This document shows, piece after piece, positions 1 through 64,000 of a stretch of DNA of 64,000 nucleotides. A model generated the notes under the pieces. It did not search any database. It was not told the DNA's origin and saw nothing but the letters and a program-made list of their open reading frames with translations. Both the position numbers and the translations under genes were made by a program. How positions within the stretch are numbered: position 1 is the first letter of the stretch; each line of letters opens with the position of its first letter. The stretch comes from Rhynchopus sp. YZ270_cl-10 (lineage: Eukaryota), in NCBI GenBank assembly GCA_964035575.1, contig OZ037836.1, forward strand, positions 310,001 through 374,000, written 5' to 3'.

Positions 1-3000
1 CACCGTCTCACCCGGTACGTCCAACCCCGAGAAGATCTCAAAGTCCAGCATGAGCTCGAGCTGCGTGATGGGGGGCGTTGTGCCATCAGGCCAACGCAAT
101 GCAGCGAGCCATGCCTTCAGCGCCCAGAAGTGGTCTTCCGTCCAGCGTGGACTCTTCTTCATGTACTTGCTCCCCCACAGTACGTTCTCCAGCGGGTTGT
201 AGCTCTCAAGCACTGCACCCTCCTGAGGATTCCAGCCCCAAGGAAAAAGGGATTGGCCCACCACCGCCTGCTTCTTCTTCTTCTGCGAAAACCCATGTTC
301 CACGTCGTACTTCTGCCTTGCCAGCGCGATGCTGACCAGCATCAGTTGCACACGACGCACCGTCTGCTCTCTCTCCGCAACACTCAGCTCCTGCAAGAAT
401 ATCGTCGGCACCAGGCCAAAGTCCAAGAAGCACGGGGGTGCGTCTTTGAGCAAAACCCGGAGTTTTCCGATGTCCTCTCCACGAATTTCGTCCCACTGCG
501 GGCACCACCACCAAGCGTGTCTCCGGTCCTCTATCGCCTCACCACAGTATCGGCACAACGAAGTCTCCACCTCCTTGTTCCTCAGCAGCTGCACCCCCAC
601 CAACTGAGAGCCCGACAAGGCTCCGCGTATCGCGCCCGCCAGGTATCTGTCGGTCGTGCGGTCCTTCCACACTGCGTTCGTCGCCTGGCGATCCACACCT
701 CCCTCAATGCCCTGCATCGACGGCCTCGTCGTCACTGTCAGGCGGTACGCGTGTGCACGGATGCCCTCTCTCAGCTCATGCAGCCATTTGCCCTTGTCCC
801 ACAGACGAACGTGCACCCTCAACCCGATGTGTGTGGTCCAGAAGTCGAAGCTGCTCCACCGCCATCCGTATCGCTCCAGGTCGTCCCACAACAACTCTAT
901 CACACCCTTCTTGTGCACTTCAGTTACCCTTGGGTTGGCAACCCCAGGGTTCTCGCGCCGGAGACGTGCCAGATCTGAAGCCCTGTCACGCCGCCTCACC
1001 TCCCGCTCCGCTCTTCGGTCATGTGCCAGCCTCCACACTTCTTCTGCTTCTCTCCGCATGCCGTCATCTTCTGTCAGTCGGAGAAAGGCCGCCATCCTCC
1101 TCTGCACAATCTCCGCTGGCGCATCAATCCCAACCGGAGATAACACATGCCACACAATGTTCAGCGTGCGCTGCTTCCTGCCCTGCCCCCAGACTGCCAG
1201 TGCTGCCCCTTGCCTCAGCGTCTCTATCGTCTGCTTCGAGAAGTCTGTCACTTCGCACCCATGCAACGCTGCCATCATTGGTCCCCTTGCGCCAATAAGT
1301 GCCTTCTCAGTGAAGGATAATGGCACACTCGAAACCCTCGTAAACACACGGTGCGCAGTAACCGCACGCTCACGCGCGATGGGCCCGAAGTTCCCCTTTC
1401 CAGCCAAAATGTCTGCTCCAACCGCCCCGAACTGCTTCTTGTCGGGGAAGAGCCCGTCGCCAAGTCCAAACTTCGTCTTTGTTCCCTCCTTCGAGGTAAA
1501 CCCTACGCACTTCTCTGCCTTGACCTCCATGTCCGCAGCAGTGATAAACTCCTTCGTCACCCTCGCAGCACCATGCACCTCCGCTTCCGTGTTCGCCACA
1601 GCATACACGTCGTCAGCGTACCCCATGGCGATTGCTCCGGTCCTTCTCGTCACTGCAGATCCCCACACCGCCATCAGCGCGTTCAACAGCACGACAGAAA
1701 GTGGGCATCCTTGCAGGATACCATTTGTCGTACGAAAGGTGCCTCCCACACCTACGTCTCCCAACTTGAAGCGGCGTTCCATGGCAGTGTACGCAGCCCT
1801 CAGTGGTCCAAGAATACGCCAGTGCGCGCCCCACTCCTCCGCCAGCGATAGCACAATCTCATGAGGTACACGATCGAAACATTTGGCGTAGTCGATCGTG
1901 AAGCCCCATACCTGGTCTGTGTCGTCACCCGACAGTACCGCCTTCTCCAGCTTGAGCGACAGATGCCAGTACAGGTGTGCAGTGCTGTGTCCTGCTCTGA
2001 AGCCGTGCTGTTGCTCACCAATCCAGCTTTCCTGCCACTTTATCAGCCTTCGCAACCTCGCTGCCGCCCACAGTCTGTAGATACACGAAGTGATCGTGAT
2101 AGGTCGCTGCTTCAGCGGGGTGTCGTCTTCCCCTTTGGGGATGAGCGCAATGAGTGCTCTCATCAAAGAAGGCGGCCACTCCCCCGTACACTCAATCGCA
2201 TCAAACACATCTGCCAGCCTGTCGAGCAGCACCAGAGGAAGCGCCTTCAGCTCTGCCATGCGCCAACCCTCCACCCCAGCAGAAGTTTGTGTCTTCATCC
2301 TCCCCAGAGTTTGCTGCAACTCCTTCCCCGTCAGCCTGTCCATCTGCATCGCTTGCCCCTTGCCTGCGATGTCTTCTGTAAACTTCTCCCTAAACGCACC
2401 CCAGTCGGGCTCTGGCTTTTCCGCATATCGGCGAAGAATCGGCATCCACGCCTCATGCAGGAGGGTGTCCATCTCCTCAGCGTTGGCGGTGAACTTCCCA
2501 TCCTCGTTCTTCAGGGCAGTCATCTTCCTGTACTGTTCGTCCTTGCAGTATTTGAAGATCGCCTTGGGAGCGTTGTGCCATGCATCCCGTAGGCGCTGCC
2601 GCCAGTCCTCCAGTCGCTTCCGCTTCACTCGGTCCGCAAGCGTTGACACCTTCACTCGCACGGCTCTGCACAGATCCACCAAAGCCTCCTCGCTAGGCAT
2701 ATCCTGTTGCAGTGAGTCGTCGTCCAGCAGAACACGCAGTTCCTTCCGCGCCTTGCTCCAACAATTGCACACGTCATGTGGCGGCACACCACCGTTGCTC
2801 CTCACGTACCACAGCCGACATTCTTCCAGCCTGCCCACGTTCTTCGTCAGCCTTCTCTGGCTCACTGTCAGAGCGTCCCCTTCCTTGCTCTGCTTCGCAG
2901 TCCGGTGCTTCGGCTTCGGGTCAAACGTTTTGCCTCTTCCGCAATACGCCTTCGTCGGGCCCTCAATCTCGCCTTCGCACGCCTGCAGCAAGAAGTCCTC

Positions 3001-3915
3001 TGCCCACTTGTTCCACTGTATCCACCTATCCTGAGGGTGTTGAAGCGCCCCCCACTGCAGCTCCTTGCTCGCAAACGCCTTTTGTGCATTCTTCACGCCT
3101 TGTCCACACTTGTCCAAAGGGAACTGCTTCGGCAGAGTGTACGCGAGCACGATCTGCCTGTACGCACCTACATCCAGCGCTATCTCTACCGGTCTGTGCT
3201 GCGGGAGCCCAGAGTCGTGGACAACCTTCACAGACGACAGCCCTGTGCACGCAGCTCGGTTCAGCAGAACGTAATCGAGCCTCTTGCGGATCTCCTTGCC
3301 GTCTTTCACCGAGAAGTAGGTGTTGTCCGGGGTCGTCCCAAGCACCCTTGCGTGCTCTTCGGCAGTGTCCTTCCACCATCCTGTGTCCAGTGTAGCAGCC
3401 AGCACACCTGATTTCCCTGGACCTGCGTTGAAATCCCCACCAATCACCCCAGGAATATCACCAAGCTCTGCAGCAGCCTCCATCACCTCGCCAAGTATTT
3501 TCTCCCTAGCCTCCGGGTCCGCCGACGGCGCGTAGACGGAGGTCACGTCGATCCACTCGTTGCCTTTGCCGTACGCCACCTTCGCCTTCACCCATCGCGT
3601 TGAGTCCCAGAGGTTCTTTTCCAAGGTTGAGGAGGGCGGGCTCGTGAGCACAGGTATTCCCTCTTGCACCAGAATCGCAACACCACCAGATTTCGCTTCT
3701 TCGGCCGACCTCCATTCCGGCAACTCCTTACCCCACACCACCTGCCAACCCTGCTCGCGGTACTCGATGGAGAGGCGCTTCTGCGTCGTCACGGTGCACT
3801 TTGTCTCTTGTACCAGAACAACTTGAGCATCCTCCGCAACCTTCAGCAGAGAACTCCCGCCTGTCTGCAGCGCCGTCACATTGCTGCACACTATCTTTAG
3901 TGGGGCAAGGCCCAC
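1..3915 (-). CDS. A1 ORF2: APE endonuclease + reverse transcriptase (runs off window)
   Basis: Constant 14637-bp offset to A2 ORF2, so no net indel. YADD is encoded near 1610 and the GTG start matches A2/A3. Confidence 0.9.
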   Translation of the reverse strand, partial: MGLAPLKIVCSNVTALQTGGSSLLKVAEDAQVVLVQETKCTVTTQKRLSIEYREQGWQVVWGKELPEWRSAEEAKSGGVAILVQEGIPVLTSPPSSTLEKNLWDSTRWVKAKVAYGKGNEWIDVTSVYAPSADPEAREKILGEVMEAAAELGDIPGVIGGDFNAGPGKSGVLAATLDTGWWKDTAEEHARVLGTTPDNTYFSVKDGKEIRKRLDYVLLNRAACTGLSSVKVVHDSGLPQHRPVEIALDVGAYRQIVLAYTLPKQFPLDKCGQGVKNAQKAFASKELQWGALQHPQDRWIQWNKWAEDFLLQACEGEIEGPTKAYCGRGKTFDPKPKHRTAKQSKEGDALTVSQRRLTKNVGRLEECRLWYVRSNGGVPPHDVCNCWSKARKELRVLLDDDSLQQDMPSEEALVDLCRAVRVKVSTLADRVKRKRLEDWRQRLRDAWHNAPKAIFKYCKDEQYRKMTALKNEDGKFTANAEEMDTLLHEAWMPILRRYAEKPEPDWGAFREKFTEDIAGKGQAMQMDRLTGKELQQTLGRMKTQTSAGVEGWRMAELKALPLVLLDRLADVFDAIECTGEWPPSLMRALIALIPKGEDDTPLKQRPITITSCIYRLWAAARLRRLIKWQESWIGEQQHGFRAGHSTAHLYWHLSLKLEKAVLSGDDTDQVWGFTIDYAKCFDRVPHEIVLSLAEEWGAHWRILGPLRAAYTAMERRFKLGDVGVGGTFRTTNGILQGCPLSVVLLNALMAVWGSAVTRRTGAIAMGYADDVYAVANTEAEVHGAARVTKEFITAADMEVKAEKCVGFTSKEGTKTKFGLGDGLFPDKKQFGAVGADILAGKGNFGPIARERAVTAHRVFTRVSSVPLSFTEKALIGARGPMMAALHGCEVTDFSKQTIETLRQGAALAVWGQGRKQRTLNIVWHVLSPVGIDAPAEIVQRRMAAFLRLTEDDGMRREAEEVWRLAHDRRAEREVRRRDRASDLARLRRENPGVANPRVTEVHKKGVIELLWDDLERYGWRWSSFDFWTTHIGLRVHVRLWDKGKWLHELREGIRAHAYRLTVTTRPSMQGIEGGVDRQATNAVWKDRTTDRYLAGAIRGALSGSQLVGVQLLRNKEVETSLCRYCGEAIEDRRHAWWWCPQWDEIRGEDIGKLRVLLKDAPPCFLDFGLVPTIFLQELSVAEREQTVRRVQLMLVSIALARQKYDVEHGFSQKKKKQAVVGQSLFPWGWNPQEGAVLESYNPLENVLWGSKYMKKSPRWTEDHFWALKAWLAALRWPDGTTPPITQLELMLDFEIFSGLDVPGETV

Positions 3916-3923
3916 GGTCGTGA

Positions 3924-6791
3924 TTAATACGACCTTTCTCGGTTATTGTCCGTGTCGCGGGGGCGGCTGTTCTCGTCCGTCGTCGTATCTTTCTTCTTCT
4001 CCTCACCGCCACGATCTTGAGCATCCCTGGCCTTGTCCTTGGCCTCGCGAGCTGCCTTCTTCAGCGCCTCGTTCTCCTCCGTGAGCCGCTTGCTCTCCGC
4101 TGCCAGCTGCACGTTCTGGTCCTTGCACTGCTGCACCGTCTCCTTCATCTCAGCACATTCTGCTCTGAGCTGTTCCATGTCGAGAGGCTGCGGCGGTTGC
4201 GCGACTGGTGCCGACTGCTGCGGCTGTCCCATCATCCGCTTCTGTGCCTCCAACATCTCCTTCTGCTGCTCCATGACGCCCTTCATCATCTCCCGCAATT
4301 CCTTCATCTCCTTCTTCATCATCTCTATCTCGTCCTGCGCTGCTGATGAAGCTGCGGGAGGTGCCGGAGCCGCCGGTGCCCCTGTTGCAGGGTGGGGTCG
4401 AGCTGCAGGTGGTGCGTATCCCCTCGCCTTAGCCGCCCACGTGCCAGCGCCGCTCTCTGCTGCTCCTTGCCTCGGTACTGGGAACTGCGCCAGAGGGAAA
4501 CCCCACGGATTCGCACCCACCTTCTGCACACGACGCCCTTCCTTCACCGCACACACCGTCAACACCAATCCACCCACCTCCAGCACCCCTTCTGTGCTCG
4601 GGCACGGCACATCCGACGTAACCGTCCACTTGTGCCCTCGCGACAGCACCTTCACCGTCCAGCTCGCCTCCCTCGCCAGCCCCTCACACAACAGCTGGAC
4701 CGACGTGTTCGCCGGAATTCCCCCAATCTCGTACCTGTGTCCCTGCACGACGACGTCCTCCTGCACAAGAAGCCTCTTCGCAGCCTCCAAGTCCCCCTTC
4801 ATCACCCGCACCGCGTAGCCCCCTTCCCCTACGGCGAGTCCGCGCACGCTATCCTCCATGTTCTCCTCAACAAGGTCCAGCCGTGCCAGAGCAGACTCCA
4901 GCGGTTCCGCCTTCCACAACAACCCACAGTCCCCGTACTCCTTTGCCTGGAAGAGGTGCCGCACAAACACCCCTTCCCGTCCGCTTCTCCTCAGCATGGC
5001 GCACACCACCATGTCCTCCGTCACGTCCACAGACATCTCCATCCATCCTCCTCTCTCCAAGCCGCGTCCACACCGCACCCCCTGCAACCCGTACCACCGA
5101 CGCATGCGTTGCTCTCCCTTTGTGCGTCCCTCCCCCTGGAGCAACATCGTTCTGCCCATCAGCGTAATCAGCTTGCTCGAGAACGTGCTCTCCACCGGCT
5201 TCACCACGTCGTCCAAGTTAGTTGTCATGGACGACAGCCACACTTCTTCCACCTTTGCTCCCCGCTCCGTCTTCACCGCCACCTTCGCCTTCTTCGTGCG
5301 CGCTGCACCCGTACACTTCGAACGGGACACAATCACCATCTGCGGAAGTTGGTGCAGCAACTGTAACCCCTGCAGAAGTTCGCTCGCCTTCCACGCAACT
5401 GCCGCCACCTGCGTCACCCCTTCCACATTGCTGGGCACTGCATCCCACACCGGTATTTTCCATCCCTGGGGCGCCAGGTTCAGTGCATCCTCCGCTGCGC
5501 TCTGGGTCACCGCCGTCGCCTTCTTCTTCCCCTTCACAGCTGTAGCCGGTACGTGCAGTTGCGGTTGTCCCACTGCGCACAGAAGTTCCTCCCCCACCTT
5601 CAACCCTGCCGATTCCACAGCACCGTAGTGTACCCCCTCGAACCCCAGGACTACGTCAGACTCCGTGAAGGTGAGGTTAGCCTTCTCCGGAGTTCCTTCT
5701 GCCAGCTGCCCGTCGGACTGCCCGTCGATCAGCGTAGCCCGTAGCGCGTTCTCCGGTCCAACGTCAAGCACAACAATGCGGACCTTCATCACCTTGGCGA
5801 TCGCATGGAGACACAAATGGTCCCCCCATGTCCCCAGCTGCGCCATGCCTGCCAGGTATGCATCAATGCACCCCTCGTCCACAAATGGGCTGTAGTGTGC
5901 CTTCTGCTCCTTCATCACCTCAACTGCGAGCCTGCGGAAGCCTGCGTGACCATTCGGGGACCGCTCCACAGACCACGCCACCGACCGGAACAGACAGTCC
6001 CCCTTGCCCCCACATTCCTCCCATCGCAACCCCCATCTTTCCAGGTGTCCCTTGACACCTGGCTGCACGGCAGCTGCCAGCGTCTCCGTCCTGCATCCCC
6101 TTGCGGCGTACCCCCCTCCTGCAACCAGCTGGGCGTTGCTCTCTGCCTCCTTCATCCCCTTCCCCGCCTTCGCGCAGTGCTGCAGCGATACCCTTATCCC
6201 CCTCTTCTTCAACTCGCCCAGCAGCGCCTTCACCTTCTCCAGCCTCGGCTTCAGCAACGACGAGTCGCAGGCGTGCCCCTCAGCCACCTGCCTCCAGACC
6301 ACCAAGTGCGTGACCCACACGCGCGCGTGGGTGCCCTTCGGGTACGACCCGTCGGCCACCCCTTGAAGCCCGAGCAGGATGCCCTCGTACGCGGCTTCTG
6401 CCTTGGTGATGTTTGCCAGGCGGCGGGTTACTTCCCAGTGCGTTCCTGGTTCCTCCTCCGTCGCATCACGCGCCAGCGCACACAGCCCCGTCGTGTCCCG
6501 CACCTTCTCGCCCGTCACTACTCCGATGAAGACATCGGGATCCTTCCTCTCCTCCCCTGCACTGCGCTTCATGCCGCCTGCCCCCGGGTAGGCGGGCTGC
6601 CGTAGCCCCTCAGTCCAGTGCGCCTGCTCCGCCGCCGCCGTCACCTCGTCACTGCAATAGCAGTTCCACGACCTGCAGCACACAGGCGCCGGCGGGTGTG
6701 GCGTCCACTTGGCCGATCCGTGTGACGGATCGTTGCCCGGGATACTCCGCGTGGAGGCTGGACGTGACTTCGACACCATGTACGAAAACAT
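3924..6791 (-). CDS. A1 ORF1: degenerate RNase H-like + OTU protease + RRM-like + coiled coil
   Basis: 955-aa ORF with OTU motifs KGDCLFRS, WGDH and GVHYGAV and a C-terminal heptad-rich segment. The true start may be the later MKRSAG. Confidence 0.88.
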   Translation of the reverse strand: MFSYMVSKSRPASTRSIPGNDPSHGSAKWTPHPPAPVCCRSWNCYCSDEVTAAAEQAHWTEGLRQPAYPGAGGMKRSAGEERKDPDVFIGVVTGEKVRDTTGLCALARDATEEEPGTHWEVTRRLANITKAEAAYEGILLGLQGVADGSYPKGTHARVWVTHLVVWRQVAEGHACDSSLLKPRLEKVKALLGELKKRGIRVSLQHCAKAGKGMKEAESNAQLVAGGGYAARGCRTETLAAAVQPGVKGHLERWGLRWEECGGKGDCLFRSVAWSVERSPNGHAGFRRLAVEVMKEQKAHYSPFVDEGCIDAYLAGMAQLGTWGDHLCLHAIAKVMKVRIVVLDVGPENALRATLIDGQSDGQLAEGTPEKANLTFTESDVVLGFEGVHYGAVESAGLKVGEELLCAVGQPQLHVPATAVKGKKKATAVTQSAAEDALNLAPQGWKIPVWDAVPSNVEGVTQVAAVAWKASELLQGLQLLHQLPQMVIVSRSKCTGAARTKKAKVAVKTERGAKVEEVWLSSMTTNLDDVVKPVESTFSSKLITLMGRTMLLQGEGRTKGEQRMRRWYGLQGVRCGRGLERGGWMEMSVDVTEDMVVCAMLRRSGREGVFVRHLFQAKEYGDCGLLWKAEPLESALARLDLVEENMEDSVRGLAVGEGGYAVRVMKGDLEAAKRLLVQEDVVVQGHRYEIGGIPANTSVQLLCEGLAREASWTVKVLSRGHKWTVTSDVPCPSTEGVLEVGGLVLTVCAVKEGRRVQKVGANPWGFPLAQFPVPRQGAAESGAGTWAAKARGYAPPAARPHPATGAPAAPAPPAASSAAQDEIEMMKKEMKELREMMKGVMEQQKEMLEAQKRMMGQPQQSAPVAQPPQPLDMEQLRAECAEMKETVQQCKDQNVQLAAESKRLTEENEALKKAAREAKDKARDAQDRGGEEKKKDTTTDENSRPRDTDNNRERSY

Positions 6792-6831
6792 TGTTTATAT
6801 TCTTTCTTTTTGTGTACGTTGTGTGTATCCC
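6702..6831 (-). ncRNA. HDV-like self-cleaving ribozyme candidate at A1 5' end
   Basis: P1 GGGATAC/GTATCCC, P2 CGTCCA/TGGACG, L3 TCCACGC, GG-GCAA, P4 CGATCCG/CGGATCG, J4/2 GCCAAG. Confidence 0.8.
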
Positions 6832-7435
6832 CCAGGTTGGCTAAAGAGTTGCAGCCGTAAAGAAAGCACCTCTCAATCATCGTAACATTCTCGAATGGTG
6901 TCAGATCCAGGGTGGTTAAAGAGTTGCAGTCGCAAAGAAAGTGACTGCCAATCTCCGTCACATTGCTCAACCCAGAGAGGTCAATACTTGTCAACGAGGT
7001 GCACTCCTCGAGGAAGTTGTCTCCAATGTGAGTCACAATGGACTCAGCACTGAGATCAAGTCTCGTCAACGAAGTGCCTGTCAAGAACCCATCAGGAATG
7101 ACAGTCGCAACCTCCGCCTGCAGAAGCAAACACGCCACCTCAGGATCCTCCACCTCCTCCAACCGCTCTGGAGTCAGGTCTCTCTCACCCAACGCATGAA
7201 GTGCTGCTATGGCTTCGTACCTCTGTGTTTTTGTGAGGATGATTGTGTCACCAGCACTCAGCTGCGTCATGTCCGCTCCTTCTCCCATCGCTTCGTCTCC
7301 GAAACTCATGCAAAAGCTGTTTTCAGGCAACCCCATTGCAGTCGCCACCTTCCGCCGCAAGCCCTCCACTGTGTCATCTGCACCCACCTCGACTGTGTGC
7401 TGGTTCGCTCTGAAATCCTCGAAGTGCACGTCCAT
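6832..7435 (-). pseudogene. UBL-LRR gene, 5' half, interrupted by A1
   Basis: MDVHFEDF...VEVGADDTVEGLRRKVA...LSAGDTIILT followed by LRRs ending at GCNSLANL at the element junction. Confidence 0.9.
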
Positions 7436-9082
7436 TTGTTTGTTGTGGTTTTGTGTTCTGATCTCTGTGTGTGGTGGTGGGGTGTGGAGGACAAGACAAG
7501 AAATACCCCATTTTGCAGGGTTTCAACCCTGAACAAATGCTCGACAAGGTCGTTATTGGCGTGTTCTGCAGTTCCTCCGTTCGCACCGCGGGTCTGGCTG
7601 GGGTCCTCTTCCCCGTGGGTGAGGCTATGTGGAGCTAATCCCTGCGCCGCTGATCTGCGAGAACGAAATGAACATTGCTGCAAGGACTGTGCTGTGTATG
7701 CACCCCTATTCGAGGTTTGCATTTGATATGCCCTACACCCTCTGCACCACCAAGGCAGGAAGCAAGGAAGAGGAGAAATGGATATGATCGTCAACTAGAG
7801 ACACATCGGCCTCGTAAGGAAATTACGTGACGACGACGAGGTCAAAAACGGGGCAATAGTACGCGCGTCATTACGCCCCGTACTTACGACCTCGTACTGC
7901 CTGTAATTTCCATACGAAGACAGCGTGGGGAACGTGTCCTGTCAACACGCTTTATTTAAAGGGAAACGTACGTGTGAGGCAGGTGCATGCGTAGCACAAC
8001 GTACTCAAGACAGTGTGCAAGAGATAACAAACAGCTACAAGGGGAGAGGTCTTTTGTTTTTCCTTTGTTTTTGTATTTGAAAGCTCGAACTGTAGTTCGT
8101 TGTATTAGTGTGGACACCCGAGGATGTGCTCCACTATGTGTTCCTTTTGAACCTGGCCACCATCCTTTGGTTCACTTGCCCTGCTGAGGCAGAGTGGCTG
8201 TTCCTCAGTTTTGTATTTTCATGACTTTTCAGTTTCTCTATCCTCTGCGATATGACGCGCAAACACGCCGTTTTCAATTTGATTCGCAGACCGATACTGA
8301 CTCACGAAGTTGCTGTGTCAAGAAACACCTTCCTCTGCGAGGCGGGATACCACAGCGACAACGTCTATAATGGCGTCATGGCTTTTATCATTACTACAGG
8401 GGTCCAACCCTGCACATTGTTCTCACAACACAAAATACAAATATGAACACAAATGGAGAGATGAAAGATATGTCCTTTCATTCGACGTGAACAGACAAAC
8501 AATAACACTTTTAACTCGCAAACTGATTTGCTTGAAGTACAGAAATGAGGTGAGTGCACAATAAAGGTGGAGGGTGGTAAATTTGTTTCAATAACTTTCA
8601 AATCAAAGAAGAGAAAGCTCAAGGACGTCAATAGATGCATTCAAACGTTAGTGTTTTTGTTGCAAAAATGTCGAAAGAAAAGAGAATAATCTCAACACAC
8701 TCTGTTGATTCTAAAAACGGGGGTAGAAAAACCACGCATGGAAAACATGAGAAGAGGGTTGGAAGTTGAAACACTTCCTCACTTCCAGATCACACTACAA
8801 TAGAAAGGTTTCAGTTTGAGTAGTAGGGTGGGTTCCTCTTCTGACGGTTTAACAGCTGATTTTTCCTGTTCTTCTTTTTATTTGAAAAAGATAACAATTC
8901 CTCTCGAAATAGTTCCAGATTGAACTGAGAGAATGAAGAAACCCCAAACCCTCCCAGACCAAACGGTCTAACATGTTGCATTGATATAGTGTGGGGGTGA
9001 AGTGAGGGGCACGAGAATTGTCTTCACGAGTACAGAAAGATTTCCTCAGATATGTCACAACTGTCATGTCCCCCACATGGCC

Positions 9083-9330
9083 TCACATGCACACACATGT
9101 GCACTTCGTATCGTCTTCGACCAGGGAAGGTGTTGCTGGTGCGGGCGTCGGTGGCGACTGTGTTGGTGGCGCTGGTGTTAGAGGAGACGACGTTTGCGGT
9201 GCTGGCGTCGTAGGTGCTGACGTGGGAGGTGATGGTGTCATCGGCACTGTCGTTGGCGGCGCTGGAGTGGCTGGTGACTGTGTCGGTGGCGAAGGTGTTA
9301 CTGGGGATGGTGTAAGTGGAGCTGGTAGTC
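9083..9330 (-). CDS. Pro/Thr-rich (TPAPPT) fragment ending in the family CaaX tail DTKCTCVCM
   Basis: Part of ORF 9083..9580. No clear start of its own; the 3' flank resembles those of the LRR genes. Confidence 0.5.
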
Positions 9331-9383
9331 GTATACTAAAAGATTTTCTAACAAATGTACACAACTGCCCTGTCCCGGGGGCC

Positions 9384-10479
9384 TCACATGCACACACATT
9401 TGCACTTGGTATCTTCTTTGACCACTTCAGCGGCGTGGCTAATGTCGTTGGTATCGTCCATGAGGCTACCACTACGGCTCTGCACATATTCTGACACAAC
9501 ACTGCTCGATCCGGTGACGTTGATGCTGCTTGTGAATATGGTACATCCTTCCAGGAAGCCTTTCTCAATGTCCGTCGCATTCGTCAACCCAGATAAGTTA
9601 AGTGTTCGCAATGCGCTGCAGTTGTAGAGAAAGGACCTCGTCACATTGTTCCACCCAGAAATATCCAATGTGGTCAATGAGGTGCAGTCTGAGAGAAAGT
9701 TGTCGCCAACCTGCGTCACATTGCTCCACCCAGACAAGTCAAGTGTTCGCAATGCGATATTAAACTTGAAAAACGTGATCCACCCCCGCAAAAAGAAAAA
9801 CCAGCAAAAGGGAAGGATGGCACCACGGTGTGCCAGAGAGTGGCTTGATCCCATTTGCTGACTTATACCCAACAAAGAAGCGACACCTAAGTGAACAGGG
9901 GCCGTATACCACCGCTGGTGGCCTAGGTTAGTATATAAGCCAGGTCAAGGTCCGCACTCTGGCAGCGTCAAAAGAAATAAACAACAATAAAACCACCAGT
10001 CATTCCAATGGGAGGAACGAATGACTGGCATCTCCTAATTCTCTAAACTGCGGTGAGTGGAACACCCAACTCCAAGATGCAAACCACTGCCGCAGGTTAG
10101 CACCTACAAAAAGCAAAGAAAAGCAAAGAAAAGAAAAGCAAAAGCTGTGCATGGTCGTAAAGTAGGTGCAGGGTCGCTTAAATCCCTGAGGGCACAAAAA
10201 GCCCAGCATACACCTCCTCCAGTTGCTTTGGACCCTCCAGTATCATGTGCCCGGGTTTGCAAAAGTGCAATGCAACCATCCCACGCGTGGCCTTCGTTCA
10301 CTCAAAAAAGAGATTATATCCGGGGACGCCAGGGCAAAAAGGCCGGGGGGCTGCCACCTCACGTTTTTGTCCCCTCAAGTGTTCGCAATGCGATGCAGGA
10401 GGAGAGAAAGTAGTCTCCCAGTTGCGTCACATTGTTCCACCTAGAAATATCCAGTGTGGTCAATGAGGTGCACCTGGAG
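9384..10479 (-). pseudogene. 3' part of a CaaX-type LRR gene, interrupted by a SINE-like insert and truncated by a satellite
   Basis: LRRs plus DTNDISHAAEVVKEDTKCKCVCM, the same tail as gene 61742..62974. Confidence 0.85.
9759..10374 (-). mobile_element. 616-bp non-autonomous (SINE-like) partner of family A
   Basis: 20-bp TSD tcaagtgttcgcaatgcgat (9739-9758, 10375-10394). The 3' end shares CAAGTTTA, GGGGRTGGRTCACGT and CGTGGYGCC with family A. No credible ORF. Confidence 0.85.
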
Positions 10480-11073
10480 AGTACACAGTACACAGTACAC
10501 AGTACACAGTACACAGTACACAGTACACAGTACACAGTACACAGTACACAGTACACAGTACACAGTACACAGTACACAGTACACAGTACACAGTACACAG
10601 TACACAGTACACAGTACACAGTACACAGTACACAGTACACAGTACACAGTACACAGTACACAGTACACAGTACACAGTACACAGTACACAGTACACAGTA
10701 CACAGTACACAGTACACAGTACACAGTACACAGTACACAGTACACAGTACACAGTACACAGTACACAGTACACAGTACACAGTACACAGTACACAGTACA
10801 CAGTACACAGTACACAGTACACAGTACACAGTACACAGTACACAGTACACAGTACACAGTACACAGTACACAGTACACAGTACACAGTACACAGTACACA
10901 GTACACAGTACACAGTACACAGTACACAGTACACAGTACACAGTACACAGTACACAGTACACAGTACACAGTACACAGTACACAGTACACAGTACACAGT
11001 ACACAGTACACAGTACACAGTACACAGTACACAGTACACAGCACACAGTACACAGTACACAGTACACAGTACA
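10480..11073. repeat. (AGTACAC)n 7-bp satellite, about 85 units
   Basis: Near-perfect tandem repeat with one variant unit near 11042. Confidence 0.98.
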
Positions 11074-11122
11074 AATGGAATAAAGTAATGAGCAGCTGGC
11101 CTCTCAAAAGATGCACAGTGCC

Positions 11123-12124
11123 TCACATGCACACACATTTGCGTTTGGTATCGTCCACGAGGCTACAGTTCCGCACATATTCTGACACAACACTACTCGA
11201 GCCTGAAACGTTGATGTTGATTGTATGTATTTTGCATCCATACAGGAAGTGTAGCCCAATGCGCTGAACAGTGGTCCACCCAGACAAGTCAAGTGTTTTC
11301 AACGCGCTGCAGTTGGAGAGAAAGAACGCTCCCAGATGCGTCACATTGTTCCACCCAGATAAGTCAACGGTTTGCAATGCAACGCAGTTGCAGAGGAAGA
11401 AGTCCCCCGTATGAGTCGCCTTGCTCCACCCAGACAAGTCAAGGGTTCGCAATGTGGTGCAGTAGGAGAGAAAACGAGGCAGTATTTGCGTCACATTGGT
11501 CCACCCTGAAATATCCAGTGTGGTCAATGAGGTGCAGGTGTAGAGGAATAAGTCCACTGTTTGCGTCACATTGCTCCACCCAGCCATGTCAAGGGTATGC
11601 AATGCGACGGAGTCGTAGAGGAAGTAGCGCTCAACCTGCGTCACATTGCTCCACCCAGATAAGTCAACGGTTCGCAATGCGCTGCACTCTTGAAGGAAGC
11701 TGGAGCCTATGTTGGTCACACCTGGCACACCACTGAGATCAAGTGCTTCGAACGTGGCACCCGACAAGAAGTGATTGGGGATATCAGTAACAACCTCCGC
11801 CTGCAGAAACAAATGAACCAGCTTGGGATCTGTCAGACCTTCGAACCTCTCTGCAGTGATGTCGGTCTCACCCAAGTCACGAAGAGCTGCAATGGCGTCG
11901 TACTTCTGCGACTTCGTCTTCGTCAGCACAACTGTGTCCCCAGCACTCAGCTGCGTGATGTCGTCTCCTTCGGCCAGCAGCTTCCCTCCGAAGCTCATGT
12001 CAAAGCCGTCTTCGCACAACTCTGCTGCAGTCGCCACCTTCCGCCGTATGTCCGCAGTTGTATCATCCACACCCACCTCGACTGTGTACTTCTCTCCGTC
12101 AAAGCTCTCCACACATATTTCCAT
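11123..12124 (-). CDS. UBL-LRR-CaaX protein (333 aa)
   Basis: Starts MEICVESFDGEKYTVEVGVDDT, has LDLSGWxNVT repeats and ends RKCVCM. Confidence 0.9.
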   Translation of the reverse strand: MEICVESFDGEKYTVEVGVDDTTADIRRKVATAAELCEDGFDMSFGGKLLAEGDDITQLSAGDTVVLTKTKSQKYDAIAALRDLGETDITAERFEGLTDPKLVHLFLQAEVVTDIPNHFLSGATFEALDLSGVPGVTNIGSSFLQECSALRTVDLSGWSNVTQVERYFLYDSVALHTLDMAGWSNVTQTVDLFLYTCTSLTTLDISGWTNVTQILPRFLSYCTTLRTLDLSGWSKATHTGDFFLCNCVALQTVDLSGWNNVTHLGAFFLSNCSALKTLDLSGWTTVQRIGLHFLYGCKIHTININVSGSSSVVSEYVRNCSLVDDTKRKCVCM

Positions 12125-13451
12125 GGTTTTGTGTCTCTCTGTTTTGTGCAAGTGTATCCAATTGGGGGTAAGAGTACGCAAGAGACAACAAACAGTTAGG
12201 GAGAGGTCTTTTGCTAATAAAAATGATCATCCAGATGTGGTGAAACGCAATAAACTCCACAACCCCTACAAAGATACTCTGCAAGATATTGGCGACCAAA
12301 AAGGTCTCCTATTTCAAGAAAACCCTCAAAATCCGCCAATATCTTTTGGTGGCCAAGTTATTTAGTGGGAAAGCGGTTCTTGTTGGTACAAAAAGCACAA
12401 GTACAAAAAGGTGCCCCTTGAGTGCACCAGGTGCAGTGTATCTCTCAAGAAAGTCGAACATTCCGCGCCACGCACTAACGGACGCCACCCTAAAATACAC
12501 ATGTTGAGTCGAAGGGAGGCAAAACTATATCAAAGCTTTTTGATAAAAAATGAACGAAGCACAAAAACCAGCGCGTGTGGAAGAAAAAAGAAGAGGCAAA
12601 ATATTATTTCGATTCAAAGTGGTGTTTATGTTTTGGGTACGGTGCGGAGAATAAAATCTGTTCGATAAAAGAAACGCAAGCTTTTTGTTTTATCTTGTTC
12701 AGACAAAAAGCTACTTCCCAACCAATGTGACAAAGAACCACTGCCCTATCAATTACAAGAAAACCCTCAAAATCCGCCAATATTTTTTGGTCGCCAAGTT
12801 TCTTGTCCTCCTGTAAGCTGCTTTAGTTCATATCTTTTTTGTTGCCACTGTGGAACAGTTGTGCAATCTCCACTTTTCACATTTTTTACTCATTTGATTT
12901 TTGTTCTTGGTAAAGTGGCCTCCAAATAAGTAGACTCGAAAACAAAGCCCTCTCGTGACAGTGTACCTTGGTACAATTGACCGGCTGTAGTGGGGTCGAC
13001 ACCGAACCATGCAGTCCTACATGCATTTCGTGGTTTACATCTGATATAAAACAGTGAGGGGAGAGGTCTTTTTTTTTTTTTTTTTTGAAAGCTTCGTTGT
13101 ATTAGTGTGGACACCCGAGGATGTGCTCCACTATGTGTTCCTTTTGATTTTATTATTCCTTCTTTTAAACTTCACACACAACGCTGTTTTGGTTTTTGGG
13201 CGGCACACAAGATGCCAGGTTTTTGACCAAAATATATCCGCTCCGCTTGATCAGATCTCGACCGTTTGTTGCATTGCACGCTTGGAACGTCTTGCTCAGC
13301 ACAGCTCTCCTCTCGCACCAAGTAGTAGTCTGTGCCACGGCGAGCAAGACTGCGCCCCTCTTCTTCTCCGAACTAGCAGACGCAAACAGACATACTGCCA
13401 GAGACCCTCCACCTCGGGGAGGTGCTGCCCTGCCACCAACACACCACGTCG

Positions 13452-13708
13452 TCATTGTGCGTGTCTCCGTCGCTTCTGGATTTGCTCGGGGGATTCGTCT
13501 CTGCTTCGTTTCAGACGTGATTCAACTACAAGCTTGCTCAGCTTCTTGCTATTCCTCACTTCATTGGACACAGCACTGCTGCATCCGGAAAGGTAAATGC
13601 TCGTCAACGAAGTGCATTTCGCAGCAAAAAACGTAGTTTTCATGAAAGAATGCGCCTTGATAGACGTCACATTGCTGAGTGGTGATAAATCGAGGGTGGT
13701 TAAGCTCT
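13452..13708 (-). pseudogene. 3' half of NLS-type UBL-LRR gene split by A2
   Basis: SLTTLDLSPLSNVT...KRSRDESPEQIQKRRRHAQ, resuming at the TSD. Confidence 0.88.
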
Positions 13709-13785
13709 TAAACTTGTTGACGTGACCCATCCCCACCTTCTCAGATGAACTGAGAGGTGAGAAAGGCGCCACGTGACCACCTTCG

Positions 13786-16700
13786 TTATCGCGGGGCAAA
13801 CCCGAGACGTCCCTGGGACATGTCGTGGTGCCCTTTCCCGCAACAGACCTGAGGAGACGCCAGCATCGGCAATCCGTCCTTCTTCCTCTTCCGTCCCGCT
13901 TGCACACATGCACCGCAAGCACCCCTCCCGTGGGCCACACAGTTGTGGTGCTTCTGACAGCACTGCTTCATCGACACGTTCCCCGCACCCGCACACTGTC
14001 CGCACATCGAGAAGTTATGCACCTCACATGCCTCACGCGCCTCCACACAGTCACCCAAAATAAGCTCATCACAATGGTGCGTCGCACAACACGCCGTGAT
14101 GGAGATGTTGTTGTGCTCGCAGTCCCCGCATCGCATCTTGGTGTGTATGTCACACACCCGCATGGTCCCCACCTTCCTCCTTACGTCCACACGCACAGCC
14201 GGTGTCTGCCGCCTGCGTGCCTCCTGCCGTCGAGTCTGCTCTGCCGCAACTGCAGCTATCGCAGCTCTCTTACGCACCTCCTCTGCCTGCTTCTGCTCTT
14301 CCTTCGCTTCCTTCCAGCGTTCGCTCTTTGCTGAGCGTTCTTCCGGAGTGGAAGTGTGAGCTACAACCGCGTCGTCACCCCACCTCGCCTTCGTCTTTTC
14401 TTTTTGTCGGGAGAGTGCTCTCCGCGACGTCGCCTTCTCCTGCAACTCCTTCAGGTACCCTTCAACCCCCGCCGCATGCGTCAGCACAGGTCGCACAGAA
14501 TACCCCGTCATGATCCCCGCACCCAGTTCCTGTAAGTGGTGCACCTCCCTCTTCTCCACTCCTTTCCATACGTCCCTTCCATGCGCCATCGTTTTCGCCG
14601 TCCGCATCATGGCACCAAAAGATTCTGCCCTCTTCAACACCGTCTCACCCGGTACGTCCAACCCCGAGAAGATCTCAAAGTCCAGCATGAGCTCGAGCTG
14701 CGTGATGGGGGGCGTTGTGCCATCAGGCCAACGCAATGCAGCGAGCCATGCCTTCAGCGCCCAGAAGTGGTCTTCCGTCCAGCGTGGACTCTTCTTCATG
14801 TGCTTGCTCCCCCACAGTACGTTCTCCAGCGGGTTGTAGCTCTCAAGCACTGCACCCTCCGGAGGATTCCAGCCCCAAGGAAAAAGGGATTGGCCCACCA
14901 CCGCCTGCTTCTTCTTCTTCTGCGAAAACCCATGTTCGACGTCGTACTTCTGCCTTGCCAGCGCGATGTTGACCAGCATCAGTTGCACACGTCGCACAGT
15001 CTGCTCTCTCTCCGCAACACTCAGCTCCTGCAAGAATATCGTCGGCACCAGGCCAAAGTCCAAGAAGCACGGGGGTGCGTCTTTGAGCAAAACCCGGAGT
15101 TTTCCGATGTCCTCTCCACGAATTTCGTCCCACTGCGGGCACCACCACCAAGCGTGTCTCCGGTCCTCTATCGCCTCACCACAGTATCGGCACAACGAAG
15201 TCTCCACCTCCTTGTTCCTCAGCAGCTGCACCCCCACCAACTGAGAGCCCGACAAGGCTCCGCGTATCGCGCCCGCCAGGTATCTGTCGGTCGTGCGGTC
15301 CTTCCACACTGCGTTCGTCGCCTGGCGATCCACACCTCCCTCAATGCCCTGCATTGACGGCCTCGTCGTCACTGTCAGGCGGTACGCGTGTGCACGGATG
15401 CCCTCTCTCAGCTCATGCAGCCATTTGCCCTTGTCCCACAGACGAACGTGCACCCTCAACCCGATGTGTGTGGTCCAGAAGTCGAAGCTGCTCCACCGCC
15501 ATCCGTATCGCTCCAGGTCGTCCCACAACAACTCTATCACACCCTTCTTGTGCACTTCAGTTACCCTTGGGTTGGCAACCCCAGGGTTCTCACGCCGGAG
15601 ACGTGCCAGCTCTGAAGCCCTGTCACGCCGCCTCACCTCCCGCTCCGCTCTTCGGTCATGTGCCAGCCTCCACACTTCTTCTGCTTCTCTCCGCATGCCG
15701 TCATCTTCTGTCAGTCGGAGAAAGGCCGCCATCCTCCTCTGCACAATCTCCGCTGGCGCATCAATCCCAACCGGAGATAACACATGCCACACAATGTTCA
15801 GCGTGCGCTGCTTCCTGCCCTGCCCCCAGACTGCCAGTGCTGCCCCTTGCCTCAGCGTCTCTATCGTCTGCTTCGAGAAGTCTGTCACTTCGCACCCATG
15901 CAACGCTGCCATCATTGGTCCCCTTGCGCCAATAAGTGCCTTCTCAGTGAAGGATAATGGCACACTCGAAACCCTCGTAAATACACGGTGCGCAGTAACC
16001 GCACGCTCACGCGCGATGGGCCCGAAGTTCCCCTTTCCAGCCAAAATGTCTGCTCCAACCGCCCCGAACTGCTTCTTGTCGGGGAAGAACCCGTCGCCAA
16101 GTCCAAACTTCGTCTTTGTTCCCTCCTTCGAGGTAAACCCTACGCACTTCTCTGCCTTGACCTCCATGTCCGCAGCAGTGATAAACTCCTTCGTCACCCT
16201 CGCAGCACCATGCACCTCCGCTTCCGTGTTCGCCACAGCATACACGTCGTCAGCGTACCCCATGGCGATTGCTCCGGTCCTTCTCGTCACTGCAGATCCC
16301 CACACCGCCATCAGCGCGTTCAACAGCACGACAGAAAGCGGGCATCCTTGCAGGATACCATTTGTCGTACGGAAAGCGCCTCCCACACCTACGTCTCCCA
16401 ACTTGAAGCGGCGTTCCATGGCAGTGTACGCCGCCCTCAGTGGTCCAAGAATGCGCCAGTGCGCGCCCCACTCCTCCGCCAGCGATAGCACAATCTCATG
16501 AGGTACACGATCGAAACATTTGGCGTAGTCAATCGTGAAGCCCCATACCTGGTCTGTGTCGTCACCCGACAGCACCGCCTTCTCCAGTTTGAGCGACAAA
16601 TGCCAGTACAGGTGTGCAGTGCTGTGTCCTGCTCTGAAGCCGTGCTGTTGCTCACCAATCCAGCTTTCCTGCCACTTTATCAGCCTTCGCAACCTCGCTG

Positions 16701-18552
16701 CCGCCCACAGTCTGTACACACACGAAGTAATCGTGATTGGTCGCTGCTTCAGCGGAGTGTCGTCTTCCCCTTTGGGGATGAGCGCAATGAGTGCTCTCAT
16801 CAAAGAAGGCGGCCACTCTCCCGTACACTCAATCGCATCAAACACATCTGCCAGCCTGTCGAGCAGCACCAGAGGAAGCGCCTTCAGCTCTGCCATGCGC
16901 CAACCCTCCACCCCAGCAGAAGTTTGTGTCTTCATCCTCCCCAGAGTTTGCTGCAACTCCTTCCCCGTCAGCCTGTCCATCTGCATCGCTTGTCCCTTGC
17001 CTGCGATGTCTTCTGCAAACTTCTCCCTGAACGCACCCCAGTCGGGCTCTGGCTTTTCCGCATATCGGCGAAGAATCGGCATCCACGCCTCATGCAGGAG
17101 GGTGTCCATCTCCTCAGCGTTGGCGGTGAACTTCCCATCCTCGTTCTTCAGGGCAGTCATCTTCCTGTACTGCTCGTCCTTGCAGTATTTGAAGATCGCC
17201 TTGGGAGCATTGTGCCATGCATCCCGTAGGCGCTGCCGCCAGTCCTCCAGTCGCTTCCGCTTCACTCGGTCCGCAAGCGTTGACACCTTCACTCGCACGG
17301 CTCTGCACAGATCCACCAAAGCCTCCTCGCTAGGCATATCCTGTTGCAGTGAGTCGTCGTCCAGCAGAACACGCAGTTCCTTCCGCGCCTTGCTCCAACA
17401 ATTGCACACGTCATGTGGCGGCACACCACCGTTGCTCCTCACGTACCACAGTCGACATTCTTCCAGCCTGCCCACGTTCTTCGTCAGCCTTCTCTGGCTC
17501 ACCGTCAGAGCGTCCCCTTCCTTGCTCTGCTTCGCAGTCCGGTGCTTCGGTGTGGGGTCGAACGTTCTGCCTCTACCGCAATACGCCTTCGTCGGGCCCT
17601 CAATCTCGCCTTCGCACGCCTGCAGCAAGAAGTCCTCTGCCCACTTGTTCCACTGGATCCACCTATCCTGAGGGTGTTGAAGCGCCCCCCACTGCAGCTC
17701 CTTGTTCGCAAACGCCTTTTGTGCCGTCTTCACACCCTGTCCACACTTCTCCAAAGGGAACTGCTTCGGCAGAGTGTACGCGAGCACGATCTGCCTGTAC
17801 GCACCTACATCCAGCGCTATCTCTACCGGTCTGTGCTGCGGGAGCCCAGAGTCGTGGACAACCTTCACAGACGACAGCCCTGTGCACGCAGCTCGGTTCA
17901 GCAGAACGTAATCGAGCCTCTTGCGGATCTCCTTGCCCTCCTTCACTGAGAAGTAGGTGTTCTCCGGGGTCGTCCCAAGCACCCTTGCGTGCTCTTCGGC
18001 AGTGTCCTTCCACCATCCTGTGTCTAGCGTAGCAGCCAGCACACCTGATTTCCCGGGACCTGCGTTGAAGTCCCCACCAATCACCCCAGGAATGTCACCA
18101 AGCTCTGCAGCAGCCTCCATCACCTCGCCAAGTATTTTCTCCCTAGCCTCCGGGTCCGCCGACGGCGCGTAGACGGAGGTCACGTCGATCCACTCGTTGC
18201 CTTTGCCGTACGCCACCTTCGCCTTCACCCATCGCGTTGAGTCCCAGAGGTTCTTTTCCAAGGTTGAGGAGGGCGGGCTCGTGAGCACAGGTATTCCCTC
18301 TTGCACCAGAATCGCAACACCACCAGATTTCGCTTCTTCGGCCGACCTCCATTCCGGCAACTCCTTACCCCACACCACCTGCCAACCCTGCTTGCGGTAC
18401 TCGATGGAGAGGCGCTTCTGCGTCGTCACGGTGCACTTTGTCTCTTGTACCAGAACAACTTGAGCATCCTCCGCAACCTTCAGCAGAGAACTCCCGCCTG
18501 TCTGCAGCGCCGTCACATTGCTGCACACTATCTTTAGTGGGGCAAGGCCCAC
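13786..18552 (-). CDS. A2 ORF2: APE + RT + CCHC knuckle + Cys/His repeats (1588 aa, GTG start)
   Basis: APE motifs VQET, GGDFNA, RLDYVL and QHRPV. RT motifs IDYAKCFDRV, QGCPLS and YADD. Knuckle CRYC..H..C. Confidence 0.95.
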   Translation of the reverse strand: MGLAPLKIVCSNVTALQTGGSSLLKVAEDAQVVLVQETKCTVTTQKRLSIEYRKQGWQVVWGKELPEWRSAEEAKSGGVAILVQEGIPVLTSPPSSTLEKNLWDSTRWVKAKVAYGKGNEWIDVTSVYAPSADPEAREKILGEVMEAAAELGDIPGVIGGDFNAGPGKSGVLAATLDTGWWKDTAEEHARVLGTTPENTYFSVKEGKEIRKRLDYVLLNRAACTGLSSVKVVHDSGLPQHRPVEIALDVGAYRQIVLAYTLPKQFPLEKCGQGVKTAQKAFANKELQWGALQHPQDRWIQWNKWAEDFLLQACEGEIEGPTKAYCGRGRTFDPTPKHRTAKQSKEGDALTVSQRRLTKNVGRLEECRLWYVRSNGGVPPHDVCNCWSKARKELRVLLDDDSLQQDMPSEEALVDLCRAVRVKVSTLADRVKRKRLEDWRQRLRDAWHNAPKAIFKYCKDEQYRKMTALKNEDGKFTANAEEMDTLLHEAWMPILRRYAEKPEPDWGAFREKFAEDIAGKGQAMQMDRLTGKELQQTLGRMKTQTSAGVEGWRMAELKALPLVLLDRLADVFDAIECTGEWPPSLMRALIALIPKGEDDTPLKQRPITITSCVYRLWAAARLRRLIKWQESWIGEQQHGFRAGHSTAHLYWHLSLKLEKAVLSGDDTDQVWGFTIDYAKCFDRVPHEIVLSLAEEWGAHWRILGPLRAAYTAMERRFKLGDVGVGGAFRTTNGILQGCPLSVVLLNALMAVWGSAVTRRTGAIAMGYADDVYAVANTEAEVHGAARVTKEFITAADMEVKAEKCVGFTSKEGTKTKFGLGDGFFPDKKQFGAVGADILAGKGNFGPIARERAVTAHRVFTRVSSVPLSFTEKALIGARGPMMAALHGCEVTDFSKQTIETLRQGAALAVWGQGRKQRTLNIVWHVLSPVGIDAPAEIVQRRMAAFLRLTEDDGMRREAEEVWRLAHDRRAEREVRRRDRASELARLRRENPGVANPRVTEVHKKGVIELLWDDLERYGWRWSSFDFWTTHIGLRVHVRLWDKGKWLHELREGIRAHAYRLTVTTRPSMQGIEGGVDRQATNAVWKDRTTDRYLAGAIRGALSGSQLVGVQLLRNKEVETSLCRYCGEAIEDRRHAWWWCPQWDEIRGEDIGKLRVLLKDAPPCFLDFGLVPTIFLQELSVAEREQTVRRVQLMLVNIALARQKYDVEHGFSQKKKKQAVVGQSLFPWGWNPPEGAVLESYNPLENVLWGSKHMKKSPRWTEDHFWALKAWLAALRWPDGTTPPITQLELMLDFEIFSGLDVPGETVLKRAESFGAMMRTAKTMAHGRDVWKGVEKREVHHLQELGAGIMTGYSVRPVLTHAAGVEGYLKELQEKATSRRALSRQKEKTKARWGDDAVVAHTSTPEERSAKSERWKEAKEEQKQAEEVRKRAAIAAVAAEQTRRQEARRRQTPAVRVDVRRKVGTMRVCDIHTKMRCGDCEHNNISITACCATHHCDELILGDCVEAREACEVHNFSMCGQCAGAGNVSMKQCCQKHHNCVAHGRGACGACVQAGRKRKKDGLPMLASPQVCCGKGHHDMSQGRLGFAPR

Positions 18553-18560
18553 GGTCGTGA

Positions 18561-21446
18561 TTAATACGACCCTCCTTCTCGCCTCTGGTCCGTGTCGCGG
18601 GGGCGGCTGTTCTCGTCCGTCGTCGTATCCTTCTTCTCCTCACCGCCATCTGCACGACGATCTTGAGCGTTCCTGGCCTTGTCCTTGGCCTCGCGAGCTG
18701 CCTTCTTCAGCGCCTCGTTCTCCTCCGTGAGCCGCTTGCTCTCCGCTGCCAGCTGCACATTCTGCTCCTTGCACTGCTGCATCGTCTCCTTCATCTCAGC
18801 ACAGTCTGCTCTGAGCTGTTCCATGCCAAGAGGCTGCGGCGGCTGCTCGACTGGTGCCGACTGCTGCGGTTGTCCCATCATCCGCTTCTGTGCCTCCAAC
18901 ATTTCCTTCTGCTGTTCCATGACGCCCTTCATCATCTCCCGCAATTCCTTCATTTCCTTCTTCATCAGCTCGATCTCTTCCTGCGCTGCTGATGAAGCTG
19001 CGGGAGGTGCCGGAGCCGCCGGTGCCCCTGTTGCAGGGTGGGGCCGAGCTGCAGGTGGTGCGTATCCCCTCGCCTTAGCCGCCCACGTGCCAGCGCCGCT
19101 CTCTGCTGCTCCTTGCCTCGGTACTGGGAACTGCGCCAGAGGGAAACCCCACGGATTCGCACCCACCTTCTGCACACGACGCCCTTCCTTCACCGCACAC
19201 ACCGTCAACACCAATCCACCCACCTCCAGCACCCCTTCTGTGCTCGGGCACGGCACATCCGACGTAACCGTCCACTTGTGCCCTCGCGACAGCACCTTCA
19301 CCGTCCAGCTCGCCTCTCTCGCCAGCCCCTCACACAACAGCTGGACCGACGTGTTCGCCGGAATTCCCCCAATCTCGTATCTGTGTCCCTGCACGACGAC
19401 GTCCTCCTGCACAAGAAGCCTCTTCGCAGCCTCCAAGTCCCCCTTCATGACACGCACCGCGTAGCCCCCTTCCCCTACGGCGAGTCCGCGCACGCTATCC
19501 TCCAGGTTCTCCTCCGCAAGGTCCAGCCGTGCCAGAGCAGACTCCAGCGGTTCCGCCTTCCACAACAACCCACAGTCCCCGTACTCCTTTGCCTGGAAGA
19601 GGTGCCGCACAAACACCCCTTCCCGTCCGCTTCTCTTCAGCATGGCGCACACCATGTCCTCCGTCACGTCCACAGACATCTCCATCCATCCTCCTTTCTC
19701 CAAGCCGCGTCCACACCGCACCCCCTGCAACCCGTACCACCGACGCATGCGTTGCTCTCCCTTTGTGCGTCCTTCTCCCGCCCTGATGAGGGTCCGGCCC
19801 ATCAGCGTAACCAGCTTGCTCGTGAACGCAGTACTCTCCTCCACCGGCTTCACCACCTTGTCCAGGTCCGACGTCATGGTGCCCAGCCAGACTTCCTCCA
19901 TACGTGCGCCTCGGTCGGTCCGCACTGCCACCTTCACCTTCCTTGTACGTGTCGCACCTGTGCACTTCGCGCGTGAGACAAGCACCACCTGGGGGAGTGT
20001 GTGCAGCAATTCCAACCCCTGCACGAGTTCACCCGACCACGCAACTGCCGCCACCTGCGTCACCCCTTCCACAATATCAGGTACTGCCTCCCACACCGGA
20101 ATTTTCCACCCTGGAGAGTCCAAGACTAAGTTCAGCGGGGCCTCCGCATCCGTGCGCACCGATGGCGCCTTCTTCCTGCCCGTCACAGCCGTGCCCGGCA
20201 CGTGCAACTGCGGTTGCCCCACTGCGCACATGATCTCCTCGCCCGCCTGCAGCCCTGCCGACGTCACTGCACCGTAGTGCACTCCTCCCTCGTACGCCAG
20301 AACGATGTCTGACTCCCGGAACGCCAGGTTCGCCTTCTCCGCTGACCCCTCCTTCAATGCCCCGTCCGTTTGCCCGTCAATCACTGTAGCCCTCAGCACA
20401 TTCCCCGGCCCGACGTCCATCACCACAACACGGGTCCGCATCGCCCTCGCAATCGCGTGGAGACACAGATGGTCCCCCCACGTCCCCAGCTGCGCCATCG
20501 CGGCCAGATACCCCTCTGCCCCCGCTTCCCCTTCGATGAATGGGCTGTAAAACGCCGCATCCTTCCTCATCACCCCCACCGCCAGCTTGCGGAACCCTGC
20601 ATGCCCGTTCGGGGACGACTCCGCAGACCACGCCACTGATCGGAAGAGACAGTCCCCTTTGCCCCCGCACTCCTCCCATCTCATACCCCAAGGCTCCAAT
20701 AACCCCTTGATCCCTGGCTGCGTCGTCGGCGCCTGCTTCTCCGCCGTGCATCCCCTTGCGGCGTAGCTACCACCTGCCACCAGCGTCGCGCTCGACTCCG
20801 CTGCCGTCATCCCCTGTCCCGCCCTCGCACTGTGCAACACGGAGACCTGTATCCCCCTCGTCTTGAGGTTGGATACCATCGATCTCACCTTCTCCAGTCG
20901 TGGCCTGAGCAGCTGCGAGTCGCACGGTTGCCCCGCGGATACCTGCTTCCACACCTGCAGATGCGACACCCACACCCGTGCATGCACCCCTTTCTTGTAG
21001 GATCCGTCCGTGACACCTCGCAGCCCCAAGAGGATTCCTTCGTATGCCGCCTCCGCCTTCGTCACTCCTGCCAGTCGCTTCGTCAACTCCCAGTGCGTCA
21101 CCGGCTCGTCCTCCGTTGCTTCACGTGCCAGCGCACACAGCCCCGTCGCGTCCCGCACCTTCTCGCCAGGCGCGACCCCAACGAAGATGTCGGGGTCTCT
21201 CTTCTCGTCGTCGTCAGCTGCACGCTTCATGCCTCCAGCACCCGGGTACAGCAGTTGGTGCCCAATAGCCCTGTGCGCCAGCTCAGCTGCCGACGTCGTC
21301 TCCTCGCTGCACCTGCAGTTCCAGGAATCGCAACACACAGGCGCCGGCGGGTGTGGGGTCCATTTGGCCGATCCGTGTGACGGATCGTTGCCCGGGATAC
21401 TCCGCGTGGAGGCTGGACGTGACTTCGACACCATGTACGAAAACAT
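18561..21446 (-). CDS. A2 ORF1 (961 aa), variant with diverged N-terminal half
   Basis: Same architecture as A1 ORF1, with OTU KGDCLFRS...WGDH...HYGAV retained. Confidence 0.88.
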   Translation of the reverse strand: MFSYMVSKSRPASTRSIPGNDPSHGSAKWTPHPPAPVCCDSWNCRCSEETTSAAELAHRAIGHQLLYPGAGGMKRAADDDEKRDPDIFVGVAPGEKVRDATGLCALAREATEDEPVTHWELTKRLAGVTKAEAAYEGILLGLRGVTDGSYKKGVHARVWVSHLQVWKQVSAGQPCDSQLLRPRLEKVRSMVSNLKTRGIQVSVLHSARAGQGMTAAESSATLVAGGSYAARGCTAEKQAPTTQPGIKGLLEPWGMRWEECGGKGDCLFRSVAWSAESSPNGHAGFRKLAVGVMRKDAAFYSPFIEGEAGAEGYLAAMAQLGTWGDHLCLHAIARAMRTRVVVMDVGPGNVLRATVIDGQTDGALKEGSAEKANLAFRESDIVLAYEGGVHYGAVTSAGLQAGEEIMCAVGQPQLHVPGTAVTGRKKAPSVRTDAEAPLNLVLDSPGWKIPVWEAVPDIVEGVTQVAAVAWSGELVQGLELLHTLPQVVLVSRAKCTGATRTRKVKVAVRTDRGARMEEVWLGTMTSDLDKVVKPVEESTAFTSKLVTLMGRTLIRAGEGRTKGEQRMRRWYGLQGVRCGRGLEKGGWMEMSVDVTEDMVCAMLKRSGREGVFVRHLFQAKEYGDCGLLWKAEPLESALARLDLAEENLEDSVRGLAVGEGGYAVRVMKGDLEAAKRLLVQEDVVVQGHRYEIGGIPANTSVQLLCEGLAREASWTVKVLSRGHKWTVTSDVPCPSTEGVLEVGGLVLTVCAVKEGRRVQKVGANPWGFPLAQFPVPRQGAAESGAGTWAAKARGYAPPAARPHPATGAPAAPAPPAASSAAQEEIELMKKEMKELREMMKGVMEQQKEMLEAQKRMMGQPQQSAPVEQPPQPLGMEQLRADCAEMKETMQQCKEQNVQLAAESKRLTEENEALKKAAREAKDKARNAQDRRADGGEEKKDTTTDENSRPRDTDQRREGGSY

Positions 21447-21486
21447 TGTTTATATTCTTTCTTTTTGTGTACGTTGTGTGTATCCC
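21357..21486 (-). ncRNA. HDV-like ribozyme candidate at A2 5' end
   Basis: Same fold as A1. J4/2 is GCCAAA and one terminal P2 pair is lost. Confidence 0.78.
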
Positions 21487-22316
21487 TCGAGGGTGGTTAA
21501 GCTCTGGCATCCGGTAAGAAAGTCGCAATCAATCTGCGTCACATTGTTGAGGGGTGATAAATCCAGGCTCGATAAGTTCTTGCAGTCCGCAAGGAAGCAC
21601 GCACCGACCTGCGTCACGTCGCTGAGTGGAGATAAATCGATGCTGGTTAAGCTCGTGCAGTTGGCAAGAAAGCTGTGATCAATCTGCGTCACGTTGCTGA
21701 ATGCTGACAAATCGATGTTGGTTAAGCTGATGCAGAGGAATAGGAACCAATGACCAACATGCGTCACATTGCTGAGCAGAGATAAATCGATAGTGGCTAA
21801 GCTAGTGCAGCAGTAAAGAAATCCTTTACCAATGTGCGTAACATTGCCCAACCCAGAGAGGTCAATACTTGTCAACGAGGTGCACTCCTGCAGGAAGTTG
21901 TCTCCAATGTGAGTCACAATGGACTCAGCACTGAGATCAAGTCTCGTCAACGAAGTGCCTGTCAAGAACCCAGCAGGAATGACAGTCGCAACCTCCGCCT
22001 GCAGAAGCAAACACGCAACCTCAGGATCATCCACATCCTCCAACGCCTCTGCCGTGATGTCTGTCACACCCAACGCATGAAGCTCTGCAATGGCTTCGTA
22101 CTTCTGTGTTTTTGTGAGGATGATTGTGTCACCAGCACTCAGCTGCGTCATGTCCGCTCCTTCTCCCATCGCTTCGTCTCCGAAACTCATGCAAAAGCCG
22201 TCTTCAGGCAACCCCATTGCAGACGCCACCTTCCGCCGCAAGCCCTCCACTGTGTCATCTGCACCCACCTCGACTGTGTGCTGATTCGTGTCGAAACCCT
22301 TGATGTTCAGGTCCAT
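21487..22316 (-). pseudogene. 5' half of NLS-type UBL-LRR gene split by A2
   Basis: MDLNIKGFDTNQ UBL plus LDLSPL LRRs to GCQSLTTL, then reads into the element (EGYTQRTQKERI*). Confidence 0.9.
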
Positions 22317-24211
22317 ATCTTTGTCGTGGTTTTGTGTTCTGATCTCTGTGTGTGGTGGGGTGTGGAGGACAAACCGAACCTTGCCCCTCGCCCCTCTCCC
22401 CGACCCACAACCCACAACCCCCGACTTCAGATCTCTCTCCTCTCCATCCCCTCTCCCTGAACCAGCGCCCTTCACAGACGTTCCCTCCTCACGAAAGCAA
22501 ACCCACCTTCCCCTGCCCCTCTCACGCTCCGTTACCTGCACTGTTCTGCACAGCCTCCACGCTCTCTCACCCCATGCAAGGATGCACGCCTAACTAAGTA
22601 CAACGGACGGTGGTGACCATACTGACACCTGCAGCACATCCGCAACCAAACGCCCTACCATGTACTGTGAAATCTTAACGTACACTCTCTGTTGATTCTA
22701 AAACGGGGGAGGGTAAAAAAGGCGTGAAAGGTAAATTGGGGAAGAGGTTGAAAAGTTGGAACGCTTCCTCACCCCAGATCACACACGTGATATGTCACAA
22801 GTGTCATGTCACCGAAAATAAAAACCCTTTCAACAAAACCGGTTTGTTTCCTTCACAACCCTCCTGCATCTCTTCCTCCCCTCCTCCTCCTCCTCCTCCT
22901 CCCCTGTACTGCAAACCAGCCACCTGCAGCTCATCCGCACCAGGTATTCATCATATCGTTTCCGTCACCGCATACACAAACGTCTAACTAACGCTGAGTG
23001 GTACACTCCACAGAGGCTCGTTAGTCCTGAGCAAAGTCTATCACTGCCGCCTTCGAGTCGTTGACGATATTTCCAATACATGGTCGAGCAGTAGAGGTAG
23101 CAGGAAGTGTGTGTGTGTGTGGTGCGCAAGAGACAACAAACAGTGAAGGGGGAGAGAGGTCTTTTGTTTTGTTTTTTGAAAGCTTCGTTGTATTAGTGTG
23201 GACACACCCGAGGGAGTGTGCTCCACTATGTGTTCCTTTTGAACTTGGTTACCCTTTGGGTTGCTGAGGCAGGGGGGGTGTTCATGCATTGTTTGCACAG
23301 CGTTAACACGCCGTTGGCAATTTGATTTGCAAGACAGATGCTAACTGACAAAGTTACACAACGTCAGAAATGTTAAAATGGGTGGCTGTCGACATCATAT
23401 GGGTGATCAACAAACATCAAACAACGAAATCTTAATGTACACACTTTGTTGATTCTAAAAACGGGGTGGGGAAAAAATCGCGAATAGAAAAAATGGGTGA
23501 GATATTGAAAAGTTGGAACGCTTCCTCACCCAGATCACACACTCACGATATGTCACAAGTGTCATGTCCCCGAAAAAATAATAAAACCTACATTCCCGAA
23601 CTTTTCTACTGACGTGATTTTCATTGGACGCATCCAACGAATATATAAAGAAAGGGGGTATTTCATTTTACTTTATTTTTCCTTCCTTCAAAACTTCACA
23701 CACAACGCTTTTGGTTTTTGGGAGACACACAAGGTGCCAGGTAAATTTATTTTTGTAAAATAAAGTTCCCAATGTAGTGTCGTACTCGCGTGTTAGCAGT
23801 GCTGTATTTTTATTGTCCCTTTGTCCAAAAATCTCTCGTTTTCTATTTGAATGCTTTGTCTGACTTTCTTATTTTTCTTCGTTTTGACAAATTTGAACTT
23901 TCTTTGTTTTGGTTGTTATGAGATACGCTCAATCGACACCGAGTTTCTTGTGAATACAATGTACATCCTTTTCATGTGTATCCAGGGAAAACTGTACGTG
24001 ATGCCGGGGGAAATTTTTGAAAAAAAAGGTGACATTGAGAGAAAACAAAACAACGCGCTGTGTGAAAAAACCAAGTGTCTCTCTCTGTGAGATATTTTTA
24101 CCTTTTTTTTGATAAATTGTTGGAGTAGTGTAGTTGCCTCGGTTGTGTTGCCACAGTTGTGCAATCTCCACTGTCGTTTTTTTTTTTGTTGTGTGTGGGG
24201 GGAGAATAAAT

Positions 24212-25477
24212 TTAGACTCTTCCGTTGTTTGCGGCACCTTCATGCTCGGGGGATTCGTCTCTGCTGCGTTTAGGACGTTCTTCAGCCACAAGCTTCCTCA
24301 GCTGCCAGTTGCCTTCGCGCACTCGACTGGACACAACGCTACTGCAGCCGGCGAGGTGGATGCTCCTCAACGAAGTGTAGTGCTCAGCTCGCAGTGGAGC
24401 AAATTCCGTAACATTGCTGAGTGGCGACAAGTCTAACACACTGAGGCCGTTGCAATTGGCAAGAAAGCTTGGACCAATTTTTGTAACATTGCTGAGTGGT
24501 GACAAATCCAGCACTGTGAGGCTGCTGCAGTCGTACAGAAAGTCTTCATTAATTTGTGTAACATTGCTGAGGGGAGATACGTCCAGCACTTTGAGGCTGG
24601 TGCAGGCGTACAGAAATCGTTCAGAAATTTGAGTAACGTTGAGTGGAGATACGTGCACCGCTCGGAGGCTCCTGCACCTGGCAAGAAAGCTTGGACCAAT
24701 TTCTGTAACATTGCTGAGTGGTGATAAGTCCAGAACTTTGAGGCTCATGCAGTAGGAAAGAAAGTTACTACCCAGCCGTGCAACACTGATGAGTGGAGAA
24801 AGGTCCAGAACGTTAAGGCTGCAGCAGTTGCCAAGAAAGCTTTTCGCAATTTCTCTCACATTGCGGAGTGCAGATAAGTCTACTGCTGTGAGGCTCGTGC
24901 AGTTGAGAAGAAAGAAGCCTTCAAGTTGTGTGACGTTGCTGCATGGCGGTAAGTGCAACACTGTGAGGTTTTTGCAGTTGGCAATAAACTTGCTCCCAAT
25001 TCGGTCCAGACGTGTCAACCCAGACAGGTCGATGTTCGTCAACGTTGTACAACCGTACACAAACTCATCGCCAACCTCACTCACGCACGACAAAGCACTC
25101 AGATCAAGTGTTGTTAATGATGAACCCGACAAGAATCCTTTCGGAATGACAGTCGCAACCTCCGCCTGCAGAAGCAAACACGCCACCTCAGGATCCTCCA
25201 CCTCCTCCAACCTCTCTGGTGTGATGTTTCTCTCACCCAACGCATGAAGTGCTGCTATGGCTTCGTACTTCTGCGTTTTTGTGAGGTTGATTGTGTCACC
25301 AGCACTCAGCTGCGTAATGTCCTCTCCTTCGTCCTTCCCTCCGAAGCCCATGTGGAAGCTGTCCTCAGCCAACCCCACTGCAGACGCCACCTTCTGCCGC
25401 ATCGTCTCCGTTGTGTCGTCCACACCAACCTCGATCACATACGAGTTCTCATCGCACGCCTTGACCGTCACTTCCAT
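24212..25477 (-). CDS. UBL-LRR protein, SPL-type repeats, variant basic tail
   Basis: Starts MEVTVKACDENSY, has about 10 LRRs and ends RPKRSRDESPEHEGAANNGRV. Confidence 0.88.
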   Translation of the reverse strand: MEVTVKACDENSYVIEVGVDDTTETMRQKVASAVGLAEDSFHMGFGGKDEGEDITQLSAGDTINLTKTQKYEAIAALHALGERNITPERLEEVEDPEVACLLLQAEVATVIPKGFLSGSSLTTLDLSALSCVSEVGDEFVYGCTTLTNIDLSGLTRLDRIGSKFIANCKNLTVLHLPPCSNVTQLEGFFLLNCTSLTAVDLSALRNVREIAKSFLGNCCSLNVLDLSPLISVARLGSNFLSYCMSLKVLDLSPLSNVTEIGPSFLARCRSLRAVHVSPLNVTQISERFLYACTSLKVLDVSPLSNVTQINEDFLYDCSSLTVLDLSPLSNVTKIGPSFLANCNGLSVLDLSPLSNVTEFAPLRAEHYTSLRSIHLAGCSSVVSSRVREGNWQLRKLVAEERPKRSRDESPEHEGAANNGRV

Positions 25478-25773
25478 TTGTCTTATGTTTTTTGTGTCGC
25501 TCTGTTGTGTGGTGTGGTTGTAGGCTGGCACTGAGTCACATAGAACAACGCCCAACCCCAGGAGGCCATGGTAGAAGTGACAGTTGTGTGGTGTCGTTGT
25601 GAGTTGGGGAAAACAGCGGTGAGAACCGCTCTCCAGGCTCATACTGAGTCACGTCGAAGAACCTTCTACGAGGCAACGGAAGAAGTAATAAGAAGTGCTA
25701 GGGTTTGTCAACAGCATTACACAAAAAAGGAGGGTCACGAGAGGTGTGGTTGTGGGCTGACATGAGTCACATA

Positions 25774-26712
25774 CAGTCCCGCCTCTAATTAGTGAATTTC
25801 TAATTTATAAATTCGACCAAATCTGAAAATATTTAATTAGCGACTTTATAAATTAGAACGTCGCTAATTAAGATTTTATAAATTACAGCTTGCCCACCCA
25901 AATCCCAGTCTAAATCTCTACCAGACTCTCTGCATCTTTCTCTCATTTTCGATCATCATGTCTGTCTCCACCACGGAATGAACAAAAAAATGACAGCAGG
26001 CTGTCCTCACTGCCCCGGAGATTGTCACCATCACAGACAACGACATGGCGGATGACAGAGAAGTTGAAAGTGCCAGCGCCTCACCGTTCATCGGCGGACG
26101 CAGGCACTGATGACAGACCGCACGCTGATGTGATGGCGTGGTGGAATGACGCTCACCCAGGACGCCATATTCCTGCTCCCACCATCTCCAAGTACAACAC
26201 CCACAAAAAGAGAGCGGTTCGTACTTCACCCAAGGCTCTTGTGAACCCCGAGGAGCTGAAGAGGTTTCTCAACCTTACGGGAATACCCGCAAGTTCGGCT
26301 GGGCCATAACAGCCAATCGATTTGCGTCGCTTGCGAGGGGGATGGTGGTGAAGACGAGGCGGGACACGCCTCGGTGTAACCGACTCCTGGTGTCCAGGTC
26401 TTTTCATCTCGTGGGTGAAATAGACCATAAATAGACCATATGGAGGCGAACGGCATGCGCGTACGCACCGTTTTTTACTTCCGTGTATCACTGATTACAC
26501 ACCTCCTTTTCCACATATTCCTCCAACAGAACCCACACAAACCCCGTCGTCACTTGTGCAGGCAAAAAAAAATTTCGGCTCCGCCGGGGAAAATAAATTC
26601 AATAACTTATTAGTATTCCCCCGAAAAATAAATTAATTCACGACTTTATAAATTAGAACGTCACTAATTAGGATTTTATAAAATAAAACGTTATTAATAA
26701 TAGGCGGGACTG
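25774..26712. mobile_element. Non-autonomous Tc1/mariner-pogo-type DNA transposon (939 bp)
   Basis: Termini CAGTCCCGCCT...AGGCGGGACTG flanked by TA. A paralogous empty site gagtcacaTAcaagaaccctc lies near 29777. Confidence 0.85.
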
Positions 26713-27676
26713 TAGAAGAACCCTCAACCCCTCTAGGAGGCCATGGTAGAAGTGACCAGAAGTGCCAGGATATGCAGTTTGGAGCTTGTCAATAGCATTA
26801 CAGAAAAAAGGAGGGTCGCGAGAGGTGGGAGGAGGAGGAGGGGGTGTCTGACTTCTGTCTTTTTGGGCCAAGTGCAACATTGTTTCTGGCATGTCGCCGG
26901 AAGCAACAGTGTTGCATCAAAACAAAAAAGAACAAAACAAAACACGAAGATGGCAAGCCTCCCAAACCGCTTGAAACCAAAACTGAAAAAGGGAAAAAAG
27001 GAAAAAGGTAAGGGGCGGGTAAAAACAGACACGCACAGCACCTGAACATATGATAAAAACAAGTAAGTGATAACAGTGATTATCTTTCTTATGTATTCTT
27101 TTTATGAAAACTTAGTTGTCTCAGTCTAGACACCCGAGGATGTGTTCCACTGGACAAAACGCTTTTCCGTAACTGTTGATTATCTTCTTTTTCTTATTTC
27201 TGTAACTGGAATCTGTTTCTCTCCGATCGTTTTCGTAATATCTACACGTTGATTTTTGAATTGCAATAAAATCAAAAGTAAAAACCAAACCACCAACAAC
27301 CACAATAACCAGATTAAGAAGAAAAAGAAAATAGAAAACAAAACAAAACAAAACAAAACACACTACGGTTCTATGCAGCCTGGTCGTACATCTTCCTCAT
27401 GACCGGGTGGCAGGTCCTCTCCAGCTTCCTCTGGGAGGACTGGAACTCCTCCTTGGTGGCCTCAGTGCCGCAGAGCTCGAGGGCACCGTTGCAGGCGTCC
27501 ATGACCTTCTTCTTGTCGTCGTCGCCGACAAGCCCGCCGGTTCTGTCGTCCATGAGGGTGGTGACCATCTGGTAGGCGTAGGTCTCGAGCTCGTGTCTGG
27601 CGTCGACACGCTCGCGTGCCTGCTTGTCGGCCTCGGCGAACTTCTCTGCGTCGTTGCACATGTCGTCAATCTCCTT
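26713..27676. repeat. Segmental duplicate of 29779..30734 (HSP70 3' end plus downstream spacer)
   Basis: Near-identical sequence read directly. Confidence 0.92.
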
Positions 27677-28185
27677 GAGAGAAAGCCGTCGCAAAGTTGC
27701 GTCACATTGCTCCACCCAGATAAGTCAACAGTGCGCAATGAGCGGCAGTCGGAGAGAAAAAAATTCCTGATTACAGCCACACCTGGAACACCACTGAGAT
27801 CAAGTTCTTCGAACGTGCCACGTCTCAGGCAGTCGGAGGGAATCTCAGTAACAACTTCTGCACGCAGAAACAAATGAACCAGCTTGGGATCTGTCAGACG
27901 TTCGAACCTCTCTGCAGTGATGTCGGTCTCACCCAAGTCACGAAGAGCTGCAATGGCGTCGTCCTTCTGCGACTTCGTCTTCGTCAGCACAACTGTGTCC
28001 CCAGCACTCAGCTGCGTGATGTAGTCTCCTTCGGCCAGCAGCTTCCCTCCGAAGCTCATGTCAAAGCCGTCTTCGCACAACTCTGCTGCAGACGCCACCT
28101 TCCGCCGTATGTCCGCAGTTGTATCATCCACATCCACCTCGACTGTGTACTTCTCTCCGTCAAAGCTCTCCACACATATTTCCAT
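27371..28185 (-). pseudogene. Chimera of truncated UBL-LRR gene and HSP70 3' end (out of frame)
   Basis: The LRR ends at LCDGFLS near 27676, where the HSP70 sequence KEIDDM...MYDQAA begins in another frame. Confidence 0.85.
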
Positions 28186-28725
28186 GGTTTTGTGTCTCTC
28201 TGTTTGGTGTTTTGGGTGGGCATTTTGTGATGGGACGGGAGGGATAGGAAAGTGCCAAAAGTACTAAAACCTGCAAAACAGATTATTTTATGAAAACCTT
28301 GTCTCAGGACACGACACACACCCACAAAATAAAATCTGTTCGATAAAATAAACGCGAGCTCCTTGTTTTATCTTGTTCATAAAAACCATCCTGAAAAACA
28401 AGAGTGTCTTGCACAGGACTTGCTCTGAACGAGGTAATTCCACCATGGCGTATGCAAGACTACTTCACACAGATCCATTCTTCAGTTTTCCTATCACTAG
28501 GCACTCATCACTGACTGACGATGCTACACAACGTCTATAAAAAAGCATTTGCACCATTTTCGAAATTTTTGTGCGAGTTAGAAAAAAAATACGAAAGTAC
28601 AACAGATGCTCAAAAGCCAAGAATTTTTGCGTCAACAAAGAGGTAACAACAACGCAACAGGAGCTGCGTTGCTAACACTGAACATAAACAGACCACAAAA
28701 AGACACTCCTTGGCAGATGCATCAA

Positions 28726-29715
28726 TCACATGCACACGCATCTGGGCTTCTCACGAGCCTTGTCCACACGTCCGGACACAATACTGCTCGATCTGGAAAC
28801 GTTGATACTGCATCTACTAAAGTTGCATCCGACAAGAAAGTCGACCCCAACATGCGTCACATTCGACCACCCAGATAAGTCCAGCGAGGCCAACGAAGTG
28901 TTGCGGTAGAGAAACTGGTTCCCTACCTGCGTCACATTATCCCACCCAGACAAATTAAGCTCTGTCAATGAGCAGCAGCCATAGAGGAAGCTCCTGCCTA
29001 CCGCTGTCACGTTGTTCCACCCAGAAAGGTCTAGCGTCCTCAACGAGACGCACTCGGTCATGAAGAAGGCCTCAATGAGCGAGACGCTTTTCCACCCTGA
29101 CAGGTCAACTGTACGCAAGGCGGTGCACTTCCCGAGGAAGTGGTTCCCTACGTGGGTGATACTGCTCCACCCAGACAAGTCCAGAGTAGTCAACAACGTG
29201 CAGCCGTGGACAAAGGCGAATCCCACGCGCCGCACATTGTCCCACCCTGACAGATCGACTGCCGTCAACACCCTGCAGCTCTGGCGGAGGAAGAAGCTGC
29301 CGACGTCAGTCACACACGACACATCACTGAGATCCAGTTCTTGGAACGCGCAATCTTCTAAGAAGCGTTCGCGGAGCACGGTCGCAGCGCCCGCCTGCAG
29401 AAGCAAATGAACCAGTCTCGCATCTGATTGACACTGCTCTAGCCTCTGTGTTGTAAGCTCGGTCTCACCTAAGTCACGAAGAGCTGCAATGGCATCATCC
29501 TTCTTCGTCCGCGCACTCGTAAGTACTACTATATCCCCAGCACTCAGCTGCGTGATGTCCTCTCCTTCGTCCTTCCCTCCGAAGCCCATGTGGAAGCTGT
29601 CCTCAGCCAACCCCACTGCAGACGCCACCTTCTGCCGCATCGTCTCCATTGTTTCATCCACACCAACCTCGATCACATACGAGTTCTCATCGCACCCCTT
29701 GACCGTCACTTCCAT
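28726..29715 (-). CDS. UBL-LRR-CaaX protein
   Basis: Starts MEVTVKGCDENSY, has LDLSGW repeats and ends KPRCVCM. Confidence 0.9.
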   Translation of the reverse strand: MEVTVKGCDENSYVIEVGVDETMETMRQKVASAVGLAEDSFHMGFGGKDEGEDITQLSAGDIVVLTSARTKKDDAIAALRDLGETELTTQRLEQCQSDARLVHLLLQAGAATVLRERFLEDCAFQELDLSDVSCVTDVGSFFLRQSCRVLTAVDLSGWDNVRRVGFAFVHGCTLLTTLDLSGWSSITHVGNHFLGKCTALRTVDLSGWKSVSLIEAFFMTECVSLRTLDLSGWNNVTAVGRSFLYGCCSLTELNLSGWDNVTQVGNQFLYRNTSLASLDLSGWSNVTHVGVDFLVGCNFSRCSINVSRSSSIVSGRVDKAREKPRCVCM

Positions 29716-30428
29716 TTGTCTTATTGTTTGTGTCGCTCTGTTGTGTGGTGTGGTTGTGGGCTCGCACTGAGTCACATACAAGAACCCTCAACCCTTCAAG
29801 GAGGAAACAGTAGAAGTAACCAGAAGTGCCAGGACATGCAGTTTGGATGGTTTGGAGCTTGTCAATAGTATTACGGAAAAGGAGGGTCGCGAGAGGTGGG
29901 AGGAGGAGGAGGGGGTGTCTGACTTCTGTCTTTTTGGGCCAAGTGCAACATTTTTTCTGGCATGTCGCCGGAAGCAACAGTGTTGCATCAAAACAAAAAA
30001 GAACAAAACAAAACACAAAGATGGCAAGCCTCCCAAACCGCTTGAAACCAAAACTGAAAAAGGGAAAAAAGGAAAAAGGTAAGGGGCGGGTAAAAACAGA
30101 CACGCACAGCACCTGAACATATGATAAAAACAAGTAAGTGATAACAGTGATTATCTTTATTTTGTTTTCTTTTTATGAAAACTTAGTTGTCTCAGTCTAG
30201 ACACCCGAGGATGTGTTCCACTGGACAAAACGCTTTTCCGTAACTGTTGATTATCTTCTTTTTCTTGTTTCTGTTTCTTTCCGCTCGTTTTCGTAATATC
30301 TACACGTTGATTTTTGAATTGCAATAAAATCAAAAGTAAAAACCAAACCACCAACAACCACAATAACCAGATTAAGAAGAAAAAGAAAATAGAAAACAAA
30401 ACAAAACAAAACAAAACACACTACGGTT

Positions 30429-31734
30429 CTATGCAGCCTGGTCGTACATCTTCCTCATGACCGGGTGGCAGGTCCTCTCCAGCTTCCTCTGGGAGGACTG
30501 GAACTCCTCCTTGGTGGCCTCAGTGCCGCAGAGCTCGAGGGCACCGTTGCAGGCGTCCATGACCTTCTTCTTGTCGTCGTCGCCGACAAGCCCGCCGGTT
30601 CTGTCGTCCATGAGGGTGGTGACCATCTGGTAGGCGTAGGTCTCGAGCTCGTGTCTGGCGTCGACACGCTCGCGTGCCTGCTTGTCGGCCTCAGCGAACT
30701 TCTCTGCGTCGTTGCACATGTCGTCAATCTCCTTCTGGGACAGACGGCCCTTGTCGTTGGTGATGGTGACCTGCGACTTCTTCCCGGTCGACTTGTCCTC
30801 GGCAGACACGTCCATGATGCCGTTCGCGTCGACGTCAAAGGTCACCTCAATCTGGGGCACGCCACGCGGGGCCGGCGGGATCCCGGTCAGGTCGAAGGTG
30901 CCGAGCTGGTGGCAGTCCTTCGTCATCGCCCGCTCCCCCTCGAACACACAGATGTTCACCACAGGCTGGTTGTCCGCACACGTCGAGAACTCCTGGCTCT
31001 TCTTCGTCGGGATCGTCGTGTTCCTCTTGATCAGCGGTGTCATCACACCCCCGTCCGTCTCAATCCCCACAGTCAGCGGCGTCACGTCCAGCAGCAGGAT
31101 CTGCTCCGTCTGCGTGCTCTTTCCCCCCGTCAGCACAAAGGCCTGCACCGCAGCACCAAAGGCAACAGCCTCGTCGGGGTTGATCGACTTGTTCAGGTCC
31201 TTTCCGCCGAAGAAGTCCGACACCATCGCCTGGATCTTCGGGATACGGGTCGATCCTCCGACCAGCACAACCTCCGTGATGGCCCGCTTCTCAATCTTCG
31301 AGTCGTTCAGCACAGACTCCACAGGGCGCAGGCACGACTTGAACAGGTCCGCGCACAGCTCCTCGAACTTCGCACGTGTGATCGACGAGTAGAAGTCCGT
31401 CCCCTCAAACAGCGAGTCGATCTCAATGCTGGTCTGTGCCGCCGACGACAGCGCACGCTTGGCACGCTCACAGGCAGTGCGCAGACGGCGCAGCGCACGC
31501 TGGTTCGTCGTCAGGTCCTTCTTGTGCTTCTTCTTGAACTCCTCCACGAAGTGGTTCACCATCCGGTTGTCGAAGTCCTCGCCTCCCAAGTGGGTGTCTC
31601 CCGCAGTCGCCTTCACCTCGAAGATCCCCCCGTCAATCGCCAGAAGCGTCACATCGAAGGTACCGCCACCCAGGTCGAAGATCAGGATGTTCTTCTGCCC
31701 CGCGCTCGCGTTGTCGAGTCCGTAGGCAATCGCC

Positions 31735-31766
<32 letters not shown>

Positions 31767-32273
31767 GTCCATCCCCGAGATCGCCCCTGCGTCCTTCGTC
31801 GCCTGACGCTGCGAGTCGTTGAAGTACGCAGGCACAGTCACAACGCTCTTCTTCACCTCCTTCCCAAGGAACTGCTCCGCCGTCTCCTTCATCTTCACAA
31901 GGATCATCGCAGAGATCTCCTCAGGCCTGAACGTCTTCGTCGTCCCCATGAACGACACCTCAATCAGCGGCTTCCCGTCCTCCTTCGCCACAACCTTGAA
32001 CGGCCAGTGCTTCATGTCGCTCTGCACAGACGAGTCCTCCAGCTTGCGCCCGATCAGACGCTTCGCGTCGAACACCGTGTTCGTCGGGTTCATCGCCACC
32101 TGGTTCTTCGCCGCATCTCCGATCAGACGCTCGCTGTCTGCGAACGCCACGTACGACGGCGTCGTCCGGTTCCCCTGGTTGTTCGCAATGATCTCCACAC
32201 GCTCGTTCTGCCACACTCCCACACACGAGTAGGTCGTTCCCAAGTCAATACCGATGGCTCCGTCGTAGGACAT
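30429..32273 (-). CDS. HSP70: Cytosolic-type heat shock protein 70, short C-terminus
   Basis: Signatures [22 protein letters not shown] and [13 protein letters not shown]. 614 aa, with no EEVD. Confidence 0.98.
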
Positions 32274-33660
32274 TGAGTGTTGTTTTGTGGTCTTTGGTTT
32301 TTGATAGAAAAAATAAGGTAAAAAGTGATGAGCTGTTTGTTGTGTGTGTTGTGTGTTGTGTGTGGGTGTTGGAGTGGGTAAGTGGTTGTGGGTATTGGGT
32401 GGTCAGAGGGTGGACACTTGGTTGGTGGACGGGAGGGTGTCAGTGTGGATGGTGTTGTGGGACGTGTCTTTGGTGTTGTGCGTTGTGGGGGGAGATCTGC
32501 ACAGATCGAGAATACGTGAAGAACACACTGGCAGAAGGAGACAAGAAGAAGGCAGACATGTTGCCACTGAGACGATGGAGGTGTAAGACAAAGGGGACAC
32601 CTCTGTGTGCAGAACTGTATGCTGCAAGGCTGTGTTGGCACGGGAGGGATGTCTCTCTCTGTGGGGGTGGACAAGTGGCTCAAAAGTGCTAAAACATGGA
32701 ACATAGCGTTTGTTATTCAGACCTCCCCTCGCGACATACCAAGTGGGGTTACTGCGAGGCCGCCAAAAGAGATGGCTCCCTACTGAACGGATGTCCCCTA
32801 ACGGTACCCCTTTTGCACTCAAGAGAAGGCACGGTACTGCGTGAATTGCACCCACGTAGGGGCGAACAACCTTCGTGACCACACAAGACCCACAGTGAGA
32901 GGTTGAAACAAGTTACAAAGGGGAGAGAGGTCTTTTGTTTTGAATTTTTGAAAGCTTAGTTGTATTAGTGTGGACACCCGAGGATGTGCTCCACTATGTG
33001 TTCCTTTTGAACTGGGCCACTATCGTTTTCGTTGGCCTTTATGTAAGTTTTGTATTTTCATGATTTTTCAGTTTCTCTATCCTCTGCGATATGACGCGCA
33101 AACACGCCGTTTTCAATTTGATTCGCAGACAGATACTGACTCACGAAGTTGCTGTGTCAAAAAACACTTTCCTCTGCGAGGCGGGATACCACAGCGACAA
33201 CGTCTATCACTCATGCGCCTATGAGTCGCTCAATGGCGTCATGGCTTTTATCATGACCACAGGGGTCCAACCCTGCACATTGCTCTCACAACACAAAATA
33301 CAAATATGCACACAAATGAAGAGATGAAAGATATCTCACAATAAGACAACAAACACCGGTGGGGTAAAAACTAAGGTGTGTTTTGGGACTTCAAAATTCT
33401 AAGGAGGGTTTTTACCCCACCGATATTTCTACACCTGGACATGAGAAATTTGGTAACAACATGGGGATTTATTTCTGATTCAAAGGGGTGTTTTACGTAT
33501 AGGGTACGGGGCGGAGAATAAAATATGTTCGATAAAAGAAACGCGATCTTTTTTGTTTTATCCTAATGATATAAATAATGGGACGAGAACCAGCACGCAC
33601 AGAACGTTGCTCTCTCTACGTAAAAGCTAAGATATATCACAACTGCGCTGTCCCGGGTAC

Positions 33661-33976
33661 TCACATGAACACACATTTGCACTTGTCATCATGCACACAT
33701 TCTGACACAACATTGCTCGATCCTGTAACGTTGATGCTGCTTGTACGTATTTTGCATCCTTTTAGGAAGCCTTTCTCAATGTGCTGAACAGTCGTCAACC
33801 CAGACAGGTCAAGTGTTCGCAATGCTGTGCAGTTGTAGAGAAAGTTCCTCCCAATTTGCGTCACATTGTTCCACCCAGAAATATCCAGTGTGGTCAATGA
33901 GGTGCAGCCGAAGAGAAAGTACTCATCAACCCGCGTCACATTGTTCCACCCAGATAAGTCAAGGACTTGCAATGCT
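33661..33976 (-). pseudogene. 3' half of CaaX-type UBL-LRR gene split by A3
   Basis: QVLDLSGWNNVT...KCKCVFM, paralogous to 57346..58428. Confidence 0.9.
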
Positions 33977-34053
33977 TAAACTTGTTGACGTGACCCATCC
34001 CCACCTTCTCAGATGAACTGAGAGGTGAGAAAGGCGCCACGTGACCACCTTCG

Positions 34054-37000
34054 TTATCGCGGGGCAAACCCGAGACGTCCCTGGGACGTGTCGTGGTGCC
34101 CTTTCCCGCAACAGACCTGAGGAGACGCCAGCATCGGCAATCCGTCCTTCTTCCTCTTCCGTCCCGCCTGCACACATGCACCGCAAGCACCCCTCCCGTG
34201 AGCCACACAGTTGTGGTGCTTCTGACAGCACTGCTTCATCGACACGTTCCCCGCACCCGCACACTGTCCGCACATCGAGAAGTTATGCACCTCACACGCC
34301 TCACGCGCCTCCACACAGTCACCCAAAATAAGCTCATCACAATGGTGCGTCGCACAGCACGCCGTGATGGGGATGTTGTTGTGCTCGCAGTCCCCGCATC
34401 GCATCTTGGTGTGTATGTCACACACCCGCATGGTACCCACCTTCCTCCTTACGTCCACACGCACAGCCGGTGTCTGCCGCCTGCGTGCCTCCTGCCGTCG
34501 AGTCTGCTCTGCCGCAACTGCAGCTATCGCAGCTCTCTTACGCACCTCCTCTGCCTGCTTCTGCTCTTCCTTCGCTTCCTTCCAGCGTTCGCTCTTTGCT
34601 GAGCGTTCTTCCGGAGTGGAAGTGTGAGCTACAACCGCGTCGTCACCCCACCTCGCCTTCGTCTTTTCTTTTTGTCGGGAGAGTGCTCTCCGCGACGTCG
34701 CCTTCTCCTGCAACTCCTTCAGGTACCCTTCAACCCCCGCCGCATGCGTCAGCACAGGTCGCACAGAATACCCCGTCATGATCCCCGCACCCAGTTCCTG
34801 TAAGTGGTGCACCTCCCTCTTCTCCACTCCTTTCCACACGTCCCTTCCACGCGCCATCGTTTTCGCCGTCCGCATCATGGCACCAAAAGATTCTGCCCTC
34901 TTCAACACCGTCTCACCCGGTACGTCCAACCCCGAGAAGATCTCAAAGTCCAGCATGAGCTCGAGCTGCGTGATGGGGGGCGTTGTGCCATCAGGCCAAC
35001 GCAATGCAGCGAGCCATGCCTTCAGCGCCCAGAAGTGGTCTTCCGTCCAGCGAGGACTCTTCTTCATGTGCTTGCTCCCCCACAGTACGTTCTCCAGCGG
35101 GTTGTAGCTCTCAAGCACTGCACCCTCCGGAGGATTCCAGCCCCAAGGAAAAAGGGATTGGCCCACCACCGCCTGCTTCTTCTTCTTCTGCGAAAACCCA
35201 TGTTCGACGTCGTACTTCTGCCTTGCCAGCGCGATGTTGACCAGCATCAGTTGCACACGTCGCACAGTCTGCTCTCTCTCCGCAACACTCAGCTCCTGCA
35301 AGAATATCGTCGGCACCAGGCCAAAGTCCAAGAAGCACGGGGGTGCGTCTTTGAGCAAAACCCGGAGTTTTCCGATGTCCTCTCCACGAATTTCGTCCCA
35401 CTGCGGGCACCACCACCAAGCGTGTCTCCGGTCCTCTATCGCCTCACCACAGTATCGGCACAACGAAGTCTCCACCTCCTTGTTCCTCAGCAGCTGCACC
35501 CCCACCAACTGAGAGCCCGACAAGGCTCCGCGTATCGCGCCCGCCAGGTATCTGTCGGTCGTGCGGTCCTTCCACACTGCGTTCGTCGCCTGGCGATCCA
35601 CACCTCCCTCAATGCCCTGCATCGACGGCCTTGTCGTCACTGTCAGGCGGTACGCGTGTGCACGGATGCCCTCTCTCAGCTCATGCAGCCATTTGCCCTT
35701 GTCCCACAGACGAACGTGCACCCTCAACCCGATGTGTGTGGTCCAGAAGTCGAAGCTGCTCCACCGCCATCCGTATCGCTCCAGGTCGTCCCACAACAAC
35801 TCTATCACACCCTTCTTGTGCACTTCAGTTACCCTTGGGTTGGCAACCCCAGGGTTCTCACGCCGGAGACGTGCCAGCTCTGAAGCCCTGTCACGCCGCC
35901 TCACCTCCCGCTCCGCTCTTCGGTCATGTGCCAGCCTCCACACTTCTTCTGCTTCTCTCCGCATGCCGTCATCTTCTGTCAGTCGGAGAAAGGCCGCCAT
36001 CCTCCTCTGCACAATCTCCGCTGGCGCATCAATCCCAACCGGAGATAACACATGCCACACAATGTTCAGCGTGCGCTGCTTCCTGCCCTGCCCCCAGACT
36101 GCCAGTGCTGCCCCTTGCCTCAGCGTCTCTATCGTCTGCTTCGAGAAGTCTGTCACTTCGCACCCATGCAACGCTGCCATCATTGGTCCCCTTGCGCCAA
36201 TAAGTGCCTTCTCAGTGAAGGATAATGGCACACTCGAAACCCTCGTAAATACACGGTGCGCAGTAACCGCACGCTCACGCGCGATGGGCCCGAAGTTCCC
36301 CTTTCCTGCCAAAATGTCTGCTCCAACCGCCCCGAACTGCTTCTTGTCGGGGAAGAACCCGTCGCCAAGTCCAAACTTCGTCTTTGTTCCCTCCTTCGAG
36401 GTAAATCCTACGCACTTCTCTGCCTTGACCTCCATGTCCGCAGCAGTGATAAACTCCTTCGTCACCCTCGCAGCACCATGCACCTCCGCTTCCGTGTTCG
36501 CCACAGCATACACGTCGTCAGCGTACCCCATGGCGATTGCTCCCGTCCTTCTCGTCACTGCAGATCCCCACACCGCCATCAGCGCGTTCAACAGCACGAC
36601 AGAAAGCGGGCATCCTTGCAGGATACCATTTGTCGTACGGAAAGCGCCTCCCACACCTACGTCTCCCAACTTGAAGCGGCGTTCCATGGCAGTGTACGCC
36701 GCCCTCAGTGGTCCAAGAATGCGCCAGTGCGCGCCCCACTCCTCCGCCAGCGATAGCACAATCTCATGAGGTACACGATCGAAACATTTGGCGTAGTCAA
36801 TCGTGAAGCCCCATACCTGGTCTGTGTCGTCACCCGACAGCACCGCCTTCTCCAGTTTGAGTGACAAATGCCAGTACAGGTGGGCAGTGCTGTGTCCTGC
36901 TCTGAAGCCGTGCTGTTGCTCACCAATCCAGCTTTCCTGCCACTTTATCAGCCTTCGCAACCTCGCTGCCGCCCACAGTCTGTACACACACGAAGTAATC

Positions 37001-38820
37001 GTGATTGGTCGCTGCTTCAGCGGAGTGTCGTCTTCCCCTTTGGGGATGAGCGCAATGAGTGCTCTCATCAAAGAAGGCGGCCACTCTCCCGTACACTCAA
37101 TCGCATCAAACACATCTGCCAGCCTGTCGAGCAGCACCAGAGGAAGCGCCTTCAGCTCTGCCATGCGCCAACCCTCCACCCCAGCAGAAGTTTGTGTCTT
37201 CATCCTCCCCAGAGTTTGCTGCAACTCCTTCCCCGTCAGCCTGTCCATCTGCATCGCTTGTCCCTTGCCTGCGATGTCTTCTGCAAACTTCTCCCTGAAC
37301 GCACCCCAGTCGGGCTCTGGCTTTTCCGCATATCGGCGAAGAATCGGCATCCACGCCTCATGCAGGAGGGTGTCCATCTCCTCAGCGTTGGCGGTGAACT
37401 TCCCATCCTCGTTCTTCAGGGCAGTCATCTTCCTGTACTGCTCGTCCTTGCAGTATTTGAAGATCGCCTTGGGAGCATTGTGCCATGCATCCCGTAGGCG
37501 CTGCCGCCAGTCCTCCAGTCGCTTCCGCTTCACTCGGTCCGCAAGCGTTGACACCTTCACTCGCACGGCTCTGCACAGATCCACCAAAGCCTCCTCGCTA
37601 GGCATATCCTGTTGCAGTGAGTCGTCGTCCAGCAGAACACGCAGTTCCTTCCGCGCCTTGCTCCAACAATTGCACACGTCATGTGGCGGCACACCACCGT
37701 TGCTCCTCACGTACCACAGTCGACATTCTTCCAGCCTGCCCACGTTCTTCGTCAGCCTTCTCTGGCTCACCGTCAGAGCGTCCCCTTCCTTGCTCTGCTT
37801 CGCAGTCCGGTGCTTCGGTGTGGGGTCGAACGTTCTGCCTCTACCGCAATACGCCTTCGTCGGGCCCTCAATCTCGCCTTCGCACGCCTGCAGCAAGAAG
37901 TCCTCTGCCCACTTGTTCCACTGGATCCACCTATCCTGAGGGTGTTGAAGCGCCCCCCACTGCAGCTCCTTGTTCGCAAACGCCTTTTGTGCCGTCTTCA
38001 CACCCTGTCCACACTTCTCCAAAGGGAACTGCTTCGGCAGAGTGTACGCGAGCACGATCTGCCTGTACGCACCTACATCCAGCGCTATCTCTACCGGTCT
38101 GTGCTGCGGGAGCCCAGAGTCGTGGACAACCTTCACAGACGACAGCCCTGTGCACGCAGCTCGGTTCAGCAGAACGTAATCGAGCCTCTTGCGGATCTCC
38201 TTGCCCTCCTTCACTGAGAAGTAGGTGTTCTCCGGGGTCGTCCCAAGCACCCTTGCGTGCTCTTCGGCAGTGTCCTTCCACCATCCTGTGTCTAGCGTAG
38301 CAGCCAGCACACCTGATTTCCCGGGACCTGCGTTGAAATCCCCACCAATCACCCCAGGAATGTCACCAAGCTCTGCAGCAGCCTCCATCACCTCGCCAAG
38401 TATTTTCTCCCTAGCCTCCGGGTCCGCCGACGGCGCGTAGACGGAGGTCACGTCGATCCACTCGTTGCCTTTGCCGTACGCCACCTTCGCCTTCACCCAT
38501 CGCGTTGAGTCCCAGAGGTTCTTTTCCAAGGTTGAGGAGGGCGGGCTCGTGAGCACAGGTATTCCCTCTTGCACCAGAATCGCAACACCACCAGATTTCG
38601 CTTCTTCGGCCGACCTCCATTCCGGCAACTCCTTACCCCACACCACCTGCCAACCCTGCTCGCGGTACTCGATGGAGAGGCGCTTCTGCGTCGTCACGGT
38701 GCACTTTGTCTCTTGTACCAGAACAACTTGAGCATCCTCCGCAACCTTCAGCAGAGAACTCCCGCCTGTCTGCAGCGCCGTCACATTGCTGCACACTATC
38801 TTTAGTGGGGCAAGGCCCAC
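34054..38820 (-). CDS. A3 ORF2: APE + RT + Zn modules (1588 aa)
   Basis: Nearly identical to A2 ORF2. Confidence 0.95.
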   Translation of the reverse strand: MGLAPLKIVCSNVTALQTGGSSLLKVAEDAQVVLVQETKCTVTTQKRLSIEYREQGWQVVWGKELPEWRSAEEAKSGGVAILVQEGIPVLTSPPSSTLEKNLWDSTRWVKAKVAYGKGNEWIDVTSVYAPSADPEAREKILGEVMEAAAELGDIPGVIGGDFNAGPGKSGVLAATLDTGWWKDTAEEHARVLGTTPENTYFSVKEGKEIRKRLDYVLLNRAACTGLSSVKVVHDSGLPQHRPVEIALDVGAYRQIVLAYTLPKQFPLEKCGQGVKTAQKAFANKELQWGALQHPQDRWIQWNKWAEDFLLQACEGEIEGPTKAYCGRGRTFDPTPKHRTAKQSKEGDALTVSQRRLTKNVGRLEECRLWYVRSNGGVPPHDVCNCWSKARKELRVLLDDDSLQQDMPSEEALVDLCRAVRVKVSTLADRVKRKRLEDWRQRLRDAWHNAPKAIFKYCKDEQYRKMTALKNEDGKFTANAEEMDTLLHEAWMPILRRYAEKPEPDWGAFREKFAEDIAGKGQAMQMDRLTGKELQQTLGRMKTQTSAGVEGWRMAELKALPLVLLDRLADVFDAIECTGEWPPSLMRALIALIPKGEDDTPLKQRPITITSCVYRLWAAARLRRLIKWQESWIGEQQHGFRAGHSTAHLYWHLSLKLEKAVLSGDDTDQVWGFTIDYAKCFDRVPHEIVLSLAEEWGAHWRILGPLRAAYTAMERRFKLGDVGVGGAFRTTNGILQGCPLSVVLLNALMAVWGSAVTRRTGAIAMGYADDVYAVANTEAEVHGAARVTKEFITAADMEVKAEKCVGFTSKEGTKTKFGLGDGFFPDKKQFGAVGADILAGKGNFGPIARERAVTAHRVFTRVSSVPLSFTEKALIGARGPMMAALHGCEVTDFSKQTIETLRQGAALAVWGQGRKQRTLNIVWHVLSPVGIDAPAEIVQRRMAAFLRLTEDDGMRREAEEVWRLAHDRRAEREVRRRDRASELARLRRENPGVANPRVTEVHKKGVIELLWDDLERYGWRWSSFDFWTTHIGLRVHVRLWDKGKWLHELREGIRAHAYRLTVTTRPSMQGIEGGVDRQATNAVWKDRTTDRYLAGAIRGALSGSQLVGVQLLRNKEVETSLCRYCGEAIEDRRHAWWWCPQWDEIRGEDIGKLRVLLKDAPPCFLDFGLVPTIFLQELSVAEREQTVRRVQLMLVNIALARQKYDVEHGFSQKKKKQAVVGQSLFPWGWNPPEGAVLESYNPLENVLWGSKHMKKSPRWTEDHFWALKAWLAALRWPDGTTPPITQLELMLDFEIFSGLDVPGETVLKRAESFGAMMRTAKTMARGRDVWKGVEKREVHHLQELGAGIMTGYSVRPVLTHAAGVEGYLKELQEKATSRRALSRQKEKTKARWGDDAVVAHTSTPEERSAKSERWKEAKEEQKQAEEVRKRAAIAAVAAEQTRRQEARRRQTPAVRVDVRRKVGTMRVCDIHTKMRCGDCEHNNIPITACCATHHCDELILGDCVEAREACEVHNFSMCGQCAGAGNVSMKQCCQKHHNCVAHGRGACGACVQAGRKRKKDGLPMLASPQVCCGKGHHDTSQGRLGFAPR

Positions 38821-38828
38821 GGTCGTGA

Positions 38829-41693
38829 TTAATACGACCTTTCTCGGTTATTGTCCGTGTCGCGGGGGCGGCTGTTCTCGTCCGTCGTCGTATCTTTCTT
38901 CTTCTCCTCACCGCCACGATCTTGAGCATCCCTGGCCTTGTCCTTGGCCTCGCGAGCTGCCTTCTTCAGCGCCTCGTTCTCCTCCGTGAGCCGCTTGCTC
39001 TCCGCTGCCAGCTGCACGTTCTGGTCCTTGCACTGCTGCACCGTCTCCTTCATCTCAGCACATTCTGCTCTGAGCTGTTCCATGTCGAGAGGCTGCGGCG
39101 GTTGCGCGACTGGTGCCGACTGCTGCGGCTGTCCCATCATCCGCTTCTGTGCCTCCAACATCTCCTTCTGCTGCTCCATGACGCCCTTCATCATCTCCCG
39201 CAATTCCTTCATCTCCTTCTTCATCATCTCTATCTCGTCCTGCGCTGCTGATGAAGCTGCGGGAGGTGCCGGAGCCGCCGGTGCCCCTGTTGCAGGGTGG
39301 GGTCGAGCTGCAGGTGGTGCGTATCCCCTCGCCTTAGCCGCCCACGTGCCAGCGCCGCTCTCTGCTGCTCCTTGCCTCGGTACTGGGAACTGCGCCAGAG
39401 GGAAACCCCACGGATTCGCACCCACCTTCTGCACACGACGCCCTTCCTTCACCGCACACACCGTCAACACCAATCCACCCACCTCCAGCACCCCTTCTGT
39501 GCTCGGGCACGGCACATCCGACGTAACCGTCCACTTGTGCCCTCGCGACAGCACCTTCACCGTCCAGCTCGCCTCCCTCGCCAGCCCCTCACACAACAGC
39601 TGGACCGACGTGTTCGCCGGAATTCCCCCAATCTCGTACCTGTGTCCCTGCACGACGACGTCCTCCTGCACAAGAAGCCTCTTCGCAGCCTCCAAGTCCC
39701 CCTTCATCACCCGCACCGCGTAGCCCCCTTCCCCTACGGCGAGTCCGCGCACGCTATCCTCCATGTTCTCCTCAACAAGGTCCAGCCGTGCCAGAGCAGA
39801 CTCCAGCGGTTCCGCCTTCCACAACAACCCACAGTCCCCGTACTCCTTTGCCTGGAAGAGGTGCCGCACAAACACCCCTTCCCGTCCGCTTCTCCTCAGC
39901 ATGGCGCACACCATGTCCTCCGTCACGTCCACAGACATCTCCATCCATCCTCCTCTCTCCAAGCCGCGTCCACACCGCACCCCCTGCAACCCGTACCACC
40001 GACGCATGCGTTGCTCTCCCTTTGTGCGCCCCTCCCCCTGGAGCAACATCGTTCTGCCCATCAGCGTAATCAGCTTGCTCGAGAACGTGCTCTCCACCGG
40101 CTTCACCACGTCGTCCAAGTTAGTTGTCATGGACGACAGCCACACTTCTTCCACCTTTGCTCCCCGCTCCGTCTTCACCGCCACCTTCGCCTTCTTCGTG
40201 CGCGCTGCACCCGTACACTTCGAACGGGACACAATCACCATCTGCGGAAGTTGGTGCAGCAACTGTAACCCCTGCAGAAGTTCGCTCGCCTTCCACGCAA
40301 CTGCCGCCACCTGCGTCACCCCTTCCACATTGCTGGGCACTGCATCCCACACCGGTATTTTCCATCCCTGGGGCGCCAGGTTCAGTGCATCCTCCGCTGC
40401 GCTCTGGGTCACCGCCGTCGCCTTCTTCTTCCCCTTCACAGCTGTAGCCGGTACGTGCAGTTGCGGTTGTCCCACTGCGCACAGAAGTTCCTCCCCCACC
40501 TTCAACCCTGCCGATTCCACAGCACCGTAGTGTACCCCCTCGAACCCCAGGACTACGTCAGACTCCGTGAAGGTGAGGTTAGCCTTCTCCGGAGTTCCTT
40601 CTGCCAGCTGCCCGTCGGACTGCCCGTCGATCAGCGTAGCCCGTAGCGCGTTCTCCGGTCCAACGTCAAGCACAACAATGCGGACCTTCATCACCTTGGC
40701 GATCGCATGGAGACACAAATGGTCCCCCCATGTCCCCAGCTGCGCCATGCCTGCCAGGTATGCATCAATGCACCCCTCGTCCACAAATGGGCTGTAGTGT
40801 GCCTTCTGCTCCTTCATCACCTCAACTGCGAGCCTGCGGAAGCCTGCGTGACCATTCGGGGACCGCTCCACAGACCACGCCACCGACCGGAACAGACAGT
40901 CCCCCTTGCCCCCACATTCCTCCCATCGCAACCCCCATCTTTCCAGGTGTCCCTTGACACCTGGCTGCACGGCAGCTGCCAGCGTCTCCGTCCTGCATCC
41001 CCTTGCGGCGTACCCCCCTCCTGCAACCAGCTGGGCGTTGCTCTCTGCCTCCTTCATCCCCTTCCCCGCCTTCGCGCAGTGCTGCAGCGATACCCTTATC
41101 CCCCTCTTCTTCAACTCGCCCAGCAGCGCCTTCACCTTCTCCAGCCTCGGCTTCAGCAACGACGAGTCGCAGGCGTGCCCCTCAGCCACCTGCCTCCAGA
41201 CCACCAAGTGCGTGACCCACACGCGCGCGTGGGTGCCCTTCGGGTACGACCCGTCGGCCACCCCTTGAAGCCCGAGCAGGATGCCCTCGTACGCGGCTTC
41301 TGCCTTGGTGATGTTTGCCAGGCGGCGGGTTACTTCCCAGTGCGTTCCTGGTTCCTCCTCCGTCGCATCACGCGCCAGCGCACACAGCCCCGTCGTGTCC
41401 CGCACCTTCTCGCCCGTCACTACTCCGATGAAGACATCGGGATCCTTCCTCTCCTCCCCTGCACTGCGCTTCATGCCGCCTGCCCCCGGGTAGGCGGGCT
41501 GCCGTAGCCCCTCAGTCCAGTGCGCCTGCTCCGCCGCCGCCGTCACCTCGTCACTGCAATAGCAGTTCCACGACCTGCAGCACACAGGCGCCGGCGGGTG
41601 TGGCGTCCACTTGGCCGATCCGTGTGACGGATCGTTGCCCGGGATACTCCGCGTGGAGGCTGGACGTGACTTCGACACCATGTACGAAAACAT
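38829..41693 (-). CDS. A3 ORF1 (954 aa) with OTU domain
   Basis: Nearly identical to A1 ORF1, one codon shorter. Confidence 0.88.
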   Translation of the reverse strand: MFSYMVSKSRPASTRSIPGNDPSHGSAKWTPHPPAPVCCRSWNCYCSDEVTAAAEQAHWTEGLRQPAYPGAGGMKRSAGEERKDPDVFIGVVTGEKVRDTTGLCALARDATEEEPGTHWEVTRRLANITKAEAAYEGILLGLQGVADGSYPKGTHARVWVTHLVVWRQVAEGHACDSSLLKPRLEKVKALLGELKKRGIRVSLQHCAKAGKGMKEAESNAQLVAGGGYAARGCRTETLAAAVQPGVKGHLERWGLRWEECGGKGDCLFRSVAWSVERSPNGHAGFRRLAVEVMKEQKAHYSPFVDEGCIDAYLAGMAQLGTWGDHLCLHAIAKVMKVRIVVLDVGPENALRATLIDGQSDGQLAEGTPEKANLTFTESDVVLGFEGVHYGAVESAGLKVGEELLCAVGQPQLHVPATAVKGKKKATAVTQSAAEDALNLAPQGWKIPVWDAVPSNVEGVTQVAAVAWKASELLQGLQLLHQLPQMVIVSRSKCTGAARTKKAKVAVKTERGAKVEEVWLSSMTTNLDDVVKPVESTFSSKLITLMGRTMLLQGEGRTKGEQRMRRWYGLQGVRCGRGLERGGWMEMSVDVTEDMVCAMLRRSGREGVFVRHLFQAKEYGDCGLLWKAEPLESALARLDLVEENMEDSVRGLAVGEGGYAVRVMKGDLEAAKRLLVQEDVVVQGHRYEIGGIPANTSVQLLCEGLAREASWTVKVLSRGHKWTVTSDVPCPSTEGVLEVGGLVLTVCAVKEGRRVQKVGANPWGFPLAQFPVPRQGAAESGAGTWAAKARGYAPPAARPHPATGAPAAPAPPAASSAAQDEIEMMKKEMKELREMMKGVMEQQKEMLEAQKRMMGQPQQSAPVAQPPQPLDMEQLRAECAEMKETVQQCKDQNVQLAAESKRLTEENEALKKAAREAKDKARDAQDRGGEEKKKDTTTDENSRPRDTDNNRERSY

Positions 41694-41733
41694 TGTTTAT
41701 ATTCTTTCTTTTTGTGTACGTTGTGTGTATCCC
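41604..41733 (-). ncRNA. HDV-like ribozyme candidate at A3 5' end
   Basis: Same sequence and fold as the A1 candidate. Confidence 0.8.
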
Positions 41734-42491
41734 TCAAGGACTTGCAATGCTGTGCAGTAGCAGAGAAAGAAGTACCCTATCTGCCTCACGTTGCTCCCAG
41801 ACATGTTAAGGGTGGTCAATGCGTAGCAGTGAGCGAGGAACAACTCCTCTATCTGAGCCACGTTGTTCCACCCAGACAAGTCCAGTGTGGCCAATGAGTT
41901 GCAGTTGTAGAGGAACTTGTGTCCAACTGTTCTCAGGTTGCTCCATCCAGACAAGTCAACAGTTGTCAACGTGTGGCAGTTTGAGAGAAAGCCTTCGCAA
42001 AGTTGCGTCACATTGCTCCACCCAGATAAATCAACAGTACGCAATGAGCTGCAGTCGGCGAGGAAACAATTCCTGATTACAGCCACACCCGACACACCAC
42101 TGAGGTCAAGTGCTTCGAACGTGCCACGTCTCAGGCAGTCGGAGGGAATCTCAGTAACAACCTCCGCCTGCAGAAACAAATGAACCAGCTTGGGATCTGT
42201 CAGACCTTCGAACCTCTCTTCCGTCAGCTCTCTCTCACCCAAGTCACGAAGAGCTGCAATGGCGTCGTACTTCTGCGACTTCGTCTTCGTCAGCACAACT
42301 GTGTCCCCAGAACTCAGCTGCGTGATGTAGTCTCCTTCGGCCAGCAGCTTCCCTCCGAAGCTCATGTCAAAGCCGTCTTCGCACAACTCTGCTGCAGACG
42401 CCACCTTCCGCCGTATGTCCGCAGTTGTATCATCCACACCCACCTCGACTGTGTACTTCTCTCCGTCAAAGTTCTTCACACATATTTCCAT
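41734..42491 (-). pseudogene. 5' half of CaaX-type UBL-LRR gene split by A3
   Basis: MEICVKNFDG...YCTALQVL, then reads into the element (EGYTQRTQKERI*). Confidence 0.9.
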
Positions 42492-43624
42492 GGTTTTGGC
42501 TCTCTCTGTTTCGTGAAGGTGTTTTCAATTGGGGGTAAGAGTACGCAAGAGACAACAAACAGTTAGGGAGAGGTCTTTTGCTATTTTATTGTTCACTTTG
42601 TCAAAATCTCTTTGTTTTTCTCTTTGTCTATTTTTCCTGCATTTTTTATTCTCTTCTTTGTACTTTCTTTTGTTTTGGTTGTTGTTAGATAAGCTCAATC
42701 GCCTATCGAGTTCTGTGAATAGCACGGAACTCCTTTTCATGTGTATCCATGGAAATCAGTATCATATGTGATACCGGGACGCGCTGTGTGAAAAACGAGT
42801 GTTTCTCTGCGCGTGATATTTTGTGGGGAAGAATAAAACATTATGAAAAAAGCTCGTTGCGTTCCCACTATCGCTTCCGCTGCGCTCTCACTAACGTTCC
42901 CACTCCATTCGGTTTTCTCTTACTTAATAAAAATGATCATCCAGATGTGGCGAAACGCCATAAACTCCACAACCCCTACAAAGATACTCCGCAAGCCATG
43001 CATAGTGGGGCAAGACAAAGCAACCAAAAGAGGAAGAGGACAACTTGCAAGTGTGCAGAAGAGTGTTTGGAAGATAAGGGTACAAAGGCACTGCGTGAAT
43101 TGCACCCACGTAGGGGCGAACAACCTTCGTGACCACACAACCCACAGGAGCGCCCTTCAGAGAGCTAACATTTAGTGTTGTGTATTTGTTGTTCAAAATA
43201 TCAGTAAATTGCAGTAGTGGCACCTCTGAGGATGAACACTACTCTGCCAAGCTGATTTATTTCATTAATTATTTCATTATCATTTCAAACACGTTTAAGC
43301 TGCTTTATTTCACATCGTTTTTGTTGCCACAGTTGTGCAATATCCACGTTTCACATTTTTTACTCATTTGCTTTTTGATCTTGGTAAAGTGACCCCCAAA
43401 TAAGTTGCCTCGAAATACAACCTCTCGTGACAGTGCACCTGAACAAAATAAGTTTCCCAAATAATAGCGGTTTTCCAAATAACCTTTTCTGGGTCCAGCA
43501 CATAAACCCCCCTAAAAGGTACCCTTTTGTCATTATGGCAGTACCTACCGGCCCCCTTCCCACCTCCCTTCTTACCCTTCTTCCCGTCCTTCCCTTTATC
43601 CCCTCTCACCAGCACATCACGTCG

Positions 43625-43877
43625 TCATTGTGCGTGTCTCTGTCGTTTGCGGGCTTGCTCGGGGGATTCGTCTCTGCTGCGTTTCAAACGTGCTTCAACC
43701 ACAAGATGCTTCAGATACCTGTTATTCCTTACTGCGTCGGACACAGCACTGCTGCAGCCGGTAAGGTAAATACTCGTCAACGAAGTGCAGCTGTTAGCAA
43801 AACCCGAACCTAACATCATACAGGTTTCTACGTACTGAACCTTGTTGAGTGGCGAGAGATCCAGGGTGGTTAAAGAT
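43625..43877 (-). pseudogene. 3' piece of doubly interrupted NLS-type UBL-LRR gene
   Basis: Ends KRSRDESPEQARKRQRHAQ and matches the 3' part of 59171..60301. Confidence 0.88.
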
Positions 43878-45799
43878 GTTTAAACTTGTTGACGTGACCC
43901 ATCCCCACCTTCTCAGATGAACTGAGAGGTGAGAAAGGCGCCACGTGACCACCTTCGTTATCGCGGGGCAAACCCGAGACGCCCCTGGGACGTGTCGTGG
44001 TGCCCTTTCCCGCAACAGGCCTGAGGAGACGCCAGCATCGGCAATCCGTCCTTCTTCCTCTTCCGTCCCGCCTGCACACATGCACCGCAAGCACCCCTCC
44101 CGTGGGCCACACAGTTGTGGTGCTTCTGACAGCACTGCTTCATCGACACGTTCCCCGCACCCGCACACTGTCCGCACATCGAGAAGTTATGCACCTCACA
44201 CGCCTCACGCGCCTCCACACAGTCACCCAAAATAAGCTCATCACAATGGTGCGTCGCACAACACGCCGTGATGGAGATGTTGTTGTGCTCGCAGTCCCCG
44301 CATCGCATCTTGGTGTGTATGTCACACACCCGCATGGCCCCCACCTTCCTCCTTACGTCCACACGCACAGCCGGTGTCTGCCGCCTGCGTGCCTCCTGTC
44401 GTCGAATCTGCTCTGCCGCAACTGCAGCTATCGCAGCTCTACTACGCACCTCCTCTGCCTGCTTCTGCTCTTCCTTCGCTTCCTTCCAGCGTTCGTTCTT
44501 TGCTGAGCGTTCTTCCGGAGTGGAAGTATGAGCCACATCCGCGTCGTCACCCCACCTCGCCTTCGTCTTTTCCTTTTGTCGGGAGAGTGCTCTCCGCGAC
44601 GTCGCCTTCTCCTGCAACTCCTTCAGGTATCCTTCAACCCCCGCCGCATGCGTCAGCACAGGTCGCACAGAATACCCCGTCATGATCCCCGCACCCAGTT
44701 CCTGTAAGTGGTGCACCTCCCTCTTCTCCACTCCTTTCCATACGTCCCTTCCATGCGCCATAGTTTTCGCCGTCCGCATCATGGCACCAAAAGATTCGGC
44801 CCTCTTCAACACCGTCTCACCCGGTACGTCCAACCCCGAGAAGATCTCAAAGTCCAGCATGAGCTCGAGCTGCGTGATGGGGGGCGTTGTGCCATCAGGC
44901 CAACGCAATGCAGCGAGCCATGCCTTCAGCGCCCAGAAGTGGTCTTCCGTCCAGCGTGGACTCTTCTTCATGTACTTGCTCCCCCACAGTACGTTCTCCA
45001 GCGGGTTGTAGCTCTCAAGCACTGCACCCTCCTGAGGATTCCAGCCCCAAGGAAAAAGGGATTGGCCCACCACCGCTTGCTTCTTCTTCTTCTGCGAAAA
45101 CCCATGTTCCACGTCGTACTTCTGCCTTGCCAGCGCGATGCTGACCAGCATCAGTTGCACACGACGCACCGTCTGCTCTCTCTCCGCAACACTCAGCTCC
45201 TGCAAGAATATCGTCGGCACCAGGCCAAAGTCCAAGAAGCACGGGGGTGCGTCTTTGAGCAAAACCCGGAGTTTTCCGATGTCCTCTCCACGAATTTCGT
45301 CCCACTGCGGGCACCACCACCAAGCGTGTCTCCGGTCCTCTATCGCCTCACCACAGTATCGGCACAACGAAGTCTCCACCTCCTTGTTCCTCAGCAGCTG
45401 CACCCCCACCAACTGAGAGCCCGACAAGGCTCCGCGTATCGCGCCCGCCAGGTATCTGTCGGTCGTGCGGTCCTTCCACACTGCGTTCGTCGCCTGGCGA
45501 TCCACACCTCCCTCAATGCCCTGCATCGACGGCCTCGTCGTCACTGTCAGGCGGTACGCGTGTGCACGGATGCCCTCTCTCAGCTCATGCAGCCATTTGC
45601 CCTTGTCCCACAGACGAACGTGCACCCTCAACCCGATGTGTGTGGTCCAGAAGTCGAAGCTGCTCCACCGCCATCCGTATCGCTCCAGGTCGTCCCACAA
45701 CAACTCTATCACACCCTTCTTGTGCACTTCAGTAACCCTTGGGTTGGCAACCCCAGGGTTCTCGCGCCGGAGACGTGCCAGATCTGAAGCCCTGTCACG
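43878..45799 (-). mobile_element. Family A, 5'-truncated copy A4 (ORF2 C-terminal part and 3' UTR)
   Basis: About 17-bp TSD ccagggtggttaaagat (43861-43877, 45800-45816) with cc microhomology at the 5' junction. Contains ORF 43958..45727. Confidence 0.93.
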
Positions 45800-46498
45800 C
45801 CAGGGTGGTTAAAGATTTGCAGTCGTCAAGAAAGTATCTGCCAATCTGCGTAACGTTCTTGAGTGGTGTCAGATCCAGGGTGGTTAAAGAATTGCAGGCG
45901 TGAAGAAAGTAATCGCCAATCATCGTAACGTTGTTGAGTGGCGAGAGATCCAGGGTGGTTAAAGAGCTGCATTCGTTAAGAAAGCGACTGCCAATCACCG
46001 TCACGTGGTTGAGTGGGGTCAGATCCAGGGTTGTTAAAGAGTTGCAGCCGGAAAGAAAGAAACTCTCAATCCTCGTAACGTTGAGTGGTAGAGCCAGGGT
46101 GGTTAAAGAGTTGCAGTGGGAGAGAAAGCCAGAGCCAATCGCCGTCACGTGGTTGAGTGGTGTCAGATCCAGGGTGGTTAAAGAGCTGCAGGCGAAAAGA
46201 AAGTGACTGCCAATCACCGTCACATTGCTCAACCCAGAGAGGTCAATAGTTGTTAACGAGGTGCCCTTGAGGAAGTTGTCTCCAATCTGTGTCACAATGG
46301 ACACAGCACTGAGATCAAGGCGCGTTACCCATGCCTTCCTCAAGAACTCATCAGGAATGACAGTCGCAACCTCCGCCTGCAGAAGCAAACACGCCACCTC
46401 AGGATCCTCCACATCCTCCAACCTCTCTGGTGTGATGTTTCTCTCACCCAACGCATGAAGTGCTACTATGGCTTCGTATTTCTGCGTTTTTGTGAGGT
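45800..46498 (-). pseudogene. Middle piece of doubly interrupted UBL-LRR gene
   Basis: LTKTQKYEAI...DDCKSLTTL, near-identical to the matching part of 59171..60301. Confidence 0.9.
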
Positions 46499-46565
46499 GG
46501 GGGCCCGTTTTCGATGCATGCACCCCTATCCGAGATAGGTGATACAATACATCGTGGGGGTGATA

Positions 46566-49500
46566 TTACATAAGTCCATCACCGCCCCTGCTGTGCCCAT
46601 CCTTCTGCTTCGTCTGCTTCTTCTTGAAGAAGCCTCCCAGCGTCGTCTGTCGCCCCTTCGAGGTGTCGTGGTGGCGGCGGCAGCAGTGATCCAGCGTACT
46701 CTTCTCTTGCACACAGTTCCCGCACCTCGAGAGTCTATGCTTAGTGCATGCTTCGTGTCGGATCGGTAACCCGTCGTCGTTGGAGTGGTGCGCAAAGCAG
46801 CAATGCATCAGGTCTGCCTGGGCGTTCTTCGAGCAGGCATCACACTTCGTCTTCCGGTGCAGCACACATATCGCAAACTGGAAGATCGGAACCGCTCCTT
46901 CAGGTGCCTTCACGGGTGCGTCCCCTGGACGCACGTGCTCATGGTGCCGGTAGCGAGCATGCGCAGATGTCTCCTGTTCAGCCCGCTGGATGAATGGTAG
47001 TGCCCTCCTGCCCCTAACTTCTGTGGAGGGGTACGCCGTCTCAGCAGAATACTCCCCCATCCATGTACCTCTCGCTCTATCGCCACCACGGAGCTCCGCC
47101 TCAGACATGCCTTCGGAGCTGCGTTGCAGACGGTACGCCACACCAGCATCGTATAGCGCACGCAATGCCTTCAACGTTTCTTCTCCGCCGGCAAAGATAG
47201 GACGGCGGTCGATGCCTGTGATGGCGTTCGCCCCAAACGAAGCGAGAACATGCGTTACCTTCACCTTCCCCGGATGGAGAGAGCTCTCCGAAAAGGTTCT
47301 GAGTGAAGCCAACATATGCCCAAAGGTGGTCGTCTTCGCCATTTCTCTGTGGGCCAGCGCTACTGGCACCACGTCGTCATCATCGTCGTCTTCCCCACTC
47401 CCGTCGTCTTCCCCCCCATTGTTGACTTCTTCCCCAGTCCCATCCCTCGGCTGCTTCAGCTTCGGCGCTATTCTGCCGGTCTTGTCCCCAGGTCGGATGT
47501 CCATCCCTGTGGCAACCTCGAAGTCGATGAGCAGCTCCATGTGGGAGACTTCACGTCCAGCTTCGTCGCTCCATTGTAAACCACCCAGCCAGGAGGCAAA
47601 CGCCAGCAGCAGCGCACGTCCATACGGCCACCTCCTTTTCAGGGGGGTGTAGTCCACCAAACTGTTCGCGTGTTGCGTCGTCGTGTCCAACTCCGGCGCC
47701 CACGTCCACGGGTATCGGTCTTCTTGCAGTCGCGGGTTCGTCGCTTCCGGTCTGCTCCACTTGGAGCGTGCGATGAGGATGCGCACCATCATCTTCTGCA
47801 GGTCTGCAACACGGGCGCATTCCAAAGGTGTGTCCGGTGTGCACATGCCGCAGATAGCGAGACAGTTTGGCCAGGTCGTTCTGTCAATGTCCAACAGCAA
47901 GGGGTACTCCGCACGAATGCTACTCCATGCTTCACATTCCCACCACAAGTGTTTGTGATTTTCGTCCACCCCCGCTTCGCAGTGAACGCAGATGGCCGAG
48001 TCCCGTATGCGCGCTCTCGCAAGTCGCACCCCCGTTATCGCACCGTCAGCTACAATGTGTCGCAGCGTCCCCGCCTCGTAATCCGTCAAACTTTTGCTTC
48101 GGGTGAGAGCAAGGGTTTTCTCCTTATCCACCCCCGCTTCAATACCCTTCAGGTTAGCTCTGCCTTTGCCATTGACCTTCGCAGTCGTCTTCGTACGGGA
48201 GAGTCGAATGAAGAACATCCGTTCTCGCACAACGTGGCCCAGTCTACCCAAGCTTACTGTCTTCACATCAACGATGCTCCCATCGTGCGTTTTCACTTTT
48301 GTCGTGTCTATCCATGACCACGCAAGGCGGCTGAGGGCTCGCGCAATCAACCCGATGGGTCCTCCAGTCTTCGCCTGCTTCGCTTTCGCACGTGACCTGC
48401 ACTTTTCGACCAGCAAACAGATCTCATCCGATTTGCGTATCATCGCCGCCCACGTCATGATCCTTCTGTAGTCGAATGCCACCGAGGGGTCGAGCAGATG
48501 GCCTTTCTCGAAGACATTCAGCATGACCGGTACGCTTCTTCGGTTCATCTTGTTCACGCCGTGGACCCCTTTCTCCACTGCAGTTGCAAGACTGTTCACG
48601 TATTTCCCAGGTGGGTCCTGCACCGTGATACCGTACACAGATTTCGACATCACTGCAGCCTGCATGATGCCTGCTTTCTCACCTTGAGTCAGCGGGAGGC
48701 ATCCCACCTTACCTGCTAGCGGTCCGCATGCGTCGATGGTGTCTTCCAGCTTCGTCGGGAGCGTAGCCTGTCGGGCCTGCACCGTCGCCCCCAGGCACTC
48801 CGACTTCTCGACGCGAGTAAGATCCGCGCCGTTCATCTGCACAGTTTCCTCTTCATCAGGACGGTTGCTCTGCCACGTGCTTTTCCCCGCGTGGACGCGT
48901 TGTCCCGTCAAGTCTGCAAAGTGTCCGGTGAAGGCGACACCCGCTCGCAGCTGGTCGAGGGTCTTCGTCAGGAGGTTGGTGTCGTCAGCATACGCCAGCC
49001 CCTGCGTGCCCGTTTCCTTCTCCACCCCGTTCATCCACACCGCCACCAGCGCATTCAGGAAGATTACGCTCAGTGGGCATCCTTGGAGGATACCATTCGT
49101 CGCAAACCATTCTTTGCCAAGACCTGCCGGAAGTTTGAAACGCCTCCCCAGCTTCTTGTATATACCCCGGATGGGGCGCATCATGTTGTCGGGAAGACCC
49201 AACCGTTCGACGAGCTGGAACATGATCTCTTGGGGAACACGGTCAAAGCACTTCTGATAGTCGAAGGAGGCTAGATAGATAGGTGTGTCGTCTATCAGAG
49301 CCTCCTCCATCTTCGCACAGAGAAACCACAGCAGGTCTTCGGTTCCGTGTTTGTTCCGGAAGCCGTGTTGCCGCTCGTGAATCCAGGATTCCTGCCACGT
49401 CGCCACTTTGCGGAGTCGAGTCGCCGCCCATAACCTGTACATCACACTGGTGATGGTTATGGGTCGCTGCTTCAGGGGCTCCTCGCCTTCTCCTTTGGGG

Positions 49501-51551
49501 ATGAGCACCACCAACGCCCTCGCAATCACCCTGGGCCAGTTCCCAGTATCCTCGATCAGGTTCAGGCAGCGCGCGAGTTCCTCCAGCAGTGCCAAAGGCA
49601 GTTCCTTCAGCTCCTCCACCCTCCACCCATCGAGGCCTGCCGCCTTTTTCCGCTTCATCTTGCCGATGGTCGTACGGAGGTCGTCGGCGGTCAGGGGTTC
49701 GCATACACAAGGGGTCCCTTCAGGAATGTGTTCCTTGAACCTATCAAAGAACGTCGTCCACGCAGGTTCTTCGGAATCGTCGTACATCCGGAACACCCCA
49801 CCCCAAGCACGGTCATCCATGAGCAGTTCATCCATCTCCTGGAGGTTAGCTGTAACCGTGCCGTCCTCCCGTTTCAGGAACGTGGTGTGTGACGACGTAG
49901 CCTTCCGCAGGAACGAGAACACCTTCGCTGGGTTCACCTTCATGTGTTCCTTCATTGTGCGGCGCCATTCCTTGATGCGGGCCCGACGCCGTTGCTCCAG
50001 CAGGACAAAACCCCTCTTCTTCAAGCAGCCAAGGAGCCCACACAACGCCTCTATCCCAGGAAGGTCGAGGTCCCAGGTGTCACTCTTCAGTAGATGCTTC
50101 TTCTTGCGGATTTTCGCCCACAGCTGCCGTTCGTTCAACGATTCTGCAGATGGCTGACCGAAGCGCTTCCTCCGATCACCAATGAGCTGCTCCATCTGAC
50201 GACATGTCTTCTGCAGTTGAGCCGTCTCCAGGTTCACAGCATCCGGCGTGTCGCAGTCCATGCGGGCCGTCCGATGTCGGAGAACGTCGGGTTGCACCTC
50301 CCCTCTCCCCCTGTGGCGTTGTTGCTTCGGGTCTGAGTCTGCAGCACCTCTCTTCAGCAGGTAGTCCTCCGCAATCTTGCAGAAGCGTGCCCAGCGATCT
50401 TCAACCGACATCTTCGTCAGGTCGGCTTCAGGGGCAGCGTTCTCCTGCATCACCTTCGCTGCAAGCTCCTTCTCCTTCTTCGCCGGCCATTTCGTCCAGT
50501 CGTCGCCGATCAAAGAAAGGGGAGGGCGTGCCTGCGGTGCCTTCTGCTCGTATCGCGTCAGGTCTAACGTCAACACCACCGGTCTGTGTACCGGGAGGCA
50601 GCTCTCTTTCCAGACCACCACTTTGGAGATCGCAGGGGCAGCCACGTGGTTCGCCAGCACCAAGTCGATACGTCTGCCAGACGATGTGGAGGTATAGCAT
50701 GTGTTCTCTGCTGCCTTACCCAACTGCTGTGCGTAGGTATCTGCCGCATCAACCCATTTGCCGGAGGAGATGGCCGCTCGAATGGCTAGACTTTCGTTAG
50801 CCTCTACGTTGAAGTCTCCGGCAATGAACACCGGTATGTCCCCAAGGCTGGCTGCTTCTTCAAAGATGCCTGTCAGGAGTTGCTCCGTGCGGTCGCTGTC
50901 AGCACACACACCATAAAACGAGAACACAGAGATGTTACGTCCCCCGCTCCCATATGCCACCTGCGCATGCGTAAAGCGGCATTCGTTCCACGCTTGTTGG
51001 GCACATTGTGGCGGTACTGCTCTGGTCGGTATGTCAGCGCACGTCATGATCGCAACTCCACCATTCTGCGTGCGCGTGCGCAGAGGGTCTGATCCCTGGC
51101 TTCGTCTGCAAGGGGCACCAAAGAGAAGCTGCTTGGCACCATACCCCTTCACGTCGTTTGCTGCCCCCTTCATCTCTTCTTCTGTGAGGCGCACCTCCTG
51201 CAGAGCACAAACGTCCACATCCCACTCCCCCACCGCAGGGTGTGCCCTCAGAGACGTCACGTTTGCCGTGCCAAGCGACATGGTCGACGGACCCGGATGC
51301 TCCTCCACGTCTCCACATGTCAGCAGTGACCCCCTGCCCAAAAACGCCCCTCGTCGCCTCCCTCGACGCACCCTGTGTCCGACCCCTCGCCCCACCCCCC
51401 TTCGCGTTCTACCCTTACCCCTTGTCCCCGACAGCATACAGCCCGCAGAGCGCAAACGATGCTGACCCCTTGTTGGGGAGACAGTTTTCACAAAAACGTC
51501 TCGTTCTCCAACTACGCACGAAGAAGCCAATCCTGTGCCGTACCCTTCCAC
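46566..51551 (-). CDS. B ORF2: 2A-like peptide + APE + RT + Zn modules
   Basis: GRGSLLTCGDVEEHPGP, then ALQEV, AGDFN, RIDLV, FDYQKCFDRV, QGCPLS, YADD and CVHC..H..C. Confidence 0.95.
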   Translation of the reverse strand: MEGYGTGLASSCVVGERDVFVKTVSPTRGQHRLRSAGCMLSGTRGKGRTRRGVGRGVGHRVRRGRRRGAFLGRGSLLTCGDVEEHPGPSTMSLGTANVTSLRAHPAVGEWDVDVCALQEVRLTEEEMKGAANDVKGYGAKQLLFGAPCRRSQGSDPLRTRTQNGGVAIMTCADIPTRAVPPQCAQQAWNECRFTHAQVAYGSGGRNISVFSFYGVCADSDRTEQLLTGIFEEAASLGDIPVFIAGDFNVEANESLAIRAAISSGKWVDAADTYAQQLGKAAENTCYTSTSSGRRIDLVLANHVAAPAISKVVVWKESCLPVHRPVVLTLDLTRYEQKAPQARPPLSLIGDDWTKWPAKKEKELAAKVMQENAAPEADLTKMSVEDRWARFCKIAEDYLLKRGAADSDPKQQRHRGRGEVQPDVLRHRTARMDCDTPDAVNLETAQLQKTCRQMEQLIGDRRKRFGQPSAESLNERQLWAKIRKKKHLLKSDTWDLDLPGIEALCGLLGCLKKRGFVLLEQRRRARIKEWRRTMKEHMKVNPAKVFSFLRKATSSHTTFLKREDGTVTANLQEMDELLMDDRAWGGVFRMYDDSEEPAWTTFFDRFKEHIPEGTPCVCEPLTADDLRTTIGKMKRKKAAGLDGWRVEELKELPLALLEELARCLNLIEDTGNWPRVIARALVVLIPKGEGEEPLKQRPITITSVMYRLWAATRLRKVATWQESWIHERQHGFRNKHGTEDLLWFLCAKMEEALIDDTPIYLASFDYQKCFDRVPQEIMFQLVERLGLPDNMMRPIRGIYKKLGRRFKLPAGLGKEWFATNGILQGCPLSVIFLNALVAVWMNGVEKETGTQGLAYADDTNLLTKTLDQLRAGVAFTGHFADLTGQRVHAGKSTWQSNRPDEEETVQMNGADLTRVEKSECLGATVQARQATLPTKLEDTIDACGPLAGKVGCLPLTQGEKAGIMQAAVMSKSVYGITVQDPPGKYVNSLATAVEKGVHGVNKMNRRSVPVMLNVFEKGHLLDPSVAFDYRRIMTWAAMIRKSDEICLLVEKCRSRAKAKQAKTGGPIGLIARALSRLAWSWIDTTKVKTHDGSIVDVKTVSLGRLGHVVRERMFFIRLSRTKTTAKVNGKGRANLKGIEAGVDKEKTLALTRSKSLTDYEAGTLRHIVADGAITGVRLARARIRDSAICVHCEAGVDENHKHLWWECEAWSSIRAEYPLLLDIDRTTWPNCLAICGMCTPDTPLECARVADLQKMMVRILIARSKWSRPEATNPRLQEDRYPWTWAPELDTTTQHANSLVDYTPLKRRWPYGRALLLAFASWLGGLQWSDEAGREVSHMELLIDFEVATGMDIRPGDKTGRIAPKLKQPRDGTGEEVNNGGEDDGSGEDDDDDDVVPVALAHREMAKTTTFGHMLASLRTFSESSLHPGKVKVTHVLASFGANAITGIDRRPIFAGGEETLKALRALYDAGVAYRLQRSSEGMSEAELRGGDRARGTWMGEYSAETAYPSTEVRGRRALPFIQRAEQETSAHARYRHHEHVRPGDAPVKAPEGAVPIFQFAICVLHRKTKCDACSKNAQADLMHCCFAHHSNDDGLPIRHEACTKHRLSRCGNCVQEKSTLDHCCRRHHDTSKGRQTTLGGFFKKKQTKQKDGHSRGGDGLM

Positions 51552-51563
51552 CGCACCACACCG

Positions 51564-54500
51564 TCACCGCCCCACATCGCGCAGGGTGTTGCGGCCTACC
51601 AACCTGTTGTCTAGTCCCTGGACGGGACGAAACGCGATCTCGATGACGTCCCCCGCTACCTTCACGACAGTCACCGGGATGGCTGCGCCGTTGCCTCCCT
51701 CCTCGCGGTACTCCATGGAGTCGCCAGCCTCCAGCACTGCGTTCCCGTACGACTCCTCGTTCTTCTCGTTCCCCTCCGCCTGCTCTTTTGCGGGGACTTC
51801 CGTCCGCATCCTGCGCGGCGGACTCAGCAGCGCCACCGTCTCACCGGACTCACTGCGGTCTTCCCGCTTGCCCGCCAGGGTCACGGCAGGTGGCGCCACC
51901 GGCACTCTGGGAGCTGGCGAGGTCTCCGCGTCCTCCTCGACAGCCGCACAGTCTGGCGATGTCTGCACCGGCAGTGCCATGTCGGCGTCGTCCATCCGTG
52001 CCTCGGCGTCTGGTGTCGTGGGTGCGGGGGTCCCTGCGCCGGCGTTCTCCCCTTGCTCCTGCTCACGTTGTGCCTGCACTGCTGCAGCACGTCTCTCCTT
52101 CTTTGCCGCCGCTTCTTCCTGTGCTGCCCGTAGTGCCTCCCGTCGTTTCTCAGCGGCCACAATGTTCCTGCGTTTCTTCTTCTTCTTCGGGGACGCCACC
52201 ACTACCTCCACATCACCGGCGCCAGCAACGTCCGCAGTCGGCGATGTGTCCCTGGGCGGTGCTGACCGCGACCGGTTCCGTGCTTCGGCGACTTCTACGA
52301 CTACCCCCGGCTTTCCACGGATGGTGTCAGCCCTCCTCCTCCTGCGGCGCGGGCTCAGCTCCTCAACCTCACTGGACCCATTTCCCGCACGTATCCGCTT
52401 ACCTGCCATCGTTGCGGGCTCCGGTGACATCACGTCCTCGGCATTCCCGTCTGGGAGTGTGTCCAACAATTCATCCGCCATCTGCATCTCGGGTGTTGTG
52501 GGCGCTGCAGTGGGCACTGCGACAGTCGGGGCCGTAGTAGCAGCAGCCTCCCCCTCGCGCTGCCTGGCGTTCTCAGCAGCAACTGCAGCAGCGGCGGCGG
52601 CGGCTTCCTCCTCCTGCTGCCAGAGGATTGCAGCAGCAGCGTCGGCTTCCTCACGCTGCTTGAGGACTGCAGCAGCGGCGGCCTTCTCCTCCTCCTCACG
52701 CTGCCTCAGGGCTGCAGCAGCAGCGGCCTTCACCTCCTCCTCGCGCTGCTTGAGGGCTGCAGCAGCGGCGACCTCCTCCTCCTGCCTCAGGGCTGCAGCA
52801 GCAGCGGCCTTCACCTCCTCCTCGCGCTGCTTGAGGGCTGCAGCAGCGGCGGCCTTCACCTCCTCCTCACGCTGCCTCAGGGCTGCAGCAGCAGCGGCCT
52901 TCACCTCCTCCTCGCGCTGCTTGAGGGCTGCAGCAGCGGCGGCCTTCGCCTCCTCCTCACGCTGCCTCAGGGCTGCAGCAGCGGCGGCCTTCACCTCTTC
53001 CTCACGCTGCCTCAGGGCTGCAGCAGCAGCGGCCTTCACCTCCTCCTCACGCTGCCTCAGGGCTGCAGCGGCGGCGGCCTTCGCCTCCTCCTCCTCCTGC
53101 CTCAGGGCTGCAGCAGCAGCAGCGGCGTCCTCTCTCGCAGCAGCCGTGGCCTCCTTCGGCATGGAACAGAGCTTGCCCACTTGCTCCAGCATGGCCGCCA
53201 TCCACACCTGCTGCTCCTTCCGTTGCTCCACCCGTTCTTCCCGCAACTGGGCCGTCAGCGACGCCACCGTCTCCTGCAGCAGGGTCTGGAGGCGCTCGCC
53301 CACCAGGCGGTCCAACCTCTCCTCCATCCGGCGCTCCAACTCCGCCCACTTCTCGCCTGCGTCCTCAGGTGATGGGGCGGGCGACGTCATTGGGGGTTGA
53401 CCCTTCGGCGTCCGTTGCTTCGTTGTTGTTGTTGTTGTTGGTGGAGGTGTCCTTGATGTGGTAGTGGGTGGCTTCGCTGCAGCTGGCGCTGTTGCTGCTT
53501 GGCGTGCGTGCGCAGCCCAGGACACCCAACCGTAGTCGGGCCCAGTGCCACGGTTGTGCTGCGCTGTCGCCGCCGGCGCCGTCCGGGCACCAAATGTCGG
53601 ACCAGACGCATGTGCGGTATGTACCTTGGCCTTCTGTTTCGCCCCCGGACCCGGAGCCGTTGCCCTACCCCCGCCCTCCTTATGCCCATCCTTGCGGATC
53701 AGCAGCCCCTTCCCGTTCCCCTCCATGTCCATGGCCCACGTCGGCGGATCCAGCTTCGCTCCCACCACCCAACGCCATCCCTCCAGCCTCCGCAGCGGCG
53801 TCACCGTCCACCCTGCGCCTGCCAGCGACTCCATCACCGCTTCACCGGACGTACCCGACGGGAAACCGGACACCACGTATCGACCTTCGGGCGCCTTTCC
53901 CTCCTGCATGAGTGCCGCATTTGCACGCTCCTGATCCTCCTTCTTCACCCGTATCCCCAGGGACTCGTACCTCGCCGCCACTCCCCATCCCCCCATCCGG
54001 GTCGCCAGCCCCTGGGCCTCTTCTAGCCCCACCCCGTCCACCAACCACACGACAGGCAGATGCTCCGACTGCTCGCGTCTCATCCGGAAGAAGACACCCC
54101 CCTTCCCACTCTGCTTCAGGCAGCGCTCTGATACGTCCTCCCTTACGTCGGCCACCGAGGAGATCAGCTTACCCTCCTGCCACAATGGTGGGCGGTTGAG
54201 GTTGCACCCCACCTCCGCACGCATCTTCTTCCCCGCTGACACCAGGTCCTGCGCTTGTCCTGCTGTCGGCCTCATCGTCACAAACACCGTCACCAGTTGG
54301 ACGGCCGCCGACGCCTTCTTCCCCCCGTTTCCTCTCCCCGGCCTCAGCCTCCCCACCACGTACACGGCCGTGCTCGCCGCCCCGTTCACCTTCCCCCCAT
54401 TCCCCTGCTTACCCATGGGGCACTGCATCTTCTCCCCACCAGACTTCGGGAAGGACCCGAAACCCACCCACGTCACGCCCGGCGTGCGCGCGATCTTCCC

Positions 54501-55238
54501 CTCTGCCTCTACCTCTCTACCCTGCGGCACAAGACAGACCCCCTCCGACTTATCCACCACCTCCCCCCACGGCACAAGCGTCGATCCCACCCACTCCGAT
54601 TGCAGCAATGTCAGCGCTGCCGTCGTCTTCTTTTTCCCTCCCCCCTGGGTGAAGCCCCCCTCCGTCCCCGCCTTCGCATCGTTTCGCGGTTGCGGCACGG
54701 TGTACGGCTTCTCCGTCACCTCCAACGCACCCCCCACCATCGCCTTGCGGGCCCGGTCTTCGGCGGCTTCTTCCCCCGTGCTCGTGGGGAGGACGCACAG
54801 GTAGTGGCATGCGTCCACGTACGCCACCGTCACCGCTGCACCGCTGCCCTTCTCCTTCGGGTGCACCTTCAGCACACGCACCTCCCCATCCTTCACCGAG
54901 AAGGCATACACCTCCCGCATCAGCACCTCCGCCAACGCCTTCAGGGTCAGGTGGTCCCCCCAGGACCCCTGCTTCGCCATCGCCGAGCAGTACCTCCGGT
55001 AGGCGGACGGTCCTCCGTCAACGTGCTCACCCCAATTCTCCGCTTCCCGTTCCAACACCCCCACCGCCATCTCCCTCAGCCCCCCGTGCGCCGTGGCGTC
55101 TCCGTGCACAGCCATCGAGACCGCCTTAAATTGGCAGTCTCCGTTCCCCCCTGCGTCCTTTACCCGCATGTCGAAGCCCCTTAGGTATTTCTGCAGCACC
55201 CCCTTTTCCCCCCCTTGGCCACCTGCCCCTCCGCACAT
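51564..55238 (-). CDS. B ORF1: OTU protease + RRM-like + Ala/Glu-rich helical repeat
   Basis: The first ATG after the ribozyme is at 55238. OTU motifs GNGDCQFKAV, WGDH and CHY. The central region resembles A ORF1. Confidence 0.85.
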   Translation of the reverse strand: MCGGAGGQGGEKGVLQKYLRGFDMRVKDAGGNGDCQFKAVSMAVHGDATAHGGLREMAVGVLEREAENWGEHVDGGPSAYRRYCSAMAKQGSWGDHLTLKALAEVLMREVYAFSVKDGEVRVLKVHPKEKGSGAAVTVAYVDACHYLCVLPTSTGEEAAEDRARKAMVGGALEVTEKPYTVPQPRNDAKAGTEGGFTQGGGKKKTTAALTLLQSEWVGSTLVPWGEVVDKSEGVCLVPQGREVEAEGKIARTPGVTWVGFGSFPKSGGEKMQCPMGKQGNGGKVNGAASTAVYVVGRLRPGRGNGGKKASAAVQLVTVFVTMRPTAGQAQDLVSAGKKMRAEVGCNLNRPPLWQEGKLISSVADVREDVSERCLKQSGKGGVFFRMRREQSEHLPVVWLVDGVGLEEAQGLATRMGGWGVAARYESLGIRVKKEDQERANAALMQEGKAPEGRYVVSGFPSGTSGEAVMESLAGAGWTVTPLRRLEGWRWVVGAKLDPPTWAMDMEGNGKGLLIRKDGHKEGGGRATAPGPGAKQKAKVHTAHASGPTFGARTAPAATAQHNRGTGPDYGWVSWAAHARQAATAPAAAKPPTTTSRTPPPTTTTTTKQRTPKGQPPMTSPAPSPEDAGEKWAELERRMEERLDRLVGERLQTLLQETVASLTAQLREERVEQRKEQQVWMAAMLEQVGKLCSMPKEATAAAREDAAAAAAALRQEEEEAKAAAAAALRQREEEVKAAAAAALRQREEEVKAAAAAALRQREEEAKAAAAAALKQREEEVKAAAAAALRQREEEVKAAAAAALKQREEEVKAAAAAALRQEEEVAAAAALKQREEEVKAAAAAALRQREEEEKAAAAAVLKQREEADAAAAILWQQEEEAAAAAAAVAAENARQREGEAAATTAPTVAVPTAAPTTPEMQMADELLDTLPDGNAEDVMSPEPATMAGKRIRAGNGSSEVEELSPRRRRRRADTIRGKPGVVVEVAEARNRSRSAPPRDTSPTADVAGAGDVEVVVASPKKKKKRRNIVAAEKRREALRAAQEEAAAKKERRAAAVQAQREQEQGENAGAGTPAPTTPDAEARMDDADMALPVQTSPDCAAVEEDAETSPAPRVPVAPPAVTLAGKREDRSESGETVALLSPPRRMRTEVPAKEQAEGNEKNEESYGNAVLEAGDSMEYREEGGNGAAIPVTVVKVAGDVIEIAFRPVQGLDNRLVGRNTLRDVGR
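52560..53140 (-). repeat. 45-bp coding tandem repeat (REEEVKAAAAAALRQ) in B ORF1
   Basis: About 10-11 degenerate units visible in DNA and protein. Confidence 0.92.
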
Positions 55239-55275
55239 CGCGTCGAGGCTGCCCCCCGCCGCCGTCCTTCTTCCC

Positions 55276-55359
55276 CGCGCTTTAGCAGACGCCTCCCCCC
55301 ATAGAGGAGGGGGGCGTCTCCCGAGGGTACCCCGTGGAGGCGCGTCGTCTCTCACCCTC
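55276..55359 (-). ncRNA. HDV-like ribozyme candidate at B 5' end
   Basis: P1 GAGGGTG/TACCCTC, CC-TCCACGG-GG, GG, P4 AGACGCC../..GGCGTCT, J4/2 GCTAAA, P2 CGCG/CGCG. Confidence 0.68.
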
Positions 55360-55575
55360 TTTCTGCGTTTTTGTGAGGTTGATTGTGTCACCAGCACTCA
55401 GCTGCGTCATGTCCGCTCCTTCTCCCATCGCTTCGTCTCCGAAACTCATGCAAAAGCTGTCTTCAGGCAACCCCATTGCAGACGCCACCTTCCGCCGCAG
55501 GTCCTCCACTGTGTCATCTGCACCCACCTCGACTGTGTGCTGATTCGCTTTGAAATCCTCGAAGTGCACGTCCAT
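55360..55575 (-). pseudogene. 5' (UBL) piece of doubly interrupted UBL-LRR gene
   Basis: MDVHFEDFKANQ...LSAGDTINLTKTQK, then element B. Confidence 0.9.
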
Positions 55576-57345
55576 TTGTTTGTTGTGGCTTTGTGTTCAC
55601 TGATCTGTGTGTGGTGGTGGGGTGTGGAGGACAAGACAAGAAATACCCCGTGCAACCCCGTTTTGAAGGGTTTCAACCCTGAACAAATGCCCGAAACGTC
55701 GTTATTGGCGCTTTCTGCAGTTCCTCCGTTCGTACGGGGATTCCTCTTCCCCGTGGGTGAGGCTAAGTGGAGCTAATCCCTGCGCCGCTGATCTGCGAGA
55801 ACGAAATGAACATTGCTGCAAGGACTGTGCTGTGTATGCACCCCAATGCGAGGTTTGCATCTGATATGCCCTCCACCCTCTGCACCCTCTGCACCACCAA
55901 GGCAGGAAGCAAGGAAGAGGAGAAATGGATATGATCGTCAACTAGAGAGACACATCGGCCTCGTAAGGACATTACGTGACGACGACGAGGTCAAAAACAG
56001 GTCGACATACGCGCGTCAACGCCGTCATCATCCCCGTACTTACGACATCATACTGACTGTAATTTCCATCCGAAGACAGCGTGTCGGGAACGTGTACTAT
56101 CAACACTGGACCCGATAAGCTATCAAACACACGCGAGCGTGCCACGTACCATCGCCGCAAGTACGTGTGAGGCAGGTGCATGTGTAGCGCAACGTACCCA
56201 AGACAGTGTAAAGGGGATGGGGACAGTGTGTGTGTGGTGTGCAAGGGATAAGAAACAGTTACAAGGGGAGAGGTCTTTTGTTTTGTTTTTTTGAAAGCTT
56301 CGTTGTATTAGTGTGGACACCCAAGGATGTGCTCCACTATGTGTCCTTTTGAACTTGACCACTATCGTTTTTGTTTGCTTTATGTAAGTTTTGTATTTTC
56401 ATGACATTTCAGTTTCTCTATCCTCTGCGATATGACGCGCAAACACGCCGTTTTCAATTTGATTCGCAGACCGATACTGACTCACGAAGTTGCTGTGTCA
56501 AAAAACACCTTCCTCTGCGAGGCGGGATACCACAGCGACAACGTCTATCACTCATGCGCCTATGAGTCGCTCAATGGCGTCATCGCTTTAATCATGACTA
56601 CCCTGCACATTGCTCTCACAACACAAAATACAAATATGCACACAAATGAAGAGATGAAAGATATCTCACAATAAGACAACAAACACCGGTGGGGTAAAAA
56701 CTAAGGTGCGTTTTGGTACTTCAAAATTCTTAGGAGGGTTTTTACCCCACCGATATTTCTACACCTGGCCATGATAAATTTGGTAACAACATGGGGGAAG
56801 GAAATCACACACCCCACACAGCTCCATTGATGTTTATCAAAGCTTTTTGATAAAAAGTAATGAACACAAAAAAACCAGCGCGTGTGGAAGAAAAAAAGAA
56901 AGCAAAATATTTATTTCTGATTCAAAGTGGTGTTTTTACGTTTTGGGTACGGGGCGGAGAATAAAATATGTTCGATAAAAGAAACGCGAGCTTTTTTGTT
57001 TTATCCTAATGATATAAATATTGGGATGAGAACCAGCACGCACAGAACGTTGCTCTCTCTACGTAAAAGTTTCGCACCCTCTTTCCTAATATCTCACTGC
57101 TGATGCTGTATTTTTACGAGAACAAGGGGCAGCCTTAGCTTTGCTTGAAGTACAGAAATGAGGTCAGCGAACAATAAAGGAGGAGGGTGGTAAATTTGTT
57201 ATTGAATAACTTTCAAATCAAAGAAGAGAAAGCTCAAGGACGTCAATAGATGCATTCAAACCTCTCTTTCTTTATATGATTACATGCAAGACGGAAAGCA
57301 TGTGGGGCTTCCTAAGATATATCACAACTACCCTGTCCCGGGTAC

Positions 57346-58428
57346 TCACATGAACACACATTTGCACTTGGAATCGTCCACGAGGCTACCGCTACGGCTC
57401 TGCACACATTCTGACACAACACTGCTCGATCCTGTAATGTTGATGCTGCTTGTACGTATTTTGCATCTTTTTAGGAAGCTTGGACCAATGTGCTGAACAG
57501 TCGTCAACCCAGATAGGTCAAGTGCTTTCAATGCGGTGCAGTTGTAGAGAAAGTTCCTCCCAATTTGCGTCACATTGTTCCACCCAGAAATATCCAGTGT
57601 GGTCAATGAGGTGCAGTTGTAGAGAAAGTGCTCATCAACCCGCGTCACATTGTTCCACCCAGACAAGTCAAGGACTTGCAATGCTGTGCAGTAGCAGAGA
57701 AAGAAGTACCCTAACTGCCTCATGTTGCTCCCAGACATGTCAAGGGTGGTCAATGCGTTGCAGTGAGCGAGGAACAATTCCTCTATCTGCGTCACGTTGT
57801 TCCACCCAGACAAGTCCAGTGTGGTCAATGAGCAGCAGGAATAGAGGAACTTGTGTCCAACTGTTCTTAGGTTGATCCATCCAGACAAGTCAACAGTTGT
57901 CAACGTGCGGCAGTTTGAGAGAAAGCCTTCGCAAAGTTGCGTCACATTGCTCCATCCAGATAAATCAACAGTACGCAATGAGCTGCAGTCGGCGAGGAAA
58001 CAATTCCTGATTACAGCCACACCCGACACACCACTGAGATCAAGTGCTTCGAACGTGCCACGTCTCAGGCAGTCGGAGGGAATCTCAGTAACAACCTCCG
58101 CCTGCAGAAACAAATGACTCAGCTTGGGATCTGTCAGACCTTCGAACCTCTCTGACGTCAGCTCTCTCTCACCCAAGACACGAAGAGCTGCAATGGCGTC
58201 GTCCTTCTGCGACTTTGCCTTCTTCGTCAGCACAACTGTGTCCCCAGAACTCAGCTGCGTGATGTAGTCTCCTTCGGCCAGCAGCTTCCCTCCGAAGCTC
58301 ATGTCAAAGCCGTCTTCGCACAACTCTGCTGCAGACGCCACCTTCCGCCGTATGTCCGCAGTTGTATCATCCACACCCACCTCCACTGTGTACTTCTCTC
58401 CGTCAAAGTTCTTCACACATATTTCCAT
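57346..58428 (-). CDS. UBL-LRR-CaaX protein (360 aa)
   Basis: Intact ORF ending KCKCVFM. Confidence 0.92.
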   Translation of the reverse strand: MEICVKNFDGEKYTVEVGVDDTTADIRRKVASAAELCEDGFDMSFGGKLLAEGDYITQLSSGDTVVLTKKAKSQKDDAIAALRVLGERELTSERFEGLTDPKLSHLFLQAEVVTEIPSDCLRRGTFEALDLSGVSGVAVIRNCFLADCSSLRTVDLSGWSNVTQLCEGFLSNCRTLTTVDLSGWINLRTVGHKFLYSCCSLTTLDLSGWNNVTQIEELFLAHCNALTTLDMSGSNMRQLGYFFLCYCTALQVLDLSGWNNVTRVDEHFLYNCTSLTTLDISGWNNVTQIGRNFLYNCTALKALDLSGLTTVQHIGPSFLKRCKIRTSSINITGSSSVVSECVQSRSGSLVDDSKCKCVFM

Positions 58429-59170
58429 GGTTTTGTGTCTCTCTGTTTCGTGAAGGTGTTTTCAATTGGGGGTAAGAGTACGCAAGAGACAACAAACAGT
58501 TAGGGAGAGGTCTTTTGCTAATAAAAATGATCATCCAGATGTGGTGAAACGCCATAAACCCCACAACCCCTACAAAGATACTCCGCAAGCCATGCATAGT
58601 GGGGCAAGACAAAGCAACCAAAAGAGGAAGAGGACAACTTGCAAGTGTGCAGAAGAGTGTTTGGAAGATAAGGGTACAAAGGCACTGCGTGAATTGCACC
58701 CACGTAGGGGCGAACAACCTTCGTGACCACACAACCCACAGGAGCGCCCTTCAGAGAGAGCTAATATTTAGTGTTGTGTATTTGTTGTTCAAAATATCAG
58801 TAAATTGCAGTAGTGGCACCTCTGAGGATGAACACTACTCTGCCAAGCTGATTTATTTCATTCATTATTTCATTATCATTTCAAACACGTTTAAGCTGCT
58901 TTATTTCACATCGTTTTTGTTGCCACAGTTGTGCAATATCCACGTTTCACATTTTTTACTCATTTGCTTTTTGATCTTGGTAAAGTGACCCCCAAATAAG
59001 TTCTCGTGACAGTGCACCTGAACAAAATAAGTTCCCCAAACGTAGTATTAAACCTCCCTAAAAGGTACCCTTTTGTCATTATGGCAGTACCTACCGGCCC
59101 CCTTCCCAACCTCCCTTTGTACCCTTCTTCCCGTCCTTCCTTTATCCCCTCCCACCAGCACATCACGTCG

Positions 59171-60301
59171 TCATTGTGCGTGTCTCTGTCGTTTGTGGGC
59201 TTGCTCGGGGGATTCGTCTCTGCTGCGTTTCGGACGTGCTTCAACCACAAGATGCTTAAGTTCCTCGCTATTCCTTACTGTGCTGGACACAGCACTGCTG
59301 CAGCCGGAGAGGTAAATACTCTTCAACGAAGTGCAGCTGGTAGCAAAACCCGAACCTGATATCATACAGGTTTGTACGTACTGAACCTTGTTGAGTGGCG
59401 AGAGATCCAGGGTGGCTAAAGATTTGCAGTCGTCAAGAAAGTATCTGCCAATCTGCGTAACGTTCTTGAGTGGCGAGAGATCCAGGGTGGTTAAAGAGTT
59501 GCAGGCGTGAAGAAAGTAATCGCCAATCATCGTAACGTTGTTGAGTGGCGAGAGATCCAGGGTGGTTAAAGAGCTGCATTCGTTAAGAAAGCGACTGCCA
59601 ATCACCGTCACGTGGTTGAGTGGTGTCAGATCCACGGTTGTTAAAGAGTTGCAGCCGGAAAGAAAGAAACTCTCAATCCTCGTAACGTTGAGTGGTAGAG
59701 CCAGGGTGGTTAAAGAGTTGCAGTGGGAGAGAAAGCCAGAGCCAATCGCCGTCACGTGGTTGAGTGGTGTCAGATCCAGGGTGGTTAAAGAGCTGCAGGC
59801 GAAAAGAAAGTGACTGCCAATCACCGTCACATTGCTCAACCCAGAGAGGTCAATAGTTGTTAACGAGGTGCCCTCGAGGAAGTTGTCTCCAATCTGTGTC
59901 ACAATGGACACAGCACTGAGATCAAGGCGCGTTACCCATGCCTTCCTCAAGAACTCATCAGGAATGACAGTCGCAACCTCCGCCTGCAGAAGCAAACACG
60001 CCACCTCAGGATCCTCCACATCCTCCAACCTCTCTGGTGTGATGTTTCTCTCACCCAACGCATGAAGTGCTGCTATGGCTTCGTACTTCTGCGTGTTTGT
60101 GAGGTTGATTGTGTCACCAGCACTCAGCTGCGTCATGTCCGCTCCTTCTCCCATCGCTTCGTCTCCGAAACTCATGCAAAAGCTGTCTTCAGGCAACCCC
60201 ATTGCAGACGCCACCTTCCGCCGCAAGTCCTCCGCTGTGTCATCTGCACCCACCTCGACTGTGTGCTGATTCGCTTTGAAATCCTCGAAGTGCACGTCCA
60301 T
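59171..60301 (-). CDS. UBL-LRR protein with bipartite NLS-like tail (376 aa)
   Basis: Intact ORF ending KRSRDESPEQAHKRQRHAQ. Confidence 0.92.
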   Translation of the reverse strand: MDVHFEDFKANQHTVEVGADDTAEDLRRKVASAMGLPEDSFCMSFGDEAMGEGADMTQLSAGDTINLTNTQKYEAIAALHALGERNITPERLEDVEDPEVACLLLQAEVATVIPDEFLRKAWVTRLDLSAVSIVTQIGDNFLEGTSLTTIDLSGLSNVTVIGSHFLFACSSLTTLDLTPLNHVTAIGSGFLSHCNSLTTLALPLNVTRIESFFLSGCNSLTTVDLTPLNHVTVIGSRFLNECSSLTTLDLSPLNNVTMIGDYFLHACNSLTTLDLSPLKNVTQIGRYFLDDCKSLATLDLSPLNKVQYVQTCMISGSGFATSCTSLKSIYLSGCSSAVSSTVRNSEELKHLVVEARPKRSRDESPEQAHKRQRHAQ

Positions 60302-61134
60302 TTGTTTGTTGTGGCTTTGTGTTCACTGATCTGTGTGTGGTGGTGGGGTGTGGAGGACAAGACAAGAAATACCCCGTGCAACCCCGTTTTGAAGGGTTTC
60401 AACCCTGAACAAATGCCCGAAACGTCGTTATTGGCGCTTTCTGCAGTTCCTCCGTTCGTACGGGGATTCCTCTTCCCCGTGGGTGAGGCACAAACTCGCA
60501 TTATCCCGTACTCCTTCTTCAGTTGCGTCTTCATCTCCTCTCTGCTTGTCCCCGGCTTCACCGGATCCACCAGGAGCTTCTCCCCACTCCTTGTCATCTC
60601 CGAGGTCGGGTTGCAACGGAAGGAAATAGTCGGCAGATGGCTCGGGCGAGGAGGCTGGGAGGAAGATGAAAGAGGTGGGCGGCCCTTCGGGCCCCAGCCC
60701 ACCTCTTCAATTTTTTTATTTGTACCTTTTTTGTTTTTTTTGAAGAATTCTTCATCGGATTCTTCAGCGCGGAAAAACTGATTATGGCTTAGTACCGCAC
60801 TCCCGTGTATTTGGTGCACCCAGATGGTCAAACACCCGATTTTTGCGTTTTTTTGCGTTTTTTTGCATTTTTTCGCCCAGTATTGAGGACATGTGGGGGT
60901 GAGGACCACCGAGGGCAATTTTGTGAATTTTTTTGGGGTCAAAAATTGACTTGTCTTTCGCAAATCCCACGAAAAATCGTGGTGCGCAAAATCGCGTTTT
61001 AGACCCCCTTAGATGCTCAAAAGTGTCAAATTTTGCTTTTAATGGCCTCAAATCGTCGAAATTCGCCCTAAAAGGGGGCAAAAAAAAAAATTCGAGAGTC
61101 CCTTTCCCTGTGAGGCAATAGCCACCGGCAAAAA

Positions 61135-61455
61135 CACCTGTCATATGACAGGTGGTACCTGTCATTTTGACAGGTACCACCTGTCATTTGACAGGTGCAC
61201 CTGTCAAAATGACAGGTGCACCTGTCATTTTACAGGTACCACCTGTCATATTACTAGTAATATTCAATTATCACCTGTCATATTTATAACTAGTAACACC
61301 ACCTGTCATATCACCTGTCATGGCCATAACTAGTCCGTCGTGTGGTCTGACCAAGCCCCCCCTTGGTCATGACCAGGCCCCCCCTCGGTCATGACCAAGG
61401 GGGGGCCTGGTCATTTTGACCAGGCTAAAAGCCTGGTCAGTCACCTGACCAAGCC
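61135..61455. repeat. Cluster of palindromically arranged CACCTGTCA/TGACAGGTG and TGACCAAG/CTTGGTCA motifs
   Basis: Alternating direct and inverted copies read directly. Confidence 0.9.
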
Positions 61456-61741
61456 ACCGTGATAGGGAGTCGGACCCCCTACCCCCCCCCAGTAACACTG
61501 GTTGTGCTTAGAAAACCCGAATTTTTTACCCTTGAAAAGTGCATTTGAGGAAGTCACAATGCGTCAAAACGAAAAGGTCGTTTTTGGCACTTTTAAAACC
61601 GGGCTCCGCTGAGTTCACCATATTTTTGCTCGATTTATTTAGTGGAGTAACTATTACTTTATCGTATGTGTGGACAATAATTTGGGACGGAGCGTAAAAG
61701 ATTTTCTAACAAATGTACACAACTGTCGTGTCCCGGGGGCC

Positions 61742-62974
61742 TCACATGCACACACATTTGCACTTCGTATCTTCTTTGACCACTTCAGCGGCGTGGCTAA
61801 TGTCGTTGGTATCGCCCATGAGGTTACTGCCATGTACATTGCTACCACTACGGCTCTTCACATATTCTGGCACAACACTGCTGGATCCGGTGACGTTGAT
61901 GCTGCATTTAGGTATTTTGCATCCTTCCAGGAAGCCTTGCCCAATGTGCTGCACATTCCTCCACCCAGACAAGTCAAGGGTTTGCAATGCGCTGCAGTTG
62001 GAGAGAAAGTTCTTCCCAATTTGCGTCACATTGTTCCACCTAGAAATACCCAGTGGGGTTAATGAGCTGCAGTTGGAGAGAAAGTCGTCCCCAACCCGCG
62101 TCACATTCCTCCACCCAGACAAGTTAAGTGTTCGCAATGCGATGCAGTTGGAGAGAAAGTTCCTCCCAATTTGCGTCACATTGTTCCACCAAGAAATATC
62201 CAGTGTGGTCAATGCGCTGCAGTTGGAGAGAAAGTAGTCATCAACCCGCGTCACATTGTGCCACCCAGAAACATGAAGTGCGGTCAATGAGATGCAGTAG
62301 TAGAGAAAGTAGTCACCAACCCGCATCACATTGTTCCACCAAGAAATATCCAGTGTGGTCAGTGAGCTGCAGTTGGAGAGAAAGGACTCATCAACCCGAG
62401 TCACATTGTTCCACCCAGATAAGTCAAGTGTTCGCAATCCGGTGCAGTTGGAGAGAAAGAAGGACTCAATGTGCGTGACGTTGCTCCACCCAGATAAATC
62501 AGCAGTGTGCAATGGCCAGTACCCTTGCAGGAAACTCTCGCGTATTTTAGTTACACCTGACACACCACTGAGATCAAGTTCTTTGAACGTGCCACGTACT
62601 TTCGAACGTGCCAAGAATTGATTTGGGATCTCAGTAACAACCTCCGCCTGCAGAAACAAATGAATCAGCTTGGGATCTTCCAGACCTTTGAATCTCTCTG
62701 GCGTCAGCTCTCTCTCACCCAAGTCACGAAGAGCTGCAATGGCGTCGTCATTCCGAGACTTCGTCTTTTTCGTCAGCACAACTGTGTCCCCAGCACTCAG
62801 CTGCGTGACGTAGTCTCCTTCGGCCAGCAGCTTCCCTCCGAAGCTCATGTCAAAGCCGTCTTCGCACAACTCTGCTGCAGACGCCACCTTCCGCCGTATG
62901 TCCGCAGTTGTATCATCCACACCCACCTCGATTGTGTACTTCTCTCCGTCAAATCTCTCCACACATATTTCCAT
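61742..62974 (-). CDS. UBL-LRR-CaaX protein
   Basis: Starts MEICVERFDG, has about 10 LRRs and ends KCKCVCM. Confidence 0.92.
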   Translation of the reverse strand: MEICVERFDGEKYTIEVGVDDTTADIRRKVASAAELCEDGFDMSFGGKLLAEGDYVTQLSAGDTVVLTKKTKSRNDDAIAALRDLGERELTPERFKGLEDPKLIHLFLQAEVVTEIPNQFLARSKVRGTFKELDLSGVSGVTKIRESFLQGYWPLHTADLSGWSNVTHIESFFLSNCTGLRTLDLSGWNNVTRVDESFLSNCSSLTTLDISWWNNVMRVGDYFLYYCISLTALHVSGWHNVTRVDDYFLSNCSALTTLDISWWNNVTQIGRNFLSNCIALRTLNLSGWRNVTRVGDDFLSNCSSLTPLGISRWNNVTQIGKNFLSNCSALQTLDLSGWRNVQHIGQGFLEGCKIPKCSINVTGSSSVVPEYVKSRSGSNVHGSNLMGDTNDISHAAEVVKEDTKCKCVCM

Positions 62975-63549
62975 GGTTTCGTGTCTCTCTGTTTTGTGCA
63001 GGTATTTTGGGTGGGGCAAGAAGAAACAACAACAATCAGGTAGAGGATACGTAGGACAATGCCTTGGCATTTATGTAGGATAATATTGTAACGACTTTGT
63101 GGATGTGGCCGTATTTTTGCATGACAGACTTCCAGATTGAACTGGGAAGCAGAAACCCCAAACCCTCCCAGACCCAACGGTCTAACTAACGTTGCATTAC
63201 AGTGTGTGGGGGAGAAGTGAGGAACACGAGAACGTCTCGTGGTGCGCCAACACCGGGTGAAGTGGTACGGGAGTGCTATTTACGATGCCTCCGTTTTGGT
63301 TCGCTCGTATTAGTGTACGCGATTTTCTTTCCTTACTTCAAAAACTCTCTCTTTTTTTCCTGGAAGAAAACAGTTTTCGATAAAAAGCTCCTGCGTCGGT
63401 TTTCTCTTTCACAGGATGCAAAAATATAACAAAACAAAGTGTGCGTAAAAAAACATCACCTGTTTCCTTTATTGAGGAGGTGACGTGATGTACAATTCAT
63501 TCTCTGAACAGCGTAACGAGCAGCTGGCCTCTCGAAAGATGCACATGCC

Positions 63550-64000
63550 TCACATGCACACACATTTGCACTTGGTATCGTCCATCATGAGGCGACCGCT
63601 AGTTACATATTCTGACACAACTCTGCTCGATCCTGTGACGTTGATGCTGCTTGTAGGTATGTTGCATCCTTTTAGGGTGCCTGTCCCAACGTGCGACACA
63701 CTCGTCCACCCAGACAAGTCAAGTGTGGTCAATGCGCTGCAGTTGGACAGGCACGAACGTCCAATCTGCGAAACATTGCTCCACCCAGACAAGTCCAGTG
63801 TCGTTAACGAGGTGCAGCCGCCGAGGAAGTAGTCCTCAACCTGCGTCACATTGCTCCACCCAGATAAGTCCAGTGTTTGCAATGCGCTGCACTCGGAGAG
63901 GAAACAGATCCCAATCCGCGTCACATTGTTCCACCTAGAAATACCCAGTGTGGTCAATGAGCTGCAGTTGGAGAGAAAGTAGTCATCAACCCGCGTCGCA
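63550..64000 (-). CDS. LRR-CaaX protein, 3' part (5' end beyond window)
   Basis: LDLSGW repeats ending DTKCKCVCM. Confidence 0.88.
   Translation of the reverse strand, partial: ATRVDDYFLSNCSSLTTLGISRWNNVTRIGICFLSECSALQTLDLSGWSNVTQVEDYFLGGCTSLTTLDLSGWSNVSQIGRSCLSNCSALTTLDLSGWTSVSHVGTGTLKGCNIPTSSINVTGSSRVVSEYVTSGRLMMDDTKCKCVCM

What the first reader, a model, noticed from the sequence alone, without database searches (positions are those of the whole stretch)
1..55575. Retrotransposon guild specialised on a UBL-LRR gene array
Seen: all six retro-insertions (A1-A4, the SINE-like element and B) fall inside coding sequence of one gene family, in sense orientation, and none fall in spacers or HSP70. 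The full-length copies start with an HDV-like fold and encode an OTU domain. Known: R2 and L1Tc/ingi elements carry 5' HDV-like ribozymes, and site-specific LINEs usually target multicopy RNA genes or repeats. Inference: these elements use a redundant multicopy protein-coding family as their safe harbour and borrow its transcription. They may also drive the family's truncation and turnover.
Basis: partly seen in the sequence, partly recalled or inferred. Interest (0 to 1): 0.92.

Follow-up and report, generated by a model that had tools for sequence, protein, structure and literature searches.

The report
Jumping genes target one protein family
In a likely diplonemid (marine protist) genome, several retrotransposon families sit at the same few positions inside the coding sequence of a large ubiquitin-like/leucine-rich-repeat gene family, likely because their cutting enzymes favour DNA motifs repeated in those genes, an unusual case of protein-coding genes serving as a landing site.

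Summary
Six retro-insertions (A1-A4, SINE S, B) interrupt five of 13 UBL-LRR genes, all in sense. The five with both ends in view have distinct 17-20 bp target-site duplications. Predicted proteins from other contigs repeat these sites (6 of 6 A/S tails; three more B-type junctions; an unknown insert at B's site in 11 of 33 clusters), scattered over the family tree. All five intact 5' ends, S included, fit an HDV-like fold at base 1. ORF1 carries OTU under purifying selection. 'Safe harbour' exclusivity is unproven: there is no genome-wide denominator, and one exact A 3' end lies in a non-LRR flank. Sense orientation follows from an asymmetric motif and polycistronic gene order, so 'borrowing this family's transcription' is untested. 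The closest precedent is trypanosome RHS genes, a hot spot for ingi/RIME. New here: several families dividing up codon-phased sites in one gene family. New variant of a known kind; interest 0.64.

The parts
1..6831 (-). LINE A1 (3' end beyond window); ORF1 3924-6791 with OTU, ORF2 APE-RT from 3942
6703..6831 (-). HDV-like fold of A1; the ORF1 ATG lies in J1/2, so the ribozyme core is also coding
6832..7435 (-). UBL-LRR gene, 5' half, interrupted by A1 in the LRR Asp codon
9384..9759 (-). UBL-LRR gene 3' half after S (TSD copy 9739-9758)
9760..10374 (-). SINE-like element S, 615 bp, shares its terminal 3' motif with A; HDV-like fold 10287-10374 with a hairpin in L3
10375..10480 (-). LRR fragment upstream of S (TSD copy 10375-10394); the gene's 5' part is replaced by a 7-bp array
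11123..12124 (-). intact UBL-LRR gene (CaaX-like end)
13452..13707 (-). UBL-LRR gene 3' half after A2 (TSD copy 13690-13708)
13708..21486 (-). LINE A2, full length 7779 bp; ORF1 18561-21446 (OTU), ORF2 13786-18639 (APE, RT, C-terminal Cys/His repeats); HDV-like fold 21358-21486
21487..22316 (-). UBL-LRR gene 5' half before A2 (TSD copy 21487-21505)
24212..25477 (-). intact UBL-LRR gene
27676..28185 (-). UBL-LRR 5' half fused to a copy of the HSP70 3' end (26713-27676); not a retro-insertion
28726..29715 (-). intact UBL-LRR gene
30429..32270 (-). HSP70 gene, uninterrupted, same strand as the array
33661..33975 (-). UBL-LRR gene 3' half after A3 (TSD copy 33959-33976)
33976..41733 (-). LINE A3, full length 7758 bp; ORF1 38829-41693, ORF2 34054-38847; HDV-like fold 41605-41733
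41734..42491 (-). UBL-LRR gene 5' half before A3 (TSD copy 41734-41751); its paralogue at 57346-58428 keeps the empty site
43625..43879 (-). 3' part of the doubly hit UBL-LRR gene (A4 TSD copy 43861-43877)
43880..45799 (-). LINE A4, 5'-truncated, 1920 bp
45800..46498 (-). middle part of the doubly hit gene, between A4 and B (TSD copies 45800-45816 and 46479-46498)
46499..55359 (-). LINE B, full length 8861 bp; ORF1 frame 51564-55397 with OTU at about 54804-55148; ORF2 46566-51563 in the same frame with a 2A-like peptide at 51288-51332, APE and RT; HDV-like fold 55276-55359
55360..55575 (-). UBL part of the doubly hit gene, cut by B at the linker Lys codon (TSD copy 55360-55379)
57346..58428 (-). 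intact UBL-LRR gene, close paralogue of the A3-bearing gene
59171..60301 (-). intact UBL-LRR gene, close paralogue (98-99% in the 5' and middle parts) of the B/A4-bearing gene
61742..62974 (-). intact UBL-LRR gene
63550..64000 (-). UBL-LRR gene, 3' part (runs off the window)

Best explanation
Two LINE families (A, B) and a short non-coding element (S) have inserted repeatedly at fixed positions inside UBL-LRR coding sequence, likely because each family's endonuclease prefers a DNA motif that this large gene family repeats many times, with likely strong but not exclusive specificity. A, and S as its likely passenger, use the LRR motif C-x-x-L-x-x-L-D (5' junction in the Asp codon); B and at least one unseen element use the linker Lys after the UBL domain. 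Inferred cycle: read-through transcription of the one-way gene cluster runs into the element; the HDV-like ribozyme cuts at the element's first G and frees the RNA; APE nicks the motif; RT primes there; a second nick 17-20 bp away makes the duplication. Because the motif is asymmetric and coded on one strand, insertions come out in sense. Each insertion truncates one member; the cost is likely small because close intact paralogues remain. Shown: sites, duplications, domains, folds, recurrence in divergent paralogues. Inferred: nuclease specificity, ribozyme cleavage, co-transcription, low cost.
For: Five distinct TSDs, and an empty site in an intact paralogue. 5 of 5 A/S 5' junctions lie within one base of each other in a roughly 75-bp repeat (about (2/75)^4 = 5e-7, my arithmetic). 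Out of sample, 3 of 120 top homologues end in A sequence and 3 of 33 short homologues in S sequence, 6 of 6 at the same Leu-Asp position. Of 33 short homologues, 19 leave the family 12-13 residues after the SAGD motif, B's site: 3 with B-type tails (one is the window's own), 11 with one identical five-residue tail. A search with A ORF1, not with the host family, returned as the B cluster's representative a 96.6%-identical B ORF1 joined in frame to a different UBL at the same linker. Tail-bearing UBLs are scattered on the family tree (11 rows need 8 changes; shuffled mean 7.7) and have an intact relative at 86-100%. Target motif 39 sense against 1 antisense. The first 130 nt of A2 and A3 are 128/130 identical while the next 1.6 kb are about 74% identical with dS about 0.7-1.1; OTU region dN/dS 0.17. 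Relative site specificity and an RHS hot spot are established for L1Tc and ingi (PMC5814959 section 2.1; PMC7563717 passages).
Against: No genome-wide denominator; nearly all outside evidence was gathered through the host family, and the one exception is a cluster representative, probably biased towards long in-frame fusions. In run X5 one contig matches A's 3' end exactly over 102 bases and continues into 558 bases that did not lay on the A3 flank at 90%; its 30 shown letters are not an LRR frame, read by eye. In X1 and X3, three contigs each leave near the 3' tip into long, mutually unlike flanks (agreement 0.56); at least one is only a 34-base, 2-mismatch relative; 13 of 28 loose ends were shown. 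The DNA behind the unknown tails was not seen. The UBL tree has 71 columns and 7 starred branches, which force only 2 origins for the 11-row tail. The conserved 130 nt could reflect recombination, since A2 is a mosaic. A4's 3' host part is only 89-93% like the intact paralogue against 98-99% upstream, so that gene may be recombinant.
Confidence: 0.62

Rival explanations
1. Strict, R2-like specialisation: nearly all A, B and S copies sit in UBL-LRR genes, each family at its own site, and depend on these genes for transcription.
For: 6 of 6 in the window and base-precise recurrence outside; the B representative found without the host query is at the same site; at least 7 A copies are placed in the family against 33 member sequences in A's ORF2 cluster, with only 120 of 1261 hits inspected.
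Against: An exact A 3' end in a non-LRR-phase flank in run X5, and unlike flanks in X1 and X3. TSD length and 3' junction vary by several bases.
Confidence: 0.22
2. Survivor bias: the elements insert with only a weak local motif all over the genome, and copies persist in this redundant family because they are purged elsewhere.
For: The family is very large (1261 hits, the top 120 on at least 27 contig lengths) and most outside evidence was ascertained on it. Non-family flanks exist.
Against: Survival does not explain base-precise phase within the LRR, separate sites for A/S and B, or zero insertions in the 60% of host sequence that is not UBL-LRR CDS.
Confidence: 0.12
3. A few ancestral insertions were spread by duplication, gene conversion or assembly error rather than by repeated retrotransposition.
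For: The array is visibly mosaic (A2, the A4 gene, the HSP70 fusion); starred branches force only 1-2 origins per tail.
Against: Each insertion has its own TSD that matches its own paralogue; identical B tails sit on UBLs only 58% alike; contigs of independent runs cover the element throughout.
Confidence: 0.04

Closest known systems
Trypanosome RHS (retrotransposon hot spot) genes with ingi/RIME (T. brucei) and associated L1Tc/NARTc (T. cruzi)
   Same: A LINE and its SINE insert at a fixed site in the coding region of a large euglenozoan multigene family, making pseudogenes with two separated halves (PMC7563717, passages; the 2002 original was not held).
   Different: The host here is UBL-LRR, not RHS. 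At least two, probably three, separate sites are used by different element families; one site recurs with each LRR unit. The elements have an ORF1 with OTU, 17-20 bp TSDs and no poly(A) tail.
L1Tc/ingi clade LINEs (Pr77 ribozyme and promoter, 2A peptide)
   Same: APE-RT LINE with a 5' HDV-like fold at base 1, a short non-autonomous partner, a 2A-like peptide before APE (B only), relative site specificity (PMC5814959, PMC4035085, PMC3708506; passages).
   Different: ingi-clade elements lack ORF1, carry RNase H and C2H2 fingers in the long ORF, and make about 12-bp TSDs. A and B have two ORFs, no Pfam RNase H in ORF2, and Cys/His repeats of another pattern; A's ribozyme overlaps ORF1. Clade membership was not tested by phylogeny.
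Target-specific non-LTR elements (R1 and Tx1 with APE; R2, CRE/SLACS, NeSL, Utopia with RLE)
   Same: Fixed-position insertion into a multicopy target; R2 frees its RNA with a 5' HDV-like ribozyme (PMC3774820, abstract).
   Different: The listed targets are rRNA, spliced-leader, tRNA and snRNA genes, transposons, microsatellites and telomeres (PMC4640811, passages), not protein-coding repeats; exclusivity is not shown here.
OTU-bearing transposons (Ginger1, Helitron)
   Same: An OTU deubiquitinase domain carried by a mobile element (PMC2836005, passages).
   Different: Those are DNA transposons. Here OTU is in a LINE ORF1; one search (3 papers listed) showed no LINE ORF1 case. Utopia/NeSL carry the related Ulp1 protease (PMC4640811, passages).

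Membership tests
APE-type non-LTR retrotransposon | APE endonuclease upstream of RT | tested here: met
   Pfam Exo_endo_phos and RVT_1 above cut-off in ORF2 of A2 and B
APE-type non-LTR retrotransposon | Target-site duplications and 5'-truncated copies | tested here: met
   TSDs of 17-20 bp in 5 of 5 elements with both ends in view; A4 truncated
ingi/L1Tc clade | RT phylogeny groups with ingi/L1Tc | not tested
   No reference sequences were at hand; the nearest named relatives are Diplonema papillatum proteins at 32-46%
ingi/L1Tc clade | 5' HDV-like ribozyme at base 1 | tested here: met
   Descriptor fits; similarity to Pr77 itself was not shown and Rfam gave no match
ingi/L1Tc clade | 2A-like peptide before APE | tested here: inconclusive
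   Present in B with His for Asn against the motif given in PMC3708506; absent in A
ingi/L1Tc clade | Single long ORF, no ORF1 | tested here: not met
   A and B have a 954-1277 aa ORF1 frame
ingi/L1Tc clade | RNase H after RT, poly(A) 3' end, about 12-bp TSD | tested here: not met
   No RNase H in ORF2 at E 0.05; ends are not poly(A) and TSDs are 17-20 bp
RHS-type hot spot | LINE and SINE inserted at one fixed coding position in many members of a multigene family | tested here: met
RHS-type hot spot | Host genes are RHS homologues | tested here: not met
   Hosts match ubiquitin and LRR_5/4/8, no RHS family; works like RHS, is not RHS
Strictly target-specific LINE | Same base position in independent insertions | tested here: met
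   5 of 5 in the window within one base; 6 of 6 outside
Strictly target-specific LINE | Nearly all genomic copies at the target | tested here: inconclusive
   No genome held; one exact counter-example and some unlike flanks
HDV-like ribozyme | P1, P1.1, P2, P3, P4 nested pseudoknot with a J4/2 cytosine | tested here: met
   P3 has two pairs in A and B, P2 four pairs in B, L3 is enlarged and P4 weak in S
HDV-like ribozyme | Self-cleavage 5' of G1 | not testable with these tools
   needs in vitro transcription
OTU deubiquitinase | Catalytic Cys and His in an OTU domain | tested here: met
   Pfam OTU 1.7e-12 to 8.8e-10; Cys and His aligned in A2, A3 and B; best PDB hit OTUD3
OTU deubiquitinase | Ubiquitin or UBL cleavage activity | not testable with these tools
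   needs an assay

The most novel reading that the evidence does not exclude
A community of four or more retroelement families has specialised on one huge protein-coding family and divided it into niches (LRR repeat, UBL linker, a third site after the linker helix), each with its own sequence-specific APE nuclease, each cut free from the host transcript by an HDV-like ribozyme, and each carrying an OTU deubiquitinase that may act on the ubiquitin-like-domain proteins it disrupts, so that the elements set the birth-and-death rate of a possible immune or effector repertoire.
Probability: 0.25. Interest if true: 0.85.

Novelty: new variant of a known kind. Interest (0 to 1): 0.64.

Why it matters
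Reviews list RNA genes, repeats and telomeres as the targets of site-specific LINEs; the one protein-coding precedent I found is trypanosome RHS. A second euglenozoan case, with different families using different codon-phased sites in one gene family, would show that protein-coding repeats can be a stable niche for retrotransposons. It would give matched APE nucleases with different targets for studying how specificity evolves, and a measurable driver of turnover in a very large LRR family. Young, intact, ribozyme-headed copies make each step testable in vitro.

Tried and rejected
No whole genome was held, so the decisive flank census was not possible; the cluster-member look-up could not be made. 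No RNA holder was listed among 21 runs: no evidence on expression either way. Contig depths were not used as copy numbers; run X8 laid nothing. Rfam (E up to 1) gave only miRNA/snoRNA chance hits; ARAGORN found no tRNA head for S; blastn found no internal S-A homology. The 13 metagenome loci of ORF2 relatives are mostly element fragments; my comparison with the window's ORF1 and UBL-LRR proteins fell in the cut part of the output, so they gave no usable flank evidence. The AlphaFold model of ORF1 was unusable (mean pLDDT 36); no fold search was run. A multiple alignment of the four 5' ends showed no shared primary sequence. The Atlas did not answer for the host protein. HSP70 against PDB was uninformative on taxonomy. 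Earlier scan notes: none for this genome or host protein. Considered and rejected: the HSP70-derived segment as the SINE (it is a gene fragment without a TSD); an intron reading of the unknown five-residue tail (it would not begin with GT at the linker; DNA not seen). PMC12278014 and PMC2323293 (passages) added only the TSD length.
Full report
Setting. The window is a one-strand array of 13 intronless UBL-LRR genes (N-terminal ubiquitin-like domain, BspA-type LRRs, and a CaaX-like or basic C-terminus) with one HSP70 gene. The nearest named relatives of the element's ORF2 are Diplonema papillatum proteins at 32-46%, so the host is likely another diplonemid; this is an inference. The family is large: 1261 hits among 7998 candidates scored, the best 120 on at least 27 distinct contig lengths, all from ENA apart from the window's own. 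I take these to be the same assembly because they share contig lengths with the window's proteins; that too is inferred.

Observation. Six insertions interrupt five genes, all in sense: A1 (5' end 6831), A2 (21486-13708, TSD 19), A3 (41733-33976, TSD 18), A4 (45799-43880, 5'-truncated, TSD 17), S (10374-9760, TSD 20), B (55359-46499, TSD 20). Each TSD differs, and the intact paralogue of the A3 gene shows the single-copy empty site. UBL-LRR CDS is 40% of the 30,236 host bases, so 6 of 6 has probability 0.004, or 6e-5 with orientation. Six genes are intact, one runs off the window, and one is fused to a 95%-identical copy of the HSP70 3' end without a TSD. The S-bearing gene has also lost its 5' part to an 85-copy 7-bp array.

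Elements. A and B are two-ORF APE-RT LINEs, 31% identical in ORF2, with C-terminal Cys/His repeats shared with the Diplonema relatives. ORF1 has an OTU domain with Cys and His kept and dN/dS 0.17 between A2 and A3. At least four further ORF1 relatives at 27-39% exist (P0164-P0166, P0170; unnamed source). S is 615 bp, shows no internal homology to A or B, and shares A's last nine bases and its target, so A likely moves it. An HDV-like fold begins at the first base of A1-A3, B and S; 0 of 4000 random G positions pass the relaxed descriptor. In A the ORF1 ATG lies in a 60-nt J1/2, so the core is read as protein too. These 130 nt are 128/130 identical between A2 and A3 while the next 1.6 kb are about 74% identical; this fits selection on the RNA, though A2 is a mosaic and recombination could give the same picture.

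All five A/S 5' junctions fall at base 1 or 2 of the Asp codon in C-x-x-L-x-x-L-D. That motif occurs 39 times in sense and once in antisense in the host sequence, which alone explains the orientation. B cuts after the linker Lys that follows the UBL domain.

Outside the window. Among the top 120 homologues, 3 end in A-derived sequence, all at the Leu-Asp site, and they are 3 of the 4 that lack the family's C-terminal motif. Among 33 short homologues (53-170 aa; query was the window's UBL plus B tail), 19 leave the family at B's site (3 B-type tails including the window's own, 11 with one identical five-residue tail, 5 others), 7 at a third site about 35 residues after SAGD (6 by script, 1 by eye; two tail types recur), 3 at the LRR site with S tails (2 by script, 1 by eye), and 4 elsewhere. 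The DNA of the unknown tails was not seen, so their being retroelements is inferred. On a quick tree of 138 UBL rows (71 columns, weakly resolved; rows where my pattern found no UBL start were left out, 15 of 153) the tails are no more clustered than shuffled labels, and each of the 24 tail-bearing rows has an intact relative at 86-100%. A search with A ORF1 returned P0184, a B ORF1 (96.6%) joined in frame to a different UBL at the same linker, one base shifted. It was not found through the host family, but cluster representatives probably favour long fusions.

Against exclusivity. In run X5 a 660-base contig matches A's 3' end exactly for 102 bases and continues into 558 bases that did not lay on the LRR flank at 90%; the 30 letters shown are not an LRR frame, read by eye. 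Runs X1 and X3 each show three contigs leaving near the tip into long, unlike flanks; at least one shares only 34 bases with two mismatches and is a relative rather than A. One X3 loose end reproduces the A3-type LRR junction. Only 13 of 28 loose ends were shown. With no genome the fraction of copies in the family is unknown: at least 7 A copies are placed there, against 33 sequences in A's ORF2 cluster.

Mechanism. Most likely (0.62) each family's endonuclease has a strong relative preference for a motif that the UBL-LRR family offers in large numbers. Read-through of the one-way cluster likely supplies the RNA and the ribozyme likely trims it. Diplonemid genes lie in unidirectional, probably co-transcribed clusters (PMC10161547, passages), so this supply need not be special to the family, and L1Tc shows that a ribozyme head can also be a promoter (PMC1874656, abstract and passages; PMC3383444, abstract in a listing). 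Rivals: strict specialisation (0.22), survivor bias (0.12), spread by duplication (0.04).

Known systems. RHS genes of trypanosomes are a multigene family with an ingi/RIME hot spot in the 5' coding region, predicted to disrupt more than half the members (PMC7563717, passages; the 2002 paper was not held). L1Tc/NARTc show relative site specificity (PMC5814959, section 2.1 and passages). HDV-like heads (PMC4035085, passages), 2A peptides (PMC3708506, passages; it gives ingi-clade elements no ORF1) and OTU in DNA transposons (PMC2836005, passages) are known. A review passage lists targets of site-specific LINEs without protein-coding genes (PMC4640811, passages). Searches for a LINE aimed at LRR coding sequence (0 papers; 3 unrelated), for diplonemid LRR expansions (1 unrelated) and for OTU in non-LTR elements (3, none on a LINE ORF1 by listing or passages) found no prior description in the open library. 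Subscription papers, Repbase and the Diplonema paper's supplements were not seen and may bear on this. The system works like RHS/ingi but is not a member of either family by the features tested.

Verdict. Real, beyond chance and wider than the window. A new variant of a known kind: niche-partitioned, codon-phased targeting of a protein-coding family by ribozyme-headed, OTU-bearing LINEs. Exclusivity, cleavage and co-transcription remain untested. Interest 0.64.

Noticed in passing
window 26713-28185 (-): A UBL-LRR 5' half is fused to a 95%-identical copy of the HSP70 3' end and its downstream region (29777-30734); a rearrangement without a TSD.
   Followed up: partly
window 10480-11073: An array of 85 copies of a 7-bp unit replaces the 5' part of the S-bearing gene.
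   Followed up: no
window 51288-51566 (-): B's ORF1 stop is UGA followed by CGG (a read-through context, recalled), ORF2 continues in the same frame, and a 2A-like peptide precedes APE. A second B copy (P0184) ends ORF1 at the same place.
   Followed up: partly
window 38820-38850 (-), also in A1 and A2: A's ORF2 overlaps the end of ORF1 in the -1 frame and has no ATG before APE; a GTG in a Kozak-like context lies shortly after the ORF1 stop.
   Followed up: no
window about 41020-41425 (-), A ORF1 residues 90-225: Looks like an RNase H-like (RVT_3) domain that has lost its acidic residues; Atlas score 0.89, a lead only; dN/dS 0.2.
   Followed up: partly
window 19700-21486 (-): A2 is a mosaic: ribozyme region near-identical to A3, next 1.6 kb about 74%, remainder about 99% apart from a dip near the end of ORF1.
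   Followed up: partly
P0184 (unnamed source): A B insertion in frame gives a predicted 1306-aa UBL-OTU-ORF1 fusion, which would be made only from RNA that escapes ribozyme cleavage.
   Followed up: partly
P0132, P0135, P0139, P0141, P0149, P0150: A third recurrent break point about 35 residues after SAGD, with two kinds of shared tail from unseen elements.
   Followed up: partly
window 10287-10374 (-): S's HDV-like fold has a small hairpin inside L3.
   Followed up: partly
window 30429-30460 (-): The HSP70 ends without the usual EEVD tail (motif recalled).
   Followed up: no
window 61135-61411: Short palindromic tandem repeats (21-22 bp units) in a spacer; they gave the chance miRNA hits in Rfam.
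   Followed up: no
L001 (100-1143 frame), L007 (243-3335 frame): Metagenome relatives of ORF2 also carry 2A-like peptides before APE.
   Followed up: no

Follow-up and report, generated by a model that had tools for sequence, protein, structure and literature searches.

Why should a retrotransposon carry a deubiquitinase-like OTU domain in its first open reading frame (ORF1), and is there any meaning in its presence among host genes that encode ubiquitin-like (UBL) domains? These questions are raised by a 64,000-nucleotide stretch of Rhynchopus DNA, the whole of which is referred to here as the window. It holds an array of 11 minus-strand host genes encoding a UBL domain followed by 25-residue leucine-rich repeats (LRRs), with about 70 LRR units in the window.

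The locus and its retrotransposons

About half of the window (33,149 of 64,000 bases) consists of the elements A and B, which are APE-type non-LTR retrotransposons. Pfam finds an endonuclease (APE, PF03372) and a reverse transcriptase (RT, PF00078) in ORF2 of both. A is present in four copies, three of which contain ORF1, and B in one; target-site duplications of 17-20 bp flank all four copies that have both ends in the window, the 5'-truncated A4 included.

1..6831, minus strand: element A copy 1 (A1); 3' end beyond the window, ORF2 APE-RT in 1-3942
3924..6791, minus strand: A1 ORF1, with RNase H-like fold, OTU domain, conserved core and coiled coil
6832..7435, minus strand: 5' part of a host UBL-LRR gene (one of the 11), split by A1
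13709..21486, minus strand: full-length copy 2 of element A (A2), inserted in an LRR unit with a 19-bp target duplication
30429-32402: HSP70 gene, within the stretch of UBL-LRR genes
33977..41733, minus strand: full-length copy 3 of element A (A3), inserted in an LRR unit with an 18-bp target duplication
43878..45799, minus strand: element A copy 4 (A4), 5'-truncated, lacking ORF1; 17-bp duplication, in an LRR unit
46499..55359, minus strand: full-length element B, inserted where a UBL domain ends, with a 20-bp target duplication
46566-51563, minus strand: B ORF2
51564-55397, minus strand: B ORF1
55360..55575, minus strand: host UBL domain, split at its end by B

A2 is a mosaic (18561-21449, minus strand). 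Its ORF1 product differs from that of A1 over residues 46-555, which are about 70% alike, and is nearly identical on both sides, suggesting recombination or template switching between subfamilies.

In A2 (21449-21490, minus strand) and A3 (41696-41737, minus strand), the interrupted host frame enters the element and stops three bases before the ATG of ORF1, which would fit termination-reinitiation on host transcripts; at A1 the junction with the host frame is shifted by one base relative to this arrangement. In A, the last bases of ORF1 are overlapped by ORF2, which is read in a different frame (3924-3945, minus strand); the first methionine of ORF2 is residue 154, inside the endonuclease, which suggests a non-AUG start or a frameshift. 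In B, ORF2 follows the ORF1 stop codon in the same frame, and a predicted ribosome-skip motif lies before the endonuclease.

51288..51335, minus strand: 2A-like motif (predicted), ending DVEEHPGP, with His for the usual Asn

Motifs of this kind also occur in three of 255 related proteins; A has none.

The host genes show some features of their own. Several UBL-LRR proteins (11123-12226, 28726-29787, 57346-58461 and 61742-63070, minus strand) have CaaX-like C-termini (CVCM, CVFM) that hint at prenylation, while others end in a basic tail resembling a nuclear localization signal. A 14-base tandem array and an array of short palindromic repeats lie between UBL-LRR genes (10480-11073 and 61135-61254). 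The segment 26713-27676 (minus strand) is a 95% copy of 29777-30734, which comprises the 3' end of HSP70 and DNA downstream of it; the copy adjoins a truncated UBL-LRR gene and shows no duplication at its ends.

An OTU domain in ORF1

A preliminary description had proposed, from motifs in A1, A2 and B, that ORF1 contains an OTU-like domain. The motif positions are confirmed on the minus strand by codon coordinates, and the domain is present in A3 as well, which had not been named. Pfam OTU (PF02338) is found in all four ORF1 proteins at 48.4, 41.3, 48.4 and 39.6 bits, above the curated cut-off of 23.3 bits, and in none of the other 14 window proteins scanned.

5610..6044, minus strand: OTU of A1 ORF1, residues 251-395, with Cys267, Trp323 and His389; the residue at His+2 is Gly
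20259..20699, minus strand: OTU of A2 ORF1 (from Pfam and codon positions)
40512..40946, minus strand: OTU of A3 ORF1, identical in protein sequence to A1 here
54792..55184, minus strand: OTU of B ORF1; the residue at His+2 is Leu

The catalytic codons of A1 lie at 5996-5994 (Cys) and 5630-5628 (His), and the corresponding Cys/His codons start at 20651/20279 in A2, 40898/40532 in A3 and 55136/54806 in B, all on the minus strand.

The closest solved relative is OTUD3 (E 1.6e-8 by sequence, 6e-18 by profile). An AlphaFold2 model, built on a 91-row alignment made of OTU homologues, has the OTU fold with a pLDDT of 91.4 and is matched by Foldseek to OTUD3 (4bou; TM 0.75/0.86, E 8e-12). A single-sequence model of the RNase H-like part together with the OTU domain reached a pLDDT of only 44.5 and had no PDB match at E 0.001, and a homologue search with ORF1 residues 75-420 returned only the element's own two clusters. 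Judged by profile and predicted fold, ORF1 of A and B contains a true OTU domain. It shares with the OTUD3/OTUD1/OTUD5 type the profile, the predicted fold, the Cys and His, and the WG and HY motifs, but differs in having xGDC for DGNC, in lacking Asp or Asn at His+2 and in lying inside a transposon protein.

The active site is a Cys-His dyad

The preliminary description had drawn attention to the loss of the Asp three residues before the catalytic Cys. Lys (A) or Asn (B) is indeed found at Cys-3, with Asp instead of Asn at Cys-1, but the wrong Asp had been flagged: the telling loss, overlooked at the time, is at His+2, where A has Gly and B has Leu instead of Asp or Asn. The third catalytic residue of OTU proteases is that at His+2 (PMC3744425, PMC3968130, PMC7396840), whilst the residue at Cys-3 supplies the oxyanion hole with a main-chain nitrogen (PMC3744425). 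As this position contributes only its backbone nitrogen, Lys or Asn there is probably harmless, and we reject it as a mark of inactivity.

An alignment of 174 OTU domains, comprising six found in ORF1 (A1, A2, B, P0106 of the B family, P0110 and P0175), eight of the ORF2 type and 160 others, sets these changes in context. All six ORF1-type rows retain the catalytic Cys and His, have Asp at Cys-1 and a residue other than Asp at Cys-3, and lack the D/N/E of a canonical triad at His+2 (G, G, L, L, M and R), giving the pattern xGDC...HY[G/L/M/R]. By comparison, Asp occupies His+2 in 8/8 ORF2-type rows; among the 160 others, Cys-3 is Asp in 150 and His+2 is D/N/E in 120, and both are lost in seven. 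Since the third catalytic residue is lost and the Cys and His are kept, the ORF1-type OTUs are, as far as can be read from the alignment, Cys-His dyads. The loss of both acidic positions means that substrate or chemistry may have changed. Residues of the GlyGly channel and Cys loop are retained (W323-G324, R287 and Y390), the WG aromatic, Arg and HY features having been associated with binding of GlyGly and with the Cys loop (PMC7396840). The OTU of A also has a 20-residue insertion before the His strand.

Loss of the acid at His+2 is described as causing complete, partial or no loss of activity (PMC7396840). A selfish replicon offers a precedent in PRO/DUB of TYMV, an OTU whose active site is likewise reduced to Cys and His (PMC3744425, PMC3968130); this enzyme is active, with poor deubiquitinase activity (PMC3744425). 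However, TYMV PRO has neither the oxyanion loop nor the Trp, both of which are kept in the OTUs of A and B, and a polyprotein is its proven substrate.

A dead RNase H fold beside the OTU domain

The OTU domain of A is preceded by a second recognisable fold.

6120..6542, minus strand: RNase H-like fold of A1 ORF1, residues 85-225; it ends in LVAGG, shortly ahead of the OTU domain

The RNase H signal of this part is weak when it is taken alone, and a PDB sequence search with it returned nothing relevant. In the ESM Atlas, however, it matches RVT_3/RNase_H clusters at 0.92, the ten best named matches all belonging to one clan, and hhalign pairs it with the RNase H of related elements at 90.8% (E 1.2e-6). 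Alignment to the latter indicates that the second and third of the D-E-D-D acids have been replaced, and the first is not recognisable; on this evidence the segment is a catalytically dead RNase H fold. It is subject to purifying selection, is common to the relatives in Diplonema papillatum and is missing from B, and Pfam detects no RNase H in ORF2 of either A or B. A YPGAGG sequence before the fold was considered as a cleavage site and rejected; it is more likely the motif found ahead of strand 1 in RNase H.

The GlyGly at the border between the two folds bears on another proposal of the preliminary description, that the domain processes a polyprotein. A dyad OTU might cut ORF1p after GlyGly, for example at the RNase H/OTU border, freeing the N-terminal part; in B, for in-frame insertions, that part would be a UBL leader of host origin. 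TYMV PRO, a known dyad OTU, processes a polyprotein in comparable fashion (PMC3968130, PMC3744425). GlyGly does occur 30-41 residues before the Cys in A1 and A2 (LVAGG), in P0254/P0255 of D. papillatum (ACKGG) and in B, and P0106 and P0071 are in-frame fusions of a UBL to an element. Nevertheless, GlyGly is common in these proteins (9 to 19 per ORF1), P0110 has none at that place, and the glycine may merely cap the last RNase H helix. The difference from TYMV PRO in the oxyanion loop and Trp also tells against this reading, as do the separate frames of ORF1 and ORF2, the predicted skip that precedes ORF2 in B, and the window copy of B itself, which is out of frame with the host UBL and has its own Met. 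Self-processing is weakly supported and unlikely.

Conservation of the domain

Comparison of A1 with A2 gives a dN/dS of 0.155 for the OTU domain (bootstrap 0.08-0.27) at a dS of 1.13, alongside 0.19 for the RNase H fold and 0.24 for the other flanking part. Given these flanking values, constraint at this depth is evident but not peculiar to the domain. Its dN/dS is, within the bootstrap range, no lower than that of the dead RNase H, so selection here can keep a fold without catalysis.

Over longer distances the OTU domain stands out. The D. papillatum elements DIPPA_28703, DIPPA_28372 and DIPPA_07431 are multi-copy (11, 9 and 4 members) and have the same ORF1 layout; against them the OTU of A is 40-41% identical and other parts 20-27%, making the OTU the best conserved part of ORF1. 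Of the 12 cysteines in residues 251-760 of A1, only the catalytic one is kept in A2, D. papillatum and B, as are three of ten histidines; conservation of the Cys and His across related elements is supported. These comparisons indicate that the OTU domain is under purifying selection and is an old part of ORF1 in this LINE group.

They also bear on whether the domain is an enzyme at all. A near-dead pseudo-enzyme might be maintained in ORF1p for ubiquitin binding or as a structural part, in the manner of the dead RNase H beside it. The loss of two conserved acidic positions in 6/6 ORF1-type rows and the similarity in dN/dS to the RNase H part would fit, and a bacterial OTU of the Burkholderia ambifaria type, BurkOTU, is described as binding one substrate without cleaving it (PMC7396840). 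Against this, Cys and His, unlike the remaining 11 cysteines, are kept across lineages 30-40% alike, and the OTU has kept its nucleophile where the RNase H has lost its catalytic acids. A pseudo-enzyme therefore appears improbable.

OTU domains in related elements

Among 103 relatives identified by RT, 36 are from D. papillatum (36-46% identity), and the host is thus probably another diplonemid. Seven of the 103 have an OTU in frame before the endonuclease (four whole, and three partial and weak, two of these with E near 0.1), and they are scattered over the RT tree. The best 150 of 14,727 profile matches add P0116, P0118, P0119 and P0153, with canonical OTUs before the endonuclease; the Pfam scan covered 29 proteins. 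ORF1 of the remaining relatives is a protein of its own and lies outside these searches, so that absence of an OTU cannot be read from these counts. The canonical OTUs in related elements imply that ubiquitin handling recurs in the clade. One of the profile matches, P0140, has two OTU domains and an rve integrase domain and is Ginger-like.

In the OTU tree the ORF1-type and ORF2-type domains form separate groups. The ORF1-type rows group together with support of 0.979 in FastTree and 94/90 in IQ-TREE, the latter from 51 of the 174 rows and just under the bar. The RTs of A and B do not pair in the RT tree, in which deep support is weak, 9 of 104 rows were dropped and no reference elements were included.

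Insertion sites and the host UBLs

A2, A3, A4 and the 5' junction of A1 lie in one LRR-unit register to within one base, in four different genes (4/4). Run X1 contains another A 5' junction at this register; in run X3 there is an A 3' junction that does not lie in an in-register LRR. For B, two of the 255 related proteins contain a host UBL: P0106, a full-length B-family join, and P0071, a join to truncated ORF2. Both are in-frame fusions of other UBL paralogues at B's site, the only kind of join that can appear among these proteins, and with the window copy they make three B-family insertions at the UBL end. The protein P0106 would combine a UBL with an OTU. Short copies of the B 3' tail (53-90 bases) in unrelated flanks speak against strict specificity, the UBL flank being covered in two of four runs. 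The last 50-90 bases of B (46499-46555) occur as short insertions in other runs at a depth far above that of the body, which suggests truncated copies or a SINE-like partner. That B is fully dispersed was considered and rejected, as P0106 and P0071 join at the same UBL spot.

Of the two elements, only B lies at the end of a UBL domain; A lands in the LRR part of the host genes. In target-primed reverse transcription, nucleotide-exact sites point to the endonuclease. As the sites here are fixed to the nucleotide, targeting of the UBL-LRR genes is likely to be due to the endonuclease reading DNA and not to the OTU domain.

The preliminary description had gone further, suggesting that the OTU domain engages the host UBL-LRR proteins. 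It might have been remodelled to bind them, as a decoy, an inhibitor or a tether to the genes, thereby linking protease and target. The RTs of A and B are unpaired in the tree and yet both elements have a derived OTU and lie in one gene family, A in one LRR register (4/4 and the further 5' junction) and B at the UBL end in three cases. Yet a C-terminal GlyGly is found in 0/11 window UBLs and in 0/12 of the UBL alignment, so the host UBLs are not canonical OTU substrates. Moreover, nucleotide-fixed sites are as expected of a DNA-reading endonuclease, large gene families are known as safe targets (RHS/ingi; PMC7563717), B tails and one A 3' junction lie elsewhere, and the same ORF1 OTU is present in D. 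papillatum; OTU is an old module of this LINE clade. Binding to UBL-LRR proteins is distinctly unlikely, and a direct link between the OTU and the genes in which the elements have landed is probably coincidental. More elaborate, and just as hard to credit, is the idea that the host uses the UBL-LRR family for surveillance, shuttling foreign proteins to the proteasome, and that the retrotransposons would attack this system both by knockout at two fixed sites and with an OTU remodelled into a dyad that grips the GlyGly-less UBL in place of ubiquitin.

A proposed role for the OTU domain in the element's own cycle

In LINEs, ORF1p is the many-copy coat of the RNA. One study, further to that cited below, reportedly concerns the ubiquitin-driven turnover of mammalian L1 ORF1p. 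Degradation of LINE-1 ORF1p driven by ubiquitin is described as restricting mobility in mammals (PMC5570191).

Against this background, protection of the ribonucleoprotein from ubiquitin-based restriction, as envisaged in the preliminary description, best fits the sequence data among the three functions proposed there. We put at about even the prospects of a weak Cys-His deubiquitinase, carried by the element, that would protect its ribonucleoprotein from ubiquitin-driven turnover. We infer that the OTU of ORF1p would be catalytically active, that it would act in cis and in many copies on the ribonucleoprotein, and that its substrate would be ubiquitin, which it would strip from the element's own proteins; the element would then benefit as these proteins escape turnover by the proteasome. 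It counts against this reading that both window elements with the odd OTU have hit one gene family.

An active deubiquitinase might instead work on host substrates, at the insertion site or at stalled ribosomes, and not on the element's proteins. A DNA-repair or chromatin role has been proposed for the OTU/Ulp1 domains of Ginger (PMC2836005), and rescue at 2A stalls has also been proposed (PMC13405545), to which the 2A-like motifs of B and three related proteins could be related; A, however, carries the same type of OTU without such a motif. There is only a slim chance that host substrates are the target, and protection of the element's own ribonucleoprotein remains the preferred reading.

Relation to known systems

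Deubiquitinase domains in transposons are already in print, including one OTU on a LINE ORF2p, from Symbiodinium necroappetens (PMC13405545). That element and those encoding P0061, P0066, P0070, P0095, P0118 and P0153 are likewise APE-RT non-LTR retrotransposons of the same broad clade, but their OTUs are canonical and lie before the endonuclease, whereas those of A and B are dyads in ORF1. Captured ubiquitin or SUMO protease domains are also known in other element classes or from other protease families, with OTU in Ginger1 and Helentrons, Ulp1 in NeSL/Utopia and Josephin in Dualen (PMC2836005, PMC4067079, PMC4640811, 10.1101/2021.04.23.441226); the accessible text of these sources reports no function test of such a domain. 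In trypanosomes, ingi/RIME of the RHS genes are likewise euglenozoan APE LINEs with a fixed site in a protein-coding multigene family (PMC7563717). A and B differ from ingi, whose single ORF includes RNase H, in having two ORFs each and in using two different sites of the UBL-LRR family.

The genome paper on D. papillatum (PMC10161547), in the text available, gives no characterisation of that species' elements, and the portions seen of PMC12278014 and PMC4822132 hold nothing specific for comparison with A and B. In the openly accessible papers searched, no ORF1-borne OTU was found in a non-LTR element, and nothing on the UBL-LRR family. The OTU in ORF1, its dyad site, its dead RNase H partner and the targeting of UBL-LRR genes at two sites are new in that sense.

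Ubiquitin and SUMO protease domains recur in transposons, and the domain described here is a small (145 residues), naturally altered OTU, predicted to be well folded, in ORF1 of recently active LINEs whose sister elements carry canonical OTUs. Comparison of dyad with triad and of ORF1 with ORF2 may thus bear on whether retrotransposons counter ubiquitin-based restriction. In addition, A and B insert site-specifically at two positions in a protein-coding gene family, making them a second euglenozoan example after RHS and ingi.

What the first reader, a model, noticed from the sequence alone, without database searches (positions are those of the whole stretch)
11123..64000. UBL-LRR receptor-like family sorted by alternative C-terminal address tags
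Seen: a shared about 70-aa UBL-like N-terminus, a helical linker and variable numbers of 25-aa repeats LxxLDLSxxxNVTxIGxxFLxxC with variable x positions. SGW-type repeats go with a terminal CaaX motif, usually with an upstream Cys (CKCVCM/CVFM). SPL-type repeats go with KR-x10-KRxR (KRSRDESPEQIQKRRR), a canonical bipartite NLS pattern. Different UBL subtypes are combined with different LRR/tail types (compare 24212 and 28726). Inference: a diversifying set of membrane and nuclear sensors or proteasome/ligase adaptors, possibly for defence. The repeats resemble BspA-type LRRs.
Basis: partly seen in the sequence, partly recalled or inferred. Interest (0 to 1): 0.78.

Follow-up and report, generated by a model that had tools for sequence, protein, structure and literature searches.

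The report
LRR gene family targeted by retrotransposons
A protist carries a large family of ubiquitin-like plus leucine-rich-repeat proteins whose subfamilies end in tags that likely send them to membranes or the nucleus, and jumping genes land again and again at the same codons inside these genes, which suggests that this coding family serves as their preferred target.

Summary
The family is real. The window holds 13 loci; searches returned over 200 relatives. The N-terminus models as a ubiquitin fold (TM 0.87), followed by 25-residue BspA/TpLRR repeats. Tails follow subfamilies: GW-type ends in CaaX (76 of 89; none has an NLS), PL-type mostly in a bipartite NLS-like tail. The rule is not strict: 13 PL-type proteins end in CaaX and a third clade has a hydrophobic tail. 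Domain shuffling is rare (2 clear chimeras of 169). Variable residues lie off the concave strand; positive selection is only suggested. LINE A and a 613-bp short element insert at one codon of the LRR unit (5 of 5 in the window; 13 more outside, 1 off-target). LINE B inserts at one codon after the UBL (12 junctions, 9 truncation points). Both LINEs carry an OTU protease domain. Closest precedents: trypanosome RHS genes and Entamoeba BspA-CAAX proteins. Localisation, binding and expression are untested. The scan's look-ups showed no earlier report of this family.

The parts
1..6831 (-). LINE A copy 1 (ORF1 3924-6791 with OTU; ORF2 APE-RT; 3' end outside the window), inserted at the LRR site
   Evidence: 99% identical to copy 3
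6832..7435 (-). 5' half of a PL-type UBL-LRR gene, cut by LINE A copy 1
9384..9758 (-). 3' half of a GW-type gene ending CKCVCM
9760..10374 (-). About 613-bp non-coding element at the LRR site, 20-bp target duplication; 3' end resembles that of LINE A
10375..10480 (-). LRR remnant upstream of the short element; the rest of the gene is replaced by a 7-bp tandem array
11123..12124 (-). Intact GW-type UBL-LRR gene, 333 aa, ends CVCM
13452..13708 (-).
13709..21486 (-). LINE A copy 2, full length, 19-bp target duplication; ORF1 18561-21446 (OTU), ORF2 APE-RT ending at 13786
21487..22316 (-). 5' half of a PL-type gene
24212..25474 (-). PL-type gene, open frame, second basic cluster of the tail lost
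27676..28185 (-). GW-type 5' half joined to a duplicated Hsp70 3' end (26713-27676 repeats 29777-30734, 95.6%)
28726..29715 (-). Intact chimera: PL-clade UBL on GW-clade linker, LRR and CVCM tail
33661..33976 (-). 3' half of gene 41697, ends CKCVFM
33977..41733 (-). LINE A copy 3, full length, 18-bp target duplication
41734..42491 (-). 5' half of a GW-type gene, close paralogue of intact 57346
43625..43877 (-). 3' part of a PL-type gene with NLS-like tail
43878..45799 (-). LINE A copy 4, 5'-truncated, 17-bp exact duplication, same LRR register
45800..46498 (-). Middle part of the same PL-type gene, 98% identical to intact 59171
46499..55359 (-). LINE B, 8.9 kb, 20-bp target duplication at the UBL-linker boundary; ORF1 51564-55238 (OTU), ORF2 46566-51437 (2A-like motif, APE, RT)
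55360..55575 (-). UBL-coding 5' part of the gene split by LINE B and LINE A copy 4
57346..58428 (-). Intact GW-type gene, 360 aa, ends CKCVFM; the modelled protein
59171..60301 (-). Intact PL-type gene, 376 aa, bipartite NLS-like tail
61742..62974 (-). Intact GW-type gene, 410 aa from the conserved Met, ends CKCVCM
63550..64000 (-). 3' part of a GW-type gene, ends CKCVCM; 5' part outside the window

Best explanation
This is a tandemly expanded family of UBL-BspA-type LRR proteins that likely act as intracellular adaptors placed at membranes or in the nucleus by clade-specific tails, and two LINE families plus a short element are inserted repeatedly at fixed codons of these genes, likely because their endonucleases recognise those sites. 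Shown: architecture, tails by clade, variable loop positions, target duplications and recurring insertion registers. Inferred for the proteins: the variable LRR face binds diverse ligands; the constant, acidic, non-conjugatable UBL recruits one fixed partner of the ubiquitin system; CaaX is prenylated; KR-x10-KRxR binds importin alpha. Inferred for the elements: insertion by target-primed reverse transcription at a degenerate site, roughly TGC-N6-YT-N7-YT-N-G in the LRR unit for A and the codons after QLSAGD-x5 for B. Hundreds of redundant genes with 4-9 repeats each would give a large, low-cost target, as rDNA does for R1 and R2.
For: Fold. Tails. Variable positions 14, 17, 18, 21, 22 reach 2.6-3.8 bits, against 0.1-0.75 at the D and S of the concave strand. 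Target duplications of 18, 19, 20, 17 bp (A, A, short element, truncated A) and 20 bp (B), each matching its own host repeat. Five of five A-type insertions lie within 2 nt of one position of a 75-nt unit (5e-7 by chance), all in LRR DNA (about 23% of host DNA; 6e-4), all sense. Outside the window, 13 more junctions fall after C-x-x-L-x-x-[LVIA]. A search with the element's own read-through peptide, blind to the host gene, gave 5 of 6 hits in family genes. For B, 11 of 17 proteins truncated near the UBL end continue into LINE B in sense, at 9 different truncation points plus 2 full-length 5' ends, and 3 more begin with B's 3' end at the matching place.
Against: One A insertion (P0222) is in an unrelated gene. 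The outside evidence is predicted proteins, mostly found with family queries; intergenic insertions would be invisible, so the genome-wide share of on-target copies is unknown. Six of 17 truncations at the B site did not map to B (3 tails too short, 3 no match). No RNA, localisation or binding data. dN/dS is near saturation, the positions were picked after seeing the data, and close-paralogue counts (15:6, 13:3, 6:4, 14:2 nonsynonymous:synonymous) do not separate selection from relaxation in broken copies.
Confidence: 0.62

Rival explanations
1. The LINEs have only a loose local preference and are spread genome-wide; family genes collect insertions because they are redundant, and a hot spot arises as in trypanosome RHS genes.
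For: Off-target P0222. A-site sequences differ at many positions. RHS precedent; a reference title there speaks of relative site specificity of L1Tc.
Against: No A or B copy in the roughly 23 kb of non-LRR host DNA of the window. Tolerance explains survival in the family but not a register fixed to 1-2 nt. 5 of 6 host-blind hits are family genes.
Confidence: 0.22
2. The recurring junctions descend from a few old insertions copied by segmental duplication and gene conversion.
For: The array shows duplications, for example 96-98% identical paralogue blocks. The 3' part beyond A copy 4 differs more from 59171 (14 of 83 codons nonsynonymous) than the middle part (6 of 232), which hints at recombination between element copies.
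Against: Each target duplication matches a different host repeat, in both GW and PL clades. ORF2 regions of copies 2 and 3 are 99-100% identical over the first 4.2 kb while their host genes belong to different clades. B junctions show 9 different 5' truncation points. Close uninterrupted paralogues exist (57346, 59171).
Confidence: 0.04
3. The proteins are not sensors: they are a nearly neutral or dosage-driven expansion of scaffold proteins, with loop variation merely tolerated.
For: Concave strand conserved, unlike classical LRR receptors. Six of 13 loci are broken. dN/dS evidence is weak.
Against: Many UBL positions are 95-100% conserved across 213 proteins and the tails are kept. Distant members add B-box and coiled-coil-like regions in front, as in TRIM-type proteins (recalled).
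Confidence: 0.25
4. The CaaX members are surface-exposed adhesins or prey receptors like Entamoeba BspA proteins, not intracellular adaptors.
For: One CAAX-bearing Entamoeba BspA protein was reported on the cell surface (PMC2843621). Best fold matches are bacterial surface LRR proteins.
Against: The conserved start is the UBL, with no hydrophobic leader. Prenyl groups anchor to intracellular membranes (PMC5349171). The sister clade carries an NLS-like tail.
Confidence: 0.1

Closest known systems
Retrotransposon Hot Spot (RHS) family of Trypanosoma with ingi/RIME
   Same: A protein-coding multigene family with a fixed insertion site used by an APE-type LINE and its short partner, leaving pseudogenes in two halves (PMC7563717, passages).
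   Different: RHS has one site per gene and one element pair. Here there are at least two sites used by two unrelated LINEs, with a third site suggested. One site is a degenerate coding repeat present several times per gene. The LINEs have two ORFs and an OTU domain; ingi has APE, RT and RNase H (PMC12278014). The host proteins are unrelated.
Entamoeba BspA-like proteins with C-terminal CAAX; Trichomonas TvBspA
   Same: Large protist families of TpLRR proteins; several Entamoeba members end in CAAX (PMC2843621; PMC5349171).
   Different: N-terminal UBL, NLS-like tails and a 25-residue unit. 'ubiquitin' occurs 0 times in PMC2843621. No Trichomonas member has a CAAX box.
Target-specific LINEs of the R1 and Tx1 clades (APE type)
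   Same: APE endonuclease and a fixed site in a multicopy sequence.
   Different: [quoted passage not shown] The clade of A and B was not determined.
Ubiquitin-domain plus DUF285 (BspA-like) clusters in the ESM Atlas
   Same: UBL joined to a BspA-like repeat (scores 0.84 and 0.81).
   Different: Different repeat family; scores under 0.9 are leads only; no alignment made.
FBXL2/FBXL20 F-box LRR proteins with CaaX (recalled)
   Same: N-terminal adaptor, LRR and prenylation tail; 6o60_C appears weakly in the fold search (E 1e-3).
   Different: No F-box hit here; the LRR class is TpLRR.

Membership tests
Ubiquitin-like (beta-grasp) domain | Beta-grasp fold | tested here: met
   Model versus ubiquitin TM 0.87, rmsd 1.5; profile hits
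Conjugatable ubiquitin-like modifier | C-terminal diglycine | tested here: not met
   No GG after the last strand in the alignment of 213 UBLs
Rad23/Dsk2-type proteasome shuttle UBL | Intact Leu8-Ile44-Val70 patch | tested here: not met
   Position 44 is Ser 81% or Gly 11%, position 68 (Val70 equivalent by eye) Thr 91%; binding itself not tested
BspA/TpLRR proteins | TpLRR repeats and fold | tested here: met
   LRR_5 above cut-off in 7 of 7; 6mlx TpLRR among top fold hits; unit is 25 aa
CaaX-prenylated proteins | Cys fourth from the C-terminus, X = M or S | tested here: met
   CVCM 65, CSVS 12 of 219
CaaX-prenylated proteins | Actual prenylation and membrane location | not testable with these tools
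   Needs labelling and imaging
Classical bipartite NLS | KR, 9-12 spacer, 3 of 5 basic | tested here: met
   89 of 222 proteins by pattern; import not testable
Diversifying immune LRR receptors | Positive selection on the concave beta-sheet | tested here: not met
   Positions 1-8 dN/dS 0.30-0.36 (partly fixed by the search pattern); variation on the loop face
APE-type non-LTR retrotransposon | APE plus RT, target duplications, 5' truncations | tested here: met
Target-specific non-LTR retrotransposon | Recurrent insertion at one position of a multicopy sequence | tested here: met
Target-specific non-LTR retrotransposon | Most genomic copies lie at that site | tested here: inconclusive
   5 of 6 host-blind hits; no genome held
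R1, Tx1 or Ingi clade | RT phylogeny | not tested
RHS family | RHS protein domain with ATP/GTP motif | tested here: not met
   No RHS Pfam hit on 7 family proteins

The most novel reading that the evidence does not exclude
A protein-coding receptor family has become an rDNA-like niche that several LINE lineages partition by site, and the two sides are in conflict: nuclear and membrane UBL-LRR proteins are a ubiquitin-linked surveillance repertoire, while the LINEs knock these genes out by precise insertion and carry OTU proteases to undo ubiquitin-based restriction. LINE A's endonuclease reads a highly degenerate coding repeat to within one base.
Probability: 0.12. Interest if true: 0.88.

Novelty: new variant of a known kind. 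Interest (0 to 1): 0.64.

Why it matters
Target-specific LINEs are listed mainly for RNA genes, telomeres, microsatellites and transposons; RHS is the coding-family precedent I found. Here several elements share one coding family at separate sites, and one keeps codon register in a repeat that varies strongly in sequence. That makes a testable case of how an APE endonuclease recognises degenerate DNA and of how retroelements drive turnover of a diversifying family. The family itself is a candidate intracellular receptor repertoire in a protist, split between membrane and nucleus.

Tried and rejected
No genome is held for the window, so no genome-wide census of insertion sites. No RNA holder listed. 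Contigs laid on A copy 2 showed the element and the family as many-copy in 4 of 4 runs but did not list flanks at the element ends; flanks of other copies remain unseen. No relatives of the N-terminal region in viral contigs or JGI metagenomes, none of A ORF2 in JGI metagenomes. Source names of proteins could not be looked up, so taxonomic range is open. The N-terminal-only model was poor (pLDDT 49) and its fold search gave nothing at Z 5 or more; a UBA-like or F-box-like identity for the three-helix linker is unresolved. An RNase H-like stretch in A ORF1 (recalled resemblance) found no support in Pfam or PDB sequences. Rfam: no match. Hsp70 against PDB shows only a eukaryotic cytosolic Hsp70; euglenozoan, likely diplonemid, origin rests on recalled resemblance and single-strand intronless gene order. 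Free shuffling of modules rejected (the tree is a quick one on 173 rows, proteins with element-derived or unclassified tails left out). Literature searches with no hit: Diplonema papillatum + leucine-rich repeat; retrotransposon + OTU domain + non-LTR + ORF1; diplonemid/leucine rich repeat/ubiquitin-like/BspA, 3 of 4 terms. One search gave only a Helentron paper. The original RHS paper was not held. No supplements were read; those of PMC10161547 may list LRR expansions. Earlier-finding look-ups by place and by sequence were blank.
Full report
Setting. The window is eukaryotic (cytosolic Hsp70 at 30429-32273). All long ORFs of the family, Hsp70 and the LINEs lie on the minus strand, and the family genes have no introns. 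A euglenozoan, likely diplonemid, origin is my inference from recalled Hsp70 resemblance and this gene order, which fits the co-transcribed clusters described for Diplonema papillatum (PMC10161547; abstract and passages); it was not tested. Retroelements fill 33,764 of 64,000 bases.

Observation. The window holds 13 family loci: 6 whole and uninterrupted (11123, 24212, 28726, 57346, 59171, 61742), 1 running off the right end, 5 split by retroelements, and 1 cut by a duplicated Hsp70 3' end. Pfam gives ubiquitin and BspA LRR_5 on 7 of 7 scanned. The model of 57346 has mean pLDDT 93; its top fold matches are bacterial BspA-type LRRs, Treponema TpLRR and ubiquitin at TM 0.87. Two searches returned 1,261 and 573 hits, of which the best 120 each were listed, giving 219 distinct proteins. 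By hand count about 88 sit on a contig of the same length as the window's own proteins, and 38 contig lengths occur. Whether all come from one assembly is not shown, and the sample is biased to the two query types.

Tails. Of 222 proteins (one, P0222, is not a member), 89 are GW-type: 76 end in a CVCM-like CaaX, 7 in element-derived tails, 6 in other ends, none in an NLS. Of 124 PL-type, 85 have the full bipartite pattern, 10 a shortened one, 12 end in CSVS, 1 in CVLQ, 5 in element tails and 11 otherwise. Of 9 unclassified, 4 have hydrophobic tails and 5 NLS-like tails. On a quick tree of the UBL plus linker (173 rows), tail type changes 4 times, against a minimum of 3 and a shuffled mean of 65. 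Two proteins, 28726 (P0207) and P0200, join a PL-clade UBL to a GW-clade linker and tail; one more is divergent; 166 of 169 are concordant. So address tags mark clades, membrane tags likely arose more than once, and shuffling is rare.

Domains. The UBL is acidic (median charge -10), lacks diglycine and has Ser or Gly at ubiquitin's Ile44, yet many positions are 95-100% conserved. That fits a fixed partner but not the standard Ile44 contact. In 334 GW and 519 PL repeat units the concave-strand D and S are conserved, while positions 14, 17, 18, 21 and 22 reach 2.6-3.8 bits; 17-22 lie in the loop after the short second strand. Pairwise dN/dS over 26 GW and 28 PL window units is 1.58 and 1.24 at these sites, 0.36 and 0.30 on the strand, 0.21 and 0.09 in the core. 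These values are near saturation, the pairs are not independent, and the pattern used to find units fixes part of the core, so positive selection is suggested only. Distant members carry B-box regions in front (5 of 16 proteins scanned).

Retroelements, site A. LINE A (7.8 kb; ORF1 with OTU, ORF2 with APE and RT) occurs four times, and a 613-bp non-coding element with a similar 3' end once. Four of the five have both ends in the window, with duplications of 19, 18, 17 and 20 bp, each matching its own host repeat. All five 5' junctions fall one or two bases into the Asp codon of L-x-x-L-D, in sense, in both GW and PL genes. Chance estimates are 5e-7 for the register and 6e-4 for all being in LRR DNA. 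Close uninterrupted paralogues exist for two of them (57346, 59171). Among 222 proteins, 12 carry element-derived tails: 2 are window genes, 9 are other family genes at the same register, and 1 (P0222) is an unrelated protein. The representative search added P0225, P0301, P0259 and P0227 at the same register (the last two are diverged A-like elements with weak matches). The one search that was blind to the host gene gave 6 hits: 5 family genes (1 from the window) and P0222.

Retroelements, site B and beyond. LINE B (8.9 kb; OTU in ORF1; a 2A-like GDVEEHPGP motif ahead of APE, label recalled) sits after the last UBL strand with a 20-bp duplication. Its ORF2 is about 29% identical to A's (via P0286). 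A profile search of the UBL plus linker (565 hits, best 150 listed) returned 35 proteins truncated within that region. I checked the 17 that break near the UBL end: 11 continue into LINE B in sense within one codon of the window's junction, 2 from B's 5' end and 9 from different internal points; 6 did not map. Three others start with B's 3' end and continue into the linker. P0306 is an in-frame UBL-ORF1 fusion. Seven further proteins break at one place in the linker into two recurring foreign tails not present in the window, suggesting a third site; no DNA was available for it. The OTU Cys and His motifs are intact in 4 of 4 ORF1 copies.

Mechanism. Inferred for the proteins: a variable LRR face captures ligands, the UBL hands them to a fixed partner, and the tail sets membrane or nuclear location. 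Inferred for the elements: target-primed reverse transcription at degenerate sites, with a redundant gene family as a safe target. The main rival is a loose preference plus tolerance, which I cannot exclude without the genome.

Comparison. RHS genes of trypanosomes have a hot spot for ingi and RIME (PMC7563717, passages), so a coding family as LINE target is known. Entamoeba BspA proteins with CAAX are known (PMC2843621 and PMC5349171, passages). The list of targets in PMC4640811 (passages) has no coding repeat. OTU domains are reported for Helentrons (PMC4067079, passages); searches found none for LINEs in this library. PMC12278014 and PMC12621601 were read as passages. Searches found no paper on this family; subscription journals, Repbase and supplements were not seen.

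Verdict. The family is a new variant of protist BspA families; its partition by several site-specific LINEs is the more surprising part. Interest 0.64.

Noticed in passing
window 10480-11073: About 85 near-perfect copies of a 7-bp unit replace the 5' part of an LRR gene, starting just after the stop of gene 11123.
   Followed up: no
window 26713-27676 and 29777-30734: The 3' end of Hsp70 and its downstream DNA is duplicated and joined out of frame to an LRR gene at a short shared sequence.
   Followed up: partly
window 30429-32273: Cytosolic Hsp70 of 614 aa inside the array, ending without the EEVD motif (motif recalled).
   Followed up: no
window 18120-18570: LINE A ORF2 is open back across the ORF1 stop, but the APE start has no ATG; this suggests frameshifting or reinitiation.
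   Followed up: partly
window 18561-21446 versus 38829-41693: A copies 2 and 3 have nearly identical ORF2 but clearly different ORF1 N-terminal halves: two ORF1 types on one ORF2.
   Followed up: partly
window 51290-51330: 2A-like peptide motif ahead of LINE B's APE domain.
   Followed up: no
proteins P0212, P0252, P0263, P0284, P0356: B-box region fused ahead of UBL-LRR or linker-LRR.
   Followed up: partly
proteins P0250, P0255, P0256, P0269, P0278, P0283, P0354; also P0315, P0348, P0203: Recurring foreign tails and heads in the linker and late UBL point to at least one more site-preferring element.
   Followed up: partly
window about 12930-13050: A very high-copy short repeat in the intergenic DNA, seen as extreme depth and many loose ends.
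   Followed up: no

Follow-up and report, generated by a model that had tools for sequence, protein, structure and literature searches.

Preferential insertion of a LINE family at one codon register of an LRR coding unit in Rhynchopus

Retroelements in a 64,000-nucleotide stretch of Rhynchopus sp. YZ270_cl-10 DNA (hereafter the window) interrupt genes for LRR proteins, each time at what appears to be the same place in the repeat. This raises the question of whether a LINE can prefer one codon register of a protein-coding unit and, if it does, what it recognises there. The host genes form a tandem cluster on the minus strand and encode a ubiquitin-like domain followed by BspA-type LRR units of 25 residues (Pfam, window), with a coding unit of 25 codons that repeats about every 75 bp. 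The host genes fall into two subtypes: DLSPL/DLTPL, which have a basic tail, and DLSGW, which have a CaaX-like end, CVCM or CVFM. Every match of the host protein in the Atlas scored below 0.9. The host array is rearranged and duplicated, with near-identical paralogues and one LRR/hsp70 chimera.

Four copies of one element, family A (A1 to A4), were found by self-comparison of the window, which detected no terminal repeats. All features with coordinates given here lie on the minus strand. A2 is a full-length LINE of 7,778 bp (13709-21486) that starts with GGGATAC and ends with CAAGTTTA, without poly(A). Its host gene is of the DLSPL subtype; the 5' part (21487-22316) encodes the ubiquitin-like domain and LRR units and reads through into the element leader, and the 3' part (13452-13708) encodes the last LRR unit, the cap, and the basic tail. 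A3 (33977-41733) is also full-length, has both ORFs open, and interrupts a gene of the DLSGW/CaaX subtype. A4 (43878-45799) is 5'-truncated, with 3 extra nucleotides at its 3' junction, and like A2 it sits in the last LRR unit preceding the cap. A1 (1-6831) has its 3' end off the window, and its 5' junction (6831/6832) follows CTG G at the 5' part of its LRR host gene (6832-7435). A further insert of 616 bp (9759-10374), which the sequence-only reading called a SINE, is non-coding and has 2 extra nucleotides.

Target-site duplications (TSDs) were defined as the longest exact repeats at the element junctions. They measured 19 nt for A2 (3' copy 13690-13708, 5' copy 21487-21505), 18 nt for A3 (33959-33976 and 41734-41751), 17 nt for A4 (43861-43877 and 45800-45816), and 20 nt for the 616-bp insert (9739-9758 and 10375-10394). 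All four, at 17-20 bp, are perfect, the same in both copies, and each different from the others. In that order, their starts are offset from the Cys codon by +1, +2, +2, and +0 nt, and their ends lie in the Asp codon of LxxLD, at GA, GA, G, and GA. The sequence-only reading had claimed that TSDs start 0-2 nt past the Cys codon and that every 5' junction falls in the Asp codon. The measured starts agree with the first claim, and the second holds for 5/5 junctions, with the Asp codon and TSD of A1 presumed since its 3' end is off-window. The junctions that it reported were likewise recovered in all five cases, and the TSD sequences of the other four as exact repeats. The first base of every visible TSD (4/4) is A, and both TSD ends wobble by up to 2 nt. 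Poly(A) was absent from 4/4 3' junctions, and the family A end CAAGTTTA is followed by the TSD. When the empty sites are reconstructed, each translates as an open CxxLxxLD unit; the window also contains uninterrupted paralogues of the A3 and A4 sites, which match them at 96% and 98%, respectively. All in-window copies are sense to their host genes, with none antisense or at another position in the unit.

With an APE endonuclease and a reverse transcriptase (RT), TSDs of variable length, and a 5'-truncated copy, family A shows the hallmarks of a LINE. It is a recently amplified APE-RT non-LTR retrotransposon with an OTU-bearing ORF1. The ORFs are open in A2, A3, and, as far as seen, A1. ORF1 of A2 (18561-21449; 962 aa, stop to stop) contains an OTU protease-like domain (Pfam, 2.7e-10; OTUD3, 1e-7), a coiled coil, and a predicted RNase H-like fold at its N-terminus, in which the catalytic acidic residues appear by eye to be absent. 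This fold had a weak Atlas score for RNase H/RVT_3 (0.91) and weak Foldseek matches to RNase H1; the structure model of ORF1 is poor (mean pLDDT 35), and its OTU match alone passes E 0.001. A link of the OTU domain to the ubiquitin-like hosts was set aside, since the unrelated retroelement family B also has OTU. ORF2 of A2 (13786-18639; 1,617 aa, stop to stop) encodes the APE domain (Exo_endo_phos, PF03372, 1.8e-8) upstream of the reverse transcriptase (RVT_1, PF00078, 2.9e-22), a CCHC motif, and a Cys/His-rich C-terminus; Pfam RNase H is absent. The APE catalytic motifs are intact in the alignment, and the best PDB matches are L1/R2 ORF structures. A stem-loop is predicted in the 3' UTR (13721-13773), identical in A2, A3, and A4 and followed by a 12-nt single-stranded end. 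Its z score is -4.07, and 0/200 shuffles were as stable. No Rfam ribozyme was matched at E<=1 over 9300-22500, and the 5' end of the element is not unusually structured.

In an RT tree (FastTree, midpoint-rooted, 118/121 sequences, with named Tx1, R1, and ingi references not among them), family A clustered (support 0.98) with RTs of diplonemids and dinoflagellates and with unnamed RTs; vertebrate LINE matches lay apart, and the predicted protein P0002 was its sister. The closest named ORF2 relatives are Diplonema papillatum proteins, 31-35% identical over most of the APE-RT region, which points to a diplonemid as the likely host. The ORF2 locus search of metagenome contigs gave no relative, and pattern scans for the element ends gave 0 matches in metagenome contigs and 0 in viral contigs.

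The 616-bp insert retains the 8-pair stem base, the bulged G, and the last 8 nt of the family A 3' end, with one compensatory C-G to U-A change in the stem. No other similarity to family A was found in the window comparison. No tRNA-, 5S-, or 7SL-derived head was detected (no ARAGORN hit, no relevant Rfam match), the insert is a single copy within the window, and its read-through tail did not occur among 50%-cluster representatives, a weak test. Judging from the shared 3' end, the insert is likely a non-autonomous partner mobilised by the ORF2 protein (ORF2p), and it is better called that than a SINE.

To extend the sample, we relied on the host ORF of a sense insertion, which continues into the element leader and ends in one of three diagnostic tails. 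Off-window junctions were thereby read from predicted proteins alone, rather than from DNA or TSDs; the method is blind to intergenic and antisense insertions, and its sample is biased to coding, sense ones. A search with the last 44 residues of the A2 host returned 7 tail carriers among the best 11 of 16 candidates, comprising A2's own protein and, among the matches listed, at least six new proteins. The six all end CxxL/IxxL-E-GYTQR, which equals GA|GGG. This query favours LRR hosts, could not report non-LRR hosts, missed A3's own host, and is not exhaustive. The tail words are common to any register, yet no other register appeared among its listed matches. A tail-only search, which is blind to the LRR host, gave 6 matches among 166 candidates: A1's protein, four new proteins of the LRR type, each with the ending CxxLxxL|G, and the non-LRR protein P0137. 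Thus, 5/6 of these junctions are in register. The third-frame tail, which the profile scores at 129 bits, was absent from the 6 matches among 166 candidates, and a repeat search for it returned P0135 and four weak matches including P0143, three of them unrelated repeat proteins.

In all, 10/11 further junctions lie at the CxxLxxL|D codon in other ubiquitin-like/LRR genes. Together with the window, 14/15 family A 5' junctions and that of the 616-bp insert fall at the shared LRR codon, which amounts to 15 host-gene copies hit at the same codon (5 seen in DNA and 10 deduced from predicted proteins). The off-window junctions in register are spread over several contigs, and these copies were assumed to come from the same species as the window because their tails are identical. 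Runs X1 and X4 have contigs that contain one more in-register 3' junction (joint 21567 to 13702). Every coding junction seen is in sense orientation. The sequence-only reading had named scatter of other copies across LRR positions as the finding that would count against it; instead, 10/10 further LRR junctions lie at the same codon.

The preference has limits. The junction in P0137 lies in a Pro-rich protein and ends CVSLLSPPL|G. Two 3' contig loose ends are also out of the LRR register, in run X2 at 13707 and in run X6 at 13708, and by eye they have only the leading A and part of the TTR/ACC pattern. Run X6 comes from another study with another organism label; the sole 3' flank it shows is off-register, and a contig with the 5' end runs on for 2 nt into flank that matches. 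With 33 members in the ORF2 cluster, the junctions read here cover a minority of the copies. The strict exclusivity for a target seen in R2 and R1 is therefore not a property of family A, given P0137 and the X2 and X6 loose ends. Because this junction and these ends lie off register, targeting is relative, not absolute: the LRR unit is the preferred but not the exclusive landing site.

The shared register is far from what chance would give. Under a model that places about 67 LRR units in a host sequence of 30,235 bases and asks for four further matches within a 2-nt window, its probability is about 2e-11, or about 5e-7 given LRR coding DNA. The core TGC-N6-TT-N7-CTNG is common to 5/5 DNA targets, and CTTTCT lies seven bases upstream of it in 5/5. 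Pairwise, the 22-nt target cores (n=5) have only 9-19 bases in common, and much of the core motif is common to every LRR unit. Leu is the last residue before the junction in 15/15 targets vs 84/128 untargeted units (p=0.003), and in 9/9 of the query-unbiased subset (p=0.027). An extended motif, chosen post hoc, was present in 5/5 targets vs 18/62 empty units. These observations suggest a choice among LRR units at the nucleotide level. The degenerate motif put forward in the sequence-only reading, TGC-N6-TTR-N6-CTNG, has 54 matches on the LRR sense (minus) strand against 2 on the plus strand and 0 inside the elements. The idea of recognition through such a motif survives in part. Register specificity and a core shared by all five targets uphold it, but TTR is not absolute, since Ile takes the TTR position in the off-window host P0133, and specificity is not strict. 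The two nick sites have no obvious common motif on opposite strands.

We consider it probable that the ORF2 protein recognises a degenerate DNA motif encoded by the LRR unit. In target-primed reverse transcription (TPRT), the 3' junction marks the first nick, here on the antisense strand, and the 5' junction marks the second (PMC3747384). ORF2p would bind its RNA via the 3' stem-loop, which the 616-bp element copies. It would then nick the antisense strand 0-2 nt inside the Cys-codon boundary, leaving T as the 3' end, and this T could pair with the terminal A of the RNA and prime reverse transcription. Such priming is proposed because A is the first base of 4/4 TSDs and poly(A) is missing, and it would explain the wobble of 0-2 nt. 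The sense strand would be nicked 17-20 nt away, after CTN-G(A). With the motif repeated roughly every 75 bp in many genes, redundant landing sites in the LRR family would number in the hundreds, and looser matches elsewhere would take the remainder of the insertions.

Target choice is set by the APE domain in R1Bm (PMC1919474) and Tx1L (PMC1950540), and it involves a hairpin loop (PMC1950540). In family A the predicted DNA-reading APE hairpin has 14 residues, 5 of them basic, vs 9-13 residues in most aligned relatives (a weak difference), and this longer, more basic loop may be a weak correlate of target choice. In R1Bm the endonuclease reads a stretch of only about 8-10 bp, too little for precise targeting in the view of that study's authors (PMC1919474), and therefore APE alone may not explain a motif of 35 bp. 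Reading of the motif by the APE domain alone is a candidate role only, with RNA guidance or tethering as alternatives.

One alternative is that the endonuclease has a short or loose preference, as in ingi, and that insertions are concentrated in LRR genes by tethering to their clusters or by counter-selection of insertions at other places, where the motif merely picks the best site in each unit. Off-register insertions exist, the unrelated family B has inserted at another site within the same LRR gene family, and our sample is biased to coding, sense insertions, all of which would fit. However, insertions are in register in 5/5 cases in the window and 5/6 in the LRR-blind search, although LRR genes make up a small share of any proteome. 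Also, no copy is antisense or elsewhere in the unit, and the targets are a sequence subset of the units. We therefore regard this explanation as unlikely.

The main rival to protein recognition is guidance by read-through RNA, in which a host co-transcript would run past CAAGTTTA into the LRR flank of the donor and anneal to the nicked unit, so that the register is inherited. The lack of poly(A) at 4/4 3' junctions and the sense orientation of all copies would be expected under such guidance, and the 3 extra nucleotides of A4 are identical to the codon that opens a common LRR unit (TGC AAC TCT TTA), as if they came from a donor flank. Accurate priming by R1Bm needs downstream target sequence (PMC7265360, citing Anzai 2005), and it is reported that diplonemid genes are likely co-transcribed in groups (PMC10161547). 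Nevertheless, the distance from the element end to the register varies (0, +1, +2), both TSD copies are perfect and target-specific, and the non-LRR insertion in P0137 also ends Leu|G. The 5' junction is equally fixed although it is out of reach of this RNA. These points make RNA guidance rather unlikely as the source of the register.

The 15 LRR hosts have at most 25 of their last 32 residues in common, the number of LRR units before the junction differs between hosts, and both host subtypes occur with both element 5' subtypes. The in-window family A copies are 98-100% identical over ORF2, and therefore, with hosts so diverged, the insertions are independent and recent. It is scarcely credible that a single ancestral insertion, or a small number of them, reached these sites through gene duplication, unequal crossing-over, or gene conversion between LRR repeats: the rearranged array and the position of A2 and A4, both in the last unit before the cap, would allow it, but every copy has its own TSD, divergence is much greater in the flanks than in the elements, the same register is used by a 5'-truncated copy and by a separate non-coding element, and empty paralogues of the A3 and A4 sites are present. 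Duplication of a single insertion is ruled out by the copy-specific TSDs, the diverged hosts, and the differing unit numbers. The earlier claim of independence across different genes of both subtypes is thus strongly supported by the TSDs and flanks, as is register specificity.

The closest precedent is ingi/RIME in the RHS genes of trypanosomes. These elements and L1Tc/NARTc are likewise euglenozoan APE-RT LINEs with a short partner, and ingi/RIME shows relative site specificity through a degenerate motif and recurrent insertion at one RHS-gene position, leaving split pseudogenes (PMC7563717, PMC5814959, PMC3820030). The two systems differ in several respects. The TSD of the ingi clade is 12 bp (PMC3820030) vs 17-20 bp in family A, and the clade has a poly(dA) tail and a 76-79 bp 5' signature (Pr77, an HDV-like ribozyme), whereas family A lacks poly(A). 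Family A also has two ORFs, and Pfam detects no RNase H in the second. TSD length and the missing poly(dA) tail rule out membership in the ingi clade. Finally, RHS genes offer one site per gene, whereas the target of family A is a repeat unit within the gene, and each gene has several equivalent sites.

The R1/Tx1 clades (R1Bm, SART1, TRAS1, Tx1L, Keno, Mutsu) resemble family A in having two ORFs and an APE endonuclease, and in a fixed orientation and position in a multicopy target with staggered nicks. The targets listed for them are rRNA, tRNA, snRNA, and spliced-leader genes, microsatellites, telomeric repeats, and other transposons (PMC4640811, PMC8869645), with transposon and microsatellite targets added for Tx1 (PMC4494074). 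A protein repeat is absent from the targets listed in the available parts of PMC4640811 and PMC8869645. R1/Tx1 targets are mostly near-invariant, whereas family A cores share only 9-19 of 22 bases and the positions of both nicks vary by up to 2 nt. The RT of family A groups with diplonemid and dinoflagellate elements in a tree that holds no named R1/Tx1 references. TcTREZO of Trypanosoma cruzi is likewise site-preferring and lies mostly in MASP-family pseudogenes, but it is composed of sequences from different genomic regions (PMC5814959), whereas family A is an autonomous LINE with intact ORFs. LINE-like ORFs of D. papillatum, annotated as R2, jockey, or X-element polyproteins, belong to the same RT clade as family A. 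Rigorous transposon identification in that species is yet to come (PMC10161547), and no target preference of diplonemid LINEs is reported in the accessible portions of PMC10161547 and PMC12278014. In the openly licensed literature we found no LINE that targets LRRs or a protein family, or that bears OTU; a precedent may have gone unnoticed.

Independent insertions at the same position and in the same orientation of a multicopy sequence define target specificity, and family A shows them. A protein-coding LRR repeat unit is here the safe harbour of a LINE, of a kind akin to the ingi/RHS type, yet distinct. Family A probably gained its target preference separately from R1 and Tx1, which would make it the third such origin among APE elements. 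A bolder and more doubtful reading is that family A represents an undescribed protist LINE lineage dedicated to the LRR coding unit, which would combine a codon-degenerate motif with read-through flank RNA, trim ubiquitin-like/LRR proteins at exact repeat boundaries and so diversify the family, and act as a naturally tolerant, retargetable integrase. If this were true, insertion would remove the C-terminal CaaX or basic tail and leave stable shortened host variants. Family A is likely also a force truncating or inactivating members of a large protist LRR family; the nearest protein-gene case otherwise is a single hot spot in the trypanosome RHS genes. The target tolerates wide sequence change, and it offers a natural mutagenesis series for how an APE LINE chooses both nicks and for whether protein, RNA, or both carry the address.

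The two ORF1 subtypes of the family A LINE were compared using the full-length copy A2 and the copies A1 and A3. The 5' half of ORF1 in A2 is only 72-77% identical to that of A1 and A3 (19700-21400 against 40000-41650), in contrast to ORF2, which is 99-100% identical between the same copies. Judged from these alignments, family A is one ORF2 combined with two ORF1 subtypes, and the target is common to both. ORF2 lies in the -1 frame, overlaps the stop codon of ORF1 and has no ATG upstream of its APE domain (18550-18640). ORF2 is likely translated through frameshifting or AUG-independent reinitiation.

At the other end of the element, the last 22 nt of A2 (13709-13730, minus strand) include an ATG that reads MGHVNKF and continues in frame into KSLTTLDL of the downstream LRR remnant. 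Therefore, a C-terminal host fragment could be translated from this ATG. The LRR remnant downstream of A3 is out of frame.

Interruptions or rearrangements affect about half of the LRR gene copies within the window. The ubiquitin-like plus LRR genes have two alternative C-terminal ends, which we take to be CaaX-like or basic and NLS-like. One LRR gene (24212-25648) has CTC as the first Leu codon in most units and is without an insertion.

A second LINE, family B (46499-55359, minus strand), encodes an ORF1 with OTU and an APE-RT preceded by what is presumably a 2A-like peptide. In the RT tree, the database proteins P0028 and P0047 are RTs near-identical to that of family B. It lies in the host gene that also carries A4, and its 20-nt TSD falls inside the codons for the linker NLTKTQK. 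Since this is one site (n = 1), the ubiquitin-like/LRR gene family may hold a second target, the one used by family B.

Another LRR gene is joined to an hsp70 3' end (26713-27700), with 26713-27676 being a duplicate of 29777-30734. On the hsp70 side, the junction resembles the family A target out of frame, with an A and, six bases further, TTG. From this resemblance, the fusion is possibly a nick-initiated rearrangement. Another possible explanation is that the target-like sequence is there by chance.

Elsewhere, an array of about 85 copies of the 7-bp unit AGTACAC (10480-11075) connects one LRR gene, at its 3' UTR, straight to the middle of the next, whose 5' part it replaces. GTAC is common to both sides at the array junction.

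Follow-up and report, generated by a model that had tools for sequence, protein, structure and literature searches.

A LINE from Rhynchopus sp. YZ270_cl-10, referred to as B1, carries two candidate recoding signals where its two open reading frames join. ORF1 ends at a UGA codon followed by CGG, beyond which ORF2 continues in the same frame, and a 2A-like StopGo peptide, GRGSLLTCGDVEEHPGP, stands further downstream, directly before the APE endonuclease domain. Judging from the sequence, it is fairly probable that low-level readthrough of the UGA sets the ORF1:ORF2 ratio and that StopGo frees APE-RT. B1 lies in a stretch of 64,000 nucleotides of contig OZ037836.1, the whole of which was analysed and is called the window; all coordinates are given in its numbering.

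In the proposed scheme, most ribosomes would terminate at the UGA and yield abundant ORF1p, and a few per cent would place an amino acid at this codon and go on through a linker of 75 codons. At the 2A-like peptide, the Gly-Pro bond would be skipped, leaving ORF1p with a basic tail and an APE-RT that starts with Pro and is made in cis, on the same RNA as ORF1p. The ratio of the products would be set by readthrough, and StopGo would take the role that the protease has in retroviral Gag-Pol. Such an arrangement probably originated when a leaky stop was placed into an ancestral ORF1-(2A)-APE-RT polyprotein frame.

Architecture and insertion site of B1

B1 is an APE-type non-LTR retrotransposon, with APE followed by RT in ORF2 and with a target-site duplication. 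The element is intact, 8.9 kb in length and located on the minus strand (46499..55359), and is bounded by a 20-bp repeat that is found at 55360..55379 (5′ side) and at 46479..46498 (3′ side). No LTRs or other terminal repeat of B1 were present among the self-comparison matches listed. The interrupted host gene is a ubiquitin-like/LRR gene, from a family with LRR and ubiquitin matches in Pfam; B1 is inserted in sense orientation, and its flanks align to an uninterrupted paralog of the host gene at 59407-60489.

From its first ATG, ORF1 extends over 51567..55238 (minus strand; ~1,200 aa) within a stop-to-stop frame of 55397-51567, and homology to a second subfamily, described below, starts upstream of this ATG. 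It comprises an OTU-like cysteine protease domain (54804..55148, minus strand; PF02338, E 8.8e-10), a central conserved region, Ala/Glu repeats and a conserved C-terminal domain of ~55 aa. The ORF2 frame (46566..51563, minus strand), which has 1665 aa from stop to stop, contains the APE endonuclease domain (50610..51236, minus strand; PF03372, E 6.3e-10), the reverse transcriptase domain (48852..49502, minus strand; PF00078, E 2.4e-19) and C-terminal Cys/His-rich repeats, and ends with a TAA at 46568-46566. No Pfam family match to RNase H was detected in ORF2.

At the first base of B1, a possible HDV-like ribozyme (55262..55359, minus strand) aligns to the whole RF02682 model with 13.8 bits (E 1.9), a score far under the gathering score of 44, and is regarded as a lead; a 10-kb Rfam scan gave no match to an HDV-like ribozyme. 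The chances appear about even for a fuller reading, in which a type II leaky stop throttles the polymerase frame, an active HPGP StopGo frees APE-RT, and the RNA is possibly cut from a host polycistronic transcript by this 5′ ribozyme.

The ORF1 stop and its conservation

The end of ORF1 reads CGG TGA CGG TGT GGT GCG GTG, with the TGA at 51566-51564; the stop and its 3′ triplet (51561..51566, minus strand) form a type II readthrough context. ORF2 had been described in an earlier note, made from the letters of the window, as being in frame with ORF1 across TGA-CGG, and frame 0 is indeed open for 1665 codons after the TGA, with no further stop until the terminal TAA. Exactly 75 open codons lie between the TGA and the 2A-like peptide. 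This linker includes a conserved block (51426..51539, minus strand; +25 to +138 nt past the stop) and a variable Arg/Gly-rich portion of 69 nt (51357..51425, minus strand). The two in-frame ATGs to which the same note had drawn attention were both located, one at 51437 within the conserved block, 50 codons before the skip site, and the other at 51281, past the 2A-like peptide.

By itself, the stop context is less unusual than the 2A match, the chance of an in-frame arrangement combined with TGA and CGG being roughly 1.4%. TGA is the commonest stop triplet on the B1 sense strand (156 of 211, or 74%), and it is followed by CGG in 9 of these 156 cases. Reassignment of UGA to Trp was ruled out by the 128 TGG and 0 TGA codons within five long ORFs, and selenocysteine at the UGA was not supported, with no Rfam match in 46000-56000 and a 3′ UTR of just 67 nt.

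Conservation was examined in contigs of unknown kind from four sequencing runs at an identity threshold of 80%. The B1 stop is crossed without difference by contigs from three of the four runs (X1, X2 and X3, from two studies, one being possibly the source of the window). Of four ORF1 proteins that are nearly identical, three terminate at this position, and P0009 goes out of frame within the repeats. A second subfamily, present in all four runs, matches 51426-51539 and diverges beyond; in each run, its diverging 30 letters, read in the ORF2 frame, give R-T-K-stop-R-D-G-V-M-V, the stop and the following codon being TGA CGG. The ORF1 homologs P0013 and P0014 (identity to B1 ORF1: 54% over residues 10-560, 43% for the long alignment, 25% for the C-terminal one) terminate with RTK at the codon that aligns with the end of B1 ORF1, and because of this shared ending they can be assigned, as a likely match, to the second subfamily.

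Between the two subfamilies, TGA-CGG is identical at 6/6 positions, as against 3/9 in the 9 nt before it and 9/15 in the 15 nt after it, and the frame is kept across indels of -6 and +39 nt, with 75 codons in B1 and 86 in the second subfamily. The conserved block differs at 15 of 114 nt without gaps (87% identity), whereas in this contig ~1 kb of ORF1 sequence falls below the 80% threshold. The block changes that are listed (8 of the 15) all lie upstream of ATG 51437; five of them are at third positions and none produces a stop (P about 0.09). Between the block and the 2A, 108 letters replace the 69 of B1 in one contig from each of three of the four runs, and the 30 letters read from this 108-nt linker are open.

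The comparison, which rests on two lineages, indicates that an in-frame UGA with CGG, the sequence feature of type II sites, is conserved in both subfamilies, and the chance that TGA-CGG was retained between them fortuitously is roughly 0.1. No copy with ORF2 out of frame, the finding that the earlier note had named as a refutation, was encountered among the other B copies checked, the main subfamily having the same stop and the diverged one an in-frame TGA-CGG. Similarly, no joint that deletes the stop was found among the joints listed, in contigs that drop rare forms. Recombination near the stop could have made the junction segment younger than ORF1.

Several of these features argue for readthrough, namely the presence of RTK-TGA-CGG at the same aligned codon in a subfamily with 43-54% identical ORF1, the retention of TGA-CGG amid diverged flanks and of the frame despite two indels, and an RNA past the stop that is better conserved than ORF1, with a third-position bias upstream of ATG 51437. 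On the other side stand the lack of a 3′ stem beyond chance, the in-frame ATGs in both linkers and the frequency of TGA among stop triplets. Folding windows downstream of the TGA had z values of about -1.2 to +1.4, with no stem beyond chance, a long-range duplex as good as that past the TGA was formed in 944 of 1000 shuffles, and Rfam gave nothing meaningful in this region. An alphavirus-like extended 3′ stem-loop, starting 8-16 nt past the stop, was not found by single-sequence folds and duplex shuffles. The double recoding proposed in the earlier note is upheld in part, as regards the kept stop, frame and context and the conserved 2A, and weakened as regards the 3′ stem and the ATG near the stop of the second subfamily. 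As a separate lead, structure prediction gives a clear small hairpin at 51502-51478; three listed subfamily changes fall in its loop, but one hits a paired base.

The ATGs bear on another route to ORF2, termination-reinitiation or internal initiation at a linker AUG or near-cognate codon, in which a short leader would end in an active 2A and the shared frame would be a relic of a fused ancestor. Possible starts are ATG 51437 and, in the second subfamily, an ATG five codons past the stop, and the readthrough stem was not found. In known LINEs with 2A, the peptide is situated 40-80 aa from the ORF2 start, a distance that ATG 51437 fits, and a few of them, CR1-26_BF, CR1-53_BF and CR1-1_LG, have ORF1 together with 2A (as described in PMC3708506). 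Reinitiation is also the accepted proposal for ORF2 of LINE-1 and SART1 in the relevant sections of PMC5972666, PMC10275272 and PMC5009743, and SART1 needs structure downstream of the stop. However, such initiation needs neither a TGA-CGG kept amid diverging flanks nor a third-position bias upstream of 51437; the candidate starts near the stop differ (GTG in the window, ATG in the second subfamily); and if a separate ORF2p were already produced, the 2A would have less to do. This route is the main rival of readthrough, with a clearly lower probability.

ORF2 might also be translated from a separate or processed RNA, generated by spliced-leader trans-splicing into the linker, by an internal promoter, or by removal of the stop with a cis-intron that begins at G-TGACGG. 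The conserved GTGACGG opens with GT, and an in-phase AG is present at about 51469. It has been reported that diplonemids trans-splice and have GT-AG introns (in the part of PMC10161547 on splicing) and that Tca2 has a junction promoter (in that of PMC2194720 on this junction). Nevertheless, the linker is G-rich and has no AG preceded by more than 60% pyrimidine over 20 nt. ORF2p of LINE-1 acts in cis, so the processed RNA would be the template for new copies; those observed, however, are full-length and retain the stop. This origin of ORF2p is improbable.

The 2A-like peptide and the relatives of B1

GRGSLLTCGDVEEHPGP is encoded at 51288..51338 (minus strand), where skipping is predicted at the bond that joins Gly (51293-51291) to Pro (51290-51288), and APE begins at 51236, in agreement with the placement first noticed, ~75 codons past the stop and before APE. 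A six-frame search of the window for D[VI]ExN/HPG gave this peptide as its sole match. It is identical in 16 of 17 residues to a natural 2A of an RNA-virus-like contig (L002); about 5e-14 chance matches as good are expected in the window, where the next best has 7/17. The matching 17-mer is presumably T2A. The original description of a T2A match save for N-to-H agrees with this count. With reference to the class A core D(V/I)ExNPGP, seven of eight positions are present in DVEEHPG-P, which has H in place of N at position 16.

In Diplonema papillatum, the protein P0001 carries GRGSLLTCGDVHENPGP at the same place, with 15 of 17 residues identical compared with 48% over the aligned region, and has no Met directly past it. 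A Leu-rich context upstream of the 2A is also kept in relatives, as GRGSLLTCG in P0001 and as LL/LxCG in others. Between the two subfamilies, both of the listed changes within the 2A are synonymous (two of the five changes near the 2A are listed), and the 30 nt encoding EEHPGP, including the His codon, have no listed change. Because the listed changes are synonymous and P0001 keeps 15/17 residues at 48% overall identity, it appears that the 2A must be translated. The peptide is very likely real, and the pattern of change indicates that it is translated and selected; a start at the ATG past the 2A would not account for this conservation.

It is conceivable that host ribosomes respond to the HPGP peptide weakly or not at all, and that ORF2 starts at ATG 51281 or remains an uncut part of a fusion protein. 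This ATG lies three codons past the skip-site Pro, and a third variant has two Met past its 2A (at a loose contig end at 51286). The replacement of N by H at position 16, noticed at the outset, is a documented natural but rare variant (in the passages of PMC12846837 and PMC3708506 on 2A variants). According to the data of bioRxiv 2026.09.24.754024 on P2A and F2A, N16 substitutions are poorly tolerated, none reaching the activity threshold of 0.6. In class B peptides, activity is also described as higher in general with N than with H (PMC12338488, for the peptides compared there), and N-to-H lowered the activity of the L1Tc 2A (PMC3708506, section on L1Tc). In contrast, natural variants with H at position 14 or 16 had more than 95% activity in their native contexts (PMC12846837, variants reported there), and H16 and H14 recur among the relatives of B1. 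The His codon lies within the 30 nt that have no listed change between subfamilies, and P0001 keeps the peptide with no Met directly after it. A failing 2A is regarded as improbable, and an active StopGo downstream of a leaky stop remains the preferred reading.

Two virus-like contigs that are unrelated to each other encode this peptide or one almost identical to it, so its near identity to T2A seems to point to no single virus of origin; the sequences compared lend no support to direct transfer from any one virus. The target duplication around the element that encodes the peptide, and the retention of the peptide in a D. papillatum protein, ruled out a laboratory-vector origin.

P0001 is the nearest named protein (40% identity over residues 60-560) and is sister to B1 with support of 100/100 in an 8-row tree, which has no named clade references and leaves out P0002, P0003 and P0008. 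This kinship makes a diplonemid-like host likely. Among the best 150 of 655 relatives (148 new ones plus P0003 and P0005), 17 have a class-A-like motif (B1 being one of them, which leaves 16 of 149), 38 have GEAxxPG and 95 have neither; these classes follow a pattern devised for this analysis, and many of the 150 are fragments, with an APE start unrecognised by the pattern in 86. Sixteen relatives were picked for long N-terminal regions. In one of them, P0077, the central ORF1 region shares a frame with APE, and an OTU-like region is in frame with APE in 6 of the 16; no class-A 2A was found in P0077 and these six. P0007, a eukaryotic gene model that may hide introns, combines APE-RT with two 2A-like motifs and a region of weak similarity to ORF1 (E 0.002-0.004).

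These proteins show that an in-frame ORF1-APE polyprotein is native to the clade. The step to a leaky stop is then an easy one, but the shared frame alone proves little; it may be inherited from a fused ancestor. Relatives with ORF1-type modules and APE in one frame, together with the conservation of the 2A, nonetheless favour the proposed scheme. A neighbouring LINE family of the same window (family A) has its ORF2 in the -1 frame and lacks both a 2A and any ATG ahead of APE, which implies that non-canonical routes of other kinds also lead to ORF2 in this host. Scans of viral contigs (0 loci), metagenome contigs (2 loci, both virus-like) and genome contigs (5 loci) yielded no relative that was intact and had a readable junction; among the genome contigs, L003 is without upstream DNA, L004 is broken by frameshifts, and L005-L007 match the RT region only. 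The Atlas search with ORF1 residues 290-540 gave matches all under 0.8.

Comparison with known systems

UGA-CGG had been named in the earlier note as a viral leaky-stop context, and it corresponds to the type II class defined in PMC3159437, the contexts of which are tabulated in PMC3542737 (both as to the sections on stop contexts). As in the type II sites of alphavirus, tobravirus, furovirus and coltivirus, UGA-CGG in B1 precedes the frame of a polymerase. Higher conservation across the 100-200 nt past UGA-CGG/CUA is typical of the viral sites treated in PMC3159437, and in B1 it covers ~140 nt. Viral UGA-CGG is usually accompanied by an extended stem, which raises alphavirus readthrough 3- to 14-fold (as stated in the portions of PMC3159437 and PMC13517186 on such stems). 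B1 differs in that an extended stem-loop was not detected, in that the host element is a LINE and in the 2A after the stop. It would function like a 2A LINE combined with a viral type II stop, save for the type II stem, which was not found.

With regard to LINEs, the suggestion that 2A-like peptides precede APE in L1Tc and other non-LTR elements is borne out by the part of PMC3708506 on 2A-bearing elements, in which L1Tc, Ingi and Rex1, L2, CR1 and Crack elements have, like B1, a 2A directly before APE. The HPGP variant seen in B1 is present in 20% of L1Tc copies (same source), and a 5′ HDV-like ribozyme, for which B1 has only a candidate, is reported for L1Tc in the relevant section of PMC5814959. 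The trend described in PMC3708506 and PMC3894237, where these treat 2A distribution, is that 2A goes with ORF1 loss, and most of the APE elements with 2A are without ORF1; B1 has a 1,200-aa, OTU-bearing one. L1Tc also has RNase H, for which B1 gave no Pfam match, and B1, unlike L1Tc-type 2A elements, has an in-frame UGA-CGG before the 2A. By its architecture, with a large ORF1 and no RNase H match, B1 is judged not to be a member of Ingi/L1Tc.

Readthrough and 2A each have precedent, and what may be new is their combination in one LINE. In the open-access PMC/bioRxiv literature, no report was found of a stop-readthrough site with a downstream 2A in a LINE, or of LINEs with an OTU-bearing ORF1. 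The mechanism of the low ORF2p supply from bicistronic LINE RNA is still unsettled in the accounts given in PMC3708506, PMC5972666 and PMC5009743. If the proposed scheme is true, it would be a third answer to this problem, beside reinitiation and a single-ORF 2A, and would place a readthrough-then-StopGo cassette in a cellular genome, with LINE ORF2 controlled as in an RNA virus. Should both steps work, this would explain why a LINE that keeps ORF1 also keeps a 2A, and it would provide a two-gene cassette of natural origin that sets a ratio without a protease, as well as H14/H16 2A variants in their native context. The junction itself is a compact cassette of 280 nt that exists in two natural versions.

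The ciliate Paramecium, which uses another genetic code, has Group 3 non-LTR elements, a ciliate clade of APE-RT LINEs in which, as in B1, ORF2 continues the frame of ORF1. On the basis of sequence, the ORF1 stop was suggested to be read through in the passages of PMC5405496 on this group, where no 2A is mentioned. An in-frame UGA between structural and enzymatic ORFs is likewise shared by B1 with Candida Tca2 and other in-frame gag-stop-pol retroelements. In gag-stop-pol LTR elements, the fusion is cut by a protease, unlike the StopGo predicted for B1. The in-frame UGA junction of Tca2 alone gave no readthrough in the reporter described in PMC2194720. Two serial recoding events that set the enzyme ratio, as proposed for B1, are found in cardiovirus, in which StopGo is followed by a -1 frameshift (PMC5009743, section on cardiovirus); the cardiovirus is an RNA virus, its order of events is the reverse, and its second event is frameshifting instead of readthrough.

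2A-like motifs in relatives and virus-like contigs

The motif GEAxxPG occurs in 38 of the 150 relatives compared, these being the best 150 of 655 (among database proteins P0018-P0152 and in the genome contig L003), and in the relatives listed it often occupies the position of the 2A peptide, directly ahead of the APE domain. It may represent either a degenerate StopGo or a StopGo of a different class. Two sequences have tandem 2A-like motifs placed after an ORF1-like region and ahead of APE: the Diplonema papillatum gene model P0007, and L004 (positions 500-900), a genome contig carrying a frameshift-broken element. The 17-residue 2A peptide, identical or nearly so, is also present in two RNA-virus-like metagenome contigs (L001, 3483-5624; L002, 650-3148), both of which contain a capsid-like region downstream of it.

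The 5′ end and insertion site of family B

The first base of element B1, a LINE of family B, coincides exactly with the start of a sub-threshold match to the whole RF02682 model (window 55262-55359, minus strand; E 1.9), a candidate HDV-like ribozyme. When the candidate is drawn by eye, P1, P1.1, P4, and a GCUAA junction are possible, but P2 is short. ORF1 homology in B1 begins 5′ of the first ATG of the element. In three database models (P0010-P0012), the ubiquitin-like N-terminus of the host is fused in frame with ORF1, whereas in the window copy it is out of frame. B copies are inserted in the sense orientation near one common spot in ubiquitin-like/LRR host genes (window 55360-55580, minus strand; P0010-P0012).

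One contig from sequencing run X3 tracks ORF1 to window position 51636 and then continues with at least 255 unlike letters, possibly a further junction variant or an insertion.

LINE family A and other features of the window

A second LINE family, A, is found on the minus strand at 1-6794, 13786-21449, 34054-41696, and 43958-45808, and two of its copies are flanked by target duplications of 18-19 bp. Family A likewise has an OTU ORF1; its ORF2 lies in the -1 frame and overlaps the ORF1 stop (TAT TAA TC). The window copies have neither a 2A nor an ATG ahead of the APE domain, and expression of ORF2 in this family needs frameshifting or non-AUG reinitiation. The window also contains a near-perfect tandem array of ~56-bp repeat units (10480-11073) and an intronless HSP70 gene within an LRR gene array (30429-32402, minus strand).
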